The notes under the pieces are model-generated. The model did no database searches, was not told where the DNA came from, and saw only the letters and a list, made by a program, of their open reading frames with translations. A stretch of DNA of 64,000 nt from the NCBI GenBank assembly GCA_021155885.1, contig JAJNBB010000001.1, positions 5,698-69,697 of the forward strand. The letters are read 5' to 3'. The position numbers and the translations under genes were made by a program. Below, in pieces: positions 1 through 64,000 of this stretch (its first letter is position 1; each line of letters begins with the position of its first letter). This stretch comes from Fibrobacteria bacterium. GTDB lineage: Bacteria > Fibrobacterota > Fibrobacteria > UBA11236.

Positions 1-171
1 TTGCACGGAAGGCTCGCTCCGACTTTAAATAGGGATAGTCTATAATACATATTAATCTAGTCAGTTTAAAGACTTGAGAGACGTTGAAAAGGCCATTTAA
101 AGCAATTTTAAGCAGTTTTCGAGTATTTCCAGAGGGGATTGCCCTACTAATCCAGTAGGATAAAAGGCGCT

Positions 172-216
172 CGGTAGTCGCTACTCAGAGGCGCGTTGAA
201 ACCGAGTACTGAGTAC
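172..216. repeat. heptamer inverted-repeat element E1 (GTACTCG family, short)
   Basis: Left arm ggtagtc gctactc ag (172-188), 13-nt spacer, right arm cgagtac tgagtac (202-216). About 11/15 complementary. Both arms closely match the arms of E8 at 37.5 kb. Confidence 0.6.
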
Positions 217-243
217 AAAAGCGGGATCCGCATCGGATCCCGC
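217..243 (-). terminator. rho-independent terminator of the phosphoesterase gene
   Basis: Perfect hairpin gcgggatccg-cat-cggatcccgc (221-243). On the minus strand it is followed by TTTT (217-220), just downstream of the stop at 250. Confidence 0.7.
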
Positions 244-249
244 GTCTCT

Positions 250-1464
250 TCAGCGGAGGGCGATTTTCCCGAGGGAGGCCTTCTTCCCCTCTTCGCGCAG
301 GAAGTAAATGCCCGCCGGGACGCGGCGGCCCTTGGAGTCCAGACGGTTCCACTCGACGCGCCCTCCCGCGGCGGAGAGCACGCGCAGGCGCTGCCCGCGC
401 ACGTCGGTGATCTCGAGGCGCTTCACGCGGGCGGGGATTTGCTGGTTCCACCCGGTCCCGGGAATCGAGAAAAGGATGTGGTGGTGGGCCGCCGAGGCCT
501 GGCGGGGCCTGGCCGCCGCGGGTGTCCCCATGCTGATCGTTTTGCTCAGGATCAAGGTGGAGCTCCAGGTTTGCGAGGTCGCGGTGGCCGAGGCGCTGCG
601 GGAGATCGCCTGCAAGTGCCCGTCGGTGACCTTGACGACCACCATGTCGCCGAGAATGGCGGCCCCGTTGTCGATCACGTCGATGGTGCTCTTCCACTTG
701 TACATCTTCTTGGAGTGGGAGTGGCCGTGCAGGATGGCCACGACGTTGTAGTTCTGGACCACGTTCCAGAGCGCGTCCTTCATGACGTTCGTCCAGTCGT
801 TGTTGGCGTTGCCGTTGGCGTCCATGGTGTAATGCTGGAAGAGGATGATGGGGCGGCCGCTGGTGCCCACGTTGGCGGCCAGGTCGGCCGTCAGGAATTC
901 GAGGGCCTTGAGGGGCCGGTAGCCGTTATAGCCCAGCTCGGTGCTGCCGGCGTAGATGTTGAGGTTGACGAAGTGCACGCCGTCCCAGTCCCAGGAGTAG
1001 TGGAAACCCGACGAGTCCAGGCTGGTGAAGTAGGACCGGCGGGGAACGTTGCGGGCGATCATGCGGCGCACCATGTACAGGGTGTCCTTGATGGTCCCGG
1101 TGGTGTAGAAGTCATGGTTGCCGAAGGCGTCGAAGACGGGGTACCTGAGCTTCTTCTCGCCCGCGATTCCATAGTCCGACGTGTACTCGTTCCATAAAAC
1201 GGTATCCTGGCGCTCGATCAGGTCTCCGGCGATCAGCACGCCCCGGGGCGTGGCCACGGTATCGCCGATGGCGGCCGGGTAGGCCGTGCCGGGCAGCGCG
1301 TTCATGTAGCGCACCATGCGGTTGCGGTTGGTGTCGTTGGCCGCCGAACGGTTTCCGTAGTGAACGTCGGAGGTCAGGAAAAAGGTGAAGTTGGTGGCGG
1401 CCGAGGCGGGGAGGACGCCCAACAGGGCGACGAAGAGCGATTTGTGCAGCAGGGAAGAAAGCAT
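250..1464 (-). CDS. secreted calcineurin-like metallophosphoesterase with C-terminal FlgD-Ig/T9SS-like domain
   Basis: ORF 250..1545(-). Start moved to the ATG at 1464, giving signal peptide MLSSLLHKSLFVALLGVLPASA. Metallophosphoesterase motifs DVHYG, GDLIE, GNHDFY and LHGHSH. C-terminal tail ends ...VPAGIYFLREEGKKASLGKIALR. Confidence 0.8.
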   Translation of the reverse strand: MLSSLLHKSLFVALLGVLPASAATNFTFFLTSDVHYGNRSAANDTNRNRMVRYMNALPGTAYPAAIGDTVATPRGVLIAGDLIERQDTVLWNEYTSDYGIAGEKKLRYPVFDAFGNHDFYTTGTIKDTLYMVRRMIARNVPRRSYFTSLDSSGFHYSWDWDGVHFVNLNIYAGSTELGYNGYRPLKALEFLTADLAANVGTSGRPIILFQHYTMDANGNANNDWTNVMKDALWNVVQNYNVVAILHGHSHSKKMYKWKSTIDVIDNGAAILGDMVVVKVTDGHLQAISRSASATATSQTWSSTLILSKTISMGTPAAARPRQASAAHHHILFSIPGTGWNQQIPARVKRLEITDVRGQRLRVLSAAGGRVEWNRLDSKGRRVPAGIYFLREEGKKASLGKIALR

Positions 1465-1590
1465 AATGGATCCGGGGGTTCGGTGGTTTTTCCTGGCTCT
1501 AATGATTTTAACGTAAACCCGTTTTCCCGGGTTGTGATGTTTCAAAAAGATTACCGCCGTGGTGATTTTCCGCCAATTTACACCTATACT

Positions 1591-1935
1591 ATGGGCATGA
1601 AAGCTTTACTCCTGATCCCCTTCGCCGCGCTCCTGGCGGCCTGCGCCGGTTCGATGCAAGGTCTCACGCCCGCCTGCCGGACGATGGAGGCGCAACTGCA
1701 GGAGAAAAAGGAGCTGGACGCCAAGGTCAAGGCCACGATGAACGAGGTCCGGGACTACCGTAAGCAGGGAGACACGGCCTCGGCCGCCTCCGCCGAGCAC
1801 CGCCTCGAAGGCATGCTCCAGAGCCAGCGCCTGCTCAAGGAATCGCTGGACCAAAGCAGCCGCGATTGCTCGCCTGCCATGCAGGATCCCATGCCGGTGC
1901 GCGACCCCGCGACGCGGGATAATTTGCCGAAGTGA
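1591..1935 (+). CDS. small lipoprotein (hypothetical)
   Basis: In-frame ATG at 1591 within ORF 1360..1935. N-terminus MGMKALLLIPFAALLAACAGS has a lipobox (LAAC). The remainder is coiled-coil-like and charged. Confidence 0.55.
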   Translation: MGMKALLLIPFAALLAACAGSMQGLTPACRTMEAQLQEKKELDAKVKATMNEVRDYRKQGDTASAASAEHRLEGMLQSQRLLKESLDQSSRDCSPAMQDPMPVRDPATRDNLPK

Positions 1936-2034
1936 GGTAAGAGGTAGGAGGTAATAGGCGACAGGGTACAGGCTTTCGGCCCCGTCTTACCTCTTACCTC
2001 CTACCTCCTACCTCCTACCTCCTACCTGTTACCT
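1936..2034. repeat. heptamer inverted-repeat element E2 (GGTAGGA family)
   Basis: Left arm ggtaaga ggtagga ggtaata gg (1936-1958) starts immediately after the TGA at 1933-1935. Right arm is 7 tandem units NNTACCT (1986-2034) and ends 7 nt before the ATG at 2042. Confidence 0.85.
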
Positions 2035-2041
2035 TTCATAC

Positions 2042-2905
2042 ATGTCCACCCGCGAAGAACTGTACCGGTTTCATCCGCGCGAATACGCCGGGTTCACCTA
2101 TGTGTACCCGGTGTTGTCGCGGCGCTCGGGGGGAGTTTCCTTCGGCGTCAACGTGAATCTCGACAAGGCCTGCAATTTCGACTGTCCCTACTGCCAGGTG
2201 GACCGCACCGTTCCGGGCCGCCCGCAGGCCCTGGACCTGGCGCGCATCCGCGCCGAGGCCGAGGCCCTGCTGGATTCGGTGGACGCGCAGGGCGTGTGCC
2301 GGCTTCCCTTGTTCGACGGGCTTCCCGATGCCCAGAAAAAATTGCGCGACATCGCCCTTTCCGGCGACGGCGAGTCGACCATGGTCCTGGAGTTCGCCGC
2401 GGTGTGCCGGATGCTGGCGGAGGTTCAGGCCGGGCGCCCCGACCTTGATTTCAAGTTGGTGTTGATCACCAATGCGACCTTGCTCGACCGCTCCGGGGTG
2501 GTCGCCGGCGTGGATGCGCTCCTTTCCAAAAACGGCGAGGTGTGGGCCAAGCTGGACGCGGGCACCGAGGCCTGGTACCAGCGGGTGAACGTCAGCCGGG
2601 TCGCACTGGACCGCATTGAAGCGAACCTCATCGCCCTGGGCAAGGATCACCCGTTCAAGATTCAGTCCTTCTTCTGCACGGCGGGCGGACAAGGCTGGGA
2701 CGAGGCCGAAATCACCGCGTGGCTTGCCCGCCTCGGTCGCGTGCGCGACTCCGGCGCGCGCATCCTCGAGGTCCAGTTGTACACCCTCGCGCGCCGGCCC
2801 GCCGAATCCTTCATCCATCCCGTGACGCCGGAATTCCTCAGCAACATTCGGGACCGCGTCGAGGCCTTGGGTCTCCCGGCGAAGGTGTACGGGGTCGAGG
2901 AATAA
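2042..2905 (+). CDS. radical SAM domain protein
   Basis: CxxxCxxC motif CNFDCPYC near the N-terminus. GDGES and downstream TIM-barrel-like pattern. High GC3 coding signal. Confidence 0.8.
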   Translation: MSTREELYRFHPREYAGFTYVYPVLSRRSGGVSFGVNVNLDKACNFDCPYCQVDRTVPGRPQALDLARIRAEAEALLDSVDAQGVCRLPLFDGLPDAQKKLRDIALSGDGESTMVLEFAAVCRMLAEVQAGRPDLDFKLVLITNATLLDRSGVVAGVDALLSKNGEVWAKLDAGTEAWYQRVNVSRVALDRIEANLIALGKDHPFKIQSFFCTAGGQGWDEAEITAWLARLGRVRDSGARILEVQLYTLARRPAESFIHPVTPEFLSNIRDRVEALGLPAKVYGVEE

Positions 2906-2907
2906 AG

Positions 2908-3636
2908 ATGAAAACGGAAAGCGGAAAGAGGCCCACGCTCTTTGACGAAACCTGGTTCTATGCCCCGCTCGCGGGCGATGCGGCTCCCGGGTCTTCCGCG
3001 CGCCTGCCTGAAGAGGAGGCGCATCATGCCGCGCGCGTGCTGCGCTTGAGGGCGGGAGCCGAAATCGCGGTAACGAACGGCGAGGGCGCGGTGTACCGCG
3101 CGGTCCTGCGGGACGACCTGGGTAACATAGAGGTTACCGAAGCCCTTGCGATCGAGCCCGGGCCGGGGCTGGGCGTGGGTCTGCCGATCCTGAAGGGAAG
3201 GGACACGGAACAACCCGCGGAGGCGATTTGTGAATTCGCGGTGCGGGATTTGTTCCTGTTGAATCTGGATCATTCGGAAACGTTCAAGGGGCAGGATTTC
3301 TCGAAGCTGGTCGAGCGCTTGCGGACGAAAAGCCTGACGGCCTTGAAGCAGGCGAAGAAAGCCTGGCTCACGCGCATCCACGCGCCGCAAGGCCTGGAGG
3401 CCTGGCGCACGGCGCACCGGGGGATCCCGCTGGCGGTGGCCCATCCCGGCGAGGATACCGTACCTTCGCCGTTACCCCCGTCGCTGCACGTGCTCACGGG
3501 CCCCGAAGGCGGATTTTCCGACGCCGAATTGAGTTTTCTCTTCGAGGAAGAGAAGGCTTACCGCCTCAGCCTGGGGCCGACGCGGCTGCGCGCGATTCAT
3601 GCGCCGGTCGCGGCGTTGGGAAAATTAACGGGTTAA
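2908..3636 (+). CDS. rsmE: 16S rRNA (uracil1498-N3)-methyltransferase RsmE
   Basis: ATG at 2908 preceded by gagga. C-terminal motif GPEGGFSDAEL...LSLGPTRLR is typical of RsmE (SPOUT family). About 242 aa. Confidence 0.8.
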   Translation: MKTESGKRPTLFDETWFYAPLAGDAAPGSSARLPEEEAHHAARVLRLRAGAEIAVTNGEGAVYRAVLRDDLGNIEVTEALAIEPGPGLGVGLPILKGRDTEQPAEAICEFAVRDLFLLNLDHSETFKGQDFSKLVERLRTKSLTALKQAKKAWLTRIHAPQGLEAWRTAHRGIPLAVAHPGEDTVPSPLPPSLHVLTGPEGGFSDAELSFLFEEEKAYRLSLGPTRLRAIHAPVAALGKLTG

Positions 3637-3749
3637 GGCCCCTCGTTGACCTGGGTTAACGCCGGACGGGCCTACGGGCGTTCTATTTGACGGAACACCT
3701 CCGCAAGGATCCATGCCCGGGTTATTTTGATCGCCAAACAGGAGCCCCC

Positions 3750-4709
3750 ATGCGTCACGAATTTTTCAGGATCTTCCTGGTCTGCGCCCTCGGCACGGCG
3801 GTCGCCGCCGAGAAGGTCTACATGCCCTTCCTGGAACTCATCAACGTCCATCCCGACTACCAGTACTCCACCGCCCGCCTCTTCAAGTCCTACGTCGACG
3901 AGCAGGGCAGATACGAACTGGTGATCCCGGCCCGGGCCGACACGGGCTTCCAGCAGACGCCCGCCGAGATTCGCGCCGAGGCGCTCAGGCGCGACTGCCC
4001 CTATTACCTGATCGGAGACCTGAACCGCATCAGCGAGAGCGTGATCGTGACGGTGTCGCTGTATTCCACCGCGGATGGCGGGCGCCTCTGGACCGACAAG
4101 CTCAAAGCGGCCGGCCCCAATGACCTGGACCCGATTTTCCAGAAGCTGGCGCGAAGCCTGGGCACGCCGCGCCGGGCCGCGGACGACGGCGACATCTATT
4201 CGGTCACGAGCTACGAGGAGCGGAACCTGCGGCAAACGCAGGTGCGCAACTCCTTCGGCCTGGGGATCGGCGGCGCGCTTTTCACGCCGGGCATTCTCGC
4301 CGGAAAGGACTGGAACGAACCGTTCGTGGGCGGCCTGGGGCTCGTCTGGGCCTACGACGCCCGCACGGTGCTGTTCGAGGTGGACGCCCAGACGTATACC
4401 TTCGGCCAGAATAGCGGCCTCGGCGCGCTTTCCATTTCCGCCTTCAAGCCCGTTTACGCCGACAAGGTCACGCCCTTTTTCGGAGGCGGCCTCGGGCTGG
4501 GATTCGCCGAGACCGAGTACCTGGGGAGATCCACGAGCGGGAAGGGCCTGATGCTGCATGCGGGCGGGGGCGTGATTCTAAACCGCACTTCCACCGTCCA
4601 GCTCCGCCTTCAGGGCCGTTATGTCGTGGGCTTGTTCCGCATGGAAGAGCCTCGCGGCGATATTCCCCGCGCCTTTCTCGTGCGCATGGAACTGGCCTTC
4701 GGAAGGTAG
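3750..4709 (+). CDS. secreted protein with glycine-rich beta-barrel-like C-terminal half (hypothetical)
   Basis: ATG at 3750 preceded by aggag. Signal peptide MRHEFFRIFLVCALGTAVAA. C-terminal half has alternating Gly/aromatic beta-strand-like segments. Confidence 0.6.
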   Translation: MRHEFFRIFLVCALGTAVAAEKVYMPFLELINVHPDYQYSTARLFKSYVDEQGRYELVIPARADTGFQQTPAEIRAEALRRDCPYYLIGDLNRISESVIVTVSLYSTADGGRLWTDKLKAAGPNDLDPIFQKLARSLGTPRRAADDGDIYSVTSYEERNLRQTQVRNSFGLGIGGALFTPGILAGKDWNEPFVGGLGLVWAYDARTVLFEVDAQTYTFGQNSGLGALSISAFKPVYADKVTPFFGGGLGLGFAETEYLGRSTSGKGLMLHAGGGVILNRTSTVQLRLQGRYVVGLFRMEEPRGDIPRAFLVRMELAFGR

Positions 4710-4723
4710 GCGGACGGCGAGCC

Positions 4724-5125
4724 ATGAAGATTTCCTTTCTTCTCGCCCCGTTGTTCGCGGCCTTGCTCGCGACGGGCTGCGCGTCCACGCGCGTCACGAG
4801 CCAGGATCCCGAGGCCGAGATTTTTCTCGACGACAAGCCCTTGGGCGTGGGACAGGCCACCGTCCGCAGGGTAGGGCCCCCGCGCCAGGTGACGCTCGAG
4901 GCCCGACGCGGAGGAAAGGTCGTCGGCCAGAGCGAGATGCGGCGATCGTTCACCGGCATGACGTTGGTCTGGGGACTCTTCAGCTATTACACAGGCCTGT
5001 ATTGGGGATGGTACTTTCCCGAATCGGTGATCATCCCGGTTCCGCAGTCCGCCGCGGGCGCGGCGGAGTTCGTCAGCCCTTGGGCCGATCCCCGCAACAG
5101 CGTGTGGATGAAGCCGCTTCAATGA
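4724..5125 (+). CDS. PEGA-like lipoprotein (hypothetical)
   Basis: Lipoprotein signal MKISFLLAPLFAALLATGC. Segment AEIFLDDKPLGVGQATV resembles a PEGA domain. C-terminal hydrophobic segment. Confidence 0.6.
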   Translation: MKISFLLAPLFAALLATGCASTRVTSQDPEAEIFLDDKPLGVGQATVRRVGPPRQVTLEARRGGKVVGQSEMRRSFTGMTLVWGLFSYYTGLYWGWYFPESVIIPVPQSAAGAAEFVSPWADPRNSVWMKPLQ

Positions 5126-5161
5126 ACGGTCCAACGACGAAGCGCGGCCTTTGAAGGGGCG

Positions 5162-5740
5162 TCATTCCCCCAAACACCCTTCCGGACTTTCGTCCTCGGC
5201 CCTCAGGGTTTCGAAGCCTTCCGCCTGTTCGGTCGGCACGAAGTACAGGGCCTCCTGCGCCGAGATCTTCCAGGTGAGCAGGTAGTCCCGCAGGGGGGCT
5301 TCGGGGAAGCGCGCGAGGACTTCGGCGCCGACCGTCTCGATGCGCAAGTCCTCGCCCGGGTCGACGTCGAACCGGTAGACGCCGGGCTCGGGCGTGCCGG
5401 CGAGGCCTTCGCTGGCGAAACCCAGGATGCGCGCTCCCGTCAGGGAGTCGCAGTAGTCGCAGGCGATGCCGGAGCCGGCGTCCGAGACCTCCAGGCGCAG
5501 GGAGCCGGCGGGCAAGCCGCAGGGGACGTAAACGACCCAGCCCTGCCCTTCGATGAAGGAAATGCGGGTCCATTCGGCGGGGAGCGTCCGCAGGGCGGCC
5601 ACGGCCTCCACGGTCGGCACGCCGTCCTTGCCGGGAGTTTGCGCCGCCTTCATTTTTCCGTACCACAACAGTCCCAGGCACAGCAGCAGCGCCGACCCAT
5701 AGAGCAGGGGAACGATCTTTTTTCCGGAAACGCCCGCCAT
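5162..5740 (-). CDS. membrane-anchored hypothetical protein
   Basis: ORF 5162..5812(-). Likely start is the ATG at 5740 (MAGVSGKKIVPLLYGSALLLCLGLLWY, one TM segment). The start is uncertain. Confidence 0.5.
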   Translation of the reverse strand: MAGVSGKKIVPLLYGSALLLCLGLLWYGKMKAAQTPGKDGVPTVEAVAALRTLPAEWTRISFIEGQGWVVYVPCGLPAGSLRLEVSDAGSGIACDYCDSLTGARILGFASEGLAGTPEPGVYRFDVDPGEDLRIETVGAEVLARFPEAPLRDYLLTWKISAQEALYFVPTEQAEGFETLRAEDESPEGCLGE

Positions 5741-5883
5741 AACGCCTTTCCACGCAAGAATTACAGGGGTGCCGGGCAGGACACGTGCTATATTCTTGGG
5801 CCTCAAAAACAATATACGATCCGCCGCGCTTCCCCAACTTCGTCTGCCGGACCCTGAAGCGCACGAAACTCCAAGGAGAAACC

Positions 5884-7566
5884 GTGAGCTCGCTGACCCA
5901 AACCCCGGCCTGGAAGAACCTCGAAACCCACTATTCCGAAGCGTCGCGCTGGAAAATGCGCGACCTCTTCGCCGCCGACCCCGGCCGCGCCGGGCGCTAC
6001 GCCGTGGACGCCTGCGGCCTGCGCCTCGACTATAGCAAGAACCGCATCCAGGACGCCACCCTGAAGCATTTGCTGGCCCTGGCCGCCGAGGCGAAGGTGG
6101 AGGCGGCCCGCGCGGCCATGTTCGCCGGCGAGAAGATCAACTTCACCGAGAAGCGCGCCGTGCTGCACACGGCCCTGCGCCATCAGGGCTCCGAGCCCGT
6201 GATCGCCGACGGCGAGGACGTGATGCCCAAGGTGCGCGCGGTGCTCGACAAGATGCGCGCGTTCTGCGGGCGCGTGCGCTCGGGCGAATGGAAGGGTCAC
6301 ACCGGCAAGCCGATCCGCTACGTCGTGAACATCGGGATCGGCGGTTCGGACCTCGGCCCGGTGATGGTGACCGAGGCCCTCAAGCACTATGCCTATGATG
6401 CCTCCGATAAAGGGAGCGCGGGCGCCGCGCGCATCGAAGCGCACTTCGTTTCCAACGTCGACGGCACGCATCTTTCCGAAATCCTCCGGAAGGTCGAGCT
6501 GGATCAGACCCTGTTCCTGGTGGCCTCGAAGACCTTCACGACCCAGGAGACGATGACGAACGCCCTCAGCGCGCGCGCCGCCCTGCTGGCCGCCGTGGGC
6601 GGGGACAAGGCCGCCGTGGCGAAGCACTTCGCCGCGCTCTCGACCAACATCCCCGCGGTCGAGGCCTTCGGCATCGACGCGGCGAACGCCTTCGCCTTCT
6701 GGGACTGGGTCGGCGGCCGCTATTCCCTGTGGAGCGCCATCGGCCTGCCGATCGCGCTCACCGTGGGCTTTGAGAACTTCGAGGCCCTGCTTCGCGGCGC
6801 CTACGCCATGGACCGCCACTTCCGGGAAGCCCCCCTCGACAAAAACATGCCCGTTCTCCTCGCGCTTCTGGGCGTGTGGTATACCGACTTCTTCGGCGCG
6901 GAGTCGCACGGGGTGATGCCCTACGACCAGTACCTGCACCGCCTGCCCGCCTACCTGCAGCAGGCCGACATGGAGTCGAACGGGAAGTTCGTCACGCGCT
7001 CGGGCGAGCGCGTCGACTACAAGACCGGCCCGGTGATCTGGGGAGAACCCGGAACCAACGGCCAGCATTCGTTCTACCAGCTGATCCATCAGGGCACGCG
7101 CCTGATTCCCTGCGACTTCATCGCCCCGATGCAATCGCACAACTCCCTGGGCGATCACCACCGCATTCTGCTGGCCAATTGCTTCGCCCAAACCGAGGCG
7201 CTGATGGTCGGCAAGACGCTCGAGGAGGCCACCGCCGAACTGCGGGCGCAAGGCCTTTCCGACGGCGAGATCGCCGAGCTCGCGCCGCACAAGGTATTCG
7301 AGGGCAACCGTCCCACGAACACGATCGTGACGCCGAAGATCACCCCCGAAACTTTGGGCGCGCTGATCGCGCTATACGAGCACAAGATCTTCGTCCAGGG
7401 CGTGATCTGGCGGGTGAACAGCTATGACCAGTGGGGCGTGGAACTCGGCAAGCAGCTGGCGAAGAAAATCGAAGCCGAACTCGTCGCGGGAGAGAAGGGC
7501 AAGGCCCATCTTAAGCACGACGCCTCGACGAACGCGCTGATGGAGTATTACCTGAAGAACCGGTAA
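5884..7566 (+). CDS. pgi: glucose-6-phosphate isomerase
   Basis: Collinear along its full length with E. coli Pgi from memory ([79 protein letters not shown]). GTG start at 5884 preceded by aaggag. Confidence 0.95.
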
Positions 7567-7613
7567 GCTTCTTTTCGCTTGGACGCGAACCCGGTTCGGG
7601 ATAGATTGAGGGA

Positions 7614-9191
7614 GTGTTCCCGTTCTCCTTCCCTTCTTCCCCGACACGGGTGAGCCTGAGGCGGCTGGCGCCCTTGTTCCTGGGGCTGGGCGTGCTGCAG
7701 GCGGCCGCCCAAACCGTGGTGGCGCCCGACCCGGCGAAACCGCGCCAGTCCTTCGAGGGCTGGGGCGTGAGCCTTTGCTGGTGGGCGAACGGCGTGGGAC
7801 GCTGGGACCCGGCGAACCGCGGGCGCGTGGCGACCTTGATCGCCCATCCGGATTCGGGACTGGGCTATACGCTGTTCCGTTATAACATCGGCGGCGGGGA
7901 TGCGCCCGGCCACGACCATATGCGCGCCTACGGGGACATCCCGGGATACAAGGCGGCGGAAACCTCCCCCTACGATTGGACGGCCGACGCCTACCAGCGC
8001 CAGATGATCGCCGACCTCACCGCCCGGTCCGGCGGGAGCGCGCTCGCGTGGGAGGCCTTCGCCAATTCGCCTCCGCACTGGATGACGAAAAGCGGCTGCG
8101 CGGCGGGAAGCGCGGACGGGTCGGACAATCTCAAGCCGGAATATTTCGACGACTTCGCCGATTACCTCAGCGAAGTCGTCCGGAAGTTCCGCGACTCCTG
8201 GGGGATCACCTTCCGCACCGTCGCGCCTTTCAATGAGCCGAGCGCGCGCTGGTGGATGCAGGGCAAGAACCAGGAAGGATGCGGCTTTTTGAACGACCAG
8301 CCGCGCATGGTCAAGCTGCTGGGGGAGTCCCTCAAGGCCAAGGGCTTGTCCACCGCGGTCAGCGTGTCGGATGAGAATTCGCTGGCGGAGGCGATCACCA
8401 GCCTGGGCAAGTTCGATGACTCGGCGATGTCCTTCGTTTCCCAGATCAACGCGCACTCCTATAACGGAAAGGTCCGGCGCAAGGACTTCGCCGCCGCGGT
8501 CGCACCCCGCGGCAAGCGCGTCTGGCAGTCGGAGAGCGGGCCGCTCACCTGGCCCGGGGGAGACCAGATGGACGTCAGCCTGTGGATGGCGGACGTGATC
8601 ATTCGGGACCTCCTGGACATGCGCGTGAACGCCTGGCTTGACTGGCAGGTCATCGACGGCGGCGTATGGGGATCGATCCACGTGGACTACGAGGATCAGA
8701 GCGCGCTTCCGAACAAGCGCTACTTCATGCACGCCGGCTTCAGCCGCTTCATCCGCCCGGGTTCCACGATCATCGAAAGCGGGACGGACAGCGTGCTGGC
8801 CGCGCTGGTTCCCGAAACGCAATCCCTTGTGCTCGTGATCCTGAACGCGTCGAACGCCGACCGCGGTTATGCGCTGGATCTCTCGCGGTTCGCGCTTTCG
8901 GAACCGCAGGTGCGGCATTACCGCACGTCGGAAAGCGAAGACCTCGCGCGCCAGCCGGATAGGACCGCGGGCTCGGGCTTCATTTCCTTCAGCGCGAGGG
9001 CCCGGTCCATCAACACGATCGTGGCGCGCATCCCGCTTGCCACGGCCTTGCGGCAGGGGCGTTCGCTGCGTCCGGAAGCCTGGCGTCGCGGGGGAAGCCC
9101 GCTGCCGGGCGAGGGCGCTCCGGGATTTCGCATGGAGGATGGGGAAGGGGTCCGGGACGCGCGCGGCCGGGCGGCTCCCAAGAATCCCTAA
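7614..9191 (+). CDS. glycoside hydrolase family 30-like (glucosylceramidase/beta-1,6-glycanase type), secreted
   Basis: GTG start at 7614 after gagggag. Signal peptide. FEGWGVSLCWWAN, FRYNIGGGD and WQSESGP patterns are typical of GH30. Confidence 0.8.
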   Translation: MFPFSFPSSPTRVSLRRLAPLFLGLGVLQAAAQTVVAPDPAKPRQSFEGWGVSLCWWANGVGRWDPANRGRVATLIAHPDSGLGYTLFRYNIGGGDAPGHDHMRAYGDIPGYKAAETSPYDWTADAYQRQMIADLTARSGGSALAWEAFANSPPHWMTKSGCAAGSADGSDNLKPEYFDDFADYLSEVVRKFRDSWGITFRTVAPFNEPSARWWMQGKNQEGCGFLNDQPRMVKLLGESLKAKGLSTAVSVSDENSLAEAITSLGKFDDSAMSFVSQINAHSYNGKVRRKDFAAAVAPRGKRVWQSESGPLTWPGGDQMDVSLWMADVIIRDLLDMRVNAWLDWQVIDGGVWGSIHVDYEDQSALPNKRYFMHAGFSRFIRPGSTIIESGTDSVLAALVPETQSLVLVILNASNADRGYALDLSRFALSEPQVRHYRTSESEDLARQPDRTAGSGFISFSARARSINTIVARIPLATALRQGRSLRPEAWRRGGSPLPGEGAPGFRMEDGEGVRDARGRAAPKNP

Positions 9192-9289
9192 AAACTACCA
9201 GAGGTTGCAAGTTTTATACCAATAAAGCGGTTTTTTGGCGGTAGCTTAGGATCGAGCAAGCGCTCGCCCCTTCCATCCAGGAGAAAACC

Positions 9290-10681
9290 GTGAAAAAGAC
9301 ATTGTTCCTCGCCGCCCTTTGCGCGATCACGGCTTCGGCCCAGGAGAACTATTCAACCGCCTGGAGCGGCCATAAGTACGTGATCGTGAACTCCCGGACG
9401 GCGGGCATCGCGGCGGCGGTCGTCAAGTACCCCCTGCTGGTTCGCCTGGACTCCACCCACGCTTCCATTTTCACCCAGGCCAAGTCCGGCGGCGCCGATC
9501 TGCGCTTCACCAAGACCAATAACGTCACGCGCCTCCCCCACCAAATCGAGTCCTGGAACGCCACCGCGCGGACCGCCGCCATTTGGGTGCTGGCGGATAC
9601 CATCCCCGCCAACAGCAATAACCATGCGTTGCGCATGCACTGGGGCAACGCCGCCGCCGCCGACAGTTCCAGCGGCGCAAAGGTGTTCGACACCACGAAC
9701 GCCTTCCAGGCCGTCTGGCACATGTCCGCTTCGGGGGACGAGGCGGACGCCACCTTGAACGCCTTCACCGCCGCGCAAAACGGGACGCCTCCCTCGGCCC
9801 CCGGCGCGGTGGGCGCGGGCCGCACGGTTTCGGCCGGCAACTATTTCCGCGCCACCGGCACCGCCTCCGGAAAACTCAACTTCCCCGAGGGAGGCAATTA
9901 CTCCATCTCGGCATGGGCCTTTACCTCCACGCTTCCGGGCGCCGGGACCCTCGTCTCCAAGCATGATAATGCCTATGCGCTCAAGCTGAACGCGGATGCC
10001 ACGAACTGGGAATTCTTCGAATACGGCACGGACCAGACCGCGGCGGGCTGGAACTGGGTCAATGCCTCCACCGAGGGCGGCCTGAGCGCCTGGACCTACC
10101 TGGTCGGCTTTCGCGCCGGGGCGGATGCCGGGATCTATGTGAACGGCGTGCGCGTGGATGCAGGTCCCTCCACGGCCGCTTCCACGGCGGCCCGGGTGCT
10201 GAACACCGACGTGGTGATCGGCGCGCAGCCCACCTCGAACACCGCCGTGCAGCGTCCGTTTGACGGAATCCTGGACGAAGTGCGCCTGTCCAGCGCCGCG
10301 CGCGACGGGGATTGGATCAAACTGGATTACGAGACGCAGAAGGCGGGTTCGGCCGTCGTTTCTCTGCAGGACGCGATCCCGGCCTCCCTCGGCCGTCCCG
10401 CGAAACCGCGCGCGGCCTTCTCGCCCCGGCCGTCGGGCGACGGGTGGATTTTCGACATCGAAGGAGAAGCCGCCAAGGCGCGCGTGTCCGTGCTCGATGC
10501 GCGCGGTGTCACGGTGCACAGCCGCGTGTCCGCGCTGGGCGGTGGGGCCTTGACCTGGGACGGCGCGACCGCCGCGGGCGTGCGGGCCGCTCCGGGCGTG
10601 TATGCGGTGCGCATCGTCCTGTTGAACGCCCGGGATGAAACGGTGGGCGCGCTCGAGGCGCGGATTCCGGTCACGCGCTAG
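9290..10681 (+). CDS. DUF2341 + LamG/concanavalin-like secreted protein with FlgD-Ig/T9SS-like C-terminal domain
   Basis: GTG at 9290 after caggag. Signal peptide MKKTLFLAALCAITASA. N-terminal YPLLVRLD...DLRF...LPHQIESWN pattern is DUF2341-like. FDGILDEVRLS is a LamG signature. Tail ends ...APGVYAVRIVLL.... Confidence 0.8.
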   Translation: MKKTLFLAALCAITASAQENYSTAWSGHKYVIVNSRTAGIAAAVVKYPLLVRLDSTHASIFTQAKSGGADLRFTKTNNVTRLPHQIESWNATARTAAIWVLADTIPANSNNHALRMHWGNAAAADSSSGAKVFDTTNAFQAVWHMSASGDEADATLNAFTAAQNGTPPSAPGAVGAGRTVSAGNYFRATGTASGKLNFPEGGNYSISAWAFTSTLPGAGTLVSKHDNAYALKLNADATNWEFFEYGTDQTAAGWNWVNASTEGGLSAWTYLVGFRAGADAGIYVNGVRVDAGPSTAASTAARVLNTDVVIGAQPTSNTAVQRPFDGILDEVRLSSAARDGDWIKLDYETQKAGSAVVSLQDAIPASLGRPAKPRAAFSPRPSGDGWIFDIEGEAAKARVSVLDARGVTVHSRVSALGGGALTWDGATAAGVRAAPGVYAVRIVLLNARDETVGALEARIPVTR

Positions 10682-10713
10682 GAGGACGGGGAAAAATTAA
10701 CGGCGAAAGGGTT

Positions 10714-11121
10714 TTAGTTCCCAATCCTCTCCAGGGCGCGGGCATATTCCCCGGGTAGACCGAGCTTGCGAACCGTGGAGACCAACTTTTCCAGGTATTC
10801 CCGGTTGAGCGGGGCCTCGGGCGTCGCTTCCTGGTTATAGCATTGCACGGGGAGTTCCGTGCCATCGGAAGCATGGACGCTTACCTTGAAAGCGCGGTAG
10901 GCCTTCGTTTTAGGTCCTGAATACATGGTATGGAGATCCTCGTCCGAAAGGGAGAGGACCATTCCCCAAACCGATTTTGAGGGGTCGGAGACGACCTTGA
11001 CGGATCCATATAAATCAAGCCGGAACCCTTTTAACTCGGCGATTCGCGGGTTCGCGGGCTTAAGTCCCATCCCCAAGAGCAAGTCGCTATCCATGTAAAG
11101 CCCGTAAAAGAATCCATCCAT
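10714..11121 (-). CDS. gamma-glutamylcyclotransferase (AIG2/GGCT-like) family protein
   Basis: 135 aa; the FYGLYMD...L.GF.L... pattern is GGCT-like. This gene has visibly lower GC than its neighbours. Confidence 0.6.
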   Translation of the reverse strand: MDGFFYGLYMDSDLLLGMGLKPANPRIAELKGFRLDLYGSVKVVSDPSKSVWGMVLSLSDEDLHTMYSGPKTKAYRAFKVSVHASDGTELPVQCYNQEATPEAPLNREYLEKLVSTVRKLGLPGEYARALERIGN

Positions 11122-11170
11122 ATACGCCTCAAATTGAAAATGCGTTTCTACGGACTTGGAGAAGCAAAAT

Positions 11171-11246
11171 TGGTGGAGTTAAGGAGAATCGAACTCCTGA
11201 CCTCCTGCTTGCAAAGCAGGCGCTCTACCAATTGAGCTATAACCCC
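11171..11246 (-). tRNA. tRNA-Ala(UGC)
   Basis: Reverse complement is GGGGTTATAGCTCAATTGGTAGAGCGCCTGCTTTGCAAGCAGGAGGTCAGGAGTTCGATTCTCCTTAACTCCACCA. It has a G3:U70 pair, anticodon loop TT-TGC-AA and encoded CCA. Confidence 0.92.
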
Positions 11247-11286
11247 GGAAGTGTCGATATTCGATGTAAAAAAACCGGTTCGTGGA

Positions 11287-11363
11287 TGGTGGGCCTGGGA
11301 AGACTTGAACTTCCGACCCCCGCCTTATCAGAGCGATGCTCTAACCAACTGAGCTACAGACCC
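11287..11363 (-). tRNA. tRNA-Ile(GAU)
   Basis: Reverse complement is GGGTCTGTAGCTCAGTTGGTTAGAGCATCGCTCTGATAAGGCGGGGGTCGGAAGTTCAAGTCTTCCCAGGCCCACCA. It is near-collinear with E. coli tRNA-Ile(GAU) and has encoded CCA. Confidence 0.92.
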
Positions 11364-11491
11364 GAAGTTCCCCCGGACATTCCCGGAAACCTGGTTCCAT
11401 CCACAAAACCGGCAATTCGGATAAAAAATCCGGAAAACGGAGAGGGGAATATAGGCTTTGGGAGGGGAGGTTGTCAATCCTCCTCCCGTCA

Positions 11492-12460
11492 TCAGGACAA
11501 GGATTCGGGCGGAAAAAGGCATTTCGGGTCCCAACCGAAGGACTCCAGCCGCCCAGCGAGGTCCTCGGGCGAGAAGGCTCGCGCCATGGGACCGCTCGTC
11601 GTCGAGAATTGATGCCGGAAAAAGGTGGTTTGCTTCTTGGCGTATTGCCGGGTGCGCGCGAGAACTTTTTCGACGAGGGCTTCCGAAGGCCTCGACGCAA
11701 GAGCCGGGTCCGCCGCGAGGGCCTCCGCGATCTCACGATACCCCAGGGCGTTGAAGGCCGCGGTGGTCGCGGGATCGTAGGCCCTCAAAAGCCCGCGCAC
11801 CTCGTCGATCCAGCCTTGCGCGAACATCGCGCGCACGCGGGCTTCGATGCGCGCGTGCAGAACGTCGCGCGCCGGATCGAGCCACGCGAAGGGGACGCCG
11901 TCGAACGCGGCGTCGGGTCGCGCGTTTCCGTTTCCGCGCGCATAAGATTTTCCCGTGAACCGCCAGTTCTCCAATCGTTTTTGAAGGCGATAGCGGTCTT
12001 GGGGGGCCACGCCTTCCATGCCGCCGGGATCCAGGGCCGACAGGTCGGCGTGAACGGCGGCGGCTCCGCGCTCCGCGAGCTCGCGCTCCGCCGCCGCTCG
12101 GATCTGCGGGGGCGTTTCGCCCCGATCGTGCGCCGAGGGGAACATCCATTCCTTCAGGTACAGTCCCGTGCCGCCCACCACCAAGAAACGGGACTCCGGT
12201 CGCGACGCAAGCAGGGACGCGGCCTCGGCGCGGAACCTTTGCGGGGAAAACGGTTCGCGCGGGTCCGCGCATCCCACGAGGTGGTGCGGGACCTCGGCCC
12301 GTTCATCTAGCGTGGGCGCGCCGGTTCCGATCGAAAACCCGCGATAGAGCTGGCGGGAGTCGGCCGAGATTATCTCCAGCCCGCGCGCGCGCGCCCAGCG
12401 CAAGGCAAGCGCGGACTTTCCCGAGGCGGTCGGGCCTCCCAGAAGGGCGACGAGGGGCAT
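11492..12460 (-). CDS. miaA: tRNA dimethylallyltransferase
   Basis: N-terminal P-loop LLGGPTASGKSALAL, then ISADSRQLYRG and GGTGLY motifs. About 322 aa. Confidence 0.9.
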   Translation of the reverse strand: MPLVALLGGPTASGKSALALRWARARGLEIISADSRQLYRGFSIGTGAPTLDERAEVPHHLVGCADPREPFSPQRFRAEAASLLASRPESRFLVVGGTGLYLKEWMFPSAHDRGETPPQIRAAAERELAERGAAAVHADLSALDPGGMEGVAPQDRYRLQKRLENWRFTGKSYARGNGNARPDAAFDGVPFAWLDPARDVLHARIEARVRAMFAQGWIDEVRGLLRAYDPATTAAFNALGYREIAEALAADPALASRPSEALVEKVLARTRQYAKKQTTFFRHQFSTTSGPMARAFSPEDLAGRLESFGWDPKCLFPPESLS

Positions 12461-12488
12461 GGACGGGGAAGATACTTTGTCGGCCTTG

Positions 12489-12642
12489 CTTCGTCGTTGA
12501 GGGTTGGTGACAGCTCCCCCGGGCCTCGCCGTGTCGAGGTCTTCGCGGTCGCTCGCCGCGAACGGGCAAGCGAGGCGCGAAATAGGTCAACAAAAGCAAT
12601 GGAGCGTCCAAAGAGGGAAAACCCCAACTCCCAACCCCCAAC
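12489..12642. repeat. heptamer inverted-repeat element E3 (GTTGGGG family)
   Basis: Left arm cttcgtcg + gttgagg gttggtg a (12489-12510). Right arm accccaa ctcccaa cccccaa c (12621-12642). Lies in the divergent miaA/deacetylase intergenic region, and the right arm ends 26 nt before the ATG at 12669. Confidence 0.75.
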
Positions 12643-12668
12643 TTTTCCATTACTAAATTCGCCTTTGC

Positions 12669-13841
12669 ATGAAGCCTTCTTCGCCGTCCCCCAAAAAACG
12701 CCTGCCGCGTCTTCTGTTGCTTGCGCTGCTTGTCGTTCTGCTGGCCGGGGCGGGGTGGTTTTTCGGCAAGGATCTTTTCCGCGCCGGGGATCCGGGTTCC
12801 GCCCTCGCGACAGCCGCGCCGGACAAGGAGGAGGACGCGGCCTGGCGCAAGGCGAACCCCTGGCTCTACACGCGCGCGGAGTACGAGCCTTTTCGCGACG
12901 CGCTGATTCTCCCGCTGGCGCGCGCCGGCGCCCTGGGGCCGCGCAGCGTCAAAAAGCGCGGCGCCCTCGTGGAGGTCAGTTTCCCCGCCGGCCGGCCGAT
13001 ACACGAATACGCTTACGAAGTGGAGTCGCTGTGCGCGCGCGCCGGCCTTGTGGTGGTCGAAGGCCGCGAAACCGGGAACGACCAAGTCGAATACCGCCTC
13101 GCCGACGCGCAGGGCCGTTCCCTGGCGCTGCGCCTGGTGCTGGGCGACAACGCCCTGCCGGGATCGGTGCGCATGGCGCTGGTGATCATCGGCCTGGGGA
13201 ACGCCTCCGAGGAAGACCTCCAGGCCTGGCTGGAATTCGGGGAGGCCGTGACGCTGGTCCTGCCGGATACCTCCGCCTTGCTGGCGCGCTTCAAGGCGCG
13301 GGAACCCGAGTTGCGGCACGACATCTTCGTGGAGTTGCCGATGGAGCCTTCCACCTATCCCTACGTGAAGCCGGGGCCGCGGGCCCTGTTCATCGACCAC
13401 TCCCGCGATCAGGCCGAGGGCATCCTGCGCGGCCGTCTCGAGGCCTATCCCAAGGCGCGCGGCTTCGCCACGACGCATGGCGACCGCGCCATTGAGAACC
13501 CGCAGTTGATGGAAAGCGTGCTGGACTTCATGGCCTCGCGTTCGCTGGTGTTCCTGGACCTGACCGGCTCGCCGCTCAGCCAAACCACGGCGCTCTCCCA
13601 AAAGTCGGGCGCCGAAAGTTTTTCCGCGCGCGCGCAGGTCCCCGGTTCCGAAGGGAATCTCGAGGCCGAGCTCGACCGCCGCGCCGCCCTCGCCCAAAAA
13701 TCCGGCGAGGGAATCTGGGTTCTGCGCCACTCCCCGGGCCTGCCGCGGACGCTCGCCCGCCTTTTCGGCCGCCGCGCCGGGGCCTTCGGGGAACTCGGGT
13801 TGTTGTGGGCGCCGCTGGGCGAACTGCGGCGCGGGAAATAA
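12669..13841 (+). CDS. divergent polysaccharide deacetylase family (YibQ-like) protein
   Basis: N-terminal TM anchor. The C-terminal ~250 aa show the pattern MALVIIGLG...LPMEP..YP...PGPRAL....THGDRA....L, typical of the YibQ/DUF610 family. Confidence 0.7.
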   Translation: MKPSSPSPKKRLPRLLLLALLVVLLAGAGWFFGKDLFRAGDPGSALATAAPDKEEDAAWRKANPWLYTRAEYEPFRDALILPLARAGALGPRSVKKRGALVEVSFPAGRPIHEYAYEVESLCARAGLVVVEGRETGNDQVEYRLADAQGRSLALRLVLGDNALPGSVRMALVIIGLGNASEEDLQAWLEFGEAVTLVLPDTSALLARFKAREPELRHDIFVELPMEPSTYPYVKPGPRALFIDHSRDQAEGILRGRLEAYPKARGFATTHGDRAIENPQLMESVLDFMASRSLVFLDLTGSPLSQTTALSQKSGAESFSARAQVPGSEGNLEAELDRRAALAQKSGEGIWVLRHSPGLPRTLARLFGRRAGAFGELGLLWAPLGELRRGK

Positions 13842-13853
13842 GGAAGGTACGGC

Positions 13854-14570
13854 ATGCCAAAACTCGGCGTCAACATCGATCACGTGGCCACGCTGCGCCA
13901 GGCGCGCCGCGAACTTCGGCCGGATCCCGTCGAGGCGGCGGCCTTGTGCGAACGGGCCGGCGCCGACGGCATCACCGTCCACCTGCGCGAGGACCGGCGG
14001 CACATCCAGGAGCATGACGTGGTGACCTTGCGCCGCACCGTGACCACCCATCTGAACCTCGAGATGGCCGCGACGCCGGCCATGATCGACTTCGCCCTCA
14101 ACCTGCGGCCGGACATGGCCACCTTGGTTCCCGAACGCCGCGAGGAATTGACCACCGAGGGCGGCCTGGACGCGGCGGCGCGCCTCGCGGAGATATCCGG
14201 AGCGGTGCTCGCCTTGCAGGGGCGCGGCATACCCGTTTCCCTTTTCATCGAGCCGGAAATGTCCCAGGTGGAGGCGGCCCTGAAAAGCGGCGCGGCCTTC
14301 GTCGAGTTTCATACCGGAGCCTACGCGCGCGCCTTTCACGCGGGCGCCCCCGACGCCGAGTTCGCGCGCATCGCGACGGCGGCCGTCTACTCCCGCCGGC
14401 AGGGCTTGCAGGTCAACATGGGCCACGGCCTGGACTACGACAACGTCCGGCCCATCGCGGAGCTGGAGGGGGTCTGGGAACTCAATATCGGGCATTCCAT
14501 CATGGCCCGCGCCATCCTGGTCGGCATGGAGCGCGCGGTGGGGGACATGAAGGCCCTGGTGACGGTCTGA
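13854..14570 (+). CDS. pdxJ: pyridoxine 5'-phosphate synthase
   Basis: [18 protein letters not shown]..., HLREDRRHI and EFHTG motifs. 238 aa. Confidence 0.95.
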
Positions 14571-14586
14571 ACCCGCGAGTCTTCAA

Positions 14587-14624
14587 CAAAAAAGCCCCGG
14601 CTCGCGAGAGCCGGGGCTTTTTTG
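14587..14624. terminator. bidirectional rho-independent terminator
   Basis: aaaaaa-gccccggctc-gcga-gagccggggc-tttttt lies between the convergent pdxJ (+) and the 14646..16568 (-) gene. Confidence 0.85.
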
Positions 14625-14645
14625 TGTCGGGATGCGTGCGTGCGC

Positions 14646-16568
14646 TCAGGGTTCCAGCTTGGCCTGCAGCAGGCTCCGCGCGAACCGTTCGGGGACGGTC
14701 ACGATCTCGGCGCGGTCCGCGGCGGCGCGGGTATAGCTCCACACCATGCGGCCCGAGAGGTCGTAAAGCGCCGCCGAGCGATAGCCGACCGGCAAGGTCA
14801 GCAGGCCGCCCGACACGAAGGCCGGCGACAAGGTCCGGCGGAGGGCCGGACGGCCGTCGATGGAGGTGGGACCGGGACCGACCGTGGCGTTGAACGGCGT
14901 ATAACACGACGGATTGATCGTTCCGGTATAGGCGATGCGAAACAGCGCCGCCTGGTTGAAGTTGCTGTACTGGGTGTTGCTGCCGCGCAACAGGTACATG
15001 GCGCCGTCATGCGGGCCGAAGCGCATGTCGATATAGCTGCCGTTCGGCAGGGCACTCAGGTTATTCCCCCCCCACGGGGCCGCCGTCACGCCGACCCCGG
15101 GAGCGCTGCCGCTGTCCAACGTGCCGTTCGGCTTGATGTGGATGATGCGGAAGGAGGACTTGCCGGCGGCCCAGTCGAAGAAGAAGATCTTCCCCTCGTA
15201 CTGCGGGGGGAATTTCACGGCCGAGACGAGCGCCGGGTCGTAGCGGTACATGGGGCCCCCGACGGCGGTCTCGCCGCTGGTGAAGCCCATGCGGTAACTG
15301 TCGTCCCCGTTGTTGCTCGCGTTCGAATAAAAGAGGGTCGCGGGCCGCGCCGGAGGCAGGTTGACGATGCCGTAATTGTTCGGCGAAACGTTCTGGATGG
15401 CGGCGCAGTTATAGGACTCGGTGTCCCAGGTGGTCGACGGCGAGGTAAATTTCTTCCAGGGATCGTTCTTGCCGACGCAATAGGGGTGGCCGTAGAATCC
15501 GGCGTCCGTCGCCAGGTTCCATTCCTCGCGGCCTTCGGGCCCGCGCGTGGCGGACGGGGCCGAGGCGTCCAGCCCGACCTCGCCGGTGAAGATCCAGCCC
15601 GACTTCGTGTCGATGCGCGGGTGGTACGGGTTCCGGTGGCCCATGGTATAGACCTCCTTGCGAACCTTCGAGACGCTGTCGACGGAAGGATTCCAGTTCG
15701 GGTTGAAGGACGGGGTGCCGATCTTTTCCCAGAGGTTGCCCGCGGGCACGGTGTAGGTCGAGTTCAGCCCGGGCTCGGGGGTGCTTGCGTCGGAGAAGGC
15801 AATGGGCCGGATGCGCAGGAGCTTGCCGCGCAGGCTGGCGGAGTTGGAGGAGGACTTCTGCGCATCGCACCCGCGGTCGTTCCACAGGATGGGCGCGAAG
15901 TTATTGTTGTTGCAGTCGCCCGAGTGCGGGCTGGTGTCGTCGCCCGTGCCGATCACGAGGGTGCCGTCGCTCGACATGTCGATGCCGCCTCCCGCATGAA
16001 AGGCGTTGTTGTCGATCATGCGGCCGAAGCGCAGGATGCGCTTGGGATTCTTCAGCTGCTGGCCGGCGGGCGCGGCGGCGTCGTAGGTGTACCGGGTCAG
16101 TATGTGGGCGCGGCCCGTGTCGGCGTTGGCCGGGGAGCTCGGCCAGATGGAGTCCGTGTGGAAAACGTAGACCCACTTCGTCGTCGCGTAGTCGTGCGAG
16201 GTCACGATGCCCAGCAGGCCGTCCTCGTTCGCGCACCTCGTGGGAACGCGGCCCGCGAGCGTGGTCGTGGCCTTCAACCCGCTGGCGGGATCGTAAACGC
16301 GCACCTGGCCGGAGCACATCTTCGCGACGAAAACCTTGCCGTCGGGCGCGACGGCGATCTGCACCACGCCGTAGTTTCCCGACTCGCCGCCGTTGGCGCT
16401 GCTGTTTTCGTAGAGATCGCCGCTGGTATTATAGGCCAGCGTATCGACGCGAAAATCCGCGGCGACCGGGTCGGGGCACGATTGGGCCCGGGCGGAGCCC
16501 GGCAAAAAGGCGGTGATCGCCAGGGCGGCGACGAGACTGGCCTGTAAAAAGTTTTTGATCGTGGACAT
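14646..16568 (-). CDS. secreted glucose/sorbosone dehydrogenase-like beta-propeller protein with C-terminal sorting-like domain
   Basis: Start at the ATG 16568 (MSTIKNFLQASLVAALAITAFLPGSARA) preceded by gagga. GHRNPY motif and repeated propeller-blade patterns. Tail is ...YRSAALYDLSGRMVWSY.... Confidence 0.75.
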   Translation of the reverse strand: MSTIKNFLQASLVAALAITAFLPGSARAQSCPDPVAADFRVDTLAYNTSGDLYENSSANGGESGNYGVVQIAVAPDGKVFVAKMCSGQVRVYDPASGLKATTTLAGRVPTRCANEDGLLGIVTSHDYATTKWVYVFHTDSIWPSSPANADTGRAHILTRYTYDAAAPAGQQLKNPKRILRFGRMIDNNAFHAGGGIDMSSDGTLVIGTGDDTSPHSGDCNNNNFAPILWNDRGCDAQKSSSNSASLRGKLLRIRPIAFSDASTPEPGLNSTYTVPAGNLWEKIGTPSFNPNWNPSVDSVSKVRKEVYTMGHRNPYHPRIDTKSGWIFTGEVGLDASAPSATRGPEGREEWNLATDAGFYGHPYCVGKNDPWKKFTSPSTTWDTESYNCAAIQNVSPNNYGIVNLPPARPATLFYSNASNNGDDSYRMGFTSGETAVGGPMYRYDPALVSAVKFPPQYEGKIFFFDWAAGKSSFRIIHIKPNGTLDSGSAPGVGVTAAPWGGNNLSALPNGSYIDMRFGPHDGAMYLLRGSNTQYSNFNQAALFRIAYTGTINPSCYTPFNATVGPGPTSIDGRPALRRTLSPAFVSGGLLTLPVGYRSAALYDLSGRMVWSYTRAAADRAEIVTVPERFARSLLQAKLEP

Positions 16569-16760
16569 GGGCATCCTCATACGGGAAAGCTTGGACCGGC
16601 AATTGGTCCAAACGGAATGTGTACTTGTATAACCTATACCCGGCCCGTCAAAATTTCCGGGCAAAACAGCATTCTGGACGGAATAGAGGGGAAAACACGG
16701 ATACTTTTGTGGTATTTCCGCAAATACTTGTTCCGGAGCCGCACGCCCCGGTTCCGGATC

Positions 16761-16958
16761 TTAGTCGAGGCTTTTCGAGGCGGCCAGAGCCTGGTCCACT
16801 TCCTCGGAGGTCAGGTAGGGGTAGGTTTCCAGGATATTCTCCCGGCTCCAGCCCGTGGCCAGGAGATTCTGCAGAAGTTCCGCGCTGAGGCGCGTGCCCT
16901 TGATGTGGGGCTTGCCCTGGCAAACGGCGGGATCGGAAACGAGCTGCGAAAAATCCAT
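16761..16958 (-). CDS. DUF433 domain protein (antitoxin-like)
   Basis: 65 aa. CQGKPHIKGTRLSAELLQNLLATGWSRENILETYPYLTSEEV matches the DUF433 pattern (GKP.I.GTR......G.S.E.I...YP.L). Confidence 0.7.
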   Translation of the reverse strand: MDFSQLVSDPAVCQGKPHIKGTRLSAELLQNLLATGWSRENILETYPYLTSEEVDQALAASKSLD

Positions 16959-17002
16959 GATGCGTCCGGAAAACGGGAGCGTAAAACTTAGTTTCCTTTT
17001 TC

Positions 17003-18001
17003 ATGAATCGCTTCTTCGCCCCCGGCGGCGAATTCGCCCTGATCGAACGGATGTTCGCCGCCGACCACTTCGCCCGCGACGGCCGCGGCCTGGGGGACGA
17101 CGCCTTCGTGTGGGATCGGTCCGGCGCCTCCCGGCCCCTGCTCATCACCTCCGACGTCAGCGCCGAGGGCGTGCATTACCGCCTCGACTGGACGTCTCCC
17201 GAGCGGGCGTTGCGCAAGGCCCTGGCCGCCAGCCTTTCGGACATCAACGCCATGGGCGGCCGGAGCCGCAAGGCGTTTTTCAATTTGGGGGCGCGCCGAA
17301 ACTGGTCCGACCCGGTCTATGACGCTCTCGGCGCCGCGCTGCGCGCGATGGAGGAGGCCTTCGGCTTCTCCGTCGCGGGCGGGGACACGGTGAAGCTTCC
17401 CGACTCGAGTTTTTTCAGCTTCGCCGTGGCGGGTGAGGTCGAGGGACGTCCGCTGCTGCGGAGCGCCTGCCGTCCGGGCCACCGGGTCTACGTCAGCGGC
17501 GCGTTGGGCGGCTCCGCCGCGGGGCTCTACCTCCTGAAGACGCGGGACGTCCTCGCCCGGGCGGGGGCCGAGGAGCATCCCCTCGTGCGGGCCCACCTCG
17601 ACCCCCGCCCCCCGCTCGAACTGGGTCCCCTGCTGGCCGCGCTCGGGGGCGACGGCCGGGAGATCGCGGCCATCGACATCAGCGACGGCCTGTCCTCCGA
17701 ACTCGCCCACCTCGCGCGGCAGTCGGGATGCGCCTTGCGCGTCGACGCGGACCGGCTTCCGGCGCATCCCGCTTTGGCGGGCGCCTTCGCCGCCGGCTTC
17801 CCGGTTCGCGACTACCTCCTGCATGGCGGCGAGGAGTATCAACTTCTGTTCACGGGAAACTTCGACGAGGCGGAGCTCGCGCGCCTGAACGCCGTGGCCC
17901 CCGTCACCGAAATCGGAATCGTGGAAGCGGGAGAGGGAGTGATGTTGCGAGAGGGCGGAGAGGACAGGGCGTTGGAAGCGAAGGGGTATTCACACGGGTA
18001 G
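17003..18001 (+). CDS. thiL: thiamine-monophosphate kinase
   Basis: GEFALIERMF...GLGDDAFV...SDVSAEGVHYRLDW, an AIR-synthase-related fold pattern typical of ThiL. 332 aa. Confidence 0.85.
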   Translation: MNRFFAPGGEFALIERMFAADHFARDGRGLGDDAFVWDRSGASRPLLITSDVSAEGVHYRLDWTSPERALRKALAASLSDINAMGGRSRKAFFNLGARRNWSDPVYDALGAALRAMEEAFGFSVAGGDTVKLPDSSFFSFAVAGEVEGRPLLRSACRPGHRVYVSGALGGSAAGLYLLKTRDVLARAGAEEHPLVRAHLDPRPPLELGPLLAALGGDGREIAAIDISDGLSSELAHLARQSGCALRVDADRLPAHPALAGAFAAGFPVRDYLLHGGEEYQLLFTGNFDEAELARLNAVAPVTEIGIVEAGEGVMLREGGEDRALEAKGYSHG

Positions 18002-18165
18002 GAGGCAATAGGTAGGAGGTAGGAGCCAAGCAAAGCATTCCTCTGATCTAGGCGTGGCGCGGTTGGCCCATGCGGAACGTGCGCCTCCCGCGCTAAAATT
18101 TCATTTTCGTTTCTTGCCGAGCCTCCTACCTACTACCTACTACCTACTACCTACTACCTACTACC
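17997..18165. repeat. heptamer inverted-repeat element E4 (GGTAGGA family)
   Basis: Left arm ggtagga ggcaata ggtagga ggtagga g (17997-18025) embeds the thiL TAG stop. ~96-nt spacer. Right arm is cctccta + 5 x cctacta + cc (18122-18165) and ends 10 nt before the uppP ATG. Confidence 0.9.
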
Positions 18166-18175
18166 TTTCCCTCCC

Positions 18176-19036
18176 ATGCTACTCCTCATCGCCGCCATTC
18201 TCGGCCTCGTCGAAGGCTTCACGGAATTTTTGCCCGTCTCTTCCACGGGTCATTTGATCCTGGCCGGCTCGTTGCTGGGTTTTACGGGAGACAAGGCCAA
18301 GGTTTTCGAGATCGTGATCCAGACGGGGGCCATCTTCGCGGTGATCGGCGTTTATTGGGCGCGCCTGGGCGCGGTGGCGGTTTCCTCCGTCGGCGGGAAC
18401 GGGTCGAAGCGGCGGGATTCACGGCGCTTCGTGACCAACGTGCTCATCGGTTTTTTGCCCGCGGTGGTTCTGGGGCTTTTGTTCGGCAAGGCCATCCAGG
18501 CGCACCTGTTCACGCCCGTGGTGGTGGCCTCCACCTTTATCGCCGGGGGTTTGATCATTCTCTGGGCCGAGCGGAAGTCGCGCGTGAACAAGGCGGGAAT
18601 CGACAACGGGCCCGCGCGTCCGCGCGTGGGCGAGGTGGAAGACCTGACGGCGCTGGACGCGCTCAAGGTCGGGCTGGTCCAGTGCCTCGCGCTCGTGCCC
18701 GGCACGAGCCGCTCGGGGGCCACTATCATCGGGGGCATGCTGCTCGGCTTGTCCCGCAAGGCGGCGACCGAATTCAGCTTTTTTCTGGCCATTCCCACCT
18801 TGCTCGGGGCGGGCGCCTACAGCCTTTACAAGGAGCGCGCCCTGCTCTCGGCCGCCGACCTCCCCCTGTTCGCGGTGGGGCTGCTGGTTTCTTTTTTCTC
18901 GGCCTGGATTTGCGTGCGCTGGCTGCTGCGCTACGTCGCCACCCACGACTTCATTCCCTTCGCGTGGTACCGCATCGTGTTCGGGATCGTGGTGCTCGTG
19001 ACGGCGTGGGGCGGCTGGGTTCACTGGGCCGAATAG
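18176..19036 (+). CDS. uppP: undecaprenyl-diphosphate phosphatase
   Basis: [16 protein letters not shown] and [10 protein letters not shown] motifs. Multi-TM protein of 286 aa. Confidence 0.95.
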
Positions 19037-19196
19037 GCTCGCGGCGGGTCGGTAAATTTCCTCCAAAAAATAGTAGAATCCAACGCATACCCGCGTTTTA
19101 AAGCCAAAAAGGCCCTAAAAAAACGAAAAAACACGCCCCGGTTATTTTTTCTTGCGGTAGATTAGGGGCTCCATTTTTTACCCTGAAGGAGGGAAA

Positions 19197-20717
19197 ATGT
19201 CAACATCGAATACCCAGGCCGCGCCCGACATGAAAGTGTTTTGGTGCGTCTTCATCGCCCTGATCACCACGTCCTTCGGATTCATCATCCGCGCCTTCTC
19301 CATCGGAGACTGGGGCACGGAGTTCGGTCTGACCGCCACGCAGCAGGGTGAAATTCTCGGTGTGGGCGTTTGGCCCTTCGCCATCTCCATCGTCGTCTTT
19401 TCGTTGATCATCGACCGGATCGGCTACAAGACGGCCCTGGGCTTCGCTTTCATCTGCCACGTCCTCTCCGTCGTCCTGACCATCACGGCCAAGGATTACT
19501 GGACGCTTTACTGGGCGACCTTCATCGCGGCGCTCGGCGCCGGCACGGTGGAAGCCGTGGGCAACCCGGTGGTTGCCTCCATGTTCACCCGGGAAAAGGT
19601 CAAGTGGCTGAACATCTTCCATGCCGGTTGGCCGGGCGGCCTGGCGCTCGCCGGCATCATCATGATCGCGATGGGCTCCGCCACCTGGCAGACCCGCATG
19701 CTCCTGATGCTCCTTCCCACGCTGGTCTACGGCGTGCTCATGATCTCCGTGAAGTTTCCCGTCAACGAGCGCGTCGCCGCCGGCGTGCCTTACAAGGACA
19801 TGCTCAAGGAAGTCGGCGCGCTCGGCATCTTCATCGTCTCCTGGCTGATCTTCTCCGAAATCGGCCGCGTCTTCTCCTGGTCGCAGGGCCTCGTCTGGGG
19901 CGCGATCATCGTGACCACCGTGGTTTACTTCGCCTACGTGCGCTCGCTGGGCCGTCCGATGTTCATCTTCCTGCTGCTCATCATGATGCCCCTGGCCATC
20001 ACCGAGCTCGGCACCGACGGCTGGGTCACCGAGCTGATGGGCCCTGAAATGCACAAGATCGGACTGCACGCCGGCTGGGTGATCGTGTACACCTCGGTCA
20101 TCATGGTCATCCTGCGCTTCCTGGCGGGCCCGATCGTCAAGGTCGCCACGCCCCTGGGCCTGCTCGCGATCTGCTCCGCCCTCGCCGCGGTCGGCCTGTA
20201 CTGGCTGTCCTTCGCGCAGGCCGGCATCGTGATCCTCGCCGCGGCCACCCTCTACGGCATCGCGAAGAGCTTCTTCTGGCCCACCATGATCGGCGTCGTC
20301 GCCGAGCGCTTCCCCCGCGGCGGCGCGCTGACCTTGAACACCATCGGCGGCATCGGCATGCTGAGCGCCGGCGTCGTCGGCTCCGTGATCCTCGGCCTGA
20401 GCCAGGACAAGGCGATCGACCGCAACGTGCGCATGTACGACAACCAGAACGGCACCGCCATCCATGACACCTACGTCACGGTGGAAAAGGTCAGCGTGCT
20501 GGGCAAGTACCGCGCGGTGGACGGTTCCAAGCTGGCCATGGCGCCGGCCGAAGACCAGGCGGCGGTCCAGCAGGCCGTGGTGACCTCGAAGAAGACGGCG
20601 TTGACCACCGTCGCGATCCTTCCGGTCATCATGTTCGTCTGCTATCTGGTCCTGCTGTTGTACTTCCGGTCCAAGGGCGGTTATCGTCCCGTGGATCTCG
20701 GGCACTCGGCGCACTGA
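19197..20717 (+). CDS. MFS-type transporter
   Basis: ATG after gaaggaggg. About 12 predicted hydrophobic segments, and DRIGYK resembles the MFS motif between TM2 and TM3. 506 aa. Confidence 0.8.
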   Translation: MSTSNTQAAPDMKVFWCVFIALITTSFGFIIRAFSIGDWGTEFGLTATQQGEILGVGVWPFAISIVVFSLIIDRIGYKTALGFAFICHVLSVVLTITAKDYWTLYWATFIAALGAGTVEAVGNPVVASMFTREKVKWLNIFHAGWPGGLALAGIIMIAMGSATWQTRMLLMLLPTLVYGVLMISVKFPVNERVAAGVPYKDMLKEVGALGIFIVSWLIFSEIGRVFSWSQGLVWGAIIVTTVVYFAYVRSLGRPMFIFLLLIMMPLAITELGTDGWVTELMGPEMHKIGLHAGWVIVYTSVIMVILRFLAGPIVKVATPLGLLAICSALAAVGLYWLSFAQAGIVILAAATLYGIAKSFFWPTMIGVVAERFPRGGALTLNTIGGIGMLSAGVVGSVILGLSQDKAIDRNVRMYDNQNGTAIHDTYVTVEKVSVLGKYRAVDGSKLAMAPAEDQAAVQQAVVTSKKTALTTVAILPVIMFVCYLVLLLYFRSKGGYRPVDLGHSAH

Positions 20718-20758
20718 CGCCGAGCCTTCAGGCCGGAGAGCTTCGCTCTCCGCGCCCA

Positions 20759-20791
20759 CAAAAAAGCCCGCGGTTTCCGCGGGCTTTTTTG
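20759..20791 (+). terminator. rho-independent terminator after the MFS gene
   Basis: aaaaaa-gcccgcgg-tttc-cgcgggc-tttttt. Confidence 0.85.
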
Positions 20792-20892
20792 TGTCCAACC
20801 CCCCAATTCCTCCCTCAAAGCCCCTGAATTCCTTCATGCTGGACATACCCGGAGGCAAAGGTTATCTTGGGTTTTTCTTCTGAAAACGACAT

Positions 20893-21729
20893 ATGGAATG
20901 GTTCCGTAAAGCGAAGTCCGGCATTGGCACCCTGATCAAAAAGGACACGCCGGTCGATCTATGGATAAAATGCGAGGGCTGCAAGGAAGTCCTCTACCGC
21001 AAGGAGCTGGCCGAGAACCTGCACGTGTGCAATCACTGCGGGCATCACTTCCGGATCGGCGCCGCGGAGTACGTCCGGATCCTGGTCGACGAGGGCAGCT
21101 GGACGGCGATGGACACCGGCCTGCGCTCCACGGATCCCCTGAAGTTCAGCGCGAAGAAGAAATACAAGGACAGCCTTGTCGAGGCCGAGAAGAAAACCGG
21201 AACCAACTCGGGCGTGCTTTCCGGAACGGGCAAGCTGGACGGCATCCCCCTCGCGCTGGGAGTGATGGACTTCCGTTTCATCGGCGGCTCCATGGGCTCC
21301 GTCGAGGGCGAGAAAATCGCCCGGGTTTTCCGTCGCGCGCTCAAGGACAAGACCCCGGCCGTCATCGTTTCCGCCTCGGGCGGCGCGCGCATGCAGGAGG
21401 GAATCCTCTCCCTGATGCAGATGGCGAGCACCTCGGTGGCCATCGCGCAAATGCGCGAAGCCGGCCTTCCCTTCGTTTCGATCCTGACCAACCCCACCAT
21501 GGGCGGCGTCACGGCTTCCTTCGCCATGCTGGGCGACGTGCACATCTCGGAGCCGGGGGCCCTGATCGGTTTCGCCGGCGAGCGCGTGATTCGCGAGACC
21601 ATCCGGCAGCAGCTGCCTCCGGGCTTCCAGCGCGCCGAGTTCCTGATGGAAAAGGGCTTCGTCGACGTCATCGCCCCGCGCAAGGAGCTCAAGGGCACCG
21701 TCGGCAAGATCCTGTCGCATTTGAGATAA
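20893..21729 (+). CDS. accD: acetyl-CoA carboxylase carboxyltransferase beta subunit
   Basis: Zinc-ribbon CEGCKEVLYRKEL..VCNHCGHHFRI. Carboxyltransferase core GGSMGSVEGEK...SGGARMQEG. Confidence 0.95.
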   Translation: MEWFRKAKSGIGTLIKKDTPVDLWIKCEGCKEVLYRKELAENLHVCNHCGHHFRIGAAEYVRILVDEGSWTAMDTGLRSTDPLKFSAKKKYKDSLVEAEKKTGTNSGVLSGTGKLDGIPLALGVMDFRFIGGSMGSVEGEKIARVFRRALKDKTPAVIVSASGGARMQEGILSLMQMASTSVAIAQMREAGLPFVSILTNPTMGGVTASFAMLGDVHISEPGALIGFAGERVIRETIRQQLPPGFQRAEFLMEKGFVDVIAPRKELKGTVGKILSHLR

Positions 21730-21779
21730 GGACGGCCGGGAAAGGGCATAGCGTTCCAATCCGTGTGTCTCCGGATGCA

Positions 21780-21880
21780 AATGATGAATGCGGAATGATG
21801 AGTGATGAAAACGCGCGCTTCAAAGCGCTGAAGTCAGCGGAAAATTCTTTCATAATTCATCATTCCTAATTCATCATTCT
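21780..21880. repeat. heptamer inverted-repeat element E5 (AATGATG family)
   Basis: Left arm aatgatg aatgcgg aatgatg agtgatg (21780-21807). Spacer contains a small hairpin (gcgc..gcgc). Right arm ttcataa ttcatca ttcctaa ttcatca ttct (21849-21880) ends 4 nt before the folC ATG. The arms are ~26/30 complementary. Confidence 0.9.
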
Positions 21881-21884
21881 CCGT

Positions 21885-23273
21885 ATGACTCCCTCGTCCT
21901 ACCCTTCCGCCCTTCGCTGGCTGTACGCCCGCAACCAGTTCTCGATCAAGCTCGGCCTCGAGGCCACGCGGGCGTTGCTGGCGGCGCTGGGCAATCCGGA
22001 ACGCGGCGGCGTCTTCCTGCATGTGGCGGGCACCAACGGCAAGGGAAGCGTGTGCGCCAACCTGGCCGCCATGCTTCCCGCCCTCGGTGTCGGGCGCGTC
22101 GGGCTTTATACCTCCCCGCATCTCGTGAGCTTCCGCGAACGCATCCGCGTGGACGGGCGGCCCATTCCCGAGGCCGCCGTGACGGCCTGGATGCGGGCCG
22201 CGTTCCCCGTGCTCGAGGCCCAGAATCCCACGTACTTCGAATGCGTGACCGCGCTGGCGTTCGACTGGTTCCGCCAAAGCCGCTGCGGCGCGGTCGTGCT
22301 GGAAACCGGCCTGGGCGGCCGCCTGGACGCGACCAACGTCGTCGCGCCCGCCGTCACGGTCATTACCTCGATTTCGCTGGACCATACCGCGATCCTGGGG
22401 GACACGCTCGAGGCGATCCAGGGAGAGAAGCTGGGCATCGTCAAGCCGGGCGTGCCGGTGGTCGTCGACGAAGCGCGCGAGGACTTGGCCGGCCGGGCCG
22501 AGGCGCATGCCCGCGCGATCGGCGCCCCGTTCGTCAACCTCGCCGGAAGATTGCGGCCCGGAGAGCAGGGGACGTGGACGGTGCGCGGCCAATGGGCGTC
22601 GTATGAACTGCCGGCGGGGTTGCGGGCCGAAGGCCATCAGCTGCGCAACGCGGCCCTTTCGGTGCTGGCCCTGGAGGCTTTTCACGGCCGGGCCCTGCCG
22701 AATGGCGGGCCTTCGGAACCGGGCGCTGAACCGTTATGGCTGGCCGCGTTGCGCGGGGCGCGCCTGCCCGGCCGCACCCAGCGGATAATGCCGCGGACCG
22801 GCGCCGCGGAAGGATCCACGCGGCCCGCGCGGGTGCCGGTAATGCTGGACGGCGCGCACAACCCCGCCGGCGTCGACGCCTTGTGCGCCGTGCTGAAGAC
22901 GGAGGGAGGCCGCGCGCGCGTGTTTTTCTCCGTGATGCGCGACAAGGAATATCGGGCGGTGTATCGCGCGTTGCGCGCGGCGGCGAGCGACGTGGTCTTT
23001 CTGGACATGAGCGCGCTTTTCCCGCGCGCGCTTTCTTTCGCGGAGTTGAAGGGCGCCCTGGAGGATGCCCGCGAAAGTCCGCCCCGCAACGTCCCGCTTG
23101 CCTGGGACGGAATCGAGCCGCTCCTGCGCGAGGGAACGGGCGCCGATCGGGCGGTGTTCTGCGGATCCCTGTTTTTGCTGGGCGAGGTCATCCCGCTGCT
23201 TTTGCCTCACTATGAGGGGCTGGAGGAGTTTGAGGAACTCGCGGGGGAAAAGGAAATGATGAAGGATGAATGA
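21885..23273 (+). CDS. folC: bifunctional folylpolyglutamate synthase / dihydrofolate synthase
   Basis: HVAGTNGKGSV P-loop, a Mur-ligase-like middle domain and the DGAHNP motif. 462 aa. Confidence 0.9.
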   Translation: MTPSSYPSALRWLYARNQFSIKLGLEATRALLAALGNPERGGVFLHVAGTNGKGSVCANLAAMLPALGVGRVGLYTSPHLVSFRERIRVDGRPIPEAAVTAWMRAAFPVLEAQNPTYFECVTALAFDWFRQSRCGAVVLETGLGGRLDATNVVAPAVTVITSISLDHTAILGDTLEAIQGEKLGIVKPGVPVVVDEAREDLAGRAEAHARAIGAPFVNLAGRLRPGEQGTWTVRGQWASYELPAGLRAEGHQLRNAALSVLALEAFHGRALPNGGPSEPGAEPLWLAALRGARLPGRTQRIMPRTGAAEGSTRPARVPVMLDGAHNPAGVDALCAVLKTEGGRARVFFSVMRDKEYRAVYRALRAAASDVVFLDMSALFPRALSFAELKGALEDARESPPRNVPLAWDGIEPLLREGTGADRAVFCGSLFLLGEVIPLLLPHYEGLEEFEELAGEKEMMKDE

Positions 23274-23350
23274 GGAATGATGAAGGGAGAATGGGCTTTT
23301 CTTCCCTTCTTTCGCGTTTATTCCTTATTCATCATTCCGCATTCATCATT
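23255..23350. repeat. heptamer inverted-repeat element E6 (AATGATG family)
   Basis: Left arm aatgatg aaggatg aatgagg aatgatg aagggag aatgggc (23255-23296) overlaps the last folC codons and contains its TGA (23271-23273). Right arm attcctt attcatc attccgc attcatc att (23320-23350) ends 14 nt before the GTG at 23365. Confidence 0.9.
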
Positions 23351-23364
23351 TTATCTTATCCCCC

Positions 23365-24567
23365 GTGGACGCCATCAAGCTCAAGAATTCCTGCATCTGC
23401 GGCAACACGCTTCCCTACGCCGAATGCTGCGGGCTTTTTCAGGCGCCGCCCGCCGAGGGCGGGGACGCGTCGGACCGCGCGGCGTTTCGCCACGATTTGC
23501 ATGAGCTCTTCATGTATCTGTTTCCCTTGCGGAACCTGTACCAGGTTTATTGGGAGCGCCTGAGCGAGGAAGAATACCCGCATCACCTGCTGATGGCCGA
23601 TGCCGACTACGGCCGCGCGATGATGGCGAACTTCTTCTGGGACTATTCCGTGCAGTTTTCCGACGCGCGGCCCATCCTGCGGGCGGCCCGCGACATCGAG
23701 GAAAAGAACCTGCGCCTGGCCAACGACTTCCGCCAGTGGAGCCTGTCCCCCTTCTGGCTGTGGTACGTGATCGAGGCCGACAACCGGCACGCCTACATCC
23801 GCATGGCGGATTCGGACCGGACGCGGCGCATCGAGCACGGGGGAGAGCTGCCCGAACCGGGCCGCTACTTCGCCGGGCGCATCCTTTCGTACCGGGGCAA
23901 GGAGCAGGTCCATCCCGCGCTTCTGGTTTTTTCCGAGGGCGCCGCGACCGTGCTTCCCGACCGCCTGCGCGGAATCTGCAAGGCCCTCGGGATCAAGTCT
24001 GGCAGCGGCCTGCGCCCCGACGTGCAATGCGAGGAATGGCGCCGCCACGGGTCCCTGCTGCTTTCGCTGTGGCGCGAAATGACCTACGACGCGCGCGTGG
24101 GGATTCCCTCGCGCACGGTTTCATCGCCGCATTCCTTTCACCTGCCCGCCCCGGAACGGTGGAACACGGCGCGCCAGTTGCAGGAGGGCGGGGCCGTCCC
24201 CACGGGACGCAACCGTTTCGAACTGCGCTACCGCGCGCTGACGTTGGCGCGCCTGGAGGCGGGGACCTCGGGGTTGCAGGTGACCTTGCTCGACGAGGCC
24301 TACCGACCCTATGTGTTTCACTGGCTGGGGGACCACCTCGGCATGGCCTCGGGATCTTCGCCGGGCGGCGATCGCATGGAATCCGCCCCGCCCGCGCCGG
24401 GAGACTGGAAGGCTTGGGCGCGCGCGGCCCATGATCTTTTGAACGGCGAAACGCCGATGGAGGCCAGCCTCCATGATTTCGGCCGGCGCCGCCTGCGCGT
24501 CCTGCTGGAAGAACTGCCGCTGAAAGAAGCGGAACTGACGGCGCTGCAGCGGCAACTGGGCCTCTAG
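23365..24567 (+). CDS. SEC-C metal-binding motif protein (hypothetical)
   Basis: GTG start. N-terminal CICGNTLPYAECCG is a SEC-C type zinc motif. I do not recognise the remaining ~380 aa. Confidence 0.6.
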   Translation: MDAIKLKNSCICGNTLPYAECCGLFQAPPAEGGDASDRAAFRHDLHELFMYLFPLRNLYQVYWERLSEEEYPHHLLMADADYGRAMMANFFWDYSVQFSDARPILRAARDIEEKNLRLANDFRQWSLSPFWLWYVIEADNRHAYIRMADSDRTRRIEHGGELPEPGRYFAGRILSYRGKEQVHPALLVFSEGAATVLPDRLRGICKALGIKSGSGLRPDVQCEEWRRHGSLLLSLWREMTYDARVGIPSRTVSSPHSFHLPAPERWNTARQLQEGGAVPTGRNRFELRYRALTLARLEAGTSGLQVTLLDEAYRPYVFHWLGDHLGMASGSSPGGDRMESAPPAPGDWKAWARAAHDLLNGETPMEASLHDFGRRRLRVLLEELPLKEAELTALQRQLGL

Positions 24568-24572
24568 CCTCG

Positions 24573-26381
24573 ATGGGTTCCGCCGTTTTGCGCGCCGCCG
24601 TTCCCGCGTTCATCCTCCTTTGCGGAGCGCTCCCGGCCTTTTCCGCCGCCGCGGCGCCCTTCGATACGGTCACGCGCCGCCTGATGGCGCCGGCCGGTTT
24701 TCGGCCCGTCGATTTCGACATGCTGATCAGTTTCCGGGCCGAACCGCCCCGTATGCTTACGACCGTCGAGGCATTGCTCCGCCGTCCGCGGAGCGTGGAC
24801 TCGCTGGTGCCGGCGCTGCGCGCGGCCCTTGGCGAAAATTCCGCCCCCGACTTTTCCCACGCCCTGTGGCCCTGGATCGATGTCCATACCCCGGCACGGA
24901 CCGTGCGCTCGGGCAAGGATGAAATCCTGGTCGCCGAGGAATTGCTGCGCTTGTTCCTGAAGCCCCTGGCTTCGACGGAGGTGGCCTATCTGCGCGCCGA
25001 GGCGCCCGCCCTGCTCGTGCATGGCGCGGAGGACACCTCGCTGGACCCGATCGCCTCCGAGATCGAACGCCTGCGCGGCGAGGCGCGGACCGACTCGGTG
25101 ATGCGCCTCGCGGGCCGGCTTCCCCTCGAGAGGTTGGCCGAGGCCTCCCAGGCCCTGGAGCAGGCCCGCCGCAAAATCCTGGGCTCGGCCCGCCATGACG
25201 GGGTCGCCGTGACCATCGAACGCCTCAAGGCGTTGCGCGCGCGCGGAACCCCCGTGACGATCGGGTCCGAAGGCGACGACGTGCATCGCCTCGACCGGGG
25301 CCTGGTGTTCGATCCCGGCGGCAACGACCGCTACGAGTTTCCCGACACCGCGCGCCCCGGCGGCTGGCTGCTGGTGATCGACCTCGCGGGCGACGATGAA
25401 TACCGCGCGCGCGACAGCGTGGGGGCCGCGGCCGCCTTCCTTTCAGTGCAGCTCCTCCACGACGAGACGGGACACGATCGCTATCTCGGCGGCGACCTGG
25501 CCTTCGGCGCGGCGGTGATGGGCTACAGCCATCTCTTCGACGGCGGAGGAGACGACGTCTACGAGGCGCGCAGCGCTTCGCTCGGCTTCGCCTTTCAGGG
25601 CGTCGGGATCCTTCAGGACGCCGGGGGCAACGACCTTTACTCCTCTTGGTTTTTCTCGCAGGGCGCCTCGGCCACGAACGGCCTCGGCCTTTTGCTCGAC
25701 GCCGCGGGCAACGATCACTACCTCTCCCGCCCCGTCTTTCCCGACGACCTGCGGTACCGGGATCACTTCCTGAGCATGTCCCAGGGCTTCTCCAGCGGTT
25801 TCGCGCCGCGCCACGCGGGCGGCATCGGCGTGCTGTGGGACCGTTCGGGCGAGGATCTGTACGCAGCCGACATCTTCGGGCAGGGAGCGGGATATTGGTT
25901 CGGCTGGGGCCTGCTGATGGACGACGCGGGAAGCGATCGCTTCACGGCGCACCAGTACGCGCAAGGCGCGGGCGTGCACTTCGCCGCGGGAACCTTGTGG
26001 GACAAGGCCGGCGCCGACGTGCGGGTCAGCAAGGGCGTCAGCCAGGGTTGCGGGCACGACGGAGGCTTCGGCCTGCTCGTGGACGAGCAGGGCAACGACC
26101 GGAACCTGGCGGTCGACATGAGCGCGGGCGCGGGCAGCGCCAACGGCCTGGGCGTTTTTCTGGACATGAACGGGGCCGACGGCTACGGCCTGGGCGACCT
26201 CCGAATGACCCTGGGACACGGGGACATGCGCCGCGACCGGGGCAGCTTCGGGTTCTTCCTGGACCTGGGCGGCCAGGACGCCTACCCCGCCTCCACGGAC
26301 GGGCCGCGCGACAACGCGGCGTGGCGCGCCTATGACGGGAAGGTCAGGGGATATGGCTATGGGATGGATACAGAGGAATGA
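24573..26381 (+). CDS. secreted solenoid-repeat protein (about 12 D-x-x-G-x-D-x-Y repeats), hypothetical
   Basis: Signal peptide MGSAVLRAAVPAFILLCGALPAFSAAAAP. Repeated DPGGNDRYEF, DLAGDDEYRA, DETGHDRYLG, DGGGDDVYEA, DAGGNDLYSS, DAAGNDHYLS, DRSGEDLYAA, DDAGSDRFTA and others at a ~23-28 aa period. Confidence 0.65.
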   Translation: MGSAVLRAAVPAFILLCGALPAFSAAAAPFDTVTRRLMAPAGFRPVDFDMLISFRAEPPRMLTTVEALLRRPRSVDSLVPALRAALGENSAPDFSHALWPWIDVHTPARTVRSGKDEILVAEELLRLFLKPLASTEVAYLRAEAPALLVHGAEDTSLDPIASEIERLRGEARTDSVMRLAGRLPLERLAEASQALEQARRKILGSARHDGVAVTIERLKALRARGTPVTIGSEGDDVHRLDRGLVFDPGGNDRYEFPDTARPGGWLLVIDLAGDDEYRARDSVGAAAAFLSVQLLHDETGHDRYLGGDLAFGAAVMGYSHLFDGGGDDVYEARSASLGFAFQGVGILQDAGGNDLYSSWFFSQGASATNGLGLLLDAAGNDHYLSRPVFPDDLRYRDHFLSMSQGFSSGFAPRHAGGIGVLWDRSGEDLYAADIFGQGAGYWFGWGLLMDDAGSDRFTAHQYAQGAGVHFAAGTLWDKAGADVRVSKGVSQGCGHDGGFGLLVDEQGNDRNLAVDMSAGAGSANGLGVFLDMNGADGYGLGDLRMTLGHGDMRRDRGSFGFFLDLGGQDAYPASTDGPRDNAAWRAYDGKVRGYGYGMDTEE

Positions 26382-27265
26382 TGTATCTCCGCGCGTTTTG
26401 TTCATTCCCCAGGATTGGTCCGCTTCGCGGTCTCGTCCTGGCGGCACTGCATTCCTCATTCATCCTTCCGCATTCCTCATTTGCTTGGACCCCACCCGTA
26501 TTCAGTCGCCTCGACAGCCTGTTCGTCACCGCCGCCACCGGCGAACCCCGCTTTCAGGCGGCGCGCGCGGCGGCGGAAAAGGCCCTGCTGGCCGACTCGG
26601 GAACGTTGCCTTATCTCCTGCGGAACCGGCTGCGCCGGCAGACTCCCCGCCAGCAGCATTACGTCGAGCGCCTGTTCACCCTGTCGAGCGATTCGGGCCG
26701 CAACCCCCGTCCGCGCGCGCTTCTCGCCGCCGCCCTGGCCGACGCGCCCTCCGACACGATCCGCGTCCAATTGCTGTCGATCGGCTCCTGGCTCGGAGAT
26801 TCTTCCTTCCGGACGGCCGCATTGCCCTGGCTCAAGTCTTCCTTCGAACCGGCACGCCGCATGGCCGTGCGCAACCTGGGAACCTACCCGGCGCCCCGCA
26901 ACCTCCCGCTTTTGCTGGAGGGGCTCTCCTCCGTGCAGGGACTGGAACTACAGCAGCGGCTGTGGTCGCTCGGGGCGCAAAAGTCCGCGCCCGACATCTC
27001 CCTCGCGCCTCTTCTCGCGGATCCCTATTTCTTTAACCGCCGCAAGGTGCGCGACCTGCTGCTGAAGACCGCGGACAGTTCCTGGGCGCGATTGGACTCC
27101 ATCCGGGCGCGGCAAACCCGCGTGACGGCCCGGGAGGAATGGTGGCTGCTGGCGCAGGACGCGCGGGACGGCCGCGCTTTCCTCGAAGCGGAGAGGGGCA
27201 AGATGACGGGGGAGGAGAGGAAATACTTCGGGGTCGAAGAAGAGGCGGCAGGCGGCAGGCGGTAG
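26378..27265 (+). CDS. HEAT-like repeat protein (hypothetical)
   Basis: ATG overlaps the upstream TGA (ATGA). No alternative in-frame ATG or GTG for ~70 codons. Repeats of the type RRMAVRNLGTYPAPRNLPLLLEGL are HEAT/PBS-lyase-like. The N-terminus is encoded partly by heptamer array E7, so the start is uncertain. Confidence 0.55.
   Translation: MMYLRAFCSFPRIGPLRGLVLAALHSSFILPHSSFAWTPPVFSRLDSLFVTAATGEPRFQAARAAAEKALLADSGTLPYLLRNRLRRQTPRQQHYVERLFTLSSDSGRNPRPRALLAAALADAPSDTIRVQLLSIGSWLGDSSFRTAALPWLKSSFEPARRMAVRNLGTYPAPRNLPLLLEGLSSVQGLELQQRLWSLGAQKSAPDISLAPLLADPYFFNRRKVRDLLLKTADSSWARLDSIRARQTRVTAREEWWLLAQDARDGRAFLEAERGKMTGEERKYFGVEEEAAGGRR
26451..26482. repeat. heptamer array E7 (AATGATG-family complement arm) inside or at the start of the next ORF
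   Basis: attcctc attcatc cttccgc attcctc attt. Only a weak local partner exists (ggaatgatg at ~26375). The perfect 19-nt partner is the E6 left arm (23261-23279). Confidence 0.7.
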
Positions 27266-27332
27266 TTGGCAGGAAGCGCAATCGCTAATTCCAGGTGAGT
27301 CGCGGTATTTTTGCGTACCGCCAGCCGCCCGT

Positions 27333-28559
27333 TTATTCCCCCGCCCTCCACGGCGCATACCCTTCGAGGTTCCGGACGCCCCGGGCTTTCATGGCCGCCA
27401 GTAATTCCTTGTTCATCTGGCGCACGGCGTTCCAGCGGTAGGCCAGCACGGTATAGACCTGCACCGCGTCGGCGCCCGCCTCGAGAAGATCCAGCACCTT
27501 TTCCCCGTGGTCGATGCCGCCGCTGGCGAACAAAGTCATGTGCGGAAGTTGCTGGCGGATATAGCGGATCGCGGGGAGGGTGTTCTTGTACAGGATGCGG
27601 CCGGAGATGCCGCCCTTGCTTCCCGCGTGCGTGAGCGGCTCGACGTCGGCCGGAGCCGTGGCCATGCGCAGGTATTTTCCCTTGTCGCCGGGGAAGGTGT
27701 TGAACAGAACCAGCCCCGACACGCCCGCGTCCGAGACCGTTTGCAGCACGGCCTCCAGCGTCTTCACGCCCATGTCGGGCGAGAGCTTCACCAGCACGGC
27801 CTTGCGGGGCACGAGCGACTTCCGCACGTTCATCACGTGGTCGAGAATGCGGCGAAGCAGGTCCACGTCGGTGTCGAGCCGGGTCGTGCCCGTGTTGGGA
27901 CAGCTGAGGTTGAGCTCTACGTAGTCGGCGGCCCCGTAAGCGCGCCGGAAGGAGGCCTCGACTTCGGCGAGAATGCGCGCCTCTTCGGTCACCCCGGGCG
28001 TGTCGGTGACGCTGATGCCGATGGCCATGCGGCGGCGGTGGCAGCGGCCGAGGGCGGCGTCGACCTCGCGGGCGATATGCTCGATCCCGGGGTTGTTGAG
28101 GCCCATCGAGTTCTGCATCGCGCGGTCCGCCGGGAGAAGGCGCACGCGCGGGCGGAAGGGATTGCCGTCCCAGGGCTTGAGGGTCGCCGAACCGACGCTG
28201 ATGCCCCCGAAGCCGAGTTCGGCGAACGCGGCCAGGTGCTCGGCGGTTTTGTTTCCGCCCGCCGCGAGGAAGATCGGGCCGCCCACGGCCAGCGGAAGGC
28301 TGCGGTCGTGGAAGCGCACGGTCTTTTCGAGGGCGGAGGGGATGTGGTAGTGCGGAGGAAAGGCGGCGTACGCGCGCGCATACTGCGCCAGCAGGTGATG
28401 ACGGGTCTCGGCGTTGGGAACGAAGCGCTTGATGGCTTCAAGGAGCCGGTCGCCCGCCGTGATCTTGTAATCGGGCTCGGTGTCGGGAATGACTTCGACG
28501 CCGGCGCCAGCCCCCTCGGGGGGCGGCGGCGAGGAGGAGGCGGCAAGGGGATTGTCCAC
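27333..28559 (-). CDS. pyrD: dihydroorotate dehydrogenase (class 2-like) with N-terminal extension
   Basis: MGLNNPG, LNLSCPNT, VKLSPD, GGISG and ASGGID motifs. GTG start at 28559, so the start is uncertain. Confidence 0.85.
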   Translation of the reverse strand: MDNPLAASSSPPPPEGAGAGVEVIPDTEPDYKITAGDRLLEAIKRFVPNAETRHHLLAQYARAYAAFPPHYHIPSALEKTVRFHDRSLPLAVGGPIFLAAGGNKTAEHLAAFAELGFGGISVGSATLKPWDGNPFRPRVRLLPADRAMQNSMGLNNPGIEHIAREVDAALGRCHRRRMAIGISVTDTPGVTEEARILAEVEASFRRAYGAADYVELNLSCPNTGTTRLDTDVDLLRRILDHVMNVRKSLVPRKAVLVKLSPDMGVKTLEAVLQTVSDAGVSGLVLFNTFPGDKGKYLRMATAPADVEPLTHAGSKGGISGRILYKNTLPAIRYIRQQLPHMTLFASGGIDHGEKVLDLLEAGADAVQVYTVLAYRWNAVRQMNKELLAAMKARGVRNLEGYAPWRAGE

Positions 28560-28638
28560 GAAAGGAAAATAATTTAAAGCCGGCGGGTGCGGCCGCGGGC
28601 CTCAAAAGAAGCCAAAAAGAACGAAAAAAACGACCGGC

Positions 28639-29895
28639 CTAGGCGCTCTTGTAGCCCCGTCGCAGGAGGCGCCGGTGAATGCCGTACATCAGGACCGCCG
28701 TGATGGCCATCGCGCCGATCACCACGTAGCCCAACACGTCGTAACGCTCGAGCCGGCCGTCGGCGCCCTGCACGGCGATCAGGCCGGCGAGTCCCGCCGC
28801 GATGCCGCCCGCGAACTGGTTGATGGAGGCGTTCACCGACATGAACGCGCCGCGATCGCGGCCCTCGGGCACCGCCGAAAGCAGGGCCTGCGAGGGGACG
28901 ATGCGCCCGGTGATGCCCGCGAACAGGAGGACGTTGACGACGATCGCGAGCCACAACGGCGTGATCCCGAGGTGGGTGTAGATCCCCACCATGACCATCA
29001 TGACCAGCGAGGCTCCCAGGAACACCTGGTATTTGCCGATCGAATCACTGAGCTTGCCCGCCAGCGGGCCCATCGCCAGGGCGCAGATGCCGGTGACGAG
29101 ATAAATGGTCGGAAGCTTCGCGAAGGAAATGCCCATGTTGTGCACGGTGAAGGCGCTGCCGAAGGGCATGAGCATGAAGCCCCCGGTGACGAGCAAGGTG
29201 CAGGCCGCGAAGGCCTTGAGGTAATCGGGCTTGGACACCGTGCGGAACAGATGGCGGAACGGGTTCGGCTCGGGGGCCTGCTTGAGATGCTCCCGCACGG
29301 GGCGCAGCCCGGCGAAGATGCCGACGCCCGCGGCGGCGCCCACCCCGGCGATCATCAGGAAGGGCGCGTGCCACCCCCACAAGTTCGAAAGGTACAGTCC
29401 CAGCGGCAGGCCGAGCACCTGGCTGGCGGCGAAGGCGGTCTGCACGAATCCCATCACGCGGCCGCGGCGGGAAAGCGGAAAGAGATCGGCGACGAGCGTC
29501 AGGACGATCGAACCGATGACGCCGCCGAAAAGGCCCGTCACTACGCGCGCGAACAGCAAAAAGGGGTAGTTGGGAGCGATCCCGCACAACAAGGTGCCCA
29601 GGATGAATCCCGTGTAGAAAAACATCAGCAGGCGCTTGCGGTCGAAACGATCGGCGAAGCCCGCCGCGAGCAGGCCCGATACGCCGGCGCTGAAGGCGTA
29701 AGCCGACACCGCCCAACCAAAGTGCGCGGTGGGAATGGACAGGTCGTGCATGAGGATCGGCCCGAGGGGCGCGAGGATCATGAAGTCGAGGATGATGGTG
29801 AACTGCAGGAAGGCCAGCAGGGCGATCACGAAAACCTGGTAACGGGTGAACTTTTCGGGGGCCGCGGTCGCGGCGGCGTGGGCTTGCGAGGTCAT
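28639..29895 (-). CDS. MFS efflux-type transporter
   Basis: 12 hydrophobic segments with motif GFADRFDRKRLL. Lies immediately downstream of a TetR gene. Confidence 0.85.
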   Translation of the reverse strand: MTSQAHAAATAAPEKFTRYQVFVIALLAFLQFTIILDFMILAPLGPILMHDLSIPTAHFGWAVSAYAFSAGVSGLLAAGFADRFDRKRLLMFFYTGFILGTLLCGIAPNYPFLLFARVVTGLFGGVIGSIVLTLVADLFPLSRRGRVMGFVQTAFAASQVLGLPLGLYLSNLWGWHAPFLMIAGVGAAAGVGIFAGLRPVREHLKQAPEPNPFRHLFRTVSKPDYLKAFAACTLLVTGGFMLMPFGSAFTVHNMGISFAKLPTIYLVTGICALAMGPLAGKLSDSIGKYQVFLGASLVMMVMVGIYTHLGITPLWLAIVVNVLLFAGITGRIVPSQALLSAVPEGRDRGAFMSVNASINQFAGGIAAGLAGLIAVQGADGRLERYDVLGYVVIGAMAITAVLMYGIHRRLLRRGYKSA

Positions 29896-29910
29896 GGCGA
29901 CTGTTTTCCT

Positions 29911-30579
29911 TTACTTTCCTTTAGGTTCAGGGGCGGCGGAGGGCTTTTTCGTCCCGATCGCCGGGACGGGGTCCGCGGTCGCGGGCAAAGGCGTGAGGGC
30001 CTTGAGGGCGAGTTCCAGGGTCTGCAGGAGGAGCGCCTCGGTGAGGACGAACTTGCCCGCGCCCGGCAGGCTTTTCCCCTGGGTGTGGAACTTGAGGAGG
30101 TTGTAGAGCGGCGCGAAGGCCGTGGACCAGTAGACCTCGAGGGGCGCGCGCACGAGTTCCCCGCGCCGGATCGCCCCGCGCACGAAGGCCTGCATGGCCT
30201 CGCGAAAGCGCGTGCCGCCGAGCGTCAGCGCGCGCTCATGCAGCGGCGTATGCTTGAACTGCTCCTGGAAAAGCATGGAACGCGGATGCCGCATGTAGTA
30301 GCGGGCGCGGTTCAGCCATTGCACGCGCAGGCCTTCGGCGAAAGGCATCGCGGAATCGAAGCCCCGGAGCATGGCGCTGAGCGCCTTCTCCGATTCCTCC
30401 AGATAGACCTGGAGGAGAAGGTCGTCGCGGTCCTCGAAGTACACGTATAGCGTTCCCGCCGACACCTTCGCCGCGCGCGCGATCTTGTGCATGCTCAGGC
30501 CGTCGAAGCCCTCCCGGACGGCGAGCTCCATGGCCTTGCGGCGTATGAGTTTTTCCTTGCGGGGGTCGCGGGCGCGCAT
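29911..30579 (-). CDS. TetR/AcrR family transcriptional regulator
   Basis: N-terminal HTH AMELAVREGFDGLSMHKIARAAKVSAGTLYVYF. Confidence 0.85.
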   Translation of the reverse strand: MRARDPRKEKLIRRKAMELAVREGFDGLSMHKIARAAKVSAGTLYVYFEDRDDLLLQVYLEESEKALSAMLRGFDSAMPFAEGLRVQWLNRARYYMRHPRSMLFQEQFKHTPLHERALTLGGTRFREAMQAFVRGAIRRGELVRAPLEVYWSTAFAPLYNLLKFHTQGKSLPGAGKFVLTEALLLQTLELALKALTPLPATADPVPAIGTKKPSAAPEPKGK

Positions 30580-30668
30580 CGTGGCCGGAAAATATAAATA
30601 AACGAACGTTCATTTATAAATGGAGCGCCGGAAATGGCCGGCAAAGCCTGCGGCGCCGGGGCCGGGGC

Positions 30669-31544
30669 TCACCCCCCCGAATCAAACCCGGCGCCGCAGT
30701 GGGCGCAGTAGTTCGCATGGATGCTTCCCTCGTGACCGCAAACCTGGCAAACGCGGAAGGTGTCTTCCCGGGCCCCGTCCTGGTCCACCGTGCGCGCCGC
30801 CCGGGTCCATTCCGCGGAAACGATGCCTGTCGGCACGGCGATGATGGCGTAGCCGAGGATCATCGCGACGCTGGCGATCGCCTGTCCCAGCATGGTGCGC
30901 GGTACGAGGTCGCCGTAGCCCACCGTGGTGATGGTGATGATGGCCCAGTAAATTCCCTTGGGAATGCTGGTGAAGCCGGACTCCCTGCCCTCGATCAGGT
31001 ACATCAGCGCGCCCAGGCTGATGACGATCCCCGCGAGGGTGGTCAGGAACACGGTGATCTTGGGCTGGGCGCTCTTGAGGGCCAGGCCCAGCACCCGGGC
31101 CTCATCCATGTAACGCAGCAGCTTGAAGATCCGGAACAAACGGAGAAGCCGGAACATGCGGATCACGCCGAAGGCGTGCAGGCCCGGGAAGAACAGGCTG
31201 AGGTAGGTGGGGAGCACCGCCAGCAGGTCGACCATGCCGAAGAAGCTGCGCGCGTACGCCAGCCGTCTCGGCTGGGCATAGAGGCGCAACGCGTACTCCA
31301 GCGTGAAGAGCCCGGTGAAGATCCATTCCGCGATCTCGAACAGGCCGCCTCCGGCCGCGCGGATGGATTCGACGCTTTCGAGCAGCACGATGCCGACGCT
31401 GAGCAGGATGGCCCAGATCAGCACGACGTCGAACGCCCGCCCGCCCTTGGTTTCGGTTTCGAAAATGATCGTGTAAACGCGGCCGCGAAAGCCCGTGGGG
31501 CGGAGGGGAACGGAGGGGAGGACGGGTTCGGCAGGCATGGACAT
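30669..31544 (-). CDS. voltage-gated-type K+ channel with C-terminal zinc-ribbon
   Basis: Selectivity filter TTVGYGD. S4-like RMFRLLRLFRIFKLLR. C-terminal CQVCGHEGSIHANYCAHCG. Start is ambiguous (TTG 31559, ATG 31544 or ATG 31538). Confidence 0.85.
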   Translation of the reverse strand: MSMPAEPVLPSVPLRPTGFRGRVYTIIFETETKGGRAFDVVLIWAILLSVGIVLLESVESIRAAGGGLFEIAEWIFTGLFTLEYALRLYAQPRRLAYARSFFGMVDLLAVLPTYLSLFFPGLHAFGVIRMFRLLRLFRIFKLLRYMDEARVLGLALKSAQPKITVFLTTLAGIVISLGALMYLIEGRESGFTSIPKGIYWAIITITTVGYGDLVPRTMLGQAIASVAMILGYAIIAVPTGIVSAEWTRAARTVDQDGAREDTFRVCQVCGHEGSIHANYCAHCGAGFDSGG

Positions 31545-31636
31545 CAAGGTACTACACAACAGGAATGGCCCACCGGCGGCCCCGGGAGTTCTATGGGCTC
31601 CCCGGGGCCATTTGCCTGGGTTCGGGCCGCCAAGGC

Positions 31637-33493
31637 TCAGCGGAGGTCGATCAGCCTGCGGAGGCGGAAGCCCTCGCCGGTTACCTCGAGAATCGCGAAT
31701 CGCGCGGGCACGGCGCCGAGCGCCAGGGTATGTTCCCCGGTTCCTGAGGGGCTCAGTTCCGCGAGAAGGGCGCCGTTCACGCCGCGCAGCCTCACGATCG
31801 CCCTGGCCGCCGCCGGCGTCCTCACGTGGAGGTTTCCCTGGCCCACGATCCAGCGCACCTCGCCCGCGGCGGGGCTTTCGGAGAGCGGCGTCCGCAACGC
31901 CACGGGGAGATCAAAGGGAGTTCCCGTTCCCAGGGCGTTCAGCGTGTACCAGGTCTCGGTGTTCCAGGGATTGTCGCCCGTGGAGGATTTGTAATTGTTG
32001 AGCCTTATTTGCACCACGCGCATCTGGGTGGGCGTCGAGGGCACGAGGCTGTCGAGCGCGAGGAACACCTTCCGCCGGTCGGGCGAGAACAGGATGGATT
32101 TCGGAACGAGGGTTTTCGAGCCCAGTTTGCTGCCTCCGCCATAGGTGCTGTTCGGTGTCATGTGGTAGCTCTGAACGGTGTAGCTCGAGGCGAGTTTGGC
32201 GACGGCGGTATCCACGGGTTTTGTGAACTCGATTTCGAAGCCGGTCGGACGGGAGCGCACCGCCAGCATTTCAAAGGCCGGATCCCCGCCCATGAACCGC
32301 AGTTTCACGAGCCCGAAATCGACGCGTGTCGTGGTGGTCTGGCTCTTGGGGAAGCCGTCGTTATCGTTGCGGCCGCCTATCATGCCTACGTAGAGCATGC
32401 TGTCGGGACCGATGGCCATGCGGAACACGCCCGCCTCCAACCCTCCGGTGAACACGAATGCCGCCCCCTGCAGGCCACCTTGGGCGTTCTTCTCGAGGAA
32501 ATAGCGCTGGATGCCGCCCCAGCGCACGTCGCCCATGAGCATCTGGCCCGCGTAGGGCCCGAAGGTCATGTACAGCGGGGCCGTGGGCGAGTTGGCGATG
32601 TCATTATGAACGGCCCACACCGTGGGGGGCGTTTCCGTCAGGTTGTCCCACGGGGCGTAGTAGGCCGCGGCGAGGCCGCCCGATTTTTTGGCGCCGTAAA
32701 ACTTTCCCTCCTGGACGCAGATCAGCTTGTTGCCCGGCAGCCAGTCGCCCTGGTTGTCGGGCACGCAGGGCAGGCCGTCGGGACCGAAACCCAGGCCCGA
32801 GGCCGCGCGGATGCCGTTCGCCACAATCCGGAAGGCGCCGCGCTTGTCGGTGGTCCCGTTGCCGGGCGTCACTTCGAGGAGCGTGCCGCGGTGGGGGTTG
32901 GCCTGCGGGCTGCCCTGGACGCTGCCGATGGGATCCAAGGACGAGGGACTGACATACAGTTTCCCGTTTCGATGGAGCAATCCGTTGAGGTACTCCTGAC
33001 TGCCGTGCCGGGGCTTGAGAGAGTCGCTCGATCCCTCGGCGGGCGTGCCCGGGAGGATGAACACCGTGTCGACGCGGGTGACGGGGCCCGTGTTGCCGGC
33101 GCGGTTCAGGCGGATGATGGTGTTGCCGCCCGAGACGTAGAGGGTGTCGTTCACCACCGCCAGCCCCATGATGTCCTCGAGGCCGCGCGCGATGGTGTCC
33201 ATGGAGACCGCGGGCGTGGGACCGAGCACGCCGGAGAGCACGTATACCTTGCCGCTGAAGGCGCGCACGGTCTCGGTCACATTGTTGCCGCGGCTGCGCA
33301 CCGTGTCCCAGTGCGCCACCGCCAGCCGTCCGTCGGAGAGAAAGCCCATGCCGGAGACCTGCGGCTGAAAGCCCGCGGGCCGCAGCTCGATCTTCGTCCA
33401 GTTGGGGTGCACGGTGGCGGGAACCGTGGCGGGAAAAACCGGCCGCGCGAGGAGCAGGGCCGCGAATATCGATAGTTTCAGCAGGGTGCGCAT
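31637..33493 (-). CDS. secreted beta-propeller protein (sorbosone dehydrogenase/SGL-like) with C-terminal sorting-like domain
   Basis: Signal peptide MRTLLKLSIFAALLLARPVFPA. Propeller-like repeats. C-terminal ~80 aa tail ...IVRLRGVNGALLAEL...FAILEVTGEGFRLRRLIDLR. Confidence 0.7.
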   Translation of the reverse strand: MRTLLKLSIFAALLLARPVFPATVPATVHPNWTKIELRPAGFQPQVSGMGFLSDGRLAVAHWDTVRSRGNNVTETVRAFSGKVYVLSGVLGPTPAVSMDTIARGLEDIMGLAVVNDTLYVSGGNTIIRLNRAGNTGPVTRVDTVFILPGTPAEGSSDSLKPRHGSQEYLNGLLHRNGKLYVSPSSLDPIGSVQGSPQANPHRGTLLEVTPGNGTTDKRGAFRIVANGIRAASGLGFGPDGLPCVPDNQGDWLPGNKLICVQEGKFYGAKKSGGLAAAYYAPWDNLTETPPTVWAVHNDIANSPTAPLYMTFGPYAGQMLMGDVRWGGIQRYFLEKNAQGGLQGAAFVFTGGLEAGVFRMAIGPDSMLYVGMIGGRNDNDGFPKSQTTTTRVDFGLVKLRFMGGDPAFEMLAVRSRPTGFEIEFTKPVDTAVAKLASSYTVQSYHMTPNSTYGGGSKLGSKTLVPKSILFSPDRRKVFLALDSLVPSTPTQMRVVQIRLNNYKSSTGDNPWNTETWYTLNALGTGTPFDLPVALRTPLSESPAAGEVRWIVGQGNLHVRTPAAARAIVRLRGVNGALLAELSPSGTGEHTLALGAVPARFAILEVTGEGFRLRRLIDLR

Positions 33494-33556
33494 AGGCCCT
33501 AAGTTAACACAACAAGAATGGCCGCACAGATCGCAAAGATCACAAAACCCGGAACT

Positions 33557-33585
33557 AAAAAAGGGCCGCGTTTGCGGCCCTTTTT
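33557..33585 (-). terminator. rho-independent terminator of the aconitase gene
   Basis: gggccgc-gttt-gcggccc is flanked by an A-run (33557-33562) and a T-run (33581-33585). On the minus strand the hairpin is followed by TTTTTT. Confidence 0.8.
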
Positions 33586-33615
33586 ATGTGTTCTTTGTGG
33601 CGCCTTATGGTTCCC

Positions 33616-35865
33616 CTAACGCATCAAATTGAGCGCGCCGCCGGCCTTGAACCATTCGATCTGCTCCGCGTTGAACGTATGCGAGACTTCGAAGGAGTCC
33701 TGCGAGCCGTCGGCGTGCGTCAGCGTGACCGTCAGGTTCTTGCCCGGAGCGAAACCCCGCAGCCCGCTGATGTCCACCGTATCGTCCTCGCGCACCTTGT
33801 CGTAATCGGCCGGGTTCGTGAAGTGCAGCGGCAGCAGGCCCTGCTTTTTGAGGTTTGTCTCGTGGATGCGGGCGAAGCTCTTGACGATCACGGCCTTGCC
33901 GCCCAAAAAGCGCGGCGACATGGCGGCATGCTCGCGCGAGGAGCCCTCGCCGTAGTTTTCCTCGCCGAAGACCACCCACCCGATGCCCTTCGATTTGTAG
34001 TCGCGGGCGATGGCCGAGAAAGTCTTGCCGGTCTCCCCGGTGACGACGTTGGCGCCGGTGCCGATGCCGCGGCCCGCGCCCTCGAAGGCGTTGGTCGCGC
34101 CCAGGAAGGCGTTGTCGGAGATCTTGTCGAGATGGCCGCGGAACGACAGCCATTTGCCCGCGGGGGAGATGTGGTCGGTGGTGCACTTGCCCGCGGCCTT
34201 TACCAGCACGCGCGCGCCCGTGACGTCCTTGCCGTCCCACTTCGCGAAGGGGGCGAGGATCTGCAGGCGGGGGCTGTCGGGGCTGACGGCGACCTCCACC
34301 GAGGAGCCGTCCGTGGCGGGCGGCACGAAGCCGCCGTCGTTGAACTGGAATCCCGTCGGCGGCAGGGCCTCGCCGCGCGGTTCGGCAAGCTTGAAGGGCG
34401 TGCCGTCCTCGGCCGTCAGGGTGTCGGTGAGGGGGTTGAAGCGCAGGTCGCCGGCCAGCGCGTAGGCCGTGACCAGCTCGGGCGAGGCGATGAAGGCCAG
34501 CGTGGCGTTGTTGCCGTCGTTGCGCCCGCGGAAGTTGCGGTTGAACGAGGTGATGATGCTGTTCGCCCCCTCGGGCATGTCCTTGCGGTTCCATTGGCCG
34601 ATGCAGGGGCCGCAGGCGTTCGCCATCACGACGGCGCCGAGCGCGTCGAGGGTATCGAGGTAGCCGTCGCGGCGCGCGGTGTCGAACACCTGCTCGGAGC
34701 CGGGGGAGACGTAGAACTTCGACCGGGACTTGAGGCCCTTGGCCAGGGCGCTTCCGGCGATGTGGGCGGAACGGCCCATGTCCTCGTACGACGAGTTGGT
34801 GCAGGAGCCGATCAGGGCGGCGCCGAGCTGCGCGGGATAACCCTCGGCCTCGATCTCCGCCTTGAAGGCCGAGAGCGGGCGCGCCTTGTCGGGGCTGTGG
34901 GGCCCGACGATGTAGGGCTCCAGCGCGTCGAGGTCGATCGTGATCACCTCGTCGTAGTGGGCCTCGGGGTTCGCGGCGACCTCGGCGTCGGCGCGCAGCG
35001 CCGCGGCGTATTGCTCGGCCAGGTCGGCGATGTCGGCGCGGCGCGTGAGGCGCAGGTAGTCGCCCATGGCCTTGTGGTAGGGGAAGATCGAGCAGGTCGC
35101 GCCCAGTTCGGCGCCCATGTTCGTGATCGTCGCCTGCGCCGTGCAGGACAGCGACTCCACGCCGGGGCCGAAGTATTCGATCACCTTGTTCGTGCCGCCC
35201 TTCACGGTAAGGATCTCGAGCAGCTTGAGGATGACGTCCTTGCCCGAGGTCCAGCCGTTCAGCCGGCCGGTGAGGCGCACGCCCAGGACCTTGGGGTAGA
35301 GCACTTCCCAGGGCATGCCGACCATCACGTCCACGGCGTCGCCGCCGCCCACGCCGGAGGCGAACATGCCGAGGCCGCCCGCGTTGGGCGTATGCGAGTC
35401 GGTGCCGATCATCATGCCGCCCGGGAAGGCGTAGTTCTCGAGCACGACCTGGTGGATGATGCCGGAGCCCGGCTTCCAGAAGCCCATGCCGTATTTCCGG
35501 GCCGCCGAGGACAGGAACGCGAACACTTCGTTGTTAACGTGGTTGGCGATCTCCAGGTCGCGGTCGGCGCCGTCCTGGGCGATGATGAGGTGGTCGCAGT
35601 GCACCGTCGTCGGGACCGCCACCTGGGGCTTGCCCGCCTGCATGAACTGCAGGATCGCCATCTGCGCGGTCGCGTCCTGCATCGCCACGCGGTCGGGGCG
35701 CAGGAGCACGAAGGACTTGCCGCGCGTCAGCGGGCCCTGGTTCTTGTCGTCCATGTGCGACCACAGGATTTTTTCGGCGAGGGTCAGCGGACGGCCCAGC
35801 GTCTTGCGGGCATGGGCGTGGGCTTTTTCCAGGGAGGCGTACAGGGCTTTGACGTCGACTTGCAT
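33616..35865 (-). CDS. acn: aconitate hydratase (~750 aa type)
   Basis: Start at the ATG 35865 preceded by gagga. Motifs [40 protein letters not shown] and SREHAA. Confidence 0.95.
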
Positions 35866-36063
35866 TCGGGTCCTCGAAAGCCGTCCAAGACCTTTGAATT
35901 CAGGGGTTTGGAGGCGTGGGTGGGAGGCCCAAAGATAGCTTTTCACCGGGATTTCACGGGTCCAGGAAGCATGGGTCGAAGTCCGGAATTTTTACGAGAG
36001 GACGCCCGGGGCCGCTCCGGGGGCGGTCGCCGGCGCCGCTTCCGGGGCCGCTCCGCGAACGGG

Positions 36064-36612
36064 TCAGAAGGAAAGACCGGACTGGATCCCGTATTTAAGC
36101 AAAAGATGGGCTTCCTCGACATCGCCCTGATAACGGCTTCCGCCGAACAAGTTATTGGTCAAGGCGAAGCCCAGGCCGGAGACGGGCTCCACGAACCAGC
36201 TTCCGAACTTCCATTGATAGCCTATCCGGGCGTGCACGCCCAGGGTGCCTATGTTCGTGGCGCTGTTAGCCAGGGTATTGCTCCCGTTCACCCGCTCATA
36301 CACGTTGGCGCTCGCCACCGATAGGGCGCCGCCCAACCAAAGGGAGGACCGGGAAACGTTGTTGAAGTAATACTTGGCTGTCAGGGCCTGCTCCGTCCCA
36401 TAGAACGCGTAACCGTCGATTTCCCGCGCGGCCGTTCCCGTGCGGGCGAAATAAAAGGCCCATCCAAGCTTCCCGTCGAATACGGTCCGTTCCATCTCGA
36501 AGTTTTGCAAGTTCGCGACGAAAAGAGCCATCGGATCCACCGAGAACTTGGTCCGGTTCTCGGGATGGGCCAGGGCGGCGAGGAGGGTGACCAGGGGAAG
36601 AATCTTTTTCAT
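36064..36612 (-). CDS. small outer-membrane beta-barrel protein (hypothetical)
   Basis: Start at the ATG 36612 (MKKILPLVTLLAALA). Alternating beta-strand pattern with a terminal ...GIQSGLSF. Lower GC than its neighbours. Confidence 0.6.
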   Translation of the reverse strand: MKKILPLVTLLAALAHPENRTKFSVDPMALFVANLQNFEMERTVFDGKLGWAFYFARTGTAAREIDGYAFYGTEQALTAKYYFNNVSRSSLWLGGALSVASANVYERVNGSNTLANSATNIGTLGVHARIGYQWKFGSWFVEPVSGLGFALTNNLFGGSRYQGDVEEAHLLLKYGIQSGLSF

Positions 36613-36715
36613 GATATTCCTTTCGGTCCTGAAAGATATGGTTGCGGGGCGAGACGCGCCGCCGAAAAAGCCCGGATGGCGCAGAACCGCCCCCGAAGTG
36701 CTATTTTCCCCCTCC

Positions 36716-37540
36716 ATGAGCGGCTTCTACACTAACGCCTTCAAGGTCGGCATCGGCCTTCTCGCCAACCTGGGCCGGTTCAACGGCTGGGGCTCGCGCT
36801 GGACCTTCCTATACTCGACGGTCCGCCATGCCCTGTACCTGATCCTCAGGCTCCCCCTGGCGCCGAAGGTCCGCGTGCTGCGTTTTTCGGGCCTCGAAAT
36901 CCAGTACAAGGAGTTCACGGGCGAGCTCGGCAACATCAAGACGGTTTTCTTCGACGAGGACGAGGACCTGCCGGTGCCGTTCGACTCGGTGGTGCTGGAC
37001 GTGGGGGCGAATATCGGGCTTTTCACGCTGTACCTGATCCACAAGTACGGCCGCGAGCGCTTCGCGCGCATCGAGCTTTTCGAGCCGAACCCCGACACCT
37101 ACGCGCGGCTCCGCCATAACCTGATCGCCAACGGCCTCGACGACCTGTGCAAAGCGCATCTGCTCGCGCTTTCGGACCGCGCCGGCACGATCTACATGGA
37201 ATCGCCGCGCGGCTACTCGGTATTGAACATGATCTCGGACACGGGAACCGTGCCCGTGGAATGCAAGACGCTCGACGTGTGGGCCCGCGAGAACGGCGTG
37301 GAAACCGTGCACCTGCTCAAGGTCGACGTCGAGGGGCACGAGATGCCGCTGCTGCGCGGAGCTCCCGCGGCCCTTTCCGGCGTGCGCTATCTCTATATCG
37401 AGGTCAAGCAAACGCATCTTCCCGAGTTCAAGGCCCTGGCCGCGGGCGCGGGCTTCGTCGTGGACTCGCAGCACGACCTGCCCACCGGCGACAGCATGCT
37501 GATGCTGGAAAGACGTTCGAATCCGGTCCCGAATCCTTGA
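36716..37540 (+). CDS. FkbM family methyltransferase
   Basis: VLDVGANIGLFTLY, FEPNP and LLKVDVEGHE motifs. Confidence 0.8.
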   Translation: MSGFYTNAFKVGIGLLANLGRFNGWGSRWTFLYSTVRHALYLILRLPLAPKVRVLRFSGLEIQYKEFTGELGNIKTVFFDEDEDLPVPFDSVVLDVGANIGLFTLYLIHKYGRERFARIELFEPNPDTYARLRHNLIANGLDDLCKAHLLALSDRAGTIYMESPRGYSVLNMISDTGTVPVECKTLDVWARENGVETVHLLKVDVEGHEMPLLRGAPAALSGVRYLYIEVKQTHLPEFKALAAGAGFVVDSQHDLPTGDSMLMLERRSNPVPNP

Positions 37541-37624
37541 GTACTCAGTAGTCGGTACTCGGTACTCGGTGAAAACACAACTCGCTTTTCGCTTTCTGAG
37601 TACAGAGTACTGAGTACCGACTAC
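37541..37624. repeat. heptamer inverted-repeat element E8 (GTACTCG family)
   Basis: Left arm gtactca gtagtcg gtactcg gtactcg g (37541-37569) starts right after the TGA at 37538-37540. 26-nt spacer. Right arm ctgagta cagagta ctgagta ccgacta c (37596-37624). About 23/29 complementary. Confidence 0.9.
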
Positions 37625-37652
37625 GTAAAACCTTTAACCCCACCGTACCCCC

Positions 37653-38342
37653 ATGCTCCCTTACCAAACCGACTTCATCCGCTTCATGCTTTCCGCAGGC
37701 GCGCTGCGCTTCGGCGAGTTCACCACCAAGAGCGGGCGTCAGACCCCGTATTTCATCAACACCGGCGCCTATCGTACCGGCGCCCACCTGGAGCAGCTGG
37801 GGGAATTCTACGCCCGCGCCCTGGCCGAGGCGCACGGCCGCGATTTCGACAATCTTTTCGGGCCCGCCTACAAGGGCATTCCCCTGGCCGTGGCGGCTTC
37901 CATGTCGCTGAACCGCCTCTTCGGCCACGACGTGACCTATACCTTCAATCGCAAGGAGGCCAAGGACCACGGCGAGGGAGGCTTGCTGGTGGGCTACGAT
38001 TACAAGGCCTGGGCCGGGGAGGCTCCGTGCCGCGTGGTGCTGATCGAGGACGTCACCACCGCGGGCACTTCGGTGCGCGAGTCGCTGCCGTTCATCCAGG
38101 CGGGGGGCAAGGCGCGCGCCGTCGGCCTCGTCGTCTCGGTGGACCGCATGGAAAAGGGCGCGGGCGAGCGGCCCGCGCTGCGCGAGATCCGGGAGGAATA
38201 CGGCCTGAAAACCGCCGCGATCGTATCGGTGCTCGACCTGATCGCCTATCTCGAAACGGAGGAGGGGGCGCCGTACCTGGAACAGGATGCGTCCTTGCCG
38301 GCCCGCATGCGCGCCTACCGCGAGCAATACGGCGCCGTTTAA
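37653..38342 (+). CDS. pyrE: orotate phosphoribosyltransferase
   Basis: FGEFTTKSGRQTPYFIN and the PRPP motif VVLIEDVTTAGTS. Confidence 0.9.
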   Translation: MLPYQTDFIRFMLSAGALRFGEFTTKSGRQTPYFINTGAYRTGAHLEQLGEFYARALAEAHGRDFDNLFGPAYKGIPLAVAASMSLNRLFGHDVTYTFNRKEAKDHGEGGLLVGYDYKAWAGEAPCRVVLIEDVTTAGTSVRESLPFIQAGGKARAVGLVVSVDRMEKGAGERPALREIREEYGLKTAAIVSVLDLIAYLETEEGAPYLEQDASLPARMRAYREQYGAV

Positions 38343-38343
38343 C

Positions 38344-38363
38344 GGGGGCAAGGCCTTGCCCCC
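38344..38363. terminator. GC-rich palindrome between convergent genes (possible bidirectional terminator)
   Basis: Perfect 20-nt palindrome gggggcaagg/ccttgccccc with no clear U-tract. Confidence 0.45.
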
Positions 38364-38374
38364 AACCACCCGGC

Positions 38375-39268
38375 TTATTTTTTCTTCGAAGTCGTCGTTT
38401 TCTTCTTCGCCGGGGCGGCCTTTTTAGAGGTCGGCTTGGCGGCGGCCTTTTTCTTTTCAAGTTCCGCGTCGCTCGCGCCGCCGTAGCTCTCCGGGGCCAG
38501 GGCGAAGGACAGCTGTCCATAGCCGTAGCGGGGGTCCTTGCGGATGAAGGCCACGCCGAACCGGTTCAGGAAGGTGGCGCCCGGCTTGGCGGCCTTGATC
38601 GCGGCCAAATGGCCGCGCGCGATGGCCTCGCGCACGATCGGCCCGCCCTTGGCGGCGGCCAGGGCGCTGTCCAGCGTCGTGGTGTCGGCCTCGTCATGAA
38701 CCCGGATGACCGGCAGGATTCCGGTGGAGAACTCCACGTAGGACACGGAGTGCACGTCGATGTCGCCCGCGGGCGTGTTCCATACCTGCGCGTCCGCGAT
38801 GCGGTTCCTGGTATCGCCCTCGAAGGTCTTGTTGTAGGCGCCCGCGATTTCAAGGGAAGTGGAGTCCTTGAAGTACAGGTGCATCACGATCAGGGGCGCG
38901 CGCCGGTTCGTCTCGGTGGCGAAGCGGTACTCCCGGAAAAAGGCGGTCCGGCCGGTGCTGTCCACGACCTGGGTTCCGGTCATGAACTGGTCCAGCGAAT
39001 CCCCGATGAAGCGGGACAGCCAGGTGACCTGCTCGGCGAAGCCCTTGAGGTTTTCGTCGTTGAGGCTCGCGCGCACGCTGTCCTCGAAATAATGCTTCAG
39101 GGAGTCGGTCGGCACGCCGCGCAGGATGCCCGTAAGGGCCCGGCGCCCGACGTCTTCCTGGGTCAAGGTCGGCTCCGGGGGCTTGACGGGGGAGGGGGCC
39201 TTTTTTTTCGCGAAGGAGAGCGAGGCCGAAAGCAGGAGGCCCATGCACAGGGCGGGGACGAATTTCAT
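38375..39268 (-). CDS. secreted hypothetical protein with Lys/Ala-rich C-terminal tail
   Basis: Signal peptide MKFVPALCMGLLLSASLSFA. Tail is ELEKKKAAAKPTSKKAAPAKKKTTTSKKK. Confidence 0.6.
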   Translation of the reverse strand: MKFVPALCMGLLLSASLSFAKKKAPSPVKPPEPTLTQEDVGRRALTGILRGVPTDSLKHYFEDSVRASLNDENLKGFAEQVTWLSRFIGDSLDQFMTGTQVVDSTGRTAFFREYRFATETNRRAPLIVMHLYFKDSTSLEIAGAYNKTFEGDTRNRIADAQVWNTPAGDIDVHSVSYVEFSTGILPVIRVHDEADTTTLDSALAAAKGGPIVREAIARGHLAAIKAAKPGATFLNRFGVAFIRKDPRYGYGQLSFALAPESYGGASDAELEKKKAAAKPTSKKAAPAKKKTTTSKKK

Positions 39269-39308
39269 GAAAGCCCCTTTCAGGGGATAAAGGCCGGGTT
39301 TCCCGGGG

Positions 39309-40427
39309 TCAGCCGGGTTCCTTCAGGATGCGCAGCGGCATGACGATGAAGAAATAGTTGGGGTTGTCGACCGCGGGCTCGATGACGATGGCGCCCAGCG
39401 GGTTGTTGAATTTCATGAGGATTTCCTCGCTGTTCGCCAGGCGGAGTTCCTCGAGCAGATAGGTGGCGTTCACGCCGACTTCCACCGGGTCGCCCGTGAA
39501 CTGCACCGGAATCGATTCCTCGGAATCGCCGCCCAGATCGGGGTTCTTCGCCGAAAGCTGCAGCGAGCGGTCCTGGAAGTTGAAGACCACGAGCCGGGTC
39601 TTGGAGTTGGCCATGGTCGAGACGCGGCGCAGCACCGAGATCAGCTGTTCGCGGTTGCAGCGCATCACGCGGGAGAATTCCTTCGGCACCACGTTTTCGT
39701 AGTTGGGGTAGGGGCCGTCGATGAGCTTGGTCAGGATGGTGATCGTGGGCGTGCTGAAGCGGGCCTGGGCGGCGCCGATCTCGATCTCGATTTCCTGGTC
39801 GGCGTCCTCCGCCATGCGGAGCACCTGGGTCAGGGTCTTCGGGGGAAGGATCACGCCGGGCTTGAGATTGGCGCCGGACAAGTCGATCCAGGCCTTGCCG
39901 AAACGGTGACCGTCGGTGGAGACCATGTCGAAGTGGCCGCCCTTGCCCTCGCAGTAGACGCCGGTCAGGCTCATGCGGCTGAAATCGGAGGATACGGCGA
40001 AGGCGGTCTTTTCCGCGAGGAAGCGCAGGTCCTTCAGCGGGGCGCGGAAGGCCTTGCCATGCTCGACCTCGGGCAGGGAAGGGTACTCGGAGGCGTCGTA
40101 GCCGGTCAGGTTGCCCTGGAATCCCGACTCCGACTTGATGGTGAACAGGTAGTCGTCCACCGAGACCAGCACCGGGAAGTCGGGAAGCTCCTTGACCACC
40201 TCCAGCAGCTTGCGGGCGTTGACGACGATGGCGCCGTCCTCATGGCCTTCGACCTCGAGCTTCAGCACGATGGTCATGTCGAGATCGGTGGCACGGATCT
40301 CCAGCTCGTTGCCCTTGAGCTGGAACAGGAGGTTGTAGAGGATCTGGAGCGTGGTTTTGCTGGGGATGGCGTTGCACGCCATCTGGAGGGCATCCAGGAA
40401 CACCGGTTTTTGGGCCTCGAACTTCAT
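39309..40427 (-). CDS. dnaN: DNA polymerase III beta sliding clamp
   Basis: Start at the ATG 40427 preceded by gggag. MKFEAQKPVFLDALQMACNAIPSKTTLQIL... 372 aa, the typical three-domain clamp length. Confidence 0.9.
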   Translation of the reverse strand: MKFEAQKPVFLDALQMACNAIPSKTTLQILYNLLFQLKGNELEIRATDLDMTIVLKLEVEGHEDGAIVVNARKLLEVVKELPDFPVLVSVDDYLFTIKSESGFQGNLTGYDASEYPSLPEVEHGKAFRAPLKDLRFLAEKTAFAVSSDFSRMSLTGVYCEGKGGHFDMVSTDGHRFGKAWIDLSGANLKPGVILPPKTLTQVLRMAEDADQEIEIEIGAAQARFSTPTITILTKLIDGPYPNYENVVPKEFSRVMRCNREQLISVLRRVSTMANSKTRLVVFNFQDRSLQLSAKNPDLGGDSEESIPVQFTGDPVEVGVNATYLLEELRLANSEEILMKFNNPLGAIVIEPAVDNPNYFFIVMPLRILKEPG

Positions 40428-40650
40428 GCGGCTGGCTCCCTGTTTTCTCGCTCGGAGTGTCCCGGCGGGCGCACGCCCGTGGACGGAATTTATGCCCGGG
40501 AAAGATAATCTATCGCTCCCGGAGGGTCCGGTATTCCCGTGATTTTCCATGCGCCGAAGAAAGCGCAAGATGCTAATTTTGGATGGCCCAACCGTTTTCC
40601 CCCCGCAGTTCGCCGAGTCCACGGCCGGGGGAATCAGGAGAGTCCGAAGC

Positions 40651-41838
40651 ATGATTATTGAGCCGAAAATCCGGGGATTTCTATGCACCACCGCGCATCC
40701 CGAGGGATGCCGAGCCGGGGTCGAAGAGCAGATCCGGTACGTCCAAAAGGGCGGCATGATCCCGGGGGGGGCGAAAAAAGCCCTGATTATCGGCGCCTCC
40801 ACCGGCTATGGCCTCGCGTCGCGCATCGTCGCCGCCTTCGGCTGCGGCGCCGACACCCTGGCGGTGTCCTTCGAGCGTCCCTCCGAGCGCGATCGGACGG
40901 CTTCGCCGGGGTGGTACCAGACCAAGGCGCTGGAAGAAGCCGCCCGCAAGGCGGGCCTGTACGCCGAAAGCTTCAACGGCGACGCCTTCTCGAATGAAAT
41001 GAAGGACCAGGTGATCGCCGAGCTGAAAAAAAACGTGGGTCCGGTCGATCTCTTCGTCTACAGCCTGGCCTCGCCCCGCCGCACGCATCCCGTGACCGGC
41101 ATCGCCTACCGCTCCACCCTGAAGCCGATCGGCGCCTCCTACACCAACAAGACCCTCGACTTCAACACCGGCGTCGTCAGCGAGGTCACTCTCGATCCCG
41201 CGACCCCCGAGGAAGTGGAGCACACGATCCAGGTGATGGGCGGCGAGGACTGGGAGATGTGGACCGACCGCCTGATCCGGGAGGGCCTGCTGGCCCCCGG
41301 CGCGAAGGTGCTGGCTTATTCCTACATCGGCCCCGACGTCACCCAGCCCGTCTACCGCAACGGCACCATCGGCGCGGCGAAGGATCATCTCGAGGCGACG
41401 GCGCACCGCCTCCACGACAAGGTGAAGGCCTCCGGCGGTTCCGCCCACGTCTCCGTCAACAAGGCCCTGGTCACCCAGGCCAGCTCCGCCATCCCCTTCA
41501 TGCCGCTCTACATCAGCATCCTGTACAAGGTGATGAAGGAAAAAGGCATCCACGAAGGGTGCATCGAGCAGATGGACCGCCTCTTCCGCGACCGCCTGTA
41601 CAAGGGCGGGCCCGGGGCCGCCATCGAAACGGACGAAAAGGGCCGCATCCGCGTCGACGACTGGGAGATGCGCGAGGACGTGCAGGCCGAGGTGAAGCGC
41701 CTGTGGCCGCAGGTGAACACCGAGAACCTGGCCAAGTGGGCGGACGGCACCGGGTACCGCGACGACTTCCTGCGCCTGTTCGGGTTCGGCATCGACGGCG
41801 TGGATTACGCCGCCGACGTTCCCGAAGACAAGATCTAG
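40651..41838 (+). CDS. fabV: trans-2-enoyl-CoA/ACP reductase (NADH)
   Basis: ATG after caggag. MIIEPKIRGF.CTTAHP.GC... is the characteristic FabV N-terminus, and IGASTGYGLA is also present. 395 aa. Confidence 0.9.
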   Translation: MIIEPKIRGFLCTTAHPEGCRAGVEEQIRYVQKGGMIPGGAKKALIIGASTGYGLASRIVAAFGCGADTLAVSFERPSERDRTASPGWYQTKALEEAARKAGLYAESFNGDAFSNEMKDQVIAELKKNVGPVDLFVYSLASPRRTHPVTGIAYRSTLKPIGASYTNKTLDFNTGVVSEVTLDPATPEEVEHTIQVMGGEDWEMWTDRLIREGLLAPGAKVLAYSYIGPDVTQPVYRNGTIGAAKDHLEATAHRLHDKVKASGGSAHVSVNKALVTQASSAIPFMPLYISILYKVMKEKGIHEGCIEQMDRLFRDRLYKGGPGAAIETDEKGRIRVDDWEMREDVQAEVKRLWPQVNTENLAKWADGTGYRDDFLRLFGFGIDGVDYAADVPEDKI

Positions 41839-41845
41839 GCGCGCG

Positions 41846-42529
41846 ATGAACCCCATCGCCGCTTATTTTCGATCTTCCATCGGCCGCAAGCAGTTGATGG
41901 GCTTGTCCGGCATCTATCTCTACATCTTCCTGCTCATCCACCTGGTAGGCAACATCGGGCTGCTCATGGGGCCCGAGCACTTCAATCAGTACGGCTACCT
42001 GCTCACGCACACCCTGCGCGAGATCATCATCCCCATCGAATTCTCCCTGCTCGCGGCTTTCCTCCTGCATCTGGGGCTGGGGTTCAAGCTGGCGGCCGAG
42101 AACCGCGCCGCGCGCCCCGAGCGCTACGCGGTCAAGGCGTCCAAGGCCCGGAGCGGCGCCTACCGCGGCTGGATGATGCTCACCGGCAGCTGGCTGCTGC
42201 TGTTCGTGATCGTGCACATGCCGCACTTCCGGTTCGGGGCCTACCGCGTCGCGCCGATCGCGAACTACGACGGCCTGGAGATGAACGACCTGTACGCCGA
42301 GGCGCTCCGCTCCTTCGCGAACCCGTGGTTCACCGGCTTCTACCTGCTCAGCTTCGCGCTGCTGTTCACCCATCTCGCCCACGGCGTCCAGAGCAGCCTG
42401 CAAAGCCTGGGCGTCAACCACCCCCGCTACAACACCGGCTTCCGCCGCTTCTCATGGGCCTACGCCGTCGTCATCTGCGGCGGGTTCGCCGCGCTGGCCG
42501 TGTGGGCCCACTTCCAGGGGAAGATTTAA
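41846..42529 (+). CDS. sdhC: succinate dehydrogenase/fumarate reductase cytochrome b subunit (b558 family)
   Basis: Five hydrophobic helices with conserved His residues. Lies immediately upstream of sdhA. Confidence 0.85.
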
Positions 42530-42531
42530 GC

Positions 42532-44445
42532 ATGATCCTCGACTCGAAAATCCCCCCGGGAGCGATGGCCGACAAGTGGACCGACTACGGCTTCAACATG
42601 AAGCTCGTGAACCCGGCCAACAAGCGCAAGCACAAGGTGATCGTGGTGGGCACGGGCCTCGCCGGCGCCTCCGCCGCGGCGAGCCTCGCGGAAAAGGGCT
42701 ACAACGTCCACGCGTTCACGTTCCAGGATTCCCCGCGCCGCGCGCACAGCATCGCCGCGCAGGGCGGCATCAACGCCGCCAAGAACTACCCCGGCGACGG
42801 CGACAGTATCCATCGCCTGTTCTACGACACGGTCAAGGGCGGGGACTTCCGCGCGCGCGAGGCGAACGTCCACCGTCTCGCCGAGATCAGCCTCAAGATC
42901 ATCGACCATTGCGTGGCGCTCGGCGTTCCGTTCGCGCGCGAGTACGGCGGTCTGCTGGACAACCGCTCGTTCGGCGGCGCGCAGGTGTCGCGCACCTTCT
43001 ACGCGCGCGGCCAGACCGGCCAGCAACTGCTGCTGGGCGCTTACCAAAGCCTCATGCGCCAGGTGGGCGAGGGCCAGGTCAAGCTGCACACCCGCCGCGA
43101 AATGCTCGACGTCGTCCTCGTCGACGGCGTGGCCCGCGGCATCATCGTGCGCGACCTGGTCACGGGCCGCCTCGAGCGCCACGAGGCCGACGCGGTCATC
43201 CTGGCCACGGGCGGGTACGGCCGCGTCTTCTACCTCTCGACCAATGCCGCCGGGTGCAACGTCACCGCCGCCTGGCGCGCCCACAAGCGCGGCGCCGCCT
43301 TCGCGAACCCCTGCTTCACGCAGATCCACCCCACCTGTGTCCCGGTCGCGGGCGACCACCAGAGCAAGCTCACGCTGATGTCGGAGAGTCTCCGCAACGA
43401 CGGGCGCGTGTGGGTCCCCCGCACGGCGGGCGACAAGCGCCCGCCCCATGACATTCCCGAGGCGGAGCGCTTTTACTTCCTTGAGGAGAAGTACCCCAGC
43501 TTCGGCAACCTCGTCCCGCGCGACGTCGCCTCCCGCAACGCCAAGCAGGTCTGCGACGCGGGCCTCGGCGTGGGCGAGTCGGGCCTGTCGGTCTATCTCG
43601 ACTTTTCCGACGCGATCAAGCGCCTCGGCGAGGGCAAGATCCGCGAGAAGTACGGCAACCTGTTCCACATGTACGACAAGATCACCGACGAGAACCCGTA
43701 CCAGGTGCCGATGCGCATTTACCCCGCGGTCCATTACACCATGGGCGGCCTGTGGGTCGATTACAACCTGATGAGCACGATCCCCGGGCTGCACGTCCTG
43801 GGCGAGGCGAACTTCTCCGACCACGGCGCCAACCGCCTCGGCGCGAGCGCGCTGATGCAGGGCCTCGCCGACGGGTATTTCGTGATCTCGCAGACTTTGG
43901 GGCACTACCTGGCGTCGACGTCCCTGCCGAAGGTGACCACCGACCACGCCGCCTTCGCCGAGGCGGAGCATGACGCGAAGGCGCACATCGACCGGTTGCT
44001 GGCGGTAAAGGGCAACGTGCCCGCGGTGGAGTTCCACAGGCGCCTGGGCAAGGTGCTGTGGGAGCATTGCGGCATGGCGCGCAACGAGGCCGGACTGAAG
44101 CTCGCCCTGCAGGAGATCCCGAAGATCCGCGCGGACTTCTGGAACAACGTCAGCGTCACGGGCGCCGGCGGGGATCTCAATATCGCGCTGGAGGAGGCGG
44201 GCCGCGTGGCGGACTTCCTCGAGTTCGGCGAGTTGATGGTGCGCGACGCGCTCACGCGCAAGGAATCGTGCGGCGGGCACTTCCGCGAGGAGTCGCAAAC
44301 CCCCGAGAACGAGGCCCTGCGCGATGACGAGAACTTCTGCCACGTGGCGGCCTGGGAATTCACCGGGGTCGATTCGGAGCCCATCCTGCACAAGGAGCCG
44401 CTCGCCTTCGAAGAGGTCCACCTGACCCAGCGGAGCTATAAGTGA
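42532..44445 (+). CDS. sdhA: succinate dehydrogenase/fumarate reductase flavoprotein subunit
   Basis: [15 protein letters not shown]-binding motif, [15 protein letters not shown] and HYTMGG motifs. 637 aa. Confidence 0.95.
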
Positions 44446-44456
44446 AAAGCATACAA

Positions 44457-44515
44457 GACGGGGGACGGGGGACGGGGGACAATAGACTCCCGACCTCCGT
44501 CCCGCGGAGCGTCCC
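44457..44515. repeat. heptamer inverted-repeat element E9 (GACGGGG family)
   Basis: Left arm is 3 x gacgggg + gac (44457-44480), ~8-nt loop, right arm ctcccga cctccgt cccgcgg agcgtccc (44487-44515). Hand pairing gives a stem of about 19 bp including G-U pairs. Lies between sdhA and sdhB. Confidence 0.85.
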
Positions 44516-44533
44516 TTCCGGAGAATTTGCAGC

Positions 44534-45310
44534 ATGAATTTCAAACTTCGTCTCTGGCGCCAAAAAGACCGCACTTCGCCGGGTTCCTTCCAGGAAGTCG
44601 AGGCCCACGGCATCTCGCCCGACATGTCCTTTTTGGAAATGCTCGACGAGGTGAACAATGACATGATCCGCGCGGGCAGCGAGCCCGTGGCCTTCGAGAG
44701 CGACTGCCGCGAGGGCATTTGCGGGACCTGCTCCCTGGTGGTGGAAGGCCTGCCCCACGGTCCCGACAAGGGCACGACGGTGTGCCAGCTCTTCATGCGC
44801 CGCTTCCTGGACGGGCAAACCATCTCGGTGGAACCGTGGCGCGCGAAGGCGTTCCCGATCCTCAAGGACCTGGTGGCCGATCGCGCCGCCTTCGACGACA
44901 TCATCGCCGCCGGCGGGTTCATTTCGGCGAAGACCGGCAGCGCGCCGGACGCGAACGGCCTGCCCGTTCCGAAGAAAGACGCCGACACGGCCATGGACGC
45001 GGCGGCCTGCATCGGCTGCGGCGCCTGCGTGGCGGCCTGCCCCAACGCCTCGGCGATGCTGTTCGTGGCGGCCAAGGTCTCGCACCTCGGGCATCTGCCG
45101 CAGGGCCAGCCCGAGCGTGAGCGCCGCGTCGTGCGCATGGTGTCCAAGATGGACGAGGCCGGCTTCGGCAACTGCTCGAATCGCTACGAGTGCGAAGCCG
45201 CCTGCCCCAAGGAAATTTCGGTGGAACATATCGCCCGCATGAATCGCGACTACGGGGTCTCCAGCCTCTTCGGGTCCGAGCGCGTCCGCGCCGAGGGCGG
45301 CGCGGGCTGA
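44534..45310 (+). CDS. sdhB: succinate dehydrogenase/fumarate reductase iron-sulfur subunit
   Basis: CREGICGTC (2Fe-2S), [12 protein letters not shown] and [12 protein letters not shown] cluster motifs. Confidence 0.95.
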
Positions 45311-45348
45311 CGGCCCGCCCCCGCCCCTCTTAGAACCCGGCTTTCCTC

Positions 45349-47469
45349 ATGAAGACTGCGGTTCCGGTCCTTCTCCTGCTCGTCGCGGCGCTGCTTCCCT
45401 CGCCGGCGCGGGGCGAACCTTCCTATTCCCCCGCGCCCGCGTTCCGGTTGAGCGACGTCGAGGGAAACCCCTTCCAGCTCGAGGACCTGCGCGGGCACGT
45501 GGTCCTGCTCAACTTCTGGGCCACCTATTGCATTCCCTGTCTCACGGAACTCGAGGCCTACCGCGCCTTGCAACTGCGTCATGCGAACGAAGCGGGGCCG
45601 GGCCTGCCCGGCGGTTTACGGATCGTGGCGGTCTCGGTGGACGGGCCGCAAACCGTCGCCCGCGCGCGGTCCTTCGCCCGCACCCGCGCCTTCCCGTTCC
45701 CCGTCGTCCTGGATCCCGAGCAGGACGCCTACCGTCTCTATAACGTCTCCGTGATGCCCACGAGCCTCCTGATCGACGCGGAGGGGCGCATCGTCCATCG
45801 CCAGGAGGGGTTCCAGCCCGGCGACGAGGCCGATCTCGAGCGCCGCATCGAGGCCCTGCTGGCCGGGATGCGGGCGGATTCCGCGGCCGCTTCCGGGAAG
45901 CCGTCCGACGGGCCGGTCGCGGCGCTCGTCCCGGCCTCCCTGGCCGACAAGGTCGCGCTCTCGGGGTCCAACTTCCTGCGCGCCAATTACGGCAAGGAAA
46001 GCCGCGACCTGCCCGCCGCCAACGGATGGCTGGAGGACTGGTTCGATTTCCGGCTGGCGGGCGGCGGCCTGAGCTACGAGGCGCGCTTCCGGGCCTACCA
46101 GTTCCTGCGCGACCTCCCGGATTCCCGCGAGAACGTGGTGCGCGACCCGAACGCGCGCGTGGTCAAGCAGACCTTTGCCTACGAAAGCGAGCGCGCCGAC
46201 ATCCGCGCGGGTAACTTCTATGGTACCCTAAACCGCGGCCTTGTCCTGCGGATGTTCGAGGACCGCCAGGCCCGCATCGACAAGGACGTCGAGGGCGCGT
46301 GGGCGGCGCTCAAGCTGGGCTCGGGCGGGGGGCAGCGGGGCCGGGTCTCGGTTTTCGGGGGTAAAACCTACGCGCGCTTCACGGACTTGTACGCGCTGGA
46401 CGCCGACGAGGAGAACCAGCGAAACACGCACCTGCAGGGCGCCGAAGGCGAATGGGAGCCGCGCGCGGGCGTCCGCCTGGGCGCGCAGGCGCTGGAGGCC
46501 TTCCGCGACAGCTGGCACGTCCGCATGCTGGCCGGCAACGGCGAGATCCTGTGGGGGCCCACCACCTTGTACCTGGGCTATGCCGGCCTGACCGGGCAGG
46601 ACGCGTTCAACTACCCGAACGATTTCCACGGGCGCGCGCTGTACGGCTCGCTGTCGCAAAACTGGGGGCGGCTCGAGGTCGGCGCCGAGTACAAGTACTA
46701 CTACAACTACGACCTCGGCTTCGCCGAGCCGCCAAGCCTGCTCAAGTACCATACGCACCGGCTAATGGCCCGCGACCTGCTCTTCTCCAACAACCAGAAC
46801 GAGCGGGGCGCGCTGGTCCGCGGGGCCTGGCGCTTCACCGACCGGAATTTTTACGGGCTCAACGTCTCCACGATCGAGTCGCACCCCGAGCGCAACCCCG
46901 CCTTGCTCATCCACCACGTCGCGCTGCCGTATCTCGACGTGGACCAGTCGCTCCAGCTCGGCGCGGCCGATGGAAGCACGCTGCTTGCGAACCTCGACTG
47001 GAACCGCCAGCGCCGGTTCGAGGCGGGCGCCTTCGAGGACATCGAAGCGGCGACGCTGGGGCTCACCGCCACGCGCCCGCTGCCGGGTCCCTGGAACCTC
47101 CAGGCCGAGGCCGAAATCCAGCGCCGCGAGGTCGACTATCGTTCCTTGGTGCCCGGCAACGCCTCTTCCGGGACGCCCGGGCAGGTCGGCGCCGTGACGG
47201 ACAGCGAACAGCCCTGGCTGGGCGTGCTGTCGGCCACGCTGGGCCGCAACTCGGCGTGGACCTTCACGCTGGACTATGAAATGACGACTTCGGATCGCGC
47301 GCGCGAAAGCACCTGGGCCTCGGCCTACTTCACGCTTTCGGCCCTCGCGGGCCACCAGATCAGCCTGTGGTTCGGCCAGCGCCAGGAGCGGGTCGTCTGC
47401 TCCGGCGGCAGCTGCCGCGTCGAACCCGCGTTCGAAGGGGGGGAACTGACATGGATCACCCACTTTTAA
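45349..47469 (+). CDS. TlpA/redoxin-like thioredoxin domain fused to a large beta-barrel-like domain
   Basis: Signal peptide. LLNFWATYCIPC (CxxC) thioredoxin fold in the first ~170 aa. The C-terminal ~500 aa are Tyr/Gly/Asn-rich beta-strand sequence ending ELTWITHF. Confidence 0.75.
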   Translation: MKTAVPVLLLLVAALLPSPARGEPSYSPAPAFRLSDVEGNPFQLEDLRGHVVLLNFWATYCIPCLTELEAYRALQLRHANEAGPGLPGGLRIVAVSVDGPQTVARARSFARTRAFPFPVVLDPEQDAYRLYNVSVMPTSLLIDAEGRIVHRQEGFQPGDEADLERRIEALLAGMRADSAAASGKPSDGPVAALVPASLADKVALSGSNFLRANYGKESRDLPAANGWLEDWFDFRLAGGGLSYEARFRAYQFLRDLPDSRENVVRDPNARVVKQTFAYESERADIRAGNFYGTLNRGLVLRMFEDRQARIDKDVEGAWAALKLGSGGGQRGRVSVFGGKTYARFTDLYALDADEENQRNTHLQGAEGEWEPRAGVRLGAQALEAFRDSWHVRMLAGNGEILWGPTTLYLGYAGLTGQDAFNYPNDFHGRALYGSLSQNWGRLEVGAEYKYYYNYDLGFAEPPSLLKYHTHRLMARDLLFSNNQNERGALVRGAWRFTDRNFYGLNVSTIESHPERNPALLIHHVALPYLDVDQSLQLGAADGSTLLANLDWNRQRRFEAGAFEDIEAATLGLTATRPLPGPWNLQAEAEIQRREVDYRSLVPGNASSGTPGQVGAVTDSEQPWLGVLSATLGRNSAWTFTLDYEMTTSDRARESTWASAYFTLSALAGHQISLWFGQRQERVVCSGGSCRVEPAFEGGELTWITHF

Positions 47470-48383
47470 GAAAACGGATCGGGGGGCTGCGCGCGGGCGG
47501 GACGGCCGCGGTGCTCTTCGCGGTCTCCTGGCTGCTTTGCGCCTGCATCCCCTTCGACGACCCGCTGGAGGAAATCGACCCCGCGCTCATCTTCGTTTAC
47601 CTTCCCGCCGCGGAGAATTTCCCGGTGGCGCGCGGGCACATCCTCGAGTCGTTCGGCGCGTACGGCTGCGCTTCGTGCCCCGACGCCGAGGGCCGCCTGA
47701 GTCCCTATCTCGACGAGGCGTCGCCCGCCCACAATCCCCGTCTTTTCATCGTGAACTATCACGTCGCCTTTCCCAGCACGCTGGAGGATCCCTGGATCAC
47801 CGCGGGCACGCAGGCCCGCCACGACGCCTTCGGGTTCACCAGCCTGCCCCAGGTCAAGCTGAACGGGTCGAACGCGCCTTATGGAATCCGCGAAAAGGAC
47901 GTGCGCTTCGCGCAGGGAGAATACGATTCGCTGATTCGCCGCGCGCGTCGCGTCGACAGCCTCACCTATATCGACTTCCGGATCGATACCGCGGCATCGG
48001 GTTACGACAGCGCCGCGCGCCGCATGGAGGTCCGGTTCACGGTGCTCAACCGCGCGACGTCGGCGCAGGGCGCGCTTTCCTTCCGGGTGCTGGCGGTCAA
48101 GAACCGTTCCGTGACGATTCCCATCCTGCCGAACCATCCCTGGGAAGTGATCGTCGCCGAAACGACGGAGCGCGACACGATGGCCGCGCTGATGGCGCTC
48201 TCCGGCATGCCCGCCCTCTCGGCCAAAACCTGGGTGGCGCGCCTGCAGATCCCGCTGGAATCCGAGCGCGACCCCGCGCCGTCCGATCCGGAAAATCCCT
48301 CCGGTTATGCCCTGATCGTGTTCGCCAAAAACGCGGCGGGGGTGGTTCTGAGCGCTTCCGGTTGGCGTTTTTCGCCAGAATAG
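47451..48383 (+). CDS. lipoprotein with CxxC motif (hypothetical)
   Basis: The ATG at 47451 overlaps the upstream gene by 19 nt. AVLFAVSWLLCAC is lipobox-like. YGCASCPDAE is a CxxC motif. Confidence 0.55.
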   Translation: MDHPLLRKRIGGLRAGGTAAVLFAVSWLLCACIPFDDPLEEIDPALIFVYLPAAENFPVARGHILESFGAYGCASCPDAEGRLSPYLDEASPAHNPRLFIVNYHVAFPSTLEDPWITAGTQARHDAFGFTSLPQVKLNGSNAPYGIREKDVRFAQGEYDSLIRRARRVDSLTYIDFRIDTAASGYDSAARRMEVRFTVLNRATSAQGALSFRVLAVKNRSVTIPILPNHPWEVIVAETTERDTMAALMALSGMPALSAKTWVARLQIPLESERDPAPSDPENPSGYALIVFAKNAAGVVLSASGWRFSPE

Positions 48384-48420
48384 GCCGGTAGGATAGAAAC
48401 GCGCGGCGGGAGGAGGACCG

Positions 48421-49338
48421 GTGGGTTATTTTATGGGTATGAAACCCTCCCTGTTTTCGCGTCTGGTACCCGCCCTTTTCGCGGGTTGCCTCGGTATCTC
48501 GTCCGCAGTCGCCGCGGAAGGCGACGTAGGCACGCAGGCGTATGCCTTTACGGGGCTTTCGGATCTTGCGCCGAACCCGACCCTGTACAATTTGGCGGAC
48601 TACCAAGGCAAGGTGGTTTTGCTGGTGGTTTTCCAATGGGATTGCGGGGGCTGCGTCGCGAACGCCCCGAAGTTCGGCCGCTTGGTGGATACCCTGGAGC
48701 GCGGACCGGACAGCGCGAAGTTCCAGGCCATCGGGGCCGAAATCCGGACCGCGACCTACACGCAAATCCAGAGTTACCGGAACAGCCTGACCAACAGCAA
48801 CACCTTGTCGCTCAACTTTCCGAGCGTGAAGGTGCCCTACGACTCGGGCATCAGCGGGAAGGGCGTCACCGGCGACCCGGTCGACAACGTCGGGACGAAG
48901 TGGAAGCGATACAATTCCTATCGTGACGTTTATTTCGTCATCAACCATGCCGGGGTCATCACCGCGCGCGTGGCCGGGAACCGCATCAACGCCATGACCA
49001 ACGTGAAATACGATTCATTGCGGCTGGCGCTGAACGCGGCCCTCGCGGCCGCGCCGGCTTCGGTGGGCGGTCCGTCGCGAGGCGCGATCCAGGGATTGAA
49101 AATAACCCAGCGCGGCTCCACGATCACCTTTGATCCCGGCAGTTCCCAGGCGCCCGTCTCCATCCGGATTCTCGATCTTCAGGGAAGAAACGTGCGTTCC
49201 CTCACGATCCAGCCTTCGCGCGTCCTGGTCTGGGACGGGAAGGATGCTTCCGGAAAGCCGGTGCCGTTCGGCACCTATTTCGTGCGGGCCCAGGACGGAA
49301 AGATTTCCTCCAGCCGCCGCATCAACGTGCTCCCTTAA
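48421..49338 (+). CDS. secreted thioredoxin-fold (redoxin-like) protein with FlgD-Ig/T9SS-like C-terminal domain
   Basis: KVVLLVVFQWDCGGCVANAP (CxxC). Tail is ...VSIRILDLQGRNVRSL...WDGKDASGKPVPFGTYFVRA.... Start is GTG 48421 or ATG 48439. Confidence 0.7.
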   Translation: MGYFMGMKPSLFSRLVPALFAGCLGISSAVAAEGDVGTQAYAFTGLSDLAPNPTLYNLADYQGKVVLLVVFQWDCGGCVANAPKFGRLVDTLERGPDSAKFQAIGAEIRTATYTQIQSYRNSLTNSNTLSLNFPSVKVPYDSGISGKGVTGDPVDNVGTKWKRYNSYRDVYFVINHAGVITARVAGNRINAMTNVKYDSLRLALNAALAAAPASVGGPSRGAIQGLKITQRGSTITFDPGSSQAPVSIRILDLQGRNVRSLTIQPSRVLVWDGKDASGKPVPFGTYFVRAQDGKISSSRRINVLP

Positions 49339-49368
49339 AAGAACGTCCTCCCGGCCTGCCCGGGAGAA

Positions 49369-50094
49369 TCATGGTTGGTAGCGCACCTTCCCGTTCACGA
49401 TCTTGAAGTCCGCGCGGCGCGGAAGATAGCCGTTCACCGGGCGCACCGGCGGCGGATAAGCCGTATCCCATTCCAGTTTCCAGGCCGCGAAGCCCAGCAC
49501 CGTATCGGTCTTGCTGCTGCCGCTACGCGAACGGACGTACATCAGCGCGCCGAACAGGGAGCTATCGGGGGCGACTTCCCAGGTGCGGGGAGGATTGCCC
49601 ACGACGGGATGGAGCGCCGGCGTGAACTGAAAATGGTGTTCCGTCGTGAAGGTGTCGATGTTTTCGCCCTCCCTGAATTCCGCGAAGGGCGCCGCGACGT
49701 TCAAGCCGAAAAGCCCGGACCGGATGCCCCCCACGCATAGGCCCGCGGGACAAATCCCCAGATCCCAATCGTTGGCGGTATCGCCGCCCACGTCCTGGGG
49801 CAGCCGCCAAAGGGTATCGACTCCCAGGTAGAAGCTATCGGGATGTCGCGCCGCATCCGAATACACCCAGGAATAAATGAAGGAGCCATCCGCGGGGGAG
49901 AGCTCGTCGGTGGAATCCAGCGTGCGGTACCAGCGGTCGTTGAAAACCATGTGATCGAGACGCGCCTCGCCGTGTCCGGGCTGCGGCGGGGTCGGTCCCG
50001 TGTTGTCCGACTGGCAGGCGGCCAGGAACAGCGCGAACAAGGCGGCCCCGGCCAGAAGGGGAAGGCGGCGGGGGAGGATATGCAAGACGTTCAT
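49369..50094 (-). CDS. lipoprotein (hypothetical)
   Basis: Start at the ATG 50094. MNVLHILPRRLPLLAGAALFALFLAAC has a lipobox. Confidence 0.55.
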   Translation of the reverse strand: MNVLHILPRRLPLLAGAALFALFLAACQSDNTGPTPPQPGHGEARLDHMVFNDRWYRTLDSTDELSPADGSFIYSWVYSDAARHPDSFYLGVDTLWRLPQDVGGDTANDWDLGICPAGLCVGGIRSGLFGLNVAAPFAEFREGENIDTFTTEHHFQFTPALHPVVGNPPRTWEVAPDSSLFGALMYVRSRSGSSKTDTVLGFAAWKLEWDTAYPPPVRPVNGYLPRRADFKIVNGKVRYQP

Positions 50095-50140
50095 GACAGA
50101 AATATACCCGAGCGTTCGTTCCCGGACGCCCGGTTCCACG

Positions 50141-50166
50141 AAAAAGGCCCGGATCGCTCCGGGCCC
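50141..50166 (-). terminator. rho-independent terminator of the efflux/two-component operon
   Basis: ggcccgga-tcgc-tccgggcc. On the minus strand it is followed by TTTTT, downstream of the kinase stop at 50191. Confidence 0.8.
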
Positions 50167-50190
50167 TCGAATCGAAAGGACTGGAAAAAG

Positions 50191-51486
50191 TTACGCCAGC
50201 GGCAGCTTCACGGTAATGGTCGTGCCCTCGCCCGGCCCCCCCGAAAGGGAGATCATGCCCCCGTGGGCCTCGACGATACGGCGGCACAGCGGCAGGCCCA
50301 GGCCGTATCCCGGCGTGCGGGAGCGCGAGCGGTCGAGACGGTAGAACGGCTCGAAGACCATGTCCTGTTCTTCCTTCGCGACGCCCGGCCCGTAGTCGCG
50401 CACCCGGAGCACGGCGAAGTTTCCTTCGCGCTTCAGGGTGATCTCGACGGGCTTCTCCGCTTCCGCTCCGTACTTCAGCGCGTTCTCGATGAGGTTGCGG
50501 ATCACCAGGCGCATCCGCTCGATGTCCATGGGGACGAGCGGGAATTCCGGCGCATCCCATACGATGCCGGGAAGGGCGCCTTCGAAGCGGGCCTTCTTTT
50601 GGTTGATCAACTCGACCAAGTTCTCGGGCTTGACCTTCAGCAGGCCGCTCGGGCTCTTGAGGCGTTCGGTCTCCAGGATCTCCGACACCATCTTCCCGAG
50701 CGACTCCACCTCGTCGCGGATGTTGTCGATCAGGGGGCTTTGGTCCATCATCTCGAGCGCGACGCGCATGCGCGTCAGCGGGGACCGCAGCTCGTGGCTG
50801 ACGTCGAGCAGAAGCTGGTCGCGCGCGCGGTCGCGGTCCTTGAGGCGCTGGGTCATGGTGTTGAAGGAGCGGCCCAGTCCCGCCAGTTCGTCCCGGCCCT
50901 TTTCCGAAAGGCGCAGTTCCAGGTTTCCCTCGGCCACGGCCTGCACGCCGTTCTCGAGTTCTCGCAAGGGCCGCAGCAGGTGGCGCAGGGTCAGCCAGCC
51001 GAGCAGGCAGCACAGGCCCAGCACCGGCAGCAGGGCCAGCCAGTCGGTGAAGATATTCTCGAACGCGCGCCGGCGCGAACTGAACATATAGAGGTTGCCG
51101 CCCTGGCGGACGCCCCCCCAGATGCGCCCTTCGCGCAGCACGAGGTTCACCGAGTCGCGCGTGGCGCGCTGGATTTCCTTCGCGACCGACGCGGAAATGT
51201 CCGGCGAGCGCCAGTCGACCCCGGGCCCGACGATGCCGATCGGCACGCCGAGCTGGCGGTTCAGCGCGGCGGCGCGCGCGGTGTCGTTGCCGAGGTCGCG
51301 CGCGAACAGCGTCCAGTAGAACACGAGGCTGGGCTGCGCCGAGGGGCGCGTGCTCGTGTTCCAGTACGAGCGGTAGAAGCCGCTGAACGCGAAATAGGTG
51401 AGACCCACGGCCCCCAGCAGCACGATGAAGAGCTTGAACAGAAGGGAGTGGTGCTGCGGGCGCTTCAGGGCCTTTTCAGGCTTCAT
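50191..51486 (-). CDS. sensor histidine kinase (HAMP-HisKA-HATPase)
   Basis: H-box LLLDVSHELRSPLT, N-box IRNLIENALKY and G-boxes DYGPGV and GYGLGL. Two TM segments. Confidence 0.9.
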   Translation of the reverse strand: MKPEKALKRPQHHSLLFKLFIVLLGAVGLTYFAFSGFYRSYWNTSTRPSAQPSLVFYWTLFARDLGNDTARAAALNRQLGVPIGIVGPGVDWRSPDISASVAKEIQRATRDSVNLVLREGRIWGGVRQGGNLYMFSSRRRAFENIFTDWLALLPVLGLCCLLGWLTLRHLLRPLRELENGVQAVAEGNLELRLSEKGRDELAGLGRSFNTMTQRLKDRDRARDQLLLDVSHELRSPLTRMRVALEMMDQSPLIDNIRDEVESLGKMVSEILETERLKSPSGLLKVKPENLVELINQKKARFEGALPGIVWDAPEFPLVPMDIERMRLVIRNLIENALKYGAEAEKPVEITLKREGNFAVLRVRDYGPGVAKEEQDMVFEPFYRLDRSRSRTPGYGLGLPLCRRIVEAHGGMISLSGGPGEGTTITVKLPLA

Positions 51487-52177
51487 CTTCGCCCTCGAGG
51501 CCGCCGAGGAAGAGGTAGCCCGTGCCGCGCACGGTTTTCAGGTAGCGCGGCAGCTGCGGGTCATCGCCGAGCTTCTGGCGCAGGCGGCTGACGAGCACGT
51601 CCAGGGACCGGTTCACCGGGTCCCATTCGCCCCCCTTGAGGAGGTCGACCAGGCGCTCGCGGTGGAGCACGGTGCCCGGGTACCGGGCGAAGATGGCGAG
51701 GGCGTCGAATTCCAGGGCGGTCAGGCGCAGGTCCTCGGTGCCGCGGCGGGCGGACCGGCGGCTCATGTCGACCTCGAGGTCTCCGCAGCGCAGGATCTCG
51801 CCGCGAACGGGCGCCTGTTTGCGGCGCAGCACCGCCTGGATGCGCGCGGCCAGCTCGCGGGGCTCGAAGGGCTTGGGAAGGTAATCGTCGGCGCCGATCT
51901 CGAGGCCGACGATGCGGTCCGCCACCTCGCCGCGCGCGGTCAGCATGACCACCGGCACGTCGGAGAACGCGCGGATCTCGCGGCAGATCTCGAACCCGTC
52001 CTTGCCGGGGAGCATCACGTCCAGCAGCACGCAGTCGGGGGGTTCGAGCCGCAGCTGGCGCAGGCCGTCGTCGCCGTTGGCGGCGTGCAGCAGTTGGATC
52101 TCGAATCGCAGCAGGTACTCCGTCAGGAGCGCAGCGAGCTTGCGGTCGTCGTCGATGAGCAGGGCTTTGATTTTCAT
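51476..52177 (-). CDS. OmpR-family response regulator
   Basis: Receiver domain (LLIDDD...LLDVMLPG..G) plus a winged-helix C-terminus (LTALEFDAL...RLRQKL...YLKTVRGTGY). Overlaps the kinase gene by 11 nt. Confidence 0.9.
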   Translation of the reverse strand: MKIKALLIDDDRKLAALLTEYLLRFEIQLLHAANGDDGLRQLRLEPPDCVLLDVMLPGKDGFEICREIRAFSDVPVVMLTARGEVADRIVGLEIGADDYLPKPFEPRELAARIQAVLRRKQAPVRGEILRCGDLEVDMSRRSARRGTEDLRLTALEFDALAIFARYPGTVLHRERLVDLLKGGEWDPVNRSLDVLVSRLRQKLGDDPQLPRYLKTVRGTGYLFLGGLEGEDEA

Positions 52178-52196
52178 GTGTTCACTCCCGGTTAGG

Positions 52197-53417
52197 CTAT
52201 TCGTAACGTAACGCTTCTATCGGATTGAGCCGTGCCGCCTTGCGCGCGGGGTACCACCCGAAGAATATACCCGTGGCGGCCGAAAAGCCAAACGCCAGGG
52301 CGATGGAGGAGGGGGAGACCAGCACGGCCCACCCCTGGGTCGAGGCCAGCAGGGCCGAGGCCCCCACGCCGAGGGCGATTCCGATCAGGCCCCCCACGAA
52401 GCTCAGGACCAGCGCCTCCACCAAAAACTGCAAAAGAATGTCGTTGCCCCGCGCCCCGAGGGCGAGGCGGATGCCGATTTCGCGGGTCCGCTCGGTGACC
52501 GAGACCAGCATGATGTTCATGATGCCGATGCCCCCGACCAGCAGGGAAATCCCCGCGATGCTGGAGAGGAGCAGCGTCAGCGTGGTCGACATGGCCGTGG
52601 CGGCCTGGGTGATCTCGGTCTGGGTGCGCAGCATGAAGGGGGACGACTCCCCCTCCGGCACCCGCTGCTGGCGCCGCAGGACCTCCTCGATCTGGGCCGA
52701 GGCTTCGGGGATGGCCTCCGCCGAGGTGGCGGAGGCATAGAGGCTCTGGGCGTTGAAGGTGGCCAGCAGCTTCCGGGCCACGGTGGTGAAGGGGGCGATC
52801 ACGAGGTCGTCCTGGTCCTGCCCGAAGGAGCTCTGGCCCTTGGGCGCCAGCACGCCGACGACCCGGAAAGGCAGGTTCTGGATGCGGATGCTTTGGCCGA
52901 CGGGGTCGGAACCCGCACCGAACAAGCTGTCGGCGACCGTGCGCCCGAGCAGGCACACCTTCGCGCCGCTGCGCTCCTCGGCCGCCGAGAACACCGACCC
53001 CGAGGTGACTTCCCACTGGCGGATGTCCAGGTACTCGGGGTATACCCCGTAGACGCTGCTGCGCCAGTTCGCGCCGCCGGCCTTGATCTGGGCGCTGGTG
53101 CGGGCGATGGGGGTAATGTGGCGGAGGGCCGGAGCCTCCTTGCGGACGGCCTCCACGTCCTCGACGGTGAAGCGGCCGGAGGCGCCCGCCTCCATGCGCA
53201 CGCCGCCCGCGCTTTGCGCGCCGGGAAACACCATGATGACGTTGGTTCCCAGGCTCGCGATCGAGGCTTCCATCGACGTGCGCGCGCCCTGACCGATGGC
53301 GAGCATGGCGATGACCGCGGCCACCCCGATGATGATCCCGAGCATGGTCAAAAAGGAACGCATCTTGTTGCGCGCCAGGGAGCGCAGGCCCATGTTCAGC
53401 AGGAGTCCGGCGCGCAC
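52197..53417 (-). CDS. ABC transporter permease (MacB/FtsX type)
   Basis: N-terminal TM, a large periplasmic domain and C-terminal FtsX-like helices with [17 protein letters not shown]. Confidence 0.9.
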
Positions 53418-53418
53418 G

Positions 53419-54161
<743 letters not shown>

Positions 54162-54162
<1 letters not shown>

Positions 54163-55364
54163 CAGTTGCGGCGTCCTCCGCCGCCCCCGCCCATGCCGCG
54201 CGGGCGCTGCGGCTGCATGCCGAAGGGCGCCCCGGCGCCGCCGGCCTTCGCCTCCGCCGTCTGGGCCCCGGTGATCACGGGGGCTCCGGGCTTGAGGTCG
54301 CCGCGGACCTCGGTGCGCGCGCCGTCGCTCAGGCCGGTTTCCACCGCCACGCGCCGGGGCTTTCCGTTCTCCAGGACGAACACCCGGCTGCCGCGGGCGC
54401 CCGGGGTTTTACGCGGCGCCCGCTCGCCCTCGCCGCTGTTTTCCGGGCGCGGCGGCGTGAAGCGCAATGCCGCCACCGGAACGGTCAGCACGTCTTCGCG
54501 CGCGTCGACCGTGATGGTCAGGTTGGCGGTCATGCCCGGCATGAGGCGCAAGTCGTCGTTCGGGACGCGCAGCACGACGTCGTAGGTGACGACGTTCTGG
54601 GTGACCGTGGGCTGTAGGCGCACCTGCTCGACGGCGCCCCGGAAGGTTTCCTCGGGGTAGGCGTCGACCGTGAAGGTCGCCTGCTGGCCTTCTTTTACCT
54701 TGCCGATATCGGCCTCGTCCACGGCGGCTTGCACGCGCATCTCGCGCAAATCCCCGGCGAGGCTGAACAAGGTGGGCGTGCTGAAGCTCGCGGCCACCGT
54801 CTGGCCCAGCTCCACGGCGCGCGAAAGCACGATGCCGTCGATCGGCGACTGGATGATGGCGTAGCGCAGGTTGATCCTGGCGCGCTGCACCCCGGCGCGC
54901 GCCGAGGTCAGGTTCGCGGCGGCCACGCGCGCGCTCGCCACCGCCTGATCCAGCTCGGCCTGCGACACGAGTTCGCGCTCGAACAGGCTGCGCATGCGCT
55001 TCAGTTCGGCGGAGGCTTGCTGGTCGAGGGCGGAAACCCTTTCCAGGCTGGAGCGCGCGTCCTGGAGGCTGGCGTAGAGCAAGGTAGTGTCGAGGCGCGC
55101 GATCACCTGGCCCTTTTTCACGCGCGAGTTGAAGTCGGCGTAGAGGGCGGCGATGGTTCCCGACACCTGGGTGCCCACCTCCACGGTGGTGACGGCCTTG
55201 AGCGTGCCGGTCGCCGTCACGGTCACGCGCACGTCGTCCCGCGTGGCGGGAGCGGTGATCCACACCGGGGCCGGGTCGGCCTTTTTCCAATAACGGTAGC
55301 CGAGATAGGCGGCGACGAGGAGCGCCGCTCCGCCCGCGATCCACGGGAGACGATTCTTTTTCAT
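54162..55364 (-). CDS. efflux periplasmic adaptor (HlyD/MacA family)
   Basis: TM anchor, lipoyl-like and coiled-coil hairpin segments, and a beta-barrel domain. Its start overlaps the TolC-like gene's stop by 4 nt, and its stop overlaps the ATPase start by 1 nt. Confidence 0.9.
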
Positions 55365-56689
55365 GGGTTCTCCACGGGCGCGGAAGGTTGGACGGGGACG
55401 GCCAGCGCGCCCGCGAGGCGCTTGAGGGCCAGTTCCGAAAGCTTCGCCGACTGGCGCGCGGTCGCGAGGCGGCTTTGCGCGCTCAGCAATTTCTGCTGGG
55501 CGTCGCGAAATTCAAGGGAAGACGACGAACCCACCCGGAAGCGCTCCCGCGCGGCCTCGGCCTGACGCCGCGCCACCTCGAGGTTGCCCTCTTCCAGCGC
55601 GATCTGCCGCAGGCCGAGGACATACCGCCCCTCCGCCTGCTCGAAGTCCGCGCGAACCTGGGCCTCGCTTTGCTTCAGGAGGGTTTCCTGGCGGCGCAGG
55701 CCGATGCGGCTGCCGACCACGTTCTGCCGCGTCCGCAGGCCGTCGAACAAGGGGATCGAAAGGCTCACGCTATAGGTCAGCGCGTCGGATGCCGTGACGG
55801 TGCCGGCGCCCCCGCCGTTCACCAGGGAATCCAGCGAGGTCCGGTAAGCCAGCCCCGCGGAAACGGTGGGGGAGTAGCCGCCGCGCGCCTCGCGCAGCGA
55901 GGTTTCCGAAGCGCTCCGCTGCAGGCGCGCCTCGCGCAGCGTGGTGTTGTTTTGCAAGAGCGCGCCGCGCCACGCGGCCACCGGCAGCGCGGGCTCCACC
56001 GGGATGGTGTCCTCCACGTCGAAAGGCTCGGCGGGGTCCCGCGCCAGCAACTGGTTCAACCGGACCTTGGCCTCGCGCAGGGACATCTCCTGGGACAGCA
56101 ACGAGGAAGAGTCGGCGTTGAGGTCGGCCTGCGATTGCAATTGTTCCAGGCGCGAGCCCGCGCCCACCTGCAGGCGCGCTTCGGCCAGGGCGGCGCGCTG
56201 GCGCGAGACGGCCAGCAATTCGCGCAACGCCGCGATCTGCCGCTTCTGGGTGGCGATGGCGTAATAGGAACTTAGGACCGATTCCAGCGTGGCCTCCACC
56301 GCCAGCTGCTCCTGCAAGCCCGCGGCGGTCTCCTGGGTCTTCAGGCGCTGGTAGGCGTAGTATGACTGGAAGCCGTTGAAAAGCTGGAGGTTCACCGAGG
56401 CCCCGGCGCTGTTCGAGGTGCCGGATCCGGGGTGCAATTCCCCGGTGTGGGTCGCCGAGGCCGAAGCGGTGGGCAAAAAAGGCCCCACGCCCGCGAGGCG
56501 GCTGCCCGCCGCCAGGTCGCGCTGGTCACGCGCGAGGGCGATCGAATAATTGTTTTGCAAGCCAAGGCGCACGGCCTCGTCCGGCGTCAGCAGGGATCCC
56601 GTTCGCGCGGAATCCGCGGCGGAAACGCCGAAGAACGCCAGCAGGCACAGCCCCAGGCTTTGCGTCCGGCGCGGGAAAAAGCTCTTCAT
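55361..56689 (-). CDS. TolC-family outer-membrane efflux protein
   Basis: Signal peptide. Two internal repeats of the coiled-coil/beta pattern typical of TolC/OEP. 442 aa. Confidence 0.85.
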   Translation of the reverse strand: MKSFFPRRTQSLGLCLLAFFGVSAADSARTGSLLTPDEAVRLGLQNNYSIALARDQRDLAAGSRLAGVGPFLPTASASATHTGELHPGSGTSNSAGASVNLQLFNGFQSYYAYQRLKTQETAAGLQEQLAVEATLESVLSSYYAIATQKRQIAALRELLAVSRQRAALAEARLQVGAGSRLEQLQSQADLNADSSSLLSQEMSLREAKVRLNQLLARDPAEPFDVEDTIPVEPALPVAAWRGALLQNNTTLREARLQRSASETSLREARGGYSPTVSAGLAYRTSLDSLVNGGGAGTVTASDALTYSVSLSIPLFDGLRTRQNVVGSRIGLRRQETLLKQSEAQVRADFEQAEGRYVLGLRQIALEEGNLEVARRQAEAARERFRVGSSSSLEFRDAQQKLLSAQSRLATARQSAKLSELALKRLAGALAVPVQPSAPVENP

Positions 56690-56778
56690 GACGGATTCAT
56701 TTTCGAAACGGGCCTCGGAACCGGAATAATGGATAATCGGGCTGCGCGGGCCGGCGGTACGACCCGAGCGGAATCGGG

Positions 56779-57309
56779 TTACTTCTTGTGGGATTCTTTT
56801 TCCGCCTTTTCGCGGTGTTCGGCGCGGCGCCTTTCCAGAAGGTCCGCCAGCTTCAGGCGCTGGGCCCGCGTCAGAACGCCGTGCACCTGCGCGAACTTGA
56901 AGACCATCTTATCGTGACGCGCGCGCATGCGCTGCTGGCGCTCGTTGAAACCCTGCGCCAAAGCCGCGGTATCCACCTTGTCGGCTTTCAGCTGATCCAG
57001 GAATTCCTCCCCGAACGGAAACATGCCCCCATGCGGGGCGCCCGGGCGGCGGCCGTGGTGCGGGCCGGCGCCCATGCCCATTTCGAAATGTTCCATCACG
57101 AGCGTGTCGCTCTGCAGGATTTCCCGCACCTGGGCCGCCTGGACCGGCGAGAGGCTCAACTCTTTTTCCATCCAGGCGACGAAGCGTTCGTGATGCTTCC
57201 CGGGTTCATGGCCACGCGCGGGCTTGTCCGCCGCCCCTGGGGAAGACAAAAGGTTTGTAACAGTCAGGGCCATCAAGAACACCTGTGTAACACGAAGGCG
57301 CAGAAACAT
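56779..57309 (-). CDS. Spy/CpxP-family periplasmic protein
   Basis: Signal peptide. Two LTxxQ-type motifs (LSPVQAAQV and LTRAQRLKL). Helical and charged, 176 aa. Confidence 0.65.
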   Translation of the reverse strand: MFLRLRVTQVFLMALTVTNLLSSPGAADKPARGHEPGKHHERFVAWMEKELSLSPVQAAQVREILQSDTLVMEHFEMGMGAGPHHGRRPGAPHGGMFPFGEEFLDQLKADKVDTAALAQGFNERQQRMRARHDKMVFKFAQVHGVLTRAQRLKLADLLERRRAEHREKAEKESHKK

Positions 57310-57471
57310 CGAAAACCCCGGATTTGAGATGCCCGAGAAAATACAAGCAACGGACTTACCGGGGCTTGACCCGGCTGTAACAAATGGTATCGGGGGCTCG
57401 AAAAAGGGACAGGGAAGCGGCGCCTGCGTCTGGGCGGCCGTGGTACTTGGGCGCCCATTCCCCTTTTTTTA

Positions 57472-57505
57472 ACAAAAAGGCGGTCCCGGGTTGCGGAACC
57501 GCCTT
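57472..57505 (-). terminator. rho-independent terminator after tRNA-Leu
   Basis: aaggcggtcc-cgggttgc-ggaaccgcctt. On the minus strand it is followed by a T-run. Confidence 0.75.
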
Positions 57506-57514
57506 CGAATTTTA

Positions 57515-57601
57515 TGGTGCCCGGGAGCAGACTTGAACTGCTACGACCTTGCGGCCACTAGAACCTGAATCTAGCGTGTCTACCAATTTCACCACCCAGG
57601 C
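57515..57601 (-). tRNA. tRNA-Leu(CAG)
   Basis: Reverse complement is GCCTGGGTGGTGAAATTGGTAGACACGCTAGATTCAGGTTCTAGTGGCCGCAAGGTCGTAGCAGTTCAAGTCTGCTCCCGGGCACCA. It has a long variable arm, anticodon loop TT-CAG-GT and encoded CCA. Confidence 0.9.
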
Positions 57602-57662
57602 AGGGAGGAGGCGCAAAGGTCGAAAATACGGGGACCGATGTCAATAGGGCTTCCGGAAAAAC

Positions 57663-58316
57663 GTGGAATTCGAGGGGTCGCGGGCTGAATTGCGGGCCTT
57701 GCAGAGGCGCAATCGTCCCGAAACATCGACCGGGTATTCTAAAGGCATGAAGAGTCAACAACTTACCCGGGAAACACGGATGATTTCCACACGCTCCTCC
57801 CACCCGAATTTTCCTCCCTGCGCGCACGAGGCCTTCACGTTGGACTGGGTCCAGGACGGATCGGCCGCTTTCCTTCAGGTACCGCCGCTCAACCCGCTTC
57901 GCCGCCTCTCCGGGTCGGGCCTGGCTTTGCCGACCGGCACGCTGGTTTGCCGCGTCGAGGCCGACGGTCTCCCGGCGGGAGGCTGCGCGGTGGCCTTCCC
58001 GCGGCAAGACGACGCCCCTTCGCCCCGGCATCTGCCGCATCCGGTGCTCGGCGAATGGATCAGCGCGCTGCGCTACACGGGTTGCTCCTGGATCGAGGCG
58101 GGCGTGTTCGCGGTGAACCCGGGTTTCTCCGAGGAGCAGGTACTGGACGCCCTTTGGAGCGGGCTCGAACGCCTGATGAAGCGGAACGGCGTGAACTTTC
58201 TGGTGGGCGCCGCGCCCGAGTCCTCTTTGGCGTTGGACCGGGCGCTGCGGCAGGGCGCTCGCGCGCTCGAACCTTCGGCGCCGGGGGCGTTGCGGTACTT
58301 CGTGTACGCGGTGTGA
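57663..58316 (+). CDS. hypothetical protein (possibly acyltransferase-like)
   Basis: Coding-like GC3 bias in the 3' two-thirds. Start is uncertain (57663, 57747 or 57780). No motif recognised with confidence. Confidence 0.45.
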   Translation: MEFEGSRAELRALQRRNRPETSTGYSKGMKSQQLTRETRMISTRSSHPNFPPCAHEAFTLDWVQDGSAAFLQVPPLNPLRRLSGSGLALPTGTLVCRVEADGLPAGGCAVAFPRQDDAPSPRHLPHPVLGEWISALRYTGCSWIEAGVFAVNPGFSEEQVLDALWSGLERLMKRNGVNFLVGAAPESSLALDRALRQGARALEPSAPGALRYFVYAV

Positions 58317-58326
58317 GGATAGGGAA

Positions 58327-58443
58327 GTTGTTGGTTGTTCGTTGTTGGTAAAGAGTTAGGGCGGCCGGGTGGCCGCCTTGAATAATGGAAAGCAAAAGGC
58401 TCCTCGGGCGCCGAATTGCATCCAACAACCAACAACCAACAAC
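58327..58443. repeat. heptamer inverted-repeat element E10 (GTTGTTG family)
   Basis: Left arm gttgttg gttgttc gttgttg gtaa (58327-58351). Spacer has an inner hairpin ggcggcc-gggt-ggccgcc (58361-58378). Right arm is 3 x ccaacaa + c (58422-58443), 27 nt before the thyA ATG. Confidence 0.9.
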
Positions 58444-58470
58444 TTTCCCGCCTTTCCTACCTTTTCCCCC

Positions 58471-59289
58471 ATGCGCGCCTATCTCGACCAGCTTCGCGAA
58501 ATCCTTGAAAACGGTGAGAAAAAAGAGGACCGGACCGGCACGGGAACGGTTTCGCTGTTCGGGATGCAGGCCAAGTACGACCTCCGCGAGGGCTTTCCGC
58601 TCGTCACCACCAAGAAGGTGTTGTTCGACGCGGTGGTGTATGAACTGCTGTGGTTCCTGCGCGGCAGCACCAACATCAACGACGACCTCGTGCAGCATAC
58701 GCCGATCTGGAACGCCTGGGCCGATCCCGACGGCGAGCTGGGGCCCATTTACGGCCATCAGTGGCGGGCGTGGCCGCGCTACGTCGAGGCTCCGGAGGGA
58801 AACGGGCTGTACCGCAAGGAACCCGTCGACCAGATCCGCGAGGTGATCGACCAGATCCAAAAGAACCCCGACTCGCGCAGGCTGATCGTCTCGGCCTGGA
58901 ACGTGTCGGACATCCCGAAGATGAAGCTCCCGCCGTGCCACGCCTTCTTCCAGTTCTACGTCGTGGGCGGCCGGCTGGATCTGCAACTGTACCAGCGCTC
59001 CGCCGACATGGCCCTGGGCGTGCCGTTCAACATCGCCAGCTACGCCCTGCTGCTCCAGATGATCGCGCAGGAATGCGGCCTCACCCCGGGCGTCTTCGTG
59101 CACACGCTGGGCGACGCGCACATCTACCTCAACCATCTCGACGGCATCCGCGAGCAACTCAGGCGCGAACCGCTCCCGCTGCCCACCGTGCGCATCGCGA
59201 ACAAGCCCCTGTTCGACCTCAAGTTCGAGGACATCGAGCTCGTGGGGTACAAGCACCTGCCCTTTATCAAGTTTCCGGTGGCGGTGTGA
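58471..59289 (+). CDS. thyA: thymidylate synthase
   Basis: [40 protein letters not shown] and DAHIYLNH motifs. 272 aa. Confidence 0.95.
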
Positions 59290-59882
59290 GCGAAGAAACG
59301 TCCAAGGGTTTTTCCATTGTCGTCGCGATGGACAAGAACCGCGGGATCGGCAACCAGGGCGGCCTGCCGTGGCCCAAACTCAAGGGGGACATGAAGTTCT
59401 TCCGTGACCTCACGACGAATCCCGACCGGGCCGTGGCGGAGGTATCTCACGGGTTACCCTCCGGCGGGGAGCCCGTCACCTATTCCGACGAGACCTGCAA
59501 TGCCGTCCTGATGGGCCGCAAGACCTGGGAAAGCCTTCCGGCCGCCTACCGCCCGCTGCCCGGCCGCCTGAACGGCATCTTGTCGCGCGCGGGCCTGGAC
59601 GTCGGGGAAGACGCCGAAGTCTGGGAGTCACTGGACCGCGCGCTCGAGGACCTGGACGATACCGACGCCCTGGGAGGCTTGTTCGTGATCGGCGGCGCCC
59701 AGATTTTCGCCGCCGCGCTCGCGCACCCCGACTGCCTCCGCTTGTACGTCACCGAGATCGATGCGGAGTTTGCCTGCGACACCTTCTTCCCGGCCACCCC
59801 CGACTTCATTCCCAAGGCCTCCTCGGATTGGAAGGAAGAGAACGGGTTACGATACCGTTTCCGGCGTTACGAGCGGTGGTAG
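59286..59882 (+). CDS. folA: dihydrofolate reductase
   Basis: The GTG start overlaps the thyA stop (GTGA). [30 protein letters not shown] and VIGGAQIF motifs. Confidence 0.85.
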
Positions 59883-59893
59883 GGGCGGGGAGC

Positions 59894-60107
59894 GTTGGGG
59901 GTTGGTGGTTGGGAGTTGGGGGTTAGCACAAACTTCGGCTTCCTTCCCGCGAAGCGTGGATCCCCGCCTGCGCGGGGATGAGGTGGTGGGTGCATCCCCT
60001 GCGGCGTGGGTCCCCGCCTACGCGGGGATGACGATGTAGTTCGCGCCCCTCCTCCAGGCGGGCACCAGCCCGCCGTGACTCCCACCACCAACCACCAACC
60101 ACCAACG
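59894..60107. repeat. heptamer inverted-repeat element E11 (GTTGGGG/GTTGGTG family) with nested palindromic repeats
   Basis: Left arm gttgggg gttggtg gttggga gttgggg gtt (59894-59924). Right arm ccaccac caaccac caaccac caacgac (60081-60107). ~156-nt spacer carries two 30-nt palindromic repeats. Confidence 0.9.
59954..60033. repeat. two direct copies of a 30-nt palindrome-containing repeat (REP-like; resembles type I-E CRISPR repeats)
   Basis: gcgtggatccccgcctgcgcggggatgagg (59954-59983) and gcgtgggtccccgcctacgcggggatgacg (60004-60033) are 27/30 identical. Each has the stem tccccgc/gcgggga with a 4-nt loop. They are separated by 20 nt. Confidence 0.8.
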
Positions 60108-60143
60108 ACGAAGTATGGCCCACAGAGAGTAAATTTTCCCATC

Positions 60144-61541
60144 ATGGCCCTCCGGAAACTCGAAACCCAGCTGCTGTACCCCGAATTCGTGCAGGCCGTG
60201 GAAACGGGCGACACGGAGGCGCTGGAGGCTTTGCGCGAACACCTGACGATGGAGGACATCGCGGAGCTGGTGGGAGAGCTGGAGGGGCCGGGCCGCGCGG
60301 ATTTCCTGAGCAAGGTTCCCGCGACCGAGGCGGCGGAGATTTTTCAGCAGTTGGATCTGACGGCGCAGCGCGAGACGCTGGACCTGCTTTCGACCTCGCG
60401 CATGGCGGGCATCATCAACGAGATGGATCCCGACGATCGCACGGCGCTGCTGGAGACGCTGCCGTCCCACAACACCAAGAGCCTGCTGAGCTTCCTGCGC
60501 CCGCGCGAGCGCGCGCAGGCGCAAAAGCTGCTGGATTTCCCCGAGGACAGCGTGGGCCGCCTGATGACGCCCGACTTTTTGGCCATCCGCAAGGAATGGA
60601 CGGTGGGCCGTTCGCTGGATTTCATCCGCTTCAACGGCGAGGACAAGGAAACCCTGAACGACATCTACGTGGTGGACCGCCAGGGCAAGCTGCTGGACGA
60701 CATCCCCATCCGCGAGTTCCTGCTGTCGCCGGGAGATCGCGCCATCGCGGACGTGATGGACGGGCACTACACGGCCCTGCTCGCCACCGCGCCGCAGGAA
60801 GAGGCCATCCAGGCCTTCAAGAAGTACAGCGCGCGCACGGCGCTGCCCGTGGTGGACGAGGAAGGTTTGCTCCTTGGCATCGTGACGATCGACGATATCC
60901 TGCACCTCGAGGAAAAGGAGACCACCGAGGACATCCAGAAGTTCGGCGGCGCGGCCCCCCTGGAGGAATCGTACCTCGAGGTTTCGTTCTGGAGCATGCT
61001 GCGCAAGCGCAGCGTGTGGCTGATCGTGCTGTTCTTCGGCCAGATGCTGACCGCCTCGGCGATGAGCTTCTACCAGATGGAAATCAGCAAGGCCGTCGTG
61101 CTGGCGCTGTTCATCCCCCTCATCATCAGCAGCGGCGGCAACTCCGGATCGCAGGCGGCCACACTGGTGATCCGCGCCCTCGCGCTGGGGGAGGTGGCCT
61201 TCACCGACGTGTGGAAGGTCCTGCGCCGCGAACTCCTCGTCGGGCTCGGCATGGGCCTCATCCTGGGCGTGATCGGGCTGTTGCGCGTTGTCCTGTGGGG
61301 CACCGCGTTCCAGTCCTACGGAGACCATTACCTCACCCTGGGTCTCGCCGTGGGCGTGGCGGTGATCAGCGTGGTCGCCTGGGGCAACATCGTCGGCTCC
61401 ATGCTCCCGCTGGTGCTCAAGCGCCTCGGACTCGATCCCGCGACCTCCTCCGCCCCCTTCGTGGCCACCTTCATCGACGTCACGGGGATCGTCATCTATT
61501 TCAACATCGCCTTGCTGGTGATGAGCGGGCGGTTGTTTTAG
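60144..61541 (+). CDS. mgtE: magnesium transporter MgtE
   Basis: N-domain, tandem CBS region (LPVVDEEGLLLGIVTIDDIL) and C-terminal TM domain with GGNSGSQ. 465 aa from the ATG at 60144. Confidence 0.9.
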   Translation: MALRKLETQLLYPEFVQAVETGDTEALEALREHLTMEDIAELVGELEGPGRADFLSKVPATEAAEIFQQLDLTAQRETLDLLSTSRMAGIINEMDPDDRTALLETLPSHNTKSLLSFLRPRERAQAQKLLDFPEDSVGRLMTPDFLAIRKEWTVGRSLDFIRFNGEDKETLNDIYVVDRQGKLLDDIPIREFLLSPGDRAIADVMDGHYTALLATAPQEEAIQAFKKYSARTALPVVDEEGLLLGIVTIDDILHLEEKETTEDIQKFGGAAPLEESYLEVSFWSMLRKRSVWLIVLFFGQMLTASAMSFYQMEISKAVVLALFIPLIISSGGNSGSQAATLVIRALALGEVAFTDVWKVLRRELLVGLGMGLILGVIGLLRVVLWGTAFQSYGDHYLTLGLAVGVAVISVVAWGNIVGSMLPLVLKRLGLDPATSSAPFVATFIDVTGIVIYFNIALLVMSGRLF

Positions 61542-61545
61542 GAAA

Positions 61546-61648
61546 GTTGTCGGTACTTAGTTGTTGGTTGTTGGTGAACGCAATTCTCTTCCTTTGACGC
61601 CACCCGGCCGTCGGCCTATCCGATTACCAACAACTAACAACCAACAAC
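61546..61648. repeat. heptamer inverted-repeat element E12 (GTTGTTG family)
   Basis: Left arm gttgtcg gtactta gttgttg gttgttg gtg (61546-61576) begins 4 nt after the mgtE TAG. Right arm ttaccaacaactaacaaccaacaac (61624-61648) ends 10 nt before the ATG at 61659. Confidence 0.9.
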
Positions 61649-61658
61649 CCGCAATTTT

Positions 61659-62165
61659 ATGCATCCTCACGTCCCCTTCGACCTAACTCCCTACCTGGCT
61701 TCGCTCGCCCCCGCCTCCCGCGTCCTCGACCTGGGGTCGGGCACGGGGAGGCGGGCGGAGGCTCTCCGGAGCGCCGGCTTTCGCGTATGCGCGCTGGACC
61801 TCGATGTGGACGCCCTGTCCACCGCCCGCTCCCTGTATCCGGGCCTGGCCGCCTGCGCCGGCCGGGCCGAGGCGCCTCCGTTCGCCGCGGCTGTATTTGA
61901 CGGGGTCGTGTGCATCGACGTCCTGCACTGGTGCGCGGACGCGACGGCGTTCGAAGCGGCCTGGAAGGGAGCGTGGGAGGTATTGCGTCCCGGGGGGGTA
62001 TTCTTCGCGCGCCTGCGGACGCGGGAGTTCGCCCCGGAATCCGAAGGCTGGTTTCTGGCGGACCGCAGGCTGCTCGAAGAGCTGGCGGCGCGCGTCGGGG
62101 GAGAGTGGCTTCCGACCCTCACCCGGGACGGGGACTCGGTTATTTTCCTTTTAAGGAAACCTTAG
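61659..62165 (+). CDS. class I SAM-dependent methyltransferase
   Basis: Motif I VLDLGSGTGRRA, then an acidic residue ending beta-2 (ALDLD). 168 aa. Confidence 0.8.
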   Translation: MHPHVPFDLTPYLASLAPASRVLDLGSGTGRRAEALRSAGFRVCALDLDVDALSTARSLYPGLAACAGRAEAPPFAAAVFDGVVCIDVLHWCADATAFEAAWKGAWEVLRPGGVFFARLRTREFAPESEGWFLADRRLLEELAARVGGEWLPTLTRDGDSVIFLLRKP

Positions 62166-62198
62166 CTTCTCTGTTCCGATGGTCGGGGATTGGCGTAC

Positions 62199-62218
62199 GG
62201 GCGCACGGCCGTGCGCCC
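62199..62218. terminator. GC-rich perfect palindrome between convergent genes (possible bidirectional terminator)
   Basis: gggcgcacgg/ccgtgcgccc with no clear U-tract. Confidence 0.45.
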
Positions 62219-62221
62219 CTC

Positions 62222-63331
62222 CTAAATCCCCACCATCATCCCGAAGCTGCCGGTGGGGTATTTAGACACCGCGACGTCAAGGTTCAAATTGATGGCCAGC
62301 ACGCGCACGTTGACCCCGACGGTGCCGCGCACCTTGTTTTCGCCTTCGAGCGAAAATTTCACCGGGTGCGACTGGGCGTTCATGTCGCGGTAGGTGTAGG
62401 TGAAGTCGATCTGCGTGTTCTCGTACTGGACGCCGCCGTACGGGGTGACCCCCACGAAGCGTTCCCCGAAGGTCCTGCTGACGTTCAGCGCGACCGCCCA
62501 GGATTTCGCGACCATCAGGTCGCCCACCTCGAGCTTCTGGTTGAAAAATCCGAAGCCGAAATCGATCGGCAACGTTTGCTCGAACCAGACGGCGGGATTG
62601 TGCTGGACCCCGATGCCGAAAAGCTTGACGGTGCCGAGTTCCTCGAGCGTTTGGGTTTCGGGAAGCCAGCGCAAAGTCACGTTGGTTCCCATGACGGTTC
62701 CCAAGGTGAGCTGCGGAATGAACAGGGGCACGGCCTGGAGGCGTCCGATCAATCCCGGCAGGTTCCCGAGCAGGCCCGAAGCGCCGCGCACGGTGAGCGT
62801 ATCGTCCTTCACGGTCACGGTGTCGAATCCGGGAACGAAGATTTTCCGTTCGGAGAAATAAATCCTGACGGTGTCGCGGTTCGAACCGAGGACGGTGGGG
62901 CCGCTAAAGCGGACCTCCTGCTCCTCGCGAATCAGGACCATGGCCAGGGAGTCGCGGATGGCGTCGGCGTTCGATCCCATCCCGGTGGTGTCGGCGCCCG
63001 CGGCGATATGCCGGGCGTTCGCGGTGTCGAAGGCGAAGGCGACCCGCATGTCCAGCTTTTTTTTCCCGCTGCCGACCAAGGTGGCCATGGTGACGATGCC
63101 GCCCTCGACATTGAAGCCGAACTTGCGGGGGGAGGGAGGCTTATGATACCAGCCGGTATTCAGATTGGCCCCGAATCCGGAAGGAACGGAGGCGACGTAG
63201 GCCTTGGCGAGCTCCGGTTGAAGCCTGGAAATGGTGTTTTCCCAGTCCTGCGCGGCCGCGCTGCCGATCCCGAACACCCCCAAGGCCAAGGCGGCGAACG
63301 GTAGGGACAGGATTGTCTTCGGCGCTTTCAT
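62222..63331 (-). CDS. outer-membrane beta-barrel-like protein (hypothetical)
   Basis: ATG at 63331 preceded by ggag. Signal peptide MKAPKTILSLPFAALALGVFGIGSAAA. Alternating beta-strand pattern throughout. Confidence 0.6.
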   Translation of the reverse strand: MKAPKTILSLPFAALALGVFGIGSAAAQDWENTISRLQPELAKAYVASVPSGFGANLNTGWYHKPPSPRKFGFNVEGGIVTMATLVGSGKKKLDMRVAFAFDTANARHIAAGADTTGMGSNADAIRDSLAMVLIREEQEVRFSGPTVLGSNRDTVRIYFSERKIFVPGFDTVTVKDDTLTVRGASGLLGNLPGLIGRLQAVPLFIPQLTLGTVMGTNVTLRWLPETQTLEELGTVKLFGIGVQHNPAVWFEQTLPIDFGFGFFNQKLEVGDLMVAKSWAVALNVSRTFGERFVGVTPYGGVQYENTQIDFTYTYRDMNAQSHPVKFSLEGENKVRGTVGVNVRVLAINLNLDVAVSKYPTGSFGMMVGI

Positions 63332-63400
63332 AACGGACTCCAAGAAATGGATTCCGCAAAAAGTAGCATGAACGGCAGCGGCGAAAGCGTCCGCGGGGGC

Positions 63401-64000
63401 CTAAAAGGCCCCTAAAGCTATGCGCAAAGTGGCAAAACCTCCCCAGCCGTGTCCGCCGGGACTCCAGCCCCAGCGCCCGGTGATCTGGTAAATGTCGCTG
63501 CCGAACATCTGGCGGAACCGCAGCGCGGCGCCCAGTCGCTGGATATAGATCTGACGGGTGGGGAAGTCCTCGCGCCATAGGCTCGGTCCGACGTAAAAAC
63601 CGTATCCCAGGGCCCCGAGCGCCTCCACCCGGGAAAAGACCACGACATTGTCCTCGCGGAAGCCGTCCCGGATGATTTTGCTCAAGGTACCGTTCCGCGA
63701 AAGGGAGTCGCGGTTGATGATGTCGGTCGTGTCGCGGAAAAGCGTAAGGAGGGTGCTGCTGTCGGTCGCCATCATCGCCTGGTGGATGTGGGCGGAGACT
63801 TCCATTTCGATCCAGGAAAGGGGGGAATTCGAAAAATGCCACTCGCCGTTGATGCGGGCATAAACGCCGCCCGTGATGATGCGGGGCGCGGGCGTGCGGA
63901 AACCGAGGCCTATGTCCGCCCAGAGCGTGCGGCCCAGGCTTTCCGCTTCGCGGCCGAGCAGGTTGCCGCCGAAGAAAAAGAAGGGGGTTTCCTTGAAGGC
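63401..64000 (-). CDS. outer-membrane beta-barrel protein, C-terminal part (partial; runs off the window)
   Basis: The frame stays open from 63805 up to 64000 (hand translation ...AFKETPFFFFGGNLLGREAESLGRTLWADIGLGFRT...). It ends ...GWGGFATLRIALGAF, a terminal aromatic residue typical of OM barrels. Confidence 0.5.
   Translation of the reverse strand, partial: AFKETPFFFFGGNLLGREAESLGRTLWADIGLGFRTPAPRIITGGVYARINGEWHFSNSPLSWIEMEVSAHIHQAMMATDSSTLLTLFRDTTDIINRDSLSRNGTLSKIIRDGFREDNVVVFSRVEALGALGYGFYVGPSLWREDFPTRQIYIQRLGAALRFRQMFGSDIYQITGRWGWSPGGHGWGGFATLRIALGAF

Follow-up and report, generated by a model that had tools for sequence, protein, structure and literature searches.

Hairpins with tandem heptamer arms occupy gene borders in an uncultured Fibrobacteria and exchange their repeat families at fixed junctions

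Results

Elements of the window

The window analysed here is a stretch of 64,000 nucleotides from an uncultured high-GC Fibrobacteria. The architecture given in the original prediction, in which an arm of heptamers, a non-conserved spacer and an arm of complementary heptamers lie at a gene border, was recovered along its length. At 1934..2034 (GAGGTAr x3.6 / TACCTCC x7, z = -5.45), the 3' arm exceeds the 5' arm in length and ends 7 nt ahead of a radical-SAM start (2042, Pfam match); the upstream ORF 1360-1935 had no support from the Pfam scan or GC3. The element at 17997..18166 (GGTAGGA x4 / CCTACTA x6.4), identified by TRF, the complementary-arm search and Pfam, overlaps the stop codon of a thiL-like gene (18001) and ends 10 nt ahead of the uppP start (18176). 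Two hairpins of the AATGATG family flank folC. One of them, at 21780..21880 (AATGATG x4 / TTCATCA x4.4, z = -6.15), follows accD (stop 21729) and precedes folC (start 21885), and the other, at 23240..23365 (z = -6.32), has a 5' arm that codes the final FolC residues (...EKEMMKDE*) and the stop codon, and a 3' arm that reaches the GTG start at 23365.

Further downstream, the hairpin at 37541..37624 (GTACTCG x4.3 / GAGTACy x4, z = -6.72) begins directly after the stop of an FkbM-methyltransferase gene (37540, Pfam) and ends 28 nt ahead of the start at 37653, and that at 44457..44515 (GACGGGG x3.4 and a degenerate complement across a 6-nt spacer, z = -4.02) separates sdhA (stop 44445) from sdhB (start 44534), both assigned by Pfam. 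Three more are found around thyA, folA and mgtE. The hairpin at 58322..58448 (GTTGTTG x3.3 / CCAACAA x3.1, z = -8.97) carries a nested GC hairpin in its spacer, with thyA downstream (start about 58471, Pfam); the one at 59893..60107 (GTTGGkG x4.4 / CCACCAA x3.9, from TRF and the complementary-arm search) has two GC-rich palindromes within a 156-nt spacer at the junction of folA (stop 59882) and mgtE (start 60144); and the one at 61543..61658 (GTTGTTG/CCAACAA family, z = -6.12) spans from just past the mgtE stop (61541) to a methyltransferase start (61659, Pfam).

Three elements fold weakly (z from -2.3 to -2.6). That at 12497..12642 (GTTGrGG x2 / CCCAACy x3, z = -2.31) lies in a divergent junction between miaA (- strand, 11492-12460, start 12460), called from its miaA-like translation, and a polysaccharide deacetylase gene (+ strand, start 12669), a Pfam match also being used for these calls. 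With the corrections given in this section, 9 co-directional junctions remain of the 10 originally counted. The asymmetric + strand element at 26373..26482 (GAGGAATGATG remnant / CATTCCT x4.6, z = -2.35, fold from 26366) had been listed by its 3' arm (26451-26482) as intergenic, but it lies entirely in the 5' coding region of a HEAT-repeat protein gene: the GAGGAATGATG remnant contains an ATGA stop/start overlap, and the translated 3' arm is the hydrophobic core of the signal peptide, which is an ordinary one in relatives without the element. The third, at 27243..27330 (arms 27243-27265 / 27317-27330, GGCGGCA x3 / TACCGCCAGCCGCC, z = -2.55), had been overlooked; it occupies a convergent junction, with the GGCGGCA arm overlapping the stop codon TAG at 27263-27265, and in the related loci L002, L004, L009 and L011 elements built of different units occupy the orthologous junction.

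The locus at 172..216 (GTAGTCG/GTACTCA, ~2 units per arm) gave no significant hairpin by RNAfold against shuffles (z = +0.10), and lies just past the U-tract terminator (219-250) of a - strand phosphoesterase gene. It is a doubtful element, the one argument for it being its family likeness to that at 37541, since GTAGTCGsTACTC is common to 172..216, 37548 and position 12158 of L011.

Arrays and hairpins exceed chance expectation

A strict detector found 15 period-7 arrays in the window compared to a mean of 0.75 (maximum 4) in 200 dinucleotide shuffles, and 8 elements composed of an array and a complementary partner compared to a mean of 0.13 (maximum 2), so that the shuffled control bore out the prediction. 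The excess was confined to period 7, as periods 8-11 yielded 0-2 arrays. TRF detected period-7 arrays at every one of the 12 loci originally listed and a separate repeat search of the window recovered complementary arms. With RNAfold, seven hairpins (1934, 21780, 23240, 37541, 44457, 58322 and 61543) reached z-scores of -4.0 to -9.0 against shuffles. Loci of this lineage had 22 arrays per 100 kb, whereas unrelated metagenome loci, 765 kb in all, had 3.8; comparable hairpins are present in one gut Bacteroides contig. Hairpins with heptamer arms at gene junctions are thus real and far above what is expected by chance.

Placement at gene borders

The elements occupy gene borders, at times extending into tolerant coding ends, as in the C-terminal tail of FolC and the signal peptide described above. 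The stop codon lies inside the helix or at most 12 nt away in 8 of the 9 co-directional junctions, and the helix ends 0-36 nt ahead of the next start. Exceptions to a tight fit are the junction from accD to folC, with 50 nt from stop to helix, and several helices ending 22-36 nt before the start. In a rough count for the window, 9 of about 22 co-directional junctions on the + strand and 0 of about 15 on the - strand carry an element. As first proposed, these are not plain terminators: they have no U-tracts, and canonical U-tract terminators lie elsewhere in the window, distinct from the heptamer hairpins. Among 61 leaders from related genomes, just 17 had SD-like motifs, and the leaders of element-free relatives were not G-depleted.

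Unit families and arm polarity

The six families originally separated collapse into fewer superfamilies joined by single-base steps (GGTAGnn, AATGnnG, GTTGnnG and GTAsTCG). Higher-order variants of 12-14 nt are common to unrelated loci and to different genomes, and elements of the same family tend toward adjacency, which is suggestive only (p = 0.06). The order of the arms was G-first in 36 cases, C-first in 1 and neutral in 5 (p = 5.5e-10), and the paired bases of all 5' arms taken together were G 398, A 331, T 226 and C 83. The common + strand polarity noted before does not distinguish the strands, since a hairpin with a G-rich arm followed by a C-rich arm keeps that polarity when reverse-complemented; the genuine asymmetry is a C-poor 5' arm plus a G-poor 3' arm, on either strand. 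A sense-strand bias was absent, the sense fold being more stable in 15 cases and the antisense fold in 11, and no G·U excess was found on the sense strand (88 pairs in sense folds vs. 84 in antisense). Unit numbers are unequal between arms (3.3 vs. 7, 4 vs. 8 and 11 vs. 4) and some heptamer arrays have no partner arm at all, both of which point to slippage.

Turnover, gain and loss in relatives

At orthologous junctions, relatives carry hairpins built from different units, each one's arms matching each other; at the folA/mgtE junction of L104, the unit family matches that of 59893..60107. Replacement is seen in the strain L008, whose flanks are 97.3-98.5% identical to the window (about 97.7%) and in which both folC-flanking elements have been replaced: the outermost old units are kept, the same AATTAAA/AATTGAG arms lie inside both and the spacers are different. 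As slippage cannot alter a spacer, insertion or conversion from another copy accounts better for this change. Hairpins can be exchanged for another repeat family within one species. In L011 (flanks 83-91% identical), the counterpart of the element at 23240..23365 is alignable at about 90% identity, so turnover is episodic rather than steady.

Presence/absence, which had been suggested as a check, was seen at orthologous sites, namely between L011 12140-12275 and window 30580-30666, where no target-site duplication was definable, and from accD to folC in L092, L095 and L096; relatives without elements have junctions of 17-47 nt at the corresponding places. The same junctions are nevertheless occupied across deep divergence, with FolC identity down to about 56-62%. 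Both arms change in concert, and elements are gained, lost or replaced wholesale. Three contig pairs from different samples (L009/L010, L098/L099 and L102/L103) agree at 99.99-100% across the elements.

Discussion

The STRR repeats of heterocystous cyanobacteria, which Mazel et al. are said to have described in 1990, are reportedly tandem heptanucleotide arrays. The analogy drawn with them originally is sensible: like the elements described here, STRR heptanucleotides and the GGGGAyT repeats of Nostoc PCC 7120 are tandem, mostly intergenic and of several families per genome. However, only a few Nostoc arrays are paired as inverted repeats, STRR are not known to form hairpins placed in relation to stop and start codons, and both unit sequence and phylum are different.

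The claim that inverted heptamer doublets were undescribed does not hold. Xanthomonas campestris and X. axonopodis carry GGGAATC arrays of 2-26 units, about 90% of them intergenic, with 70-75 pairs per genome in which the arrays lie one per strand and convergent; they lie a mean of 28 nt from the point where the upstream ORF ends, mostly between co-directional genes, and their length at the same genes is not conserved between species (Rehm et al., 2015, PMC4692102). The G-rich-arm-first polarity, the tandem heptamers and the siting at gene junctions are shared with our elements, whereas Xanthomonas has one family (GGGAnTn) with G-quadruplex potential and the window has many, most without G-runs. 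Conserved occupancy of orthologous junctions, family replacement and spill-over into coding ends are unreported for the Xanthomonas pairs, and the phylum is another. In marine Beggiatoaceae, some cyanobacteria and Bacteroidetes, intergenic, gene-oriented TAACTGA arrays of 2-6 copies, with stop codons in their units, often end 1 nt ahead of the start codon and have been proposed to act in translational regulation (MacGregor, 2015, PMC4679880); unlike ours, that system has essentially one unit in direct repeats (1 inverted case among 170) and lacks both partner arm and hairpin.

Resemblance to REP/REPIN sequences, mobilised by RAYT (Bertels and Rainey, 2011, PMC3116915), lies in extragenic palindromic doublets of several families per genome that can form hairpins. 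A REP, however, has a fixed sequence of ~20-25 nt, is present in many copies that are nearly identical and has its cognate RAYT gene, whereas our elements share only the 7-nt units plus some variants of 12-14 nt, differ in unit number and yielded no RAYT in the scanned ORFs. The REPIN-like reading of the original prediction is weakly supported. We regard as unlikely a REPIN- or MITE-like mobility in which each heptamer family would be a non-autonomous hairpin copied to new sites, with existing hairpins as favoured targets, by an enzyme that recognises hairpins and whose gene lies elsewhere in the genome (RAYT, an IS200/IS605-type Y1 transposase or other). Such mobility would account for families whose 12-14-nt variants recur at non-orthologous loci and across genomes, for the presence/absence cases and for the adjacent L008 elements, where new arms within retained outer units resemble a nested insertion. 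Against it, no Y1_Tnp/RAYT domain was found in about 50 scanned window ORFs or in the gene tables of related loci, arm length is not fixed, the two arms differ in unit number, a long conserved sequence of REP type and a definable target-site duplication are missing, and junctions stay occupied across deep divergence by units differing in single-base steps. An artefact of assembly or sequencing at low-complexity sites is extremely improbable: assembly is difficult across tandem repeats and palindromes, and the related sequences all come from metagenome assemblies, but the same architecture appears in independent JGI, ENA, Logan and NCBI assemblies, the contig pairs from different samples agree, and intact conserved genes lie on the flanks.

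Selection on the transcript is an unlikely explanation. Regulatory RNA hairpins with an incidental heptamer structure could be processing sites for RNase III or others, 3'-end protective stems that determine how stable operon segments are (a role proposed for REP sequences), U-less terminators or pause sites, or could keep Rho from loading. Very stable stems between genes of probable operons (accD-folC, sdhA-sdhB, thyA-folA-mgtE), conserved in position and free in sequence and distinct from the terminators that mark operon ends, agree with this, and the G-first polarity may leave the C-rich arm paired once transcribed, hiding Rho-binding-like sequence. A precedent is the cip-cel operon of Clostridium cellulolyticum, whose stable stem-loops lie between co-transcribed genes with structure prevailing over sequence; they are reported (PMC4423207) to be one-off hairpins that lack tandem-repeat arms and have an experimentally shown function, whereas ours are known from sequence. 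Yet there is no sense-strand G·U excess, close relatives get by with the 17-47-nt junctions, elements are found between divergent genes and within coding sequence too, and the 7-nt period and the partnerless arrays are left unexplained. The period itself would follow if the arrays were binding sites for a protein reading nucleic acid in 7-nt steps, such as cold-shock-domain proteins binding one heptamer each on single strands, and melting or locking the hairpin. This is very improbable: period 7 is strict across unrelated unit sequences, surplus unpaired pyrimidine-rich units adjoin start codons and CspB binding of heptamer repeats has been cited (in PMC4679880), but the units are too diverse for a sequence-specific binder, the data indicate no particular protein and the heptamer over-representation of many bacteria has been ascribed to polymerase slippage (cited in PMC4679880).

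The reading we prefer, at somewhat less than an even chance, is that of REP-like palindromes with arms of heptanucleotide simple-sequence repeats, maintained at the DNA level, tolerated at gene borders through looping out, and probably gating or coupling translation of the next gene in the mRNA. The pairing of the arms would be made and upheld in DNA: replication slippage in a 7-nt register would alter unit number, template switching between arms (quasipalindrome correction, possibly out of register) would spread variants to both arms, and copying between unit-sharing elements would carry them to neighbouring elements. Arms would thus co-evolve without any sign of RNA-specific selection. This model leaves period 7 and the C-poor-arm-first polarity unaccounted for, and the simplest explanation of the polarity is removed by the element-free leaders, which are not G-depleted. 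Because the hairpin would loop the inserted DNA out and keep the upstream stop and the downstream start close in the mRNA, elements would persist at gene borders only. If they need only be harmless, their retention at one junction across the FolC divergence given above could be simple inheritance.

Coupling cannot be involved in the divergent and convergent cases, and the 50-nt gap after accD and the helices ending 22-36 nt before a start also speak against it; at convergent junctions, the hairpins would act as 3'-end structures. Intercistronic stem-loops that set expression within operons, serving selective RNA processing or stabilisation, or translational coupling by unfolding, are a reported precedent for an effect at the RNA level (PMC4423207). 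With the helix base on or beside the stop codon and the next start 0-36 nt away, a ribosome completing the upstream gene would open that base, exposing a G-poor, unstructured leader, which would couple or gate downstream translation in a lineage making little use of Shine-Dalgarno sites. The elements are an expanded, multi-family form of the Xanthomonas convergent heptamer array pairs, a class of repeats that has received little study, and what seems not to have been described before is that a single genome holds such diverse families and that these turn over at fixed junctions.

Period-7 arrays and their complementary arms

The period-7 arrays of the window were reported by Tandem Repeats Finder at all listed loci, and the pairing of their arms was found independently by an inverted-repeat search (I1-I8, I13, I15 and I16). 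Compared with 200 dinucleotide-preserving shuffles, the window contained 15 strict period-7 arrays vs. a mean of 0.75 (maximum 4), and 8 arrays accompanied by their complement vs. a mean of 0.13 (maximum 2). When non-coding DNA alone was shuffled, the contrast in arrays was 13 vs. 0.23 and that in paired elements 5 vs. 0.01, and periods of 8-11 nt yielded just 0-2 arrays. Folding with RNAfold supported the expected hairpins at seven loci (z = -4.0 to -9.0 vs. shuffles), but the values were weak at 12497, 26366 and 27243 (-2.3 to -2.6) and there was no signal at 172-216 (z = +0.10). In addition, the set of 12 loci was incomplete, as a 13th element (27243-27265/27317-27330) had been missed in a convergent junction. 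The heptamer-arm hairpins are real and statistically robust, and constitute a variant of convergent heptamer-SSR hairpins that comprises multiple families and is faithful to gene junctions.

Gene contexts of the elements

A GC3-based gene caller was wrong for several genes (e.g. 12303-14495, - strand), and contexts were re-checked by Pfam and homology. The junction at 12497-12642 is divergent, with a - strand ORF (11492-12460) whose translation gives a typical MiaA N-terminus (GPTASGKS...ISADSRQLYRG) on one side and a deacetylase gene starting at 12669 on the other. The ORF upstream of 1934 is unsupported. The region 26451-26482, taken as intergenic, turned out to be coding: translation of this 3' arm yields the hydrophobic stretch in the signal peptide of a HEAT-repeat protein, whose start codon is the ATG within an ATGA stop/start overlap in the arm remnant GAGGAATGATG. 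The same arrangement, with the start codon in the 5' arm and the signal-peptide core derived from the 3' arm (...LHSSFILPHSSFA|WTPP), was found in the window (26378-26482) and in two syntenic relatives, L009 (4909-5005) and L011 (7909-8026). The element-free relatives L092 and L094 have an unrelated, ordinary signal peptide, and conservation begins at AWTPPxFSRLDSLF. In the element downstream of folC (23240-23365), the 5' arm likewise codes for the C-terminal end of FolC, stop codon included. The start of mgtE is at 60144. Instead of the ten co-directional junctions of the original prediction, nine are now co-directional, one is divergent, one convergent and two uncertain.

According to a rough gene map of the window, elements are present at 9 of about 22 + strand junctions of the co-directional type, compared to none of about 15 on the - strand (Fisher p ~0.005); in relatives, elements do occur between - strand genes. 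The + strand may be the leading one, given the increase in cumulative GC skew along the window.

Stop codons and ATG, GTG or TTG are present in the 5' arms, and stops are nearly absent from the G-poor 3' arms. Gene callers and ORF finders start or extend genes within the arms (7924 in L011; 58369, 60006 and 26378 in the window), so that annotated starts close to elements are unreliable; the practical point is that the ATG and stop codons of the arms lead gene callers to set starts and ends there. The stop codons of the 5'-arm units were discarded as independent evidence, since ~63% of the units contain one by hand count, vs. ~56% expected by chance for C-free heptamers.

Some further features of the window were noted. 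The spacer of the folA-mgtE hairpin, upstream of mgtE, contains the GC-rich palindrome TCCCCGCCTGCGCGGGGATGA twice (59961-59981 and 60011-60031), and its core CCCGCCTGCGCGGG recurs solely at the orthologous mgtE-upstream junction of relatives (L098 6689-6702, L099 3204-3217, L100 9822-9835 and L101 541-554). An Rfam search at these spacer palindromes gave no match; the palindrome may represent either a structure conserved in the mgtE leader or another element, of REP-like type. Adjacent tRNA-Ala(TGC) and tRNA-Ile(GAT) genes, a pair typical of rRNA spacers, lie on the - strand (11171-11246 and 11287-11363) in a window without rRNA genes. The gene for the DNA polymerase III beta clamp, dnaN (39309-40802, - strand), has no neighbouring dnaA and an enoyl reductase gene upstream; its start is probably internal, since the ORF exceeds the Pfam match by ~125 codons.

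Position relative to stop and start codons

As had been claimed, U-tracts are missing: no T-run follows the 3' arms, and the combination of stem-loop and U-tract of an intrinsic terminator is not present. A promoter/terminator scan did not call the elements and revealed no excess. Canonical bidirectional intrinsic terminators (A-tract/GC stem/T-tract) were observed at operon ends (219-250, 14586-14625, 20757-20793 and ~33556-33590), and are clearly distinct, as a class of hairpins, from the heptamer elements. The latter are mostly found within probable operons (accD-folC, sdhA-sdhB and thyA-folA-mgtE). Rfam searches of the whole window at the gathering threshold, and of 57.3-61.8 kb at an E-value threshold, returned only tRNAs and one chance miRNA match.

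The proximity of the left arm to the upstream stop was confirmed at 8 of the 9 co-directional junctions, where the helix either includes the stop codon or lies at most 12 nt from it. On the other side, 0-36 nt separate the helix from the next start, and in about half of the cases this distance is 10 nt or less. These values were read from the folds, as automatic distances were inflated by spurious outer pairs. With stop and start near the helix ends, looping out the element brings both codons close together. A ribosome terminating upstream would open the helix base, and this opening would free the G-poor arm adjoining the start. Few leaders of this lineage have SD-like motifs (17 of 61). The likeliest effect on expression would be translational gating or coupling, except at the divergent and convergent junctions, where neither is possible.

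Polarity of the arms

The common polarity of the elements had been described as a property of the + strand, but it carries no strand information, because a hairpin with a G-rich 5' arm and a C-rich 3' arm keeps its polarity on reverse complementation. The asymmetry as such is both genuine and pronounced. When 42 elements from the window, its relatives and three control loci were counted, G exceeded C in the paired 5' arm of 36, with 1 reversed and 5 neutral (p = 5.5e-10), and the pooled 5'-arm bases were 398 G, 331 A, 226 T and 83 C. The close opposite-strand arrays are, as in Xanthomonas, convergent with the G-rich arm 5' on each strand, in 36 of the 37 scorable elements. Consequently, the arm adjoining the stop is C-poor and that adjoining the start G-poor, whatever the gene orientation, and as the published Xanthomonas pairs are likewise convergent, the polarity is general. 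G-poor leaders were rejected as its cause, since leaders in element-free relatives have 26-28% G and are not G-depleted. The sole C-first element (L100 505-641, in a relative) has arms of very unequal length (11 units vs. 4) and lies between - strand genes; its long arm reads, in the sense direction, TTTGAGG x4 before a start codon with a clear SD (AAGGAG).

Turnover at fixed junctions

The window has a GC content of ~65%, and FolC and MgtE homologues place it among uncultured Fibrobacteres/Fibrobacteria (MAGs). Syntenic loci were compared around folC (L001-L011 and L092-L097) and mgtE (L098-L104), and many relatives have heptamer-arm hairpins at the same junctions, built from other units. Between accD and folC, the unit is AATGATG in the window (21780-21880), AATTAAA in L008 (FolC 98% identical to that of the window), GGTAGGC in L009 (90%), AAGATGA/AAGCGGA in L011 (84%), TTACGAr in L002 and L007 (59% and 83%), AATTGAG in L094 (69%), AAATCGG in L006 (64%) and of GATG type in L003 (62%) and L004 (56%), at every one of these loci with the matching complement in the 3' arm. 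No heptamer hairpin is present at this junction in L001, L005, L092, L095 and L096, the gap being just 20 nt in the last three. Five different units occupy the convergent junction behind the HEAT-repeat gene (27243-27330 in the window) in the window, L002, L004, L009 and L011, and a GTAGTCG element of L011 is located at a junction without element in the window.

Contig pairs from different samples that were 99.99-100% identical revealed no change, a comparison that carries no information on short-term slippage. The folC-downstream element (23240-23365) can be aligned between the window and L011 at ~90% identity, with flanks 83-91% identical. In L008, the coding flanks are 97.3-98.5% identical to the window, yet both folC-flanking elements are unalignable with it: the outermost units alone were kept (GAATGAG...CTCATTC), and both interiors share AATTAAA/AATTGAG arms, with different spacers. 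Stasis in near-identical pairs, the alignable element of L011 and the replaced interiors of L008 indicate that change is episodic and can replace a whole interior. Such replacement goes beyond slippage alone and needs another element as a source, copied through either conversion or insertion. The higher-order variants of 12-14 nt common to loci and genomes (GAATGnGGAATG, AGGAGGyAATAGG, GTAGTCGGTACTC and AGACGGTAGACGG) are in line with copying between elements, and the tendency of same-family elements to be neighbours (p = 0.06) is suggestive at most. Slippage by 7-nt units occurs as well, as seen in unequal arms (3.6 vs. 5.7-7, 4 vs. 8 and 11 vs. 4 units) and partnerless arrays.

The same architecture outside the lineage

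As a negative control, 80 unrelated metagenome loci (28-51% identity) were recovered through universal FolC motifs. A gut Bacteroides contig among them (L075 678-746, equal to L090 678-746) has a 30-bp hairpin, TGAGTTA x4/TAACTCA x4, between co-directional genes, with the polarity and architecture seen in the window; its FolC is 84-100% identical to database proteins, of which the named ones all belong to Bacteroides spp. The same architecture was detected in the control loci L017 and L060. Heptamer-arm hairpins (AAGTGAA, TGAAGTC) or partnerless arrays were located at L017 1783-1891, L060 8940-9068, L069 12412-12525 and L083 921-982, 3148-3167, 8673-8696 and 9113-9140, long partnerless arrays among these being GTTGAGG x9, CTCAAAT and GTTCAAr x16. 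With the hairpins of Bacteroides, L017 and L060, the class extends beyond this lineage, and it is largely undescribed.

Discussion

The closest published case is that of Xanthomonas, with 183-186 GGGAnTn arrays per genome, 70-75 convergent pairs, ~90% of the arrays intergenic, a mean distance of 28 nt to the ORF upstream, and lengths that vary from species to species (PMC4692102). Both have tandem arrays of two or more heptanucleotide units, a chiefly intergenic location and the convergent, G-rich-first orientation. In contrast, the window elements lack GGGAnTn with at least four G-tracts and its G-quadruplex potential, as their units are GGTAGGA, AATGATG, GTACTCG, GTTGTTG and others, with G-runs in GACGGGG and GTTGGGG alone. 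The resemblance to the STRR of heterocystous cyanobacteria extends to tandem heptamers in multiple families, although the host is not cyanobacterial but belongs to Fibrobacteria. The units of the window differ from the STRR units reportedly described by Mazel (1990). STRR and Nostoc repeats are heptameric but seldom paired, and TAACTGA repeats are direct, not inverted (PMC4679880). Telomere-like repeat addition was dropped because units differ between loci. Integron attC sites have the core sites RYYYAAC ... GTTRRRY and belong to an exchangeable cassette array beside an integrase. They came into consideration as hairpins of diverse sequence located between co-directional genes, but were rejected, as the flanking genes have housekeeping roles and keep their synteny (accD-folC, sdhAB and thyA-folA-mgtE) and no integrase domain was seen; the resemblance to core sites is limited to the GTTGnnG family.

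REPs are conserved sequences of ~20-25 nt in many near-identical copies, and the cognate RAYT of a REPIN is a Y1 transposase (PF01797) gene, usually REP-flanked. The likeness to REPINs drawn by the original prediction holds for the hairpin doublet, with inverted, complementary arms around spacers of 6-161 nt, but not for the conserved REP: within a family, loci have in common just the 7-mer or, at most, the 12-14-nt variants, and arm length varies between 2 and 11 units, as judged on the 64 kb of the window plus ~300 kb of related DNA rather than on a whole genome. The RAYT/Y1 domain (PF01797) was not found in the Pfam-scanned part of the window ORFs or in the gene tables of related loci. We consider it unlikely that these are REPIN-like mobile elements. 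Hairpins functioning primarily as RNA seem about as unlikely. A G·U pair stabilises its own strand alone, as the opposite strand has an A·C mismatch. For 26 elements the sense strand could be defined; the more stable fold was the sense one in 15 and the antisense one in 11 (mean difference -0.5 kcal/mol), with 88 vs. 84 G·U pairs, and these 26 elements gave no sign of transcript-level selection through a sense G·U excess. This lack of sense-strand bias favours a strand-symmetric process at the DNA level that keeps the arms complementary.

The best-supported reading, which we hold tentatively and at somewhat less than even chances, sees in the elements DNA palindromes that maintain themselves, are tolerated where genes meet and probably influence translational coupling. 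A bolder and rather speculative proposal would make them a widespread self-propagating class (Fibrobacterota, Bacteroides and Xanthomonas), with its own copying mechanism writing the 7-nt unit into both arms and into neighbours, co-opted by SD-poor bacteria as stop-start 'clamps' that couple translation over long intercistronic gaps. If that were true, the universal C-poor-arm-first polarity would be a signature of the copying mechanism or of a constraint acting on the transcript, for instance the avoidance of Rho loading or of start codons upstream.

In many bacterial genomes, no long simple-sequence repeats are as over-represented as heptamers. With many unit families in one genome, junctions occupied, empty or replaced in close relatives, and a long helix whose base adjoins the stop and start codons, the elements of this lineage offer a natural experiment, and genetics are available for Bacteroides, the genus carrying the L075/L090 hairpin. 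Palindromes that keep themselves paired through DNA-level templating, hairpin gating of translation in bacteria seldom using Shine-Dalgarno sites, and the source of a strand-symmetric polarity thus become testable.

Follow-up and report, generated by a model that had tools for sequence, protein, structure and literature searches.

The closest published analogue of the elements described here is, by analogy of array architecture, the set of convergent GGGAATC heptamer arrays of Xanthomonas. In X. campestris and X. axonopodis, about 90% of these arrays are intergenic, mostly between co-directional genes (Rehm et al. 2015, PMC4692102), and 70–75 cases per genome consist of two arrays, the first G-rich on the plus strand and the second G-rich on the minus strand, paired arrays being always convergent (PMC4692102). 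They lie near the upstream ORF, are reported to be transcribed and vary between close relatives, and no function has been assigned to them (PMC4692102). The arrays analysed here, whose host differs (an uncultured Fibrobacterota lineage), are similar in that they contain at least two tandem 7-nt units each, converge with the G-rich arm in 5′ and are intergenic, near the end of the upstream ORF. They differ in that the Xanthomonas arrays rely on essentially one GGG-tract heptamer (GGGANTN) with G-quadruplex potential, whereas at least eight distinct heptamers coexist here within 64 kb and two of the elements, E10 and E12, are devoid of G-tracts. Furthermore, nearly all arrays are paired here, and neighbouring copies share asymmetric interiors, indicating paralogy.

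In many genomes, heptamers are also described as the commonest class of long SSR (Mrazek et al. 2007, as summarised in PMC4679880 and PMC4692102), and cyanobacteria carry several intergenic heptamer families per genome, STRR1–3, for which slippage has been proposed (PMC4679880, PMC4692102). As these sources present them, long-SSR and STRR heptamers form direct arrays of which a complementary hairpin partner is not a defining feature, unlike the present case. Another difference is that our elements are identical base for base in three other near-identical assemblies, with no unit-number polymorphism among these strains.

ERIC/IRU, Correia (CREE) and similar MITE-like elements are imperfect palindromes of 100–200 bp, intergenic and transcribed, often located directly after stop codons, and orthologous sites may have or lack them; RNase III acts on their long stems, which influence how stable the flanking cistrons are and how they are translated, a behaviour taken here as the working model for the heptamer elements. 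These families have a conserved full-length consensus and defined TIRs, with TA target duplications for Correia, whereas here the architecture alone is conserved, the arms consist of tandem heptamers of diverse sequence and no target-site duplication is visible by eye. Finally, the RNase III stems flanking 16S and 23S rRNA join complementary sequences 1.5–3 kb apart, which are conserved and covarying and enclose untranslated RNA. By contrast, the pairing between the E10 left arm and the E12 right arm is a strain-specific feature, and three proteins are encoded in the RNA that it would enclose.

Intergenic heptamer palindromes in the window

An inverted-repeat search of the window, i.e. the whole 64-kb stretch of DNA analysed, yielded at least 11 intergenic palindromes differing in their heptamer, among them E10, E11 and E12. 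All follow the same plan: a 5′ arm of 2–7 tandem heptamers, G-rich and nearly C-free, an interior of 25–160 nt, and a 3′ arm of complementary heptamers, so organised that each element essentially fills the spacer from the stop codon to the next start codon. The elements measure 85–215 bp, with terminal inverted repeats of 23–45 nt at 73–93% complementarity, and the number and order of units differ between the two arms of one element. The polarity, G-rich arm in 5′ and C-rich arm in 3′, is found in every element of the window and in the seven inverted pairs (7/7) from metagenomes, the opposite polarity never being observed. Among tandem arrays with periods of 5–12 in the window, period 7 dominates, with eight arrays (including 58419–58444, 60081–60109 and 61629–61649) versus at most three for any other period; left arms comprise 3–4 units. 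The left arm starts 0–10 nt from the stop codon in seven of the eight strongest elements, the exception being Ec (~47 nt). Compared with shuffled controls, all window elements tested gave more stable folds (z = −1.9 to −8.7), and each element modelled alone forms its own hairpin. Neither fold stability nor G–U content displays a sense-strand bias, so that a role at the RNA level is without direct support.

Besides E10–E12, the class includes Ea (1933–2036) and Eb (17996–18168), of the GGTAGGA and GGTAGGA/CCTACTA types, respectively, in which the first unit overlaps the stop codon TGA (Ea) or contains the stop codon TAG (Eb); Ec (21776–21882), with GATGAAT-type arms, between accD and a folC-like gene, and Ed (23252–23356), of the same type, after the folC-like gene; Ef (37541–37625; GGTACTC/GTAGTCG type); and Eh (12495–12643; GTTGAGG/GTTGGGG type), which occupies a divergent spacer. 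Two weaker members are Ee (27241–27331; GGCGGCA type), in a convergent spacer, and Eg (44455–44515), with three GACGGGG units and a partial complement. G-tracts are restricted to E11, Eg and Eh, the GTTGTTG heptamer having no run of three or more G. According to Pfam scans of the ORFs, the flanking genes across the window are unrelated housekeeping genes. Within the window, sequence sharing between elements is limited to E10/E12 (plus a module of E11), Ec/Ed and Ea/Eb, all other pairs giving background scores.

The thyA–folA–mgtE locus and its elements

The locus comprises, all on the plus strand, thyA (thymidylate synthase; 58471–59289; PF00303, E = 7.6e-113), folA (dihydrofolate reductase; 59286–59882; PF00186), the start of which overlaps the thyA stop codon, and mgtE (Mg2+ transporter, assigned by Pfam; 60144–61541), with a methyltransferase gene (ATG at 61659) downstream of mgtE and E12. 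The left arm of E10 (58322–58351) begins 6 nt past the upstream stop codon (58314–58316) and reads GGGAA followed by GTTGTTG, GTTGTTC, GTTGTTG and GTAA; its right arm (58419–58448), three CCAACAA units and CTTTCC, ends 23 nt before the thyA ATG. Between them lies a GC hairpin (58360–58377; GGCGGCC-GGGT-GGCCGCC), an asymmetric orientation marker that also has a minus-strand match in locus L145. E12 starts at the mgtE stop codon with a left arm (61541–61580) made of GAAA, GTTGTCG, GTACTTA, two GTTGTTG units and GTGAA, and ends 7–11 nt before the methyltransferase ATG with a right arm (61621–61652) made of TTACC, AACAACT and two AACAACC units. Its internal hairpin (61597–61613; GACGCC-ACCC-GGCCGTC) is the module of E10 on the other strand, adjoining the right arm. 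E11, described in the earlier note as a related element, is indeed one: it is of the GTTGG[G/T]G type, with arms at 59893–59919 and 60081–60107 (27 nt, 85%). The left arm (59893–59923 in full) contains GTTGGGG, GTTGGTG, GTTGGGA and GTTGGGG, and the right arm, three CCACCAA units, ends 37 nt before the mgtE ATG; the internal hairpin (60057–60074; GGCGGGC-ACCA-GCCCGCC) lies just 5′ of the right arm and is kept in L001, L147 and L148. Allowing up to two mismatches, the 13-mer GTTGTTGGTTGTT occurs 11 times in the window, always in E10–E12, versus 0.39 in shuffles.

The starting observation of the earlier note, that the E10 left arm (58327–58351, GTTGTTGGTTGTTCGTTGTTGGTAA) matches the reverse complement of the E12 right arm (61624–61648, GTTGTTGGTTGTTAGTTGTTGGTAA) at 24 of 25 positions, was borne out, and a repeat search extends this outer pair to 37 nt at 84% complementarity. 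The complementarity between the E10 right arm and the E12 left arm is likewise real, with 100% over 17 nt (58428–58444 with 61559–61575), and the non-repeat GGTAA end does belong to the outer match. The irregular unit said to be common to the outer arms is not: it holds their only mismatch (C versus A), and the A of E12 is compensated within E12 itself, the corresponding position of its left arm being an A too. That the outer pair surpasses either local pair is correct in terms of percentages (24/25, 96%, versus 25/27, 93%, for the E10 left arm and its 27-nt local partner at 58422–58448, and 20/23, 87%, within E12), but the margin is slight, the outer pair and the E10 local pair both scoring 23.

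The interiors tell how the two elements are related. The exact 12-mer CGGCCGGGTGGC, the core of the asymmetric hairpin, sits 11–13 nt inside the matching arms of E10 and E12; since it occurs only twice in 64 kb, on opposite strands (58362, plus; 61599, minus), E10 is, at the sequence level, an inverted paralogue of E12. Whole-element local alignment of E10 with E12 scores 27 in inverted and 19.5 in direct orientation, and the motif GAATTGC adjoins the other arm in both elements. More generally, the left half of E10, once reverse-complemented, can be aligned with the right half of each of E11, E12, the L001 element E11′ and the L147 elements at the E10 and E11 sites, the region common to all being a hairpin, GGCGGnCACCnGnCCGCC, plus the C-rich arm. 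The internal hairpin lies beside the left arm in E10, whereas in E11, E12 and the orthologous elements it borders the right arm; a search for its motif in 151 loci found it at the thyA–folA–mgtE locus only. The inverted alignment and the orientation of the internal hairpin support the earlier suggestion of elements that are duplicated or converted as units. The better match of the outer arms, compared with the local ones, probably results from the copying of an imperfect palindrome in inverse orientation; each arm then has its best complement in the paralogue and not in its own partner, and the nested brackets that had been noted around the three genes would be an automatic by-product.

Element turnover among relatives

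The thyA–folA–mgtE–methyltransferase order is kept in at least ten relatives, and the heptamer types at these fixed spacers change from strain to strain, the same types recurring at other sites in other strains. At the E10 site, GTTGTTG in the window is replaced by GGGAACA in L001 (where the flanks are 95–99% identical to the window), GGGTAGA in L147, AAATGAG in L005 and GGAATGAAG in L149, and no element is present in L151, L007 or L008. At the E12 site, GTTGTTG is replaced by GTTGGGG in L001, GTACTCG in L152 (where MgtE is 96% identical and the type equals that of Ef in the window) and AACATGA in L147, with no element in L153, L005, L151, L007 or L008. Solo arms and solo arrays are common at the relatives' loci. 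Because the same spacers carry different heptamers, solo arms or nothing, the bracket is not conserved, and complementarity of the E10 left arm/E12 right arm type is absent in every relative examined (L001, L152, L147, L005, L149 and L151). Note that in L001 thyA is 99% and the flanks 95% identical, with the 3′ half of folA unalignable; exchange with a divergent strain by homologous recombination, instead of element mobility, may underlie the whole-spacer replacement.

Origin of the matching outer arms

The reading that we favour, with a probability of roughly 0.68, is that E10–E12 belong to a lineage-specific and abundant class of intergenic palindromes and that the outer arms match because E10 and E12 are paralogues of a GTTGTTG + GC-hairpin sub-family lying in opposite orientation, the bracket being a by-product. 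Most likely, functional bracketing of thyA–folA–mgtE is not the cause of the match. The elements would spread and supplant each other as whole units, either through ectopic gene conversion or recombination between spacers that bear hairpins, or through a transposition-like process, and each arm would subsequently change independently by slippage. In a polycistronic transcript, a separate 20–35-bp stem would form co-transcriptionally from each element between cistrons, as a putative RNase III processing site or 3′-end stabilising hairpin, and the downstream gene would have its G-free leader masked by this stem as well.

The same geometry is observed at other neighbour pairs. Ec and Ed (21776 and 23252), which flank the folC-like gene as a second bracket, align better in inverted than in direct orientation (25.5 versus 20), the Ed right arm and the reverse complement of the Ec left arm sharing 23 consecutive identities and 27/31 overall; the metagenome pair L116 scores 28.5 inverted and 22 direct. 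Each of the three same-type neighbour pairs that were examined shows the inverted arrangement, with P = 0.125 under random orientation, so a systematic rule, hence some function of inverted pairing, may exist. That neighbours share their heptamer type is only suggestive (window permutation P = 0.14; 6/16 adjacent pairs when pooled, P ~0.01–0.08 depending on the assumed background). These elements could alternatively form a structure-defined family, in which a dedicated mechanism fills intergenic slots from a genome-wide heptamer pool with a universal G-rich-5′ polarity, copies being preferentially inverted neighbours that enclose genes in competing local and long-range stems and thereby tune the processing of polycistronic mRNAs. 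Hairpin-templated conversion, fold-back synthesis proceeding in 7-nt steps or a mobility enzyme not recognised as such would be candidate slot-filling mechanisms. We regard this scenario as unlikely.

A simple-repeat coincidence, whereby E10 and E12 arose by independent slippage of one heptamer and the 24/25 match merely reflects the (GTTGTTG)n consensus, accounts for part of the data. Of the 25 positions, 21 are explained by this consensus; the 22-mer GTTGTTGGTTGTTNGTTGTTGG is present in over 120 unrelated metagenome stretches, with the A-containing unit also seen in L087; and the supposedly irregular position is the mismatch. It leaves aside the GGTAA junction common to both arms, the 12-mer hairpin core, whose only copies in 64 kb are the two internal to the matching arms, and the GAATTGC motif that E10 and E12 both have beside their other arm, and the module alignment favours common descent, which makes it distinctly improbable. 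The informative part of the outer-arm similarity is the GGTAA junction and the interior, not the heptamer consensus.

No better do we rate the possibility that each heptamer type is a classical MITE, a non-autonomous transposon recognised at its heptamer terminal inverted repeats by a cognate transposase, which inserts it in either orientation. The terminal inverted repeats, the 85–215-bp size, the intergenic location, the presence/absence and type replacement at orthologous sites, the recurrence of one type at different sites across strains and the occurrence of both orientations are all consistent with it. However, no target-site duplications are seen by eye at E10, E12, Ec or Ed, where the GGGAA/TTTCC flanks belong to the stem; at least eight unrelated arm sequences in 64 kb would require as many transposases; a single element has arms that are unlike in the number and order of their units, which independent slippage would predict; and solo arms and arrays are common. 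No transposase or recombinase family was detected among the 43–44 ORFs scanned (ORFs of the window outside 51.4–57.3 kb plus one L001 ORF).

The earlier note had also envisaged that a functional long-range pairing delimits a folate/Mg2+ gene block. In its strongest form, the outer and inner arm pairs would enclose thyA–folA–mgtE of a polycistronic transcript in a 3.3-kb loop, defining one mRNA unit as the RNase III stems of 16S/23S rRNA do. Such pairing is thermodynamically possible, because the MFE fold of the full-length 3.38-kb RNA (58300–61680) pairs the E10 left arm with 61624–61650 and the E10 right arm with 61553–61580. The outer and inner duplexes reach −45.4 and −37.7 kcal/mol versus −40.2 and −33.4 kcal/mol for the local ones, a total advantage of ~9.5 kcal/mol, and the Ec/Ed pair behaves likewise (outer −43.4, local −34.4 and −38.1). 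The three spacers holding E10–E12 contain no predicted σ70-like promoter or intrinsic terminator (GC-rich stem plus T-run), which is compatible with co-transcription; elsewhere in the window, canonical terminators lie at 14586–14625 and 20757–20793. On the other hand, no relative examined has the complementarity despite the retained gene order, which is kept without elements or with other types; the local pairs are more stable in L147 and L001; and, where long-range complementarity exists, the enclosed genes vary (thyA–folA in L147, mgtE in L001). Furthermore, the local hairpins (−33 to −40 kcal/mol) are the first to form as transcription proceeds, translation takes place across the enclosed region, the same class flanks unrelated housekeeping genes, and the same energetics are expected from an inverted duplication devoid of function. 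The claim is thus unsupported: long-range pairing would be thermodynamically competitive but not conserved and kinetically disfavoured, and a role in delimiting the block seems very improbable. In Rfam covariance searches, only two tRNAs passed the gathering threshold in the window, with no M-box upstream of mgtE, and the single match at E ≤ 1 in 58250–61750 was a chance miRNA hairpin.

Finally, a DNA inversion switch, in which the 25–37-bp outer repeats flip the 3.3-kb block or the arms of an element flip its own interior (a mini-inverton), is scarcely credible: the inverted repeat is 37 nt long at 84%, and arm-to-arm recombination could explain why the interior of E10 runs opposite to those of E11, E12 and the element found at the E10 site of L147, but one orientation of the block is common to the window, the strain's three other assemblies and all relatives, not a base of the elements differs between the independent assemblies, the scanned ORFs have no invertase or recombinase Pfam match, and flipping would cut thyA–folA–mgtE off from any upstream promoter.

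An identity with REP/BIME elements was also considered and rejected, the arms of E10–E12 being heptamer arrays without a GTAG/CGTC-type tag. The two REP-like hairpins TCCCCGCCTGCGCGGGGATGA nested in the E11 loop (59958–60035, with a 50-nt period) are guests of this loop and not the element itself.

Intergenic heptamer palindromes in the window

The window contains at least 11 intergenic inverted repeats that have one architecture in common and differ in sequence. Their arms are built of heptamers, period 7 being by far the commonest period among window arrays with a period of 5 or more. They lie at 1933–2036 (heptamer GGTAGGA), 12495–12643 (element Eh; GTTGAGG/GTTGGGG), 17996–18168 (GGTAGGA / CCTACTA), 21776–21882 and 23252–23356 (both GATGAAT), 27241–27331 (GGCGGCA), 37541–37625 (element Ef; GGTACTC) and 44455–44515 (GACGGGG), and around thyA, folA and mgtE, where E10 and E12 are of type GTTGTTG and E11 is of type GTTGG[G/T]G. 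Each element occupies a whole spacer: in most cases the left arm stands at the upstream stop codon or at most ~10 nt from it, and the right arm ends 7–37 nt before the next start codon, leaving a C/T-rich leader without a Shine-Dalgarno sequence. All window elements fold into a long hairpin (z = -1.9 to -8.7 relative to shuffles). Whichever strand is read, the 5' arm is rich in G with almost no C and the 3' arm rich in C with almost no G, a polarity found in every window element and in 7 of 7 metagenome inverted pairs of the GTTGTTG pattern (opposite polarity, 0). The two arms of one element differ in unit number and order.

The elements are flanked by unrelated housekeeping genes, coding for a radical SAM enzyme, ThiL-like, UppP, AccD and FolC-like proteins, an FkbM methyltransferase, a phosphoribosyltransferase and SdhA/B; these have no link to folate or Mg2+, and no transposase or recombinase family matched any of the 44 ORFs scanned. 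The elements do not qualify as REPs, invertons or intrinsic terminators and match no Rfam family, and inspection by eye of E10, E12 and the elements at 21776 and 23252 showed no target-site duplications of the MITE kind. Whether heptamer types lie clustered in the window was tested by permutation, with P = 0.14 once Eh (12.5 kb) is included.

The nearest published case is that of the Xanthomonas GGGAATC heptamer arrays (183–186 per genome, about 90% intergenic, 70–75 cases as convergent inverted pairs), which lie near the upstream ORF, are without a known function, differ between Xcc and Xac and are reported to be transcribed (PMC4692102). The window elements differ from them in four respects: many types per genome, mostly no G-tracts, near-universal pairing and paralogy between neighbours. 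More generally, in many genomes no class of long SSR is commoner than the heptamers, for which slippage has been proposed as the cause, further cases being the cyanobacterial STRRs and the TAACTGA repeats (PMC4679880). Heptamer arrays are over-represented in many bacterial genomes, and convergent pairing has been described in Xanthomonas, its origin and function not being known. The present uncultured Fibrobacterota lineage constitutes a richer natural experiment, with coexisting types, strict polarity, spacer replacement at 95–99% identical flanks and paralogous neighbours, and these four properties therefore offer handles on how heptamer palindromes arise and get copied.

Nine of the ~13 (+,+) spacers of the window carry a heptamer element, versus none of the six (-,-) spacers of at least 78 nt (28559–28639, 30579–30669, 31559–31637, 33493–33616, 35946–36064 and 56689–56779). 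As the cumulative GC skew goes up along the window, this contrast suggests that the elements may favour leading-strand gene arrays, the sample being small. Two tRNA genes (11174–11363) and dnaN (DNA polymerase III beta subunit; 39309–40802) lie on the minus strand, dnaA not being adjacent. A G-free motif, TAnnTTT(C)CCCCC-ATG, again devoid of a Shine-Dalgarno sequence, precedes the window ATGs at 18176, 36716, 37653, 45349, 58471 and 60144 and is also present in the compared contigs L001, L005, L147, L149 and L151; its form recalls the Bacteroidota -7 box TAnnTTTG or else an SD-independent leader.

The nested arms around thyA-folA-mgtE

E10, E11 and E12 are interspersed with thyA (58471–59289), folA (59286–59882), mgtE (60144–61541) and a class I methyltransferase gene (61659–62165). 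The arm matches described in the earlier note are borne out: the left arm of E10 (L10; 58327–58351, GTTGTTGGTTGTTCGTTGTTGGTAA) matches the reverse complement of the right arm of E12 (R12; 61624–61648) at 24 of 25 positions, ungapped extension giving 37 nt with 84% complementarity; the right arm of E10 (R10) is 100% complementary to the left arm of E12 (L12) across 17 nt; and E11 is indeed a related-family element, with 27-nt arms of 85% complementarity. The irregular unit said to be common to L10 and R12 is in fact a single mismatch (C vs A). As for the outer pair being closer than the local ones, it is so by a thin margin in matched positions (24/25 vs 25/27 for the own pair of E10), the alignment scores being equal. 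Note that a (GTTGTTG)n consensus, common in metagenomes, accounts for 21 of the 25 matched L10/R12 positions. The core 13-mer, with up to two mismatches, occurs 11 times in the window, always within the E10, E11 and E12 spacers (0.39 in shuffles).

E10 and E12 align better in inverted (score 27) than in direct orientation (19.5), and their similarity runs on past the arms. In a multiple alignment, five elements (E11, E12, the E11-site element of L001 and the two elements of L147) have right halves homologous to the left half of E10 read in reverse complement. The common module consists of a GC hairpin, GGCGGnC-ACCn-GnCCGCC, followed after 5–14 nt by a C-rich arm; the hairpin motif is confined to the thyA-folA-mgtE locus among 151 loci, and the exact 12-mer core CGGCCGGGTGGC has just two copies in 64 kb, one on the plus strand 11 nt inside L10 and one on the minus strand 13 nt inside R12. 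On these sequence grounds (alignment orientation, common hairpin module and the two 12-mer copies), E10 is a copy lying inverted with respect to E12 and E11, which supports the proposal that the elements duplicate or convert as units. When an imperfect palindrome is copied inversely, the left arm of one copy is by descent the reverse complement of the right arm of the other, so that the cross-pairs are necessarily at least as good as the local pairs.

The same geometry of inverted neighbours recurs twice. The 21776/23252 pair flanks a single folC-like gene (21885–23273) and scores 25.5 inverted and 20 direct; its outer arms (first left vs reverse complement of second right) have 23 consecutive bases in common (AAATGATGAATGCGGAATGATGA; 27/31 overall) and form a duplex of -43.4 kcal/mol, stabler than either local pair. 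A neighbour pair on an unrelated metagenome contig (L116) scores 28.5 inverted and 22 direct. The case shows that genes can come to lie within nested brackets as a by-product of structure, which should not be taken for operon punctuation.

The alternative is that L10 pairs with R12, and R10 with L12, on a polycistronic RNA. When the 3.38-kb RNA (58300–61680) is folded as a whole, its minimum-free-energy structure does contain these two duplexes (-45.4 and -37.7 kcal/mol) rather than the local hairpins (-40.2 and -33.4 kcal/mol), and a scan limited to sigma-70-type promoters and intrinsic terminators, thus not covering FCB-type promoters, detected neither in the three spacers nor inside the elements. 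Long-range pairing is therefore thermodynamically possible. The same energetics are exactly those predicted by inverted duplication, the local hairpins are the first to form during transcription, the RNA enclosed by the pair is translated, and the L10:R12 pairing is not conserved. We regard this alternative as very unlikely. The suggestion that the arms delimit a folate/Mg2+ gene block is not supported. No Rfam family was detected at gathering or E-value thresholds, and the idea of a Mg2+ riboswitch ahead of mgtE is rejected.

Element turnover among relatives

The host is placed among freshwater and soil Fibrobacterota MAG lineages. The gene order thyA-folA-mgtE-methyltransferase is kept down to 72% MgtE identity; the spacers are not. 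At the E10 site, the window has GTTGTTG, L001 GGGAACA (flanks 95–99% identical), L147/L148 GGGTAGA (MgtE 88%), L005 AAATGAG (80%) and L149 GGAATGAAG (82%, in a divergent spacer), and L151, L007 and L008 have no element. At the E12 site, GTTGTTG in the window corresponds to GTTGGGG in L001, to GTACTCG/GTAGTCG in L152 (96%), a type that Ef also has at 37.5 kb in the window, and to AACATGA in L147, with no element in L153, L005, L151, L007 and L008. The E11 site carries a full element in the window and a full GTTGGTG-type element in L006; L001, L147 and L152 have there no more than a solo right arm and the hairpin. Judging from these spacer contents, the L10/R12 complementarity is limited to the window strain. 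Other long-range complementarity encloses other genes (thyA-folA in L147, mgtE in L001), and there the local pairs are stabler. Altogether, types are replaced at fixed slots between strains, and the same types occur at differing sites in differing strains.

In three other assemblies of the same strain (99.7–99.95% identical), the elements are base-identical and in the same orientation, with no sign of inversion or repeat-number instability; contingency-locus behaviour on short timescales is rejected, as unit-number polymorphism is absent among these near-identical assemblies. Searches for exact copies of the FolC-like protein and of ThyA yielded same-strain contigs only.

Between L001 and the window, thyA is 99% identical and the flanks 95%, and the locus reads as a mosaic of recombination whose breakpoints coincide with the elements or lie close to them. 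The 3' half of folA is unalignable (L001 3761–4304 vs window 59402–59882), though the MgtE proteins are identical, and DHFR has 219 aa in one of the two strains and 198 aa in the other.

Several metagenome contigs end ~10–85 nt from an element: L002 starts 9 nt past E10 (window 58457), L003 starts 83 nt ahead of E11 (window 59810), and L152 ends within the left arm of its E12-site element. The elements or their strain polymorphism may cause assembly breaks.

The element loops also contain REP-like hairpins (TCCCCGCCTGCGCGGGGATGA, GTCATTCCCGCrnAGGCGGGAA), at window 59958–60035, L001 4300–4790, L147 5500–5640, L152 80–200 and in the interior of L028. In L001, a 100-aa GIY-YIG nuclease gene (4356–4658, minus strand) directly adjoins them, and hairpin and nuclease may form a mobile unit targeting element loops. 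In the 520-nt folA-mgtE spacer of L147 (the 88% relative), a large near-perfect palindrome (GGGGTGATCCTGAAATTCC ... GGAATTTCAGGATCACCCC; 5709–5835) lies beside REP-like hairpins; in the folA-mgtE spacer of L006, six tandem ~37-nt repeats (CCCTGTTGTTGGTGACTTCCCTGCAGCCCTTA; 5630–5830) lie directly upstream of the GTTGGTG-type element.

Possible origin and roles of the elements

We propose that the elements are copied or replaced as units, through ectopic conversion or recombination between spacers or through some mobility process, and that whole-allele homologous recombination would contribute, as the thyA identity of L001 (relative to its flanks) and the unalignable folA half suggest. Slippage of heptamers would afterwards let the arms drift. 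In the transcripts, a 20–35-bp stem probably forms between cistrons at each element; it could plausibly serve as an RNase III site or stabilise 3' ends, and it would cover the G-free leader of the gene downstream. In a test of RNA-level selection, no strand bias was found in stability or G-U content (sense stabler in 10 of 16 elements), so that an RNA-level function, the functional part of this mechanism, is weakly supported. For annotation, the elements mark intercistronic hairpins and may affect mRNA processing.

Termination-reinitiation coupling, with stop and start codons joined at the stem base, is weakened because L149 and Eh carry such elements in divergent spacers without an upstream stop codon. 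A general role of the heptamers as a three-frame stop-codon source is rejected, GTTGTTG, GTTGGTG and GGTACTC being free of stop codons. The likeness to telomere-like addition of G-rich repeats is only formal, the many differing units speaking against a fixed template.

Solo heptamer arrays without an inverted partner are present at L149 8185–8225, L151 8060–8090, L005 8090–8111 and L006 4819–4855. ACTGTRA, GAYAGCT and TTMACTG arrays follow a terminator in the convergent methyltransferase/DUF6588 spacer, and one of GAGCGGA units comes after the stop codon of thyA; solo arrays are G-rich after stop codons and C-rich before start codons.

A metagenome scan with a 22-mer returned mostly unrelated low-GC repeats, with inverted pairs in 7 of 120 stretches. 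Dense heptamer arrays, some of them inverted pairs and of several types, are also found in compositionally different metagenome contigs (L033, GC 0.49; L038, GC 0.58; L050, GC 0.37), and multi-type heptamer palindromes may therefore extend beyond the Fibrobacterota lineage.
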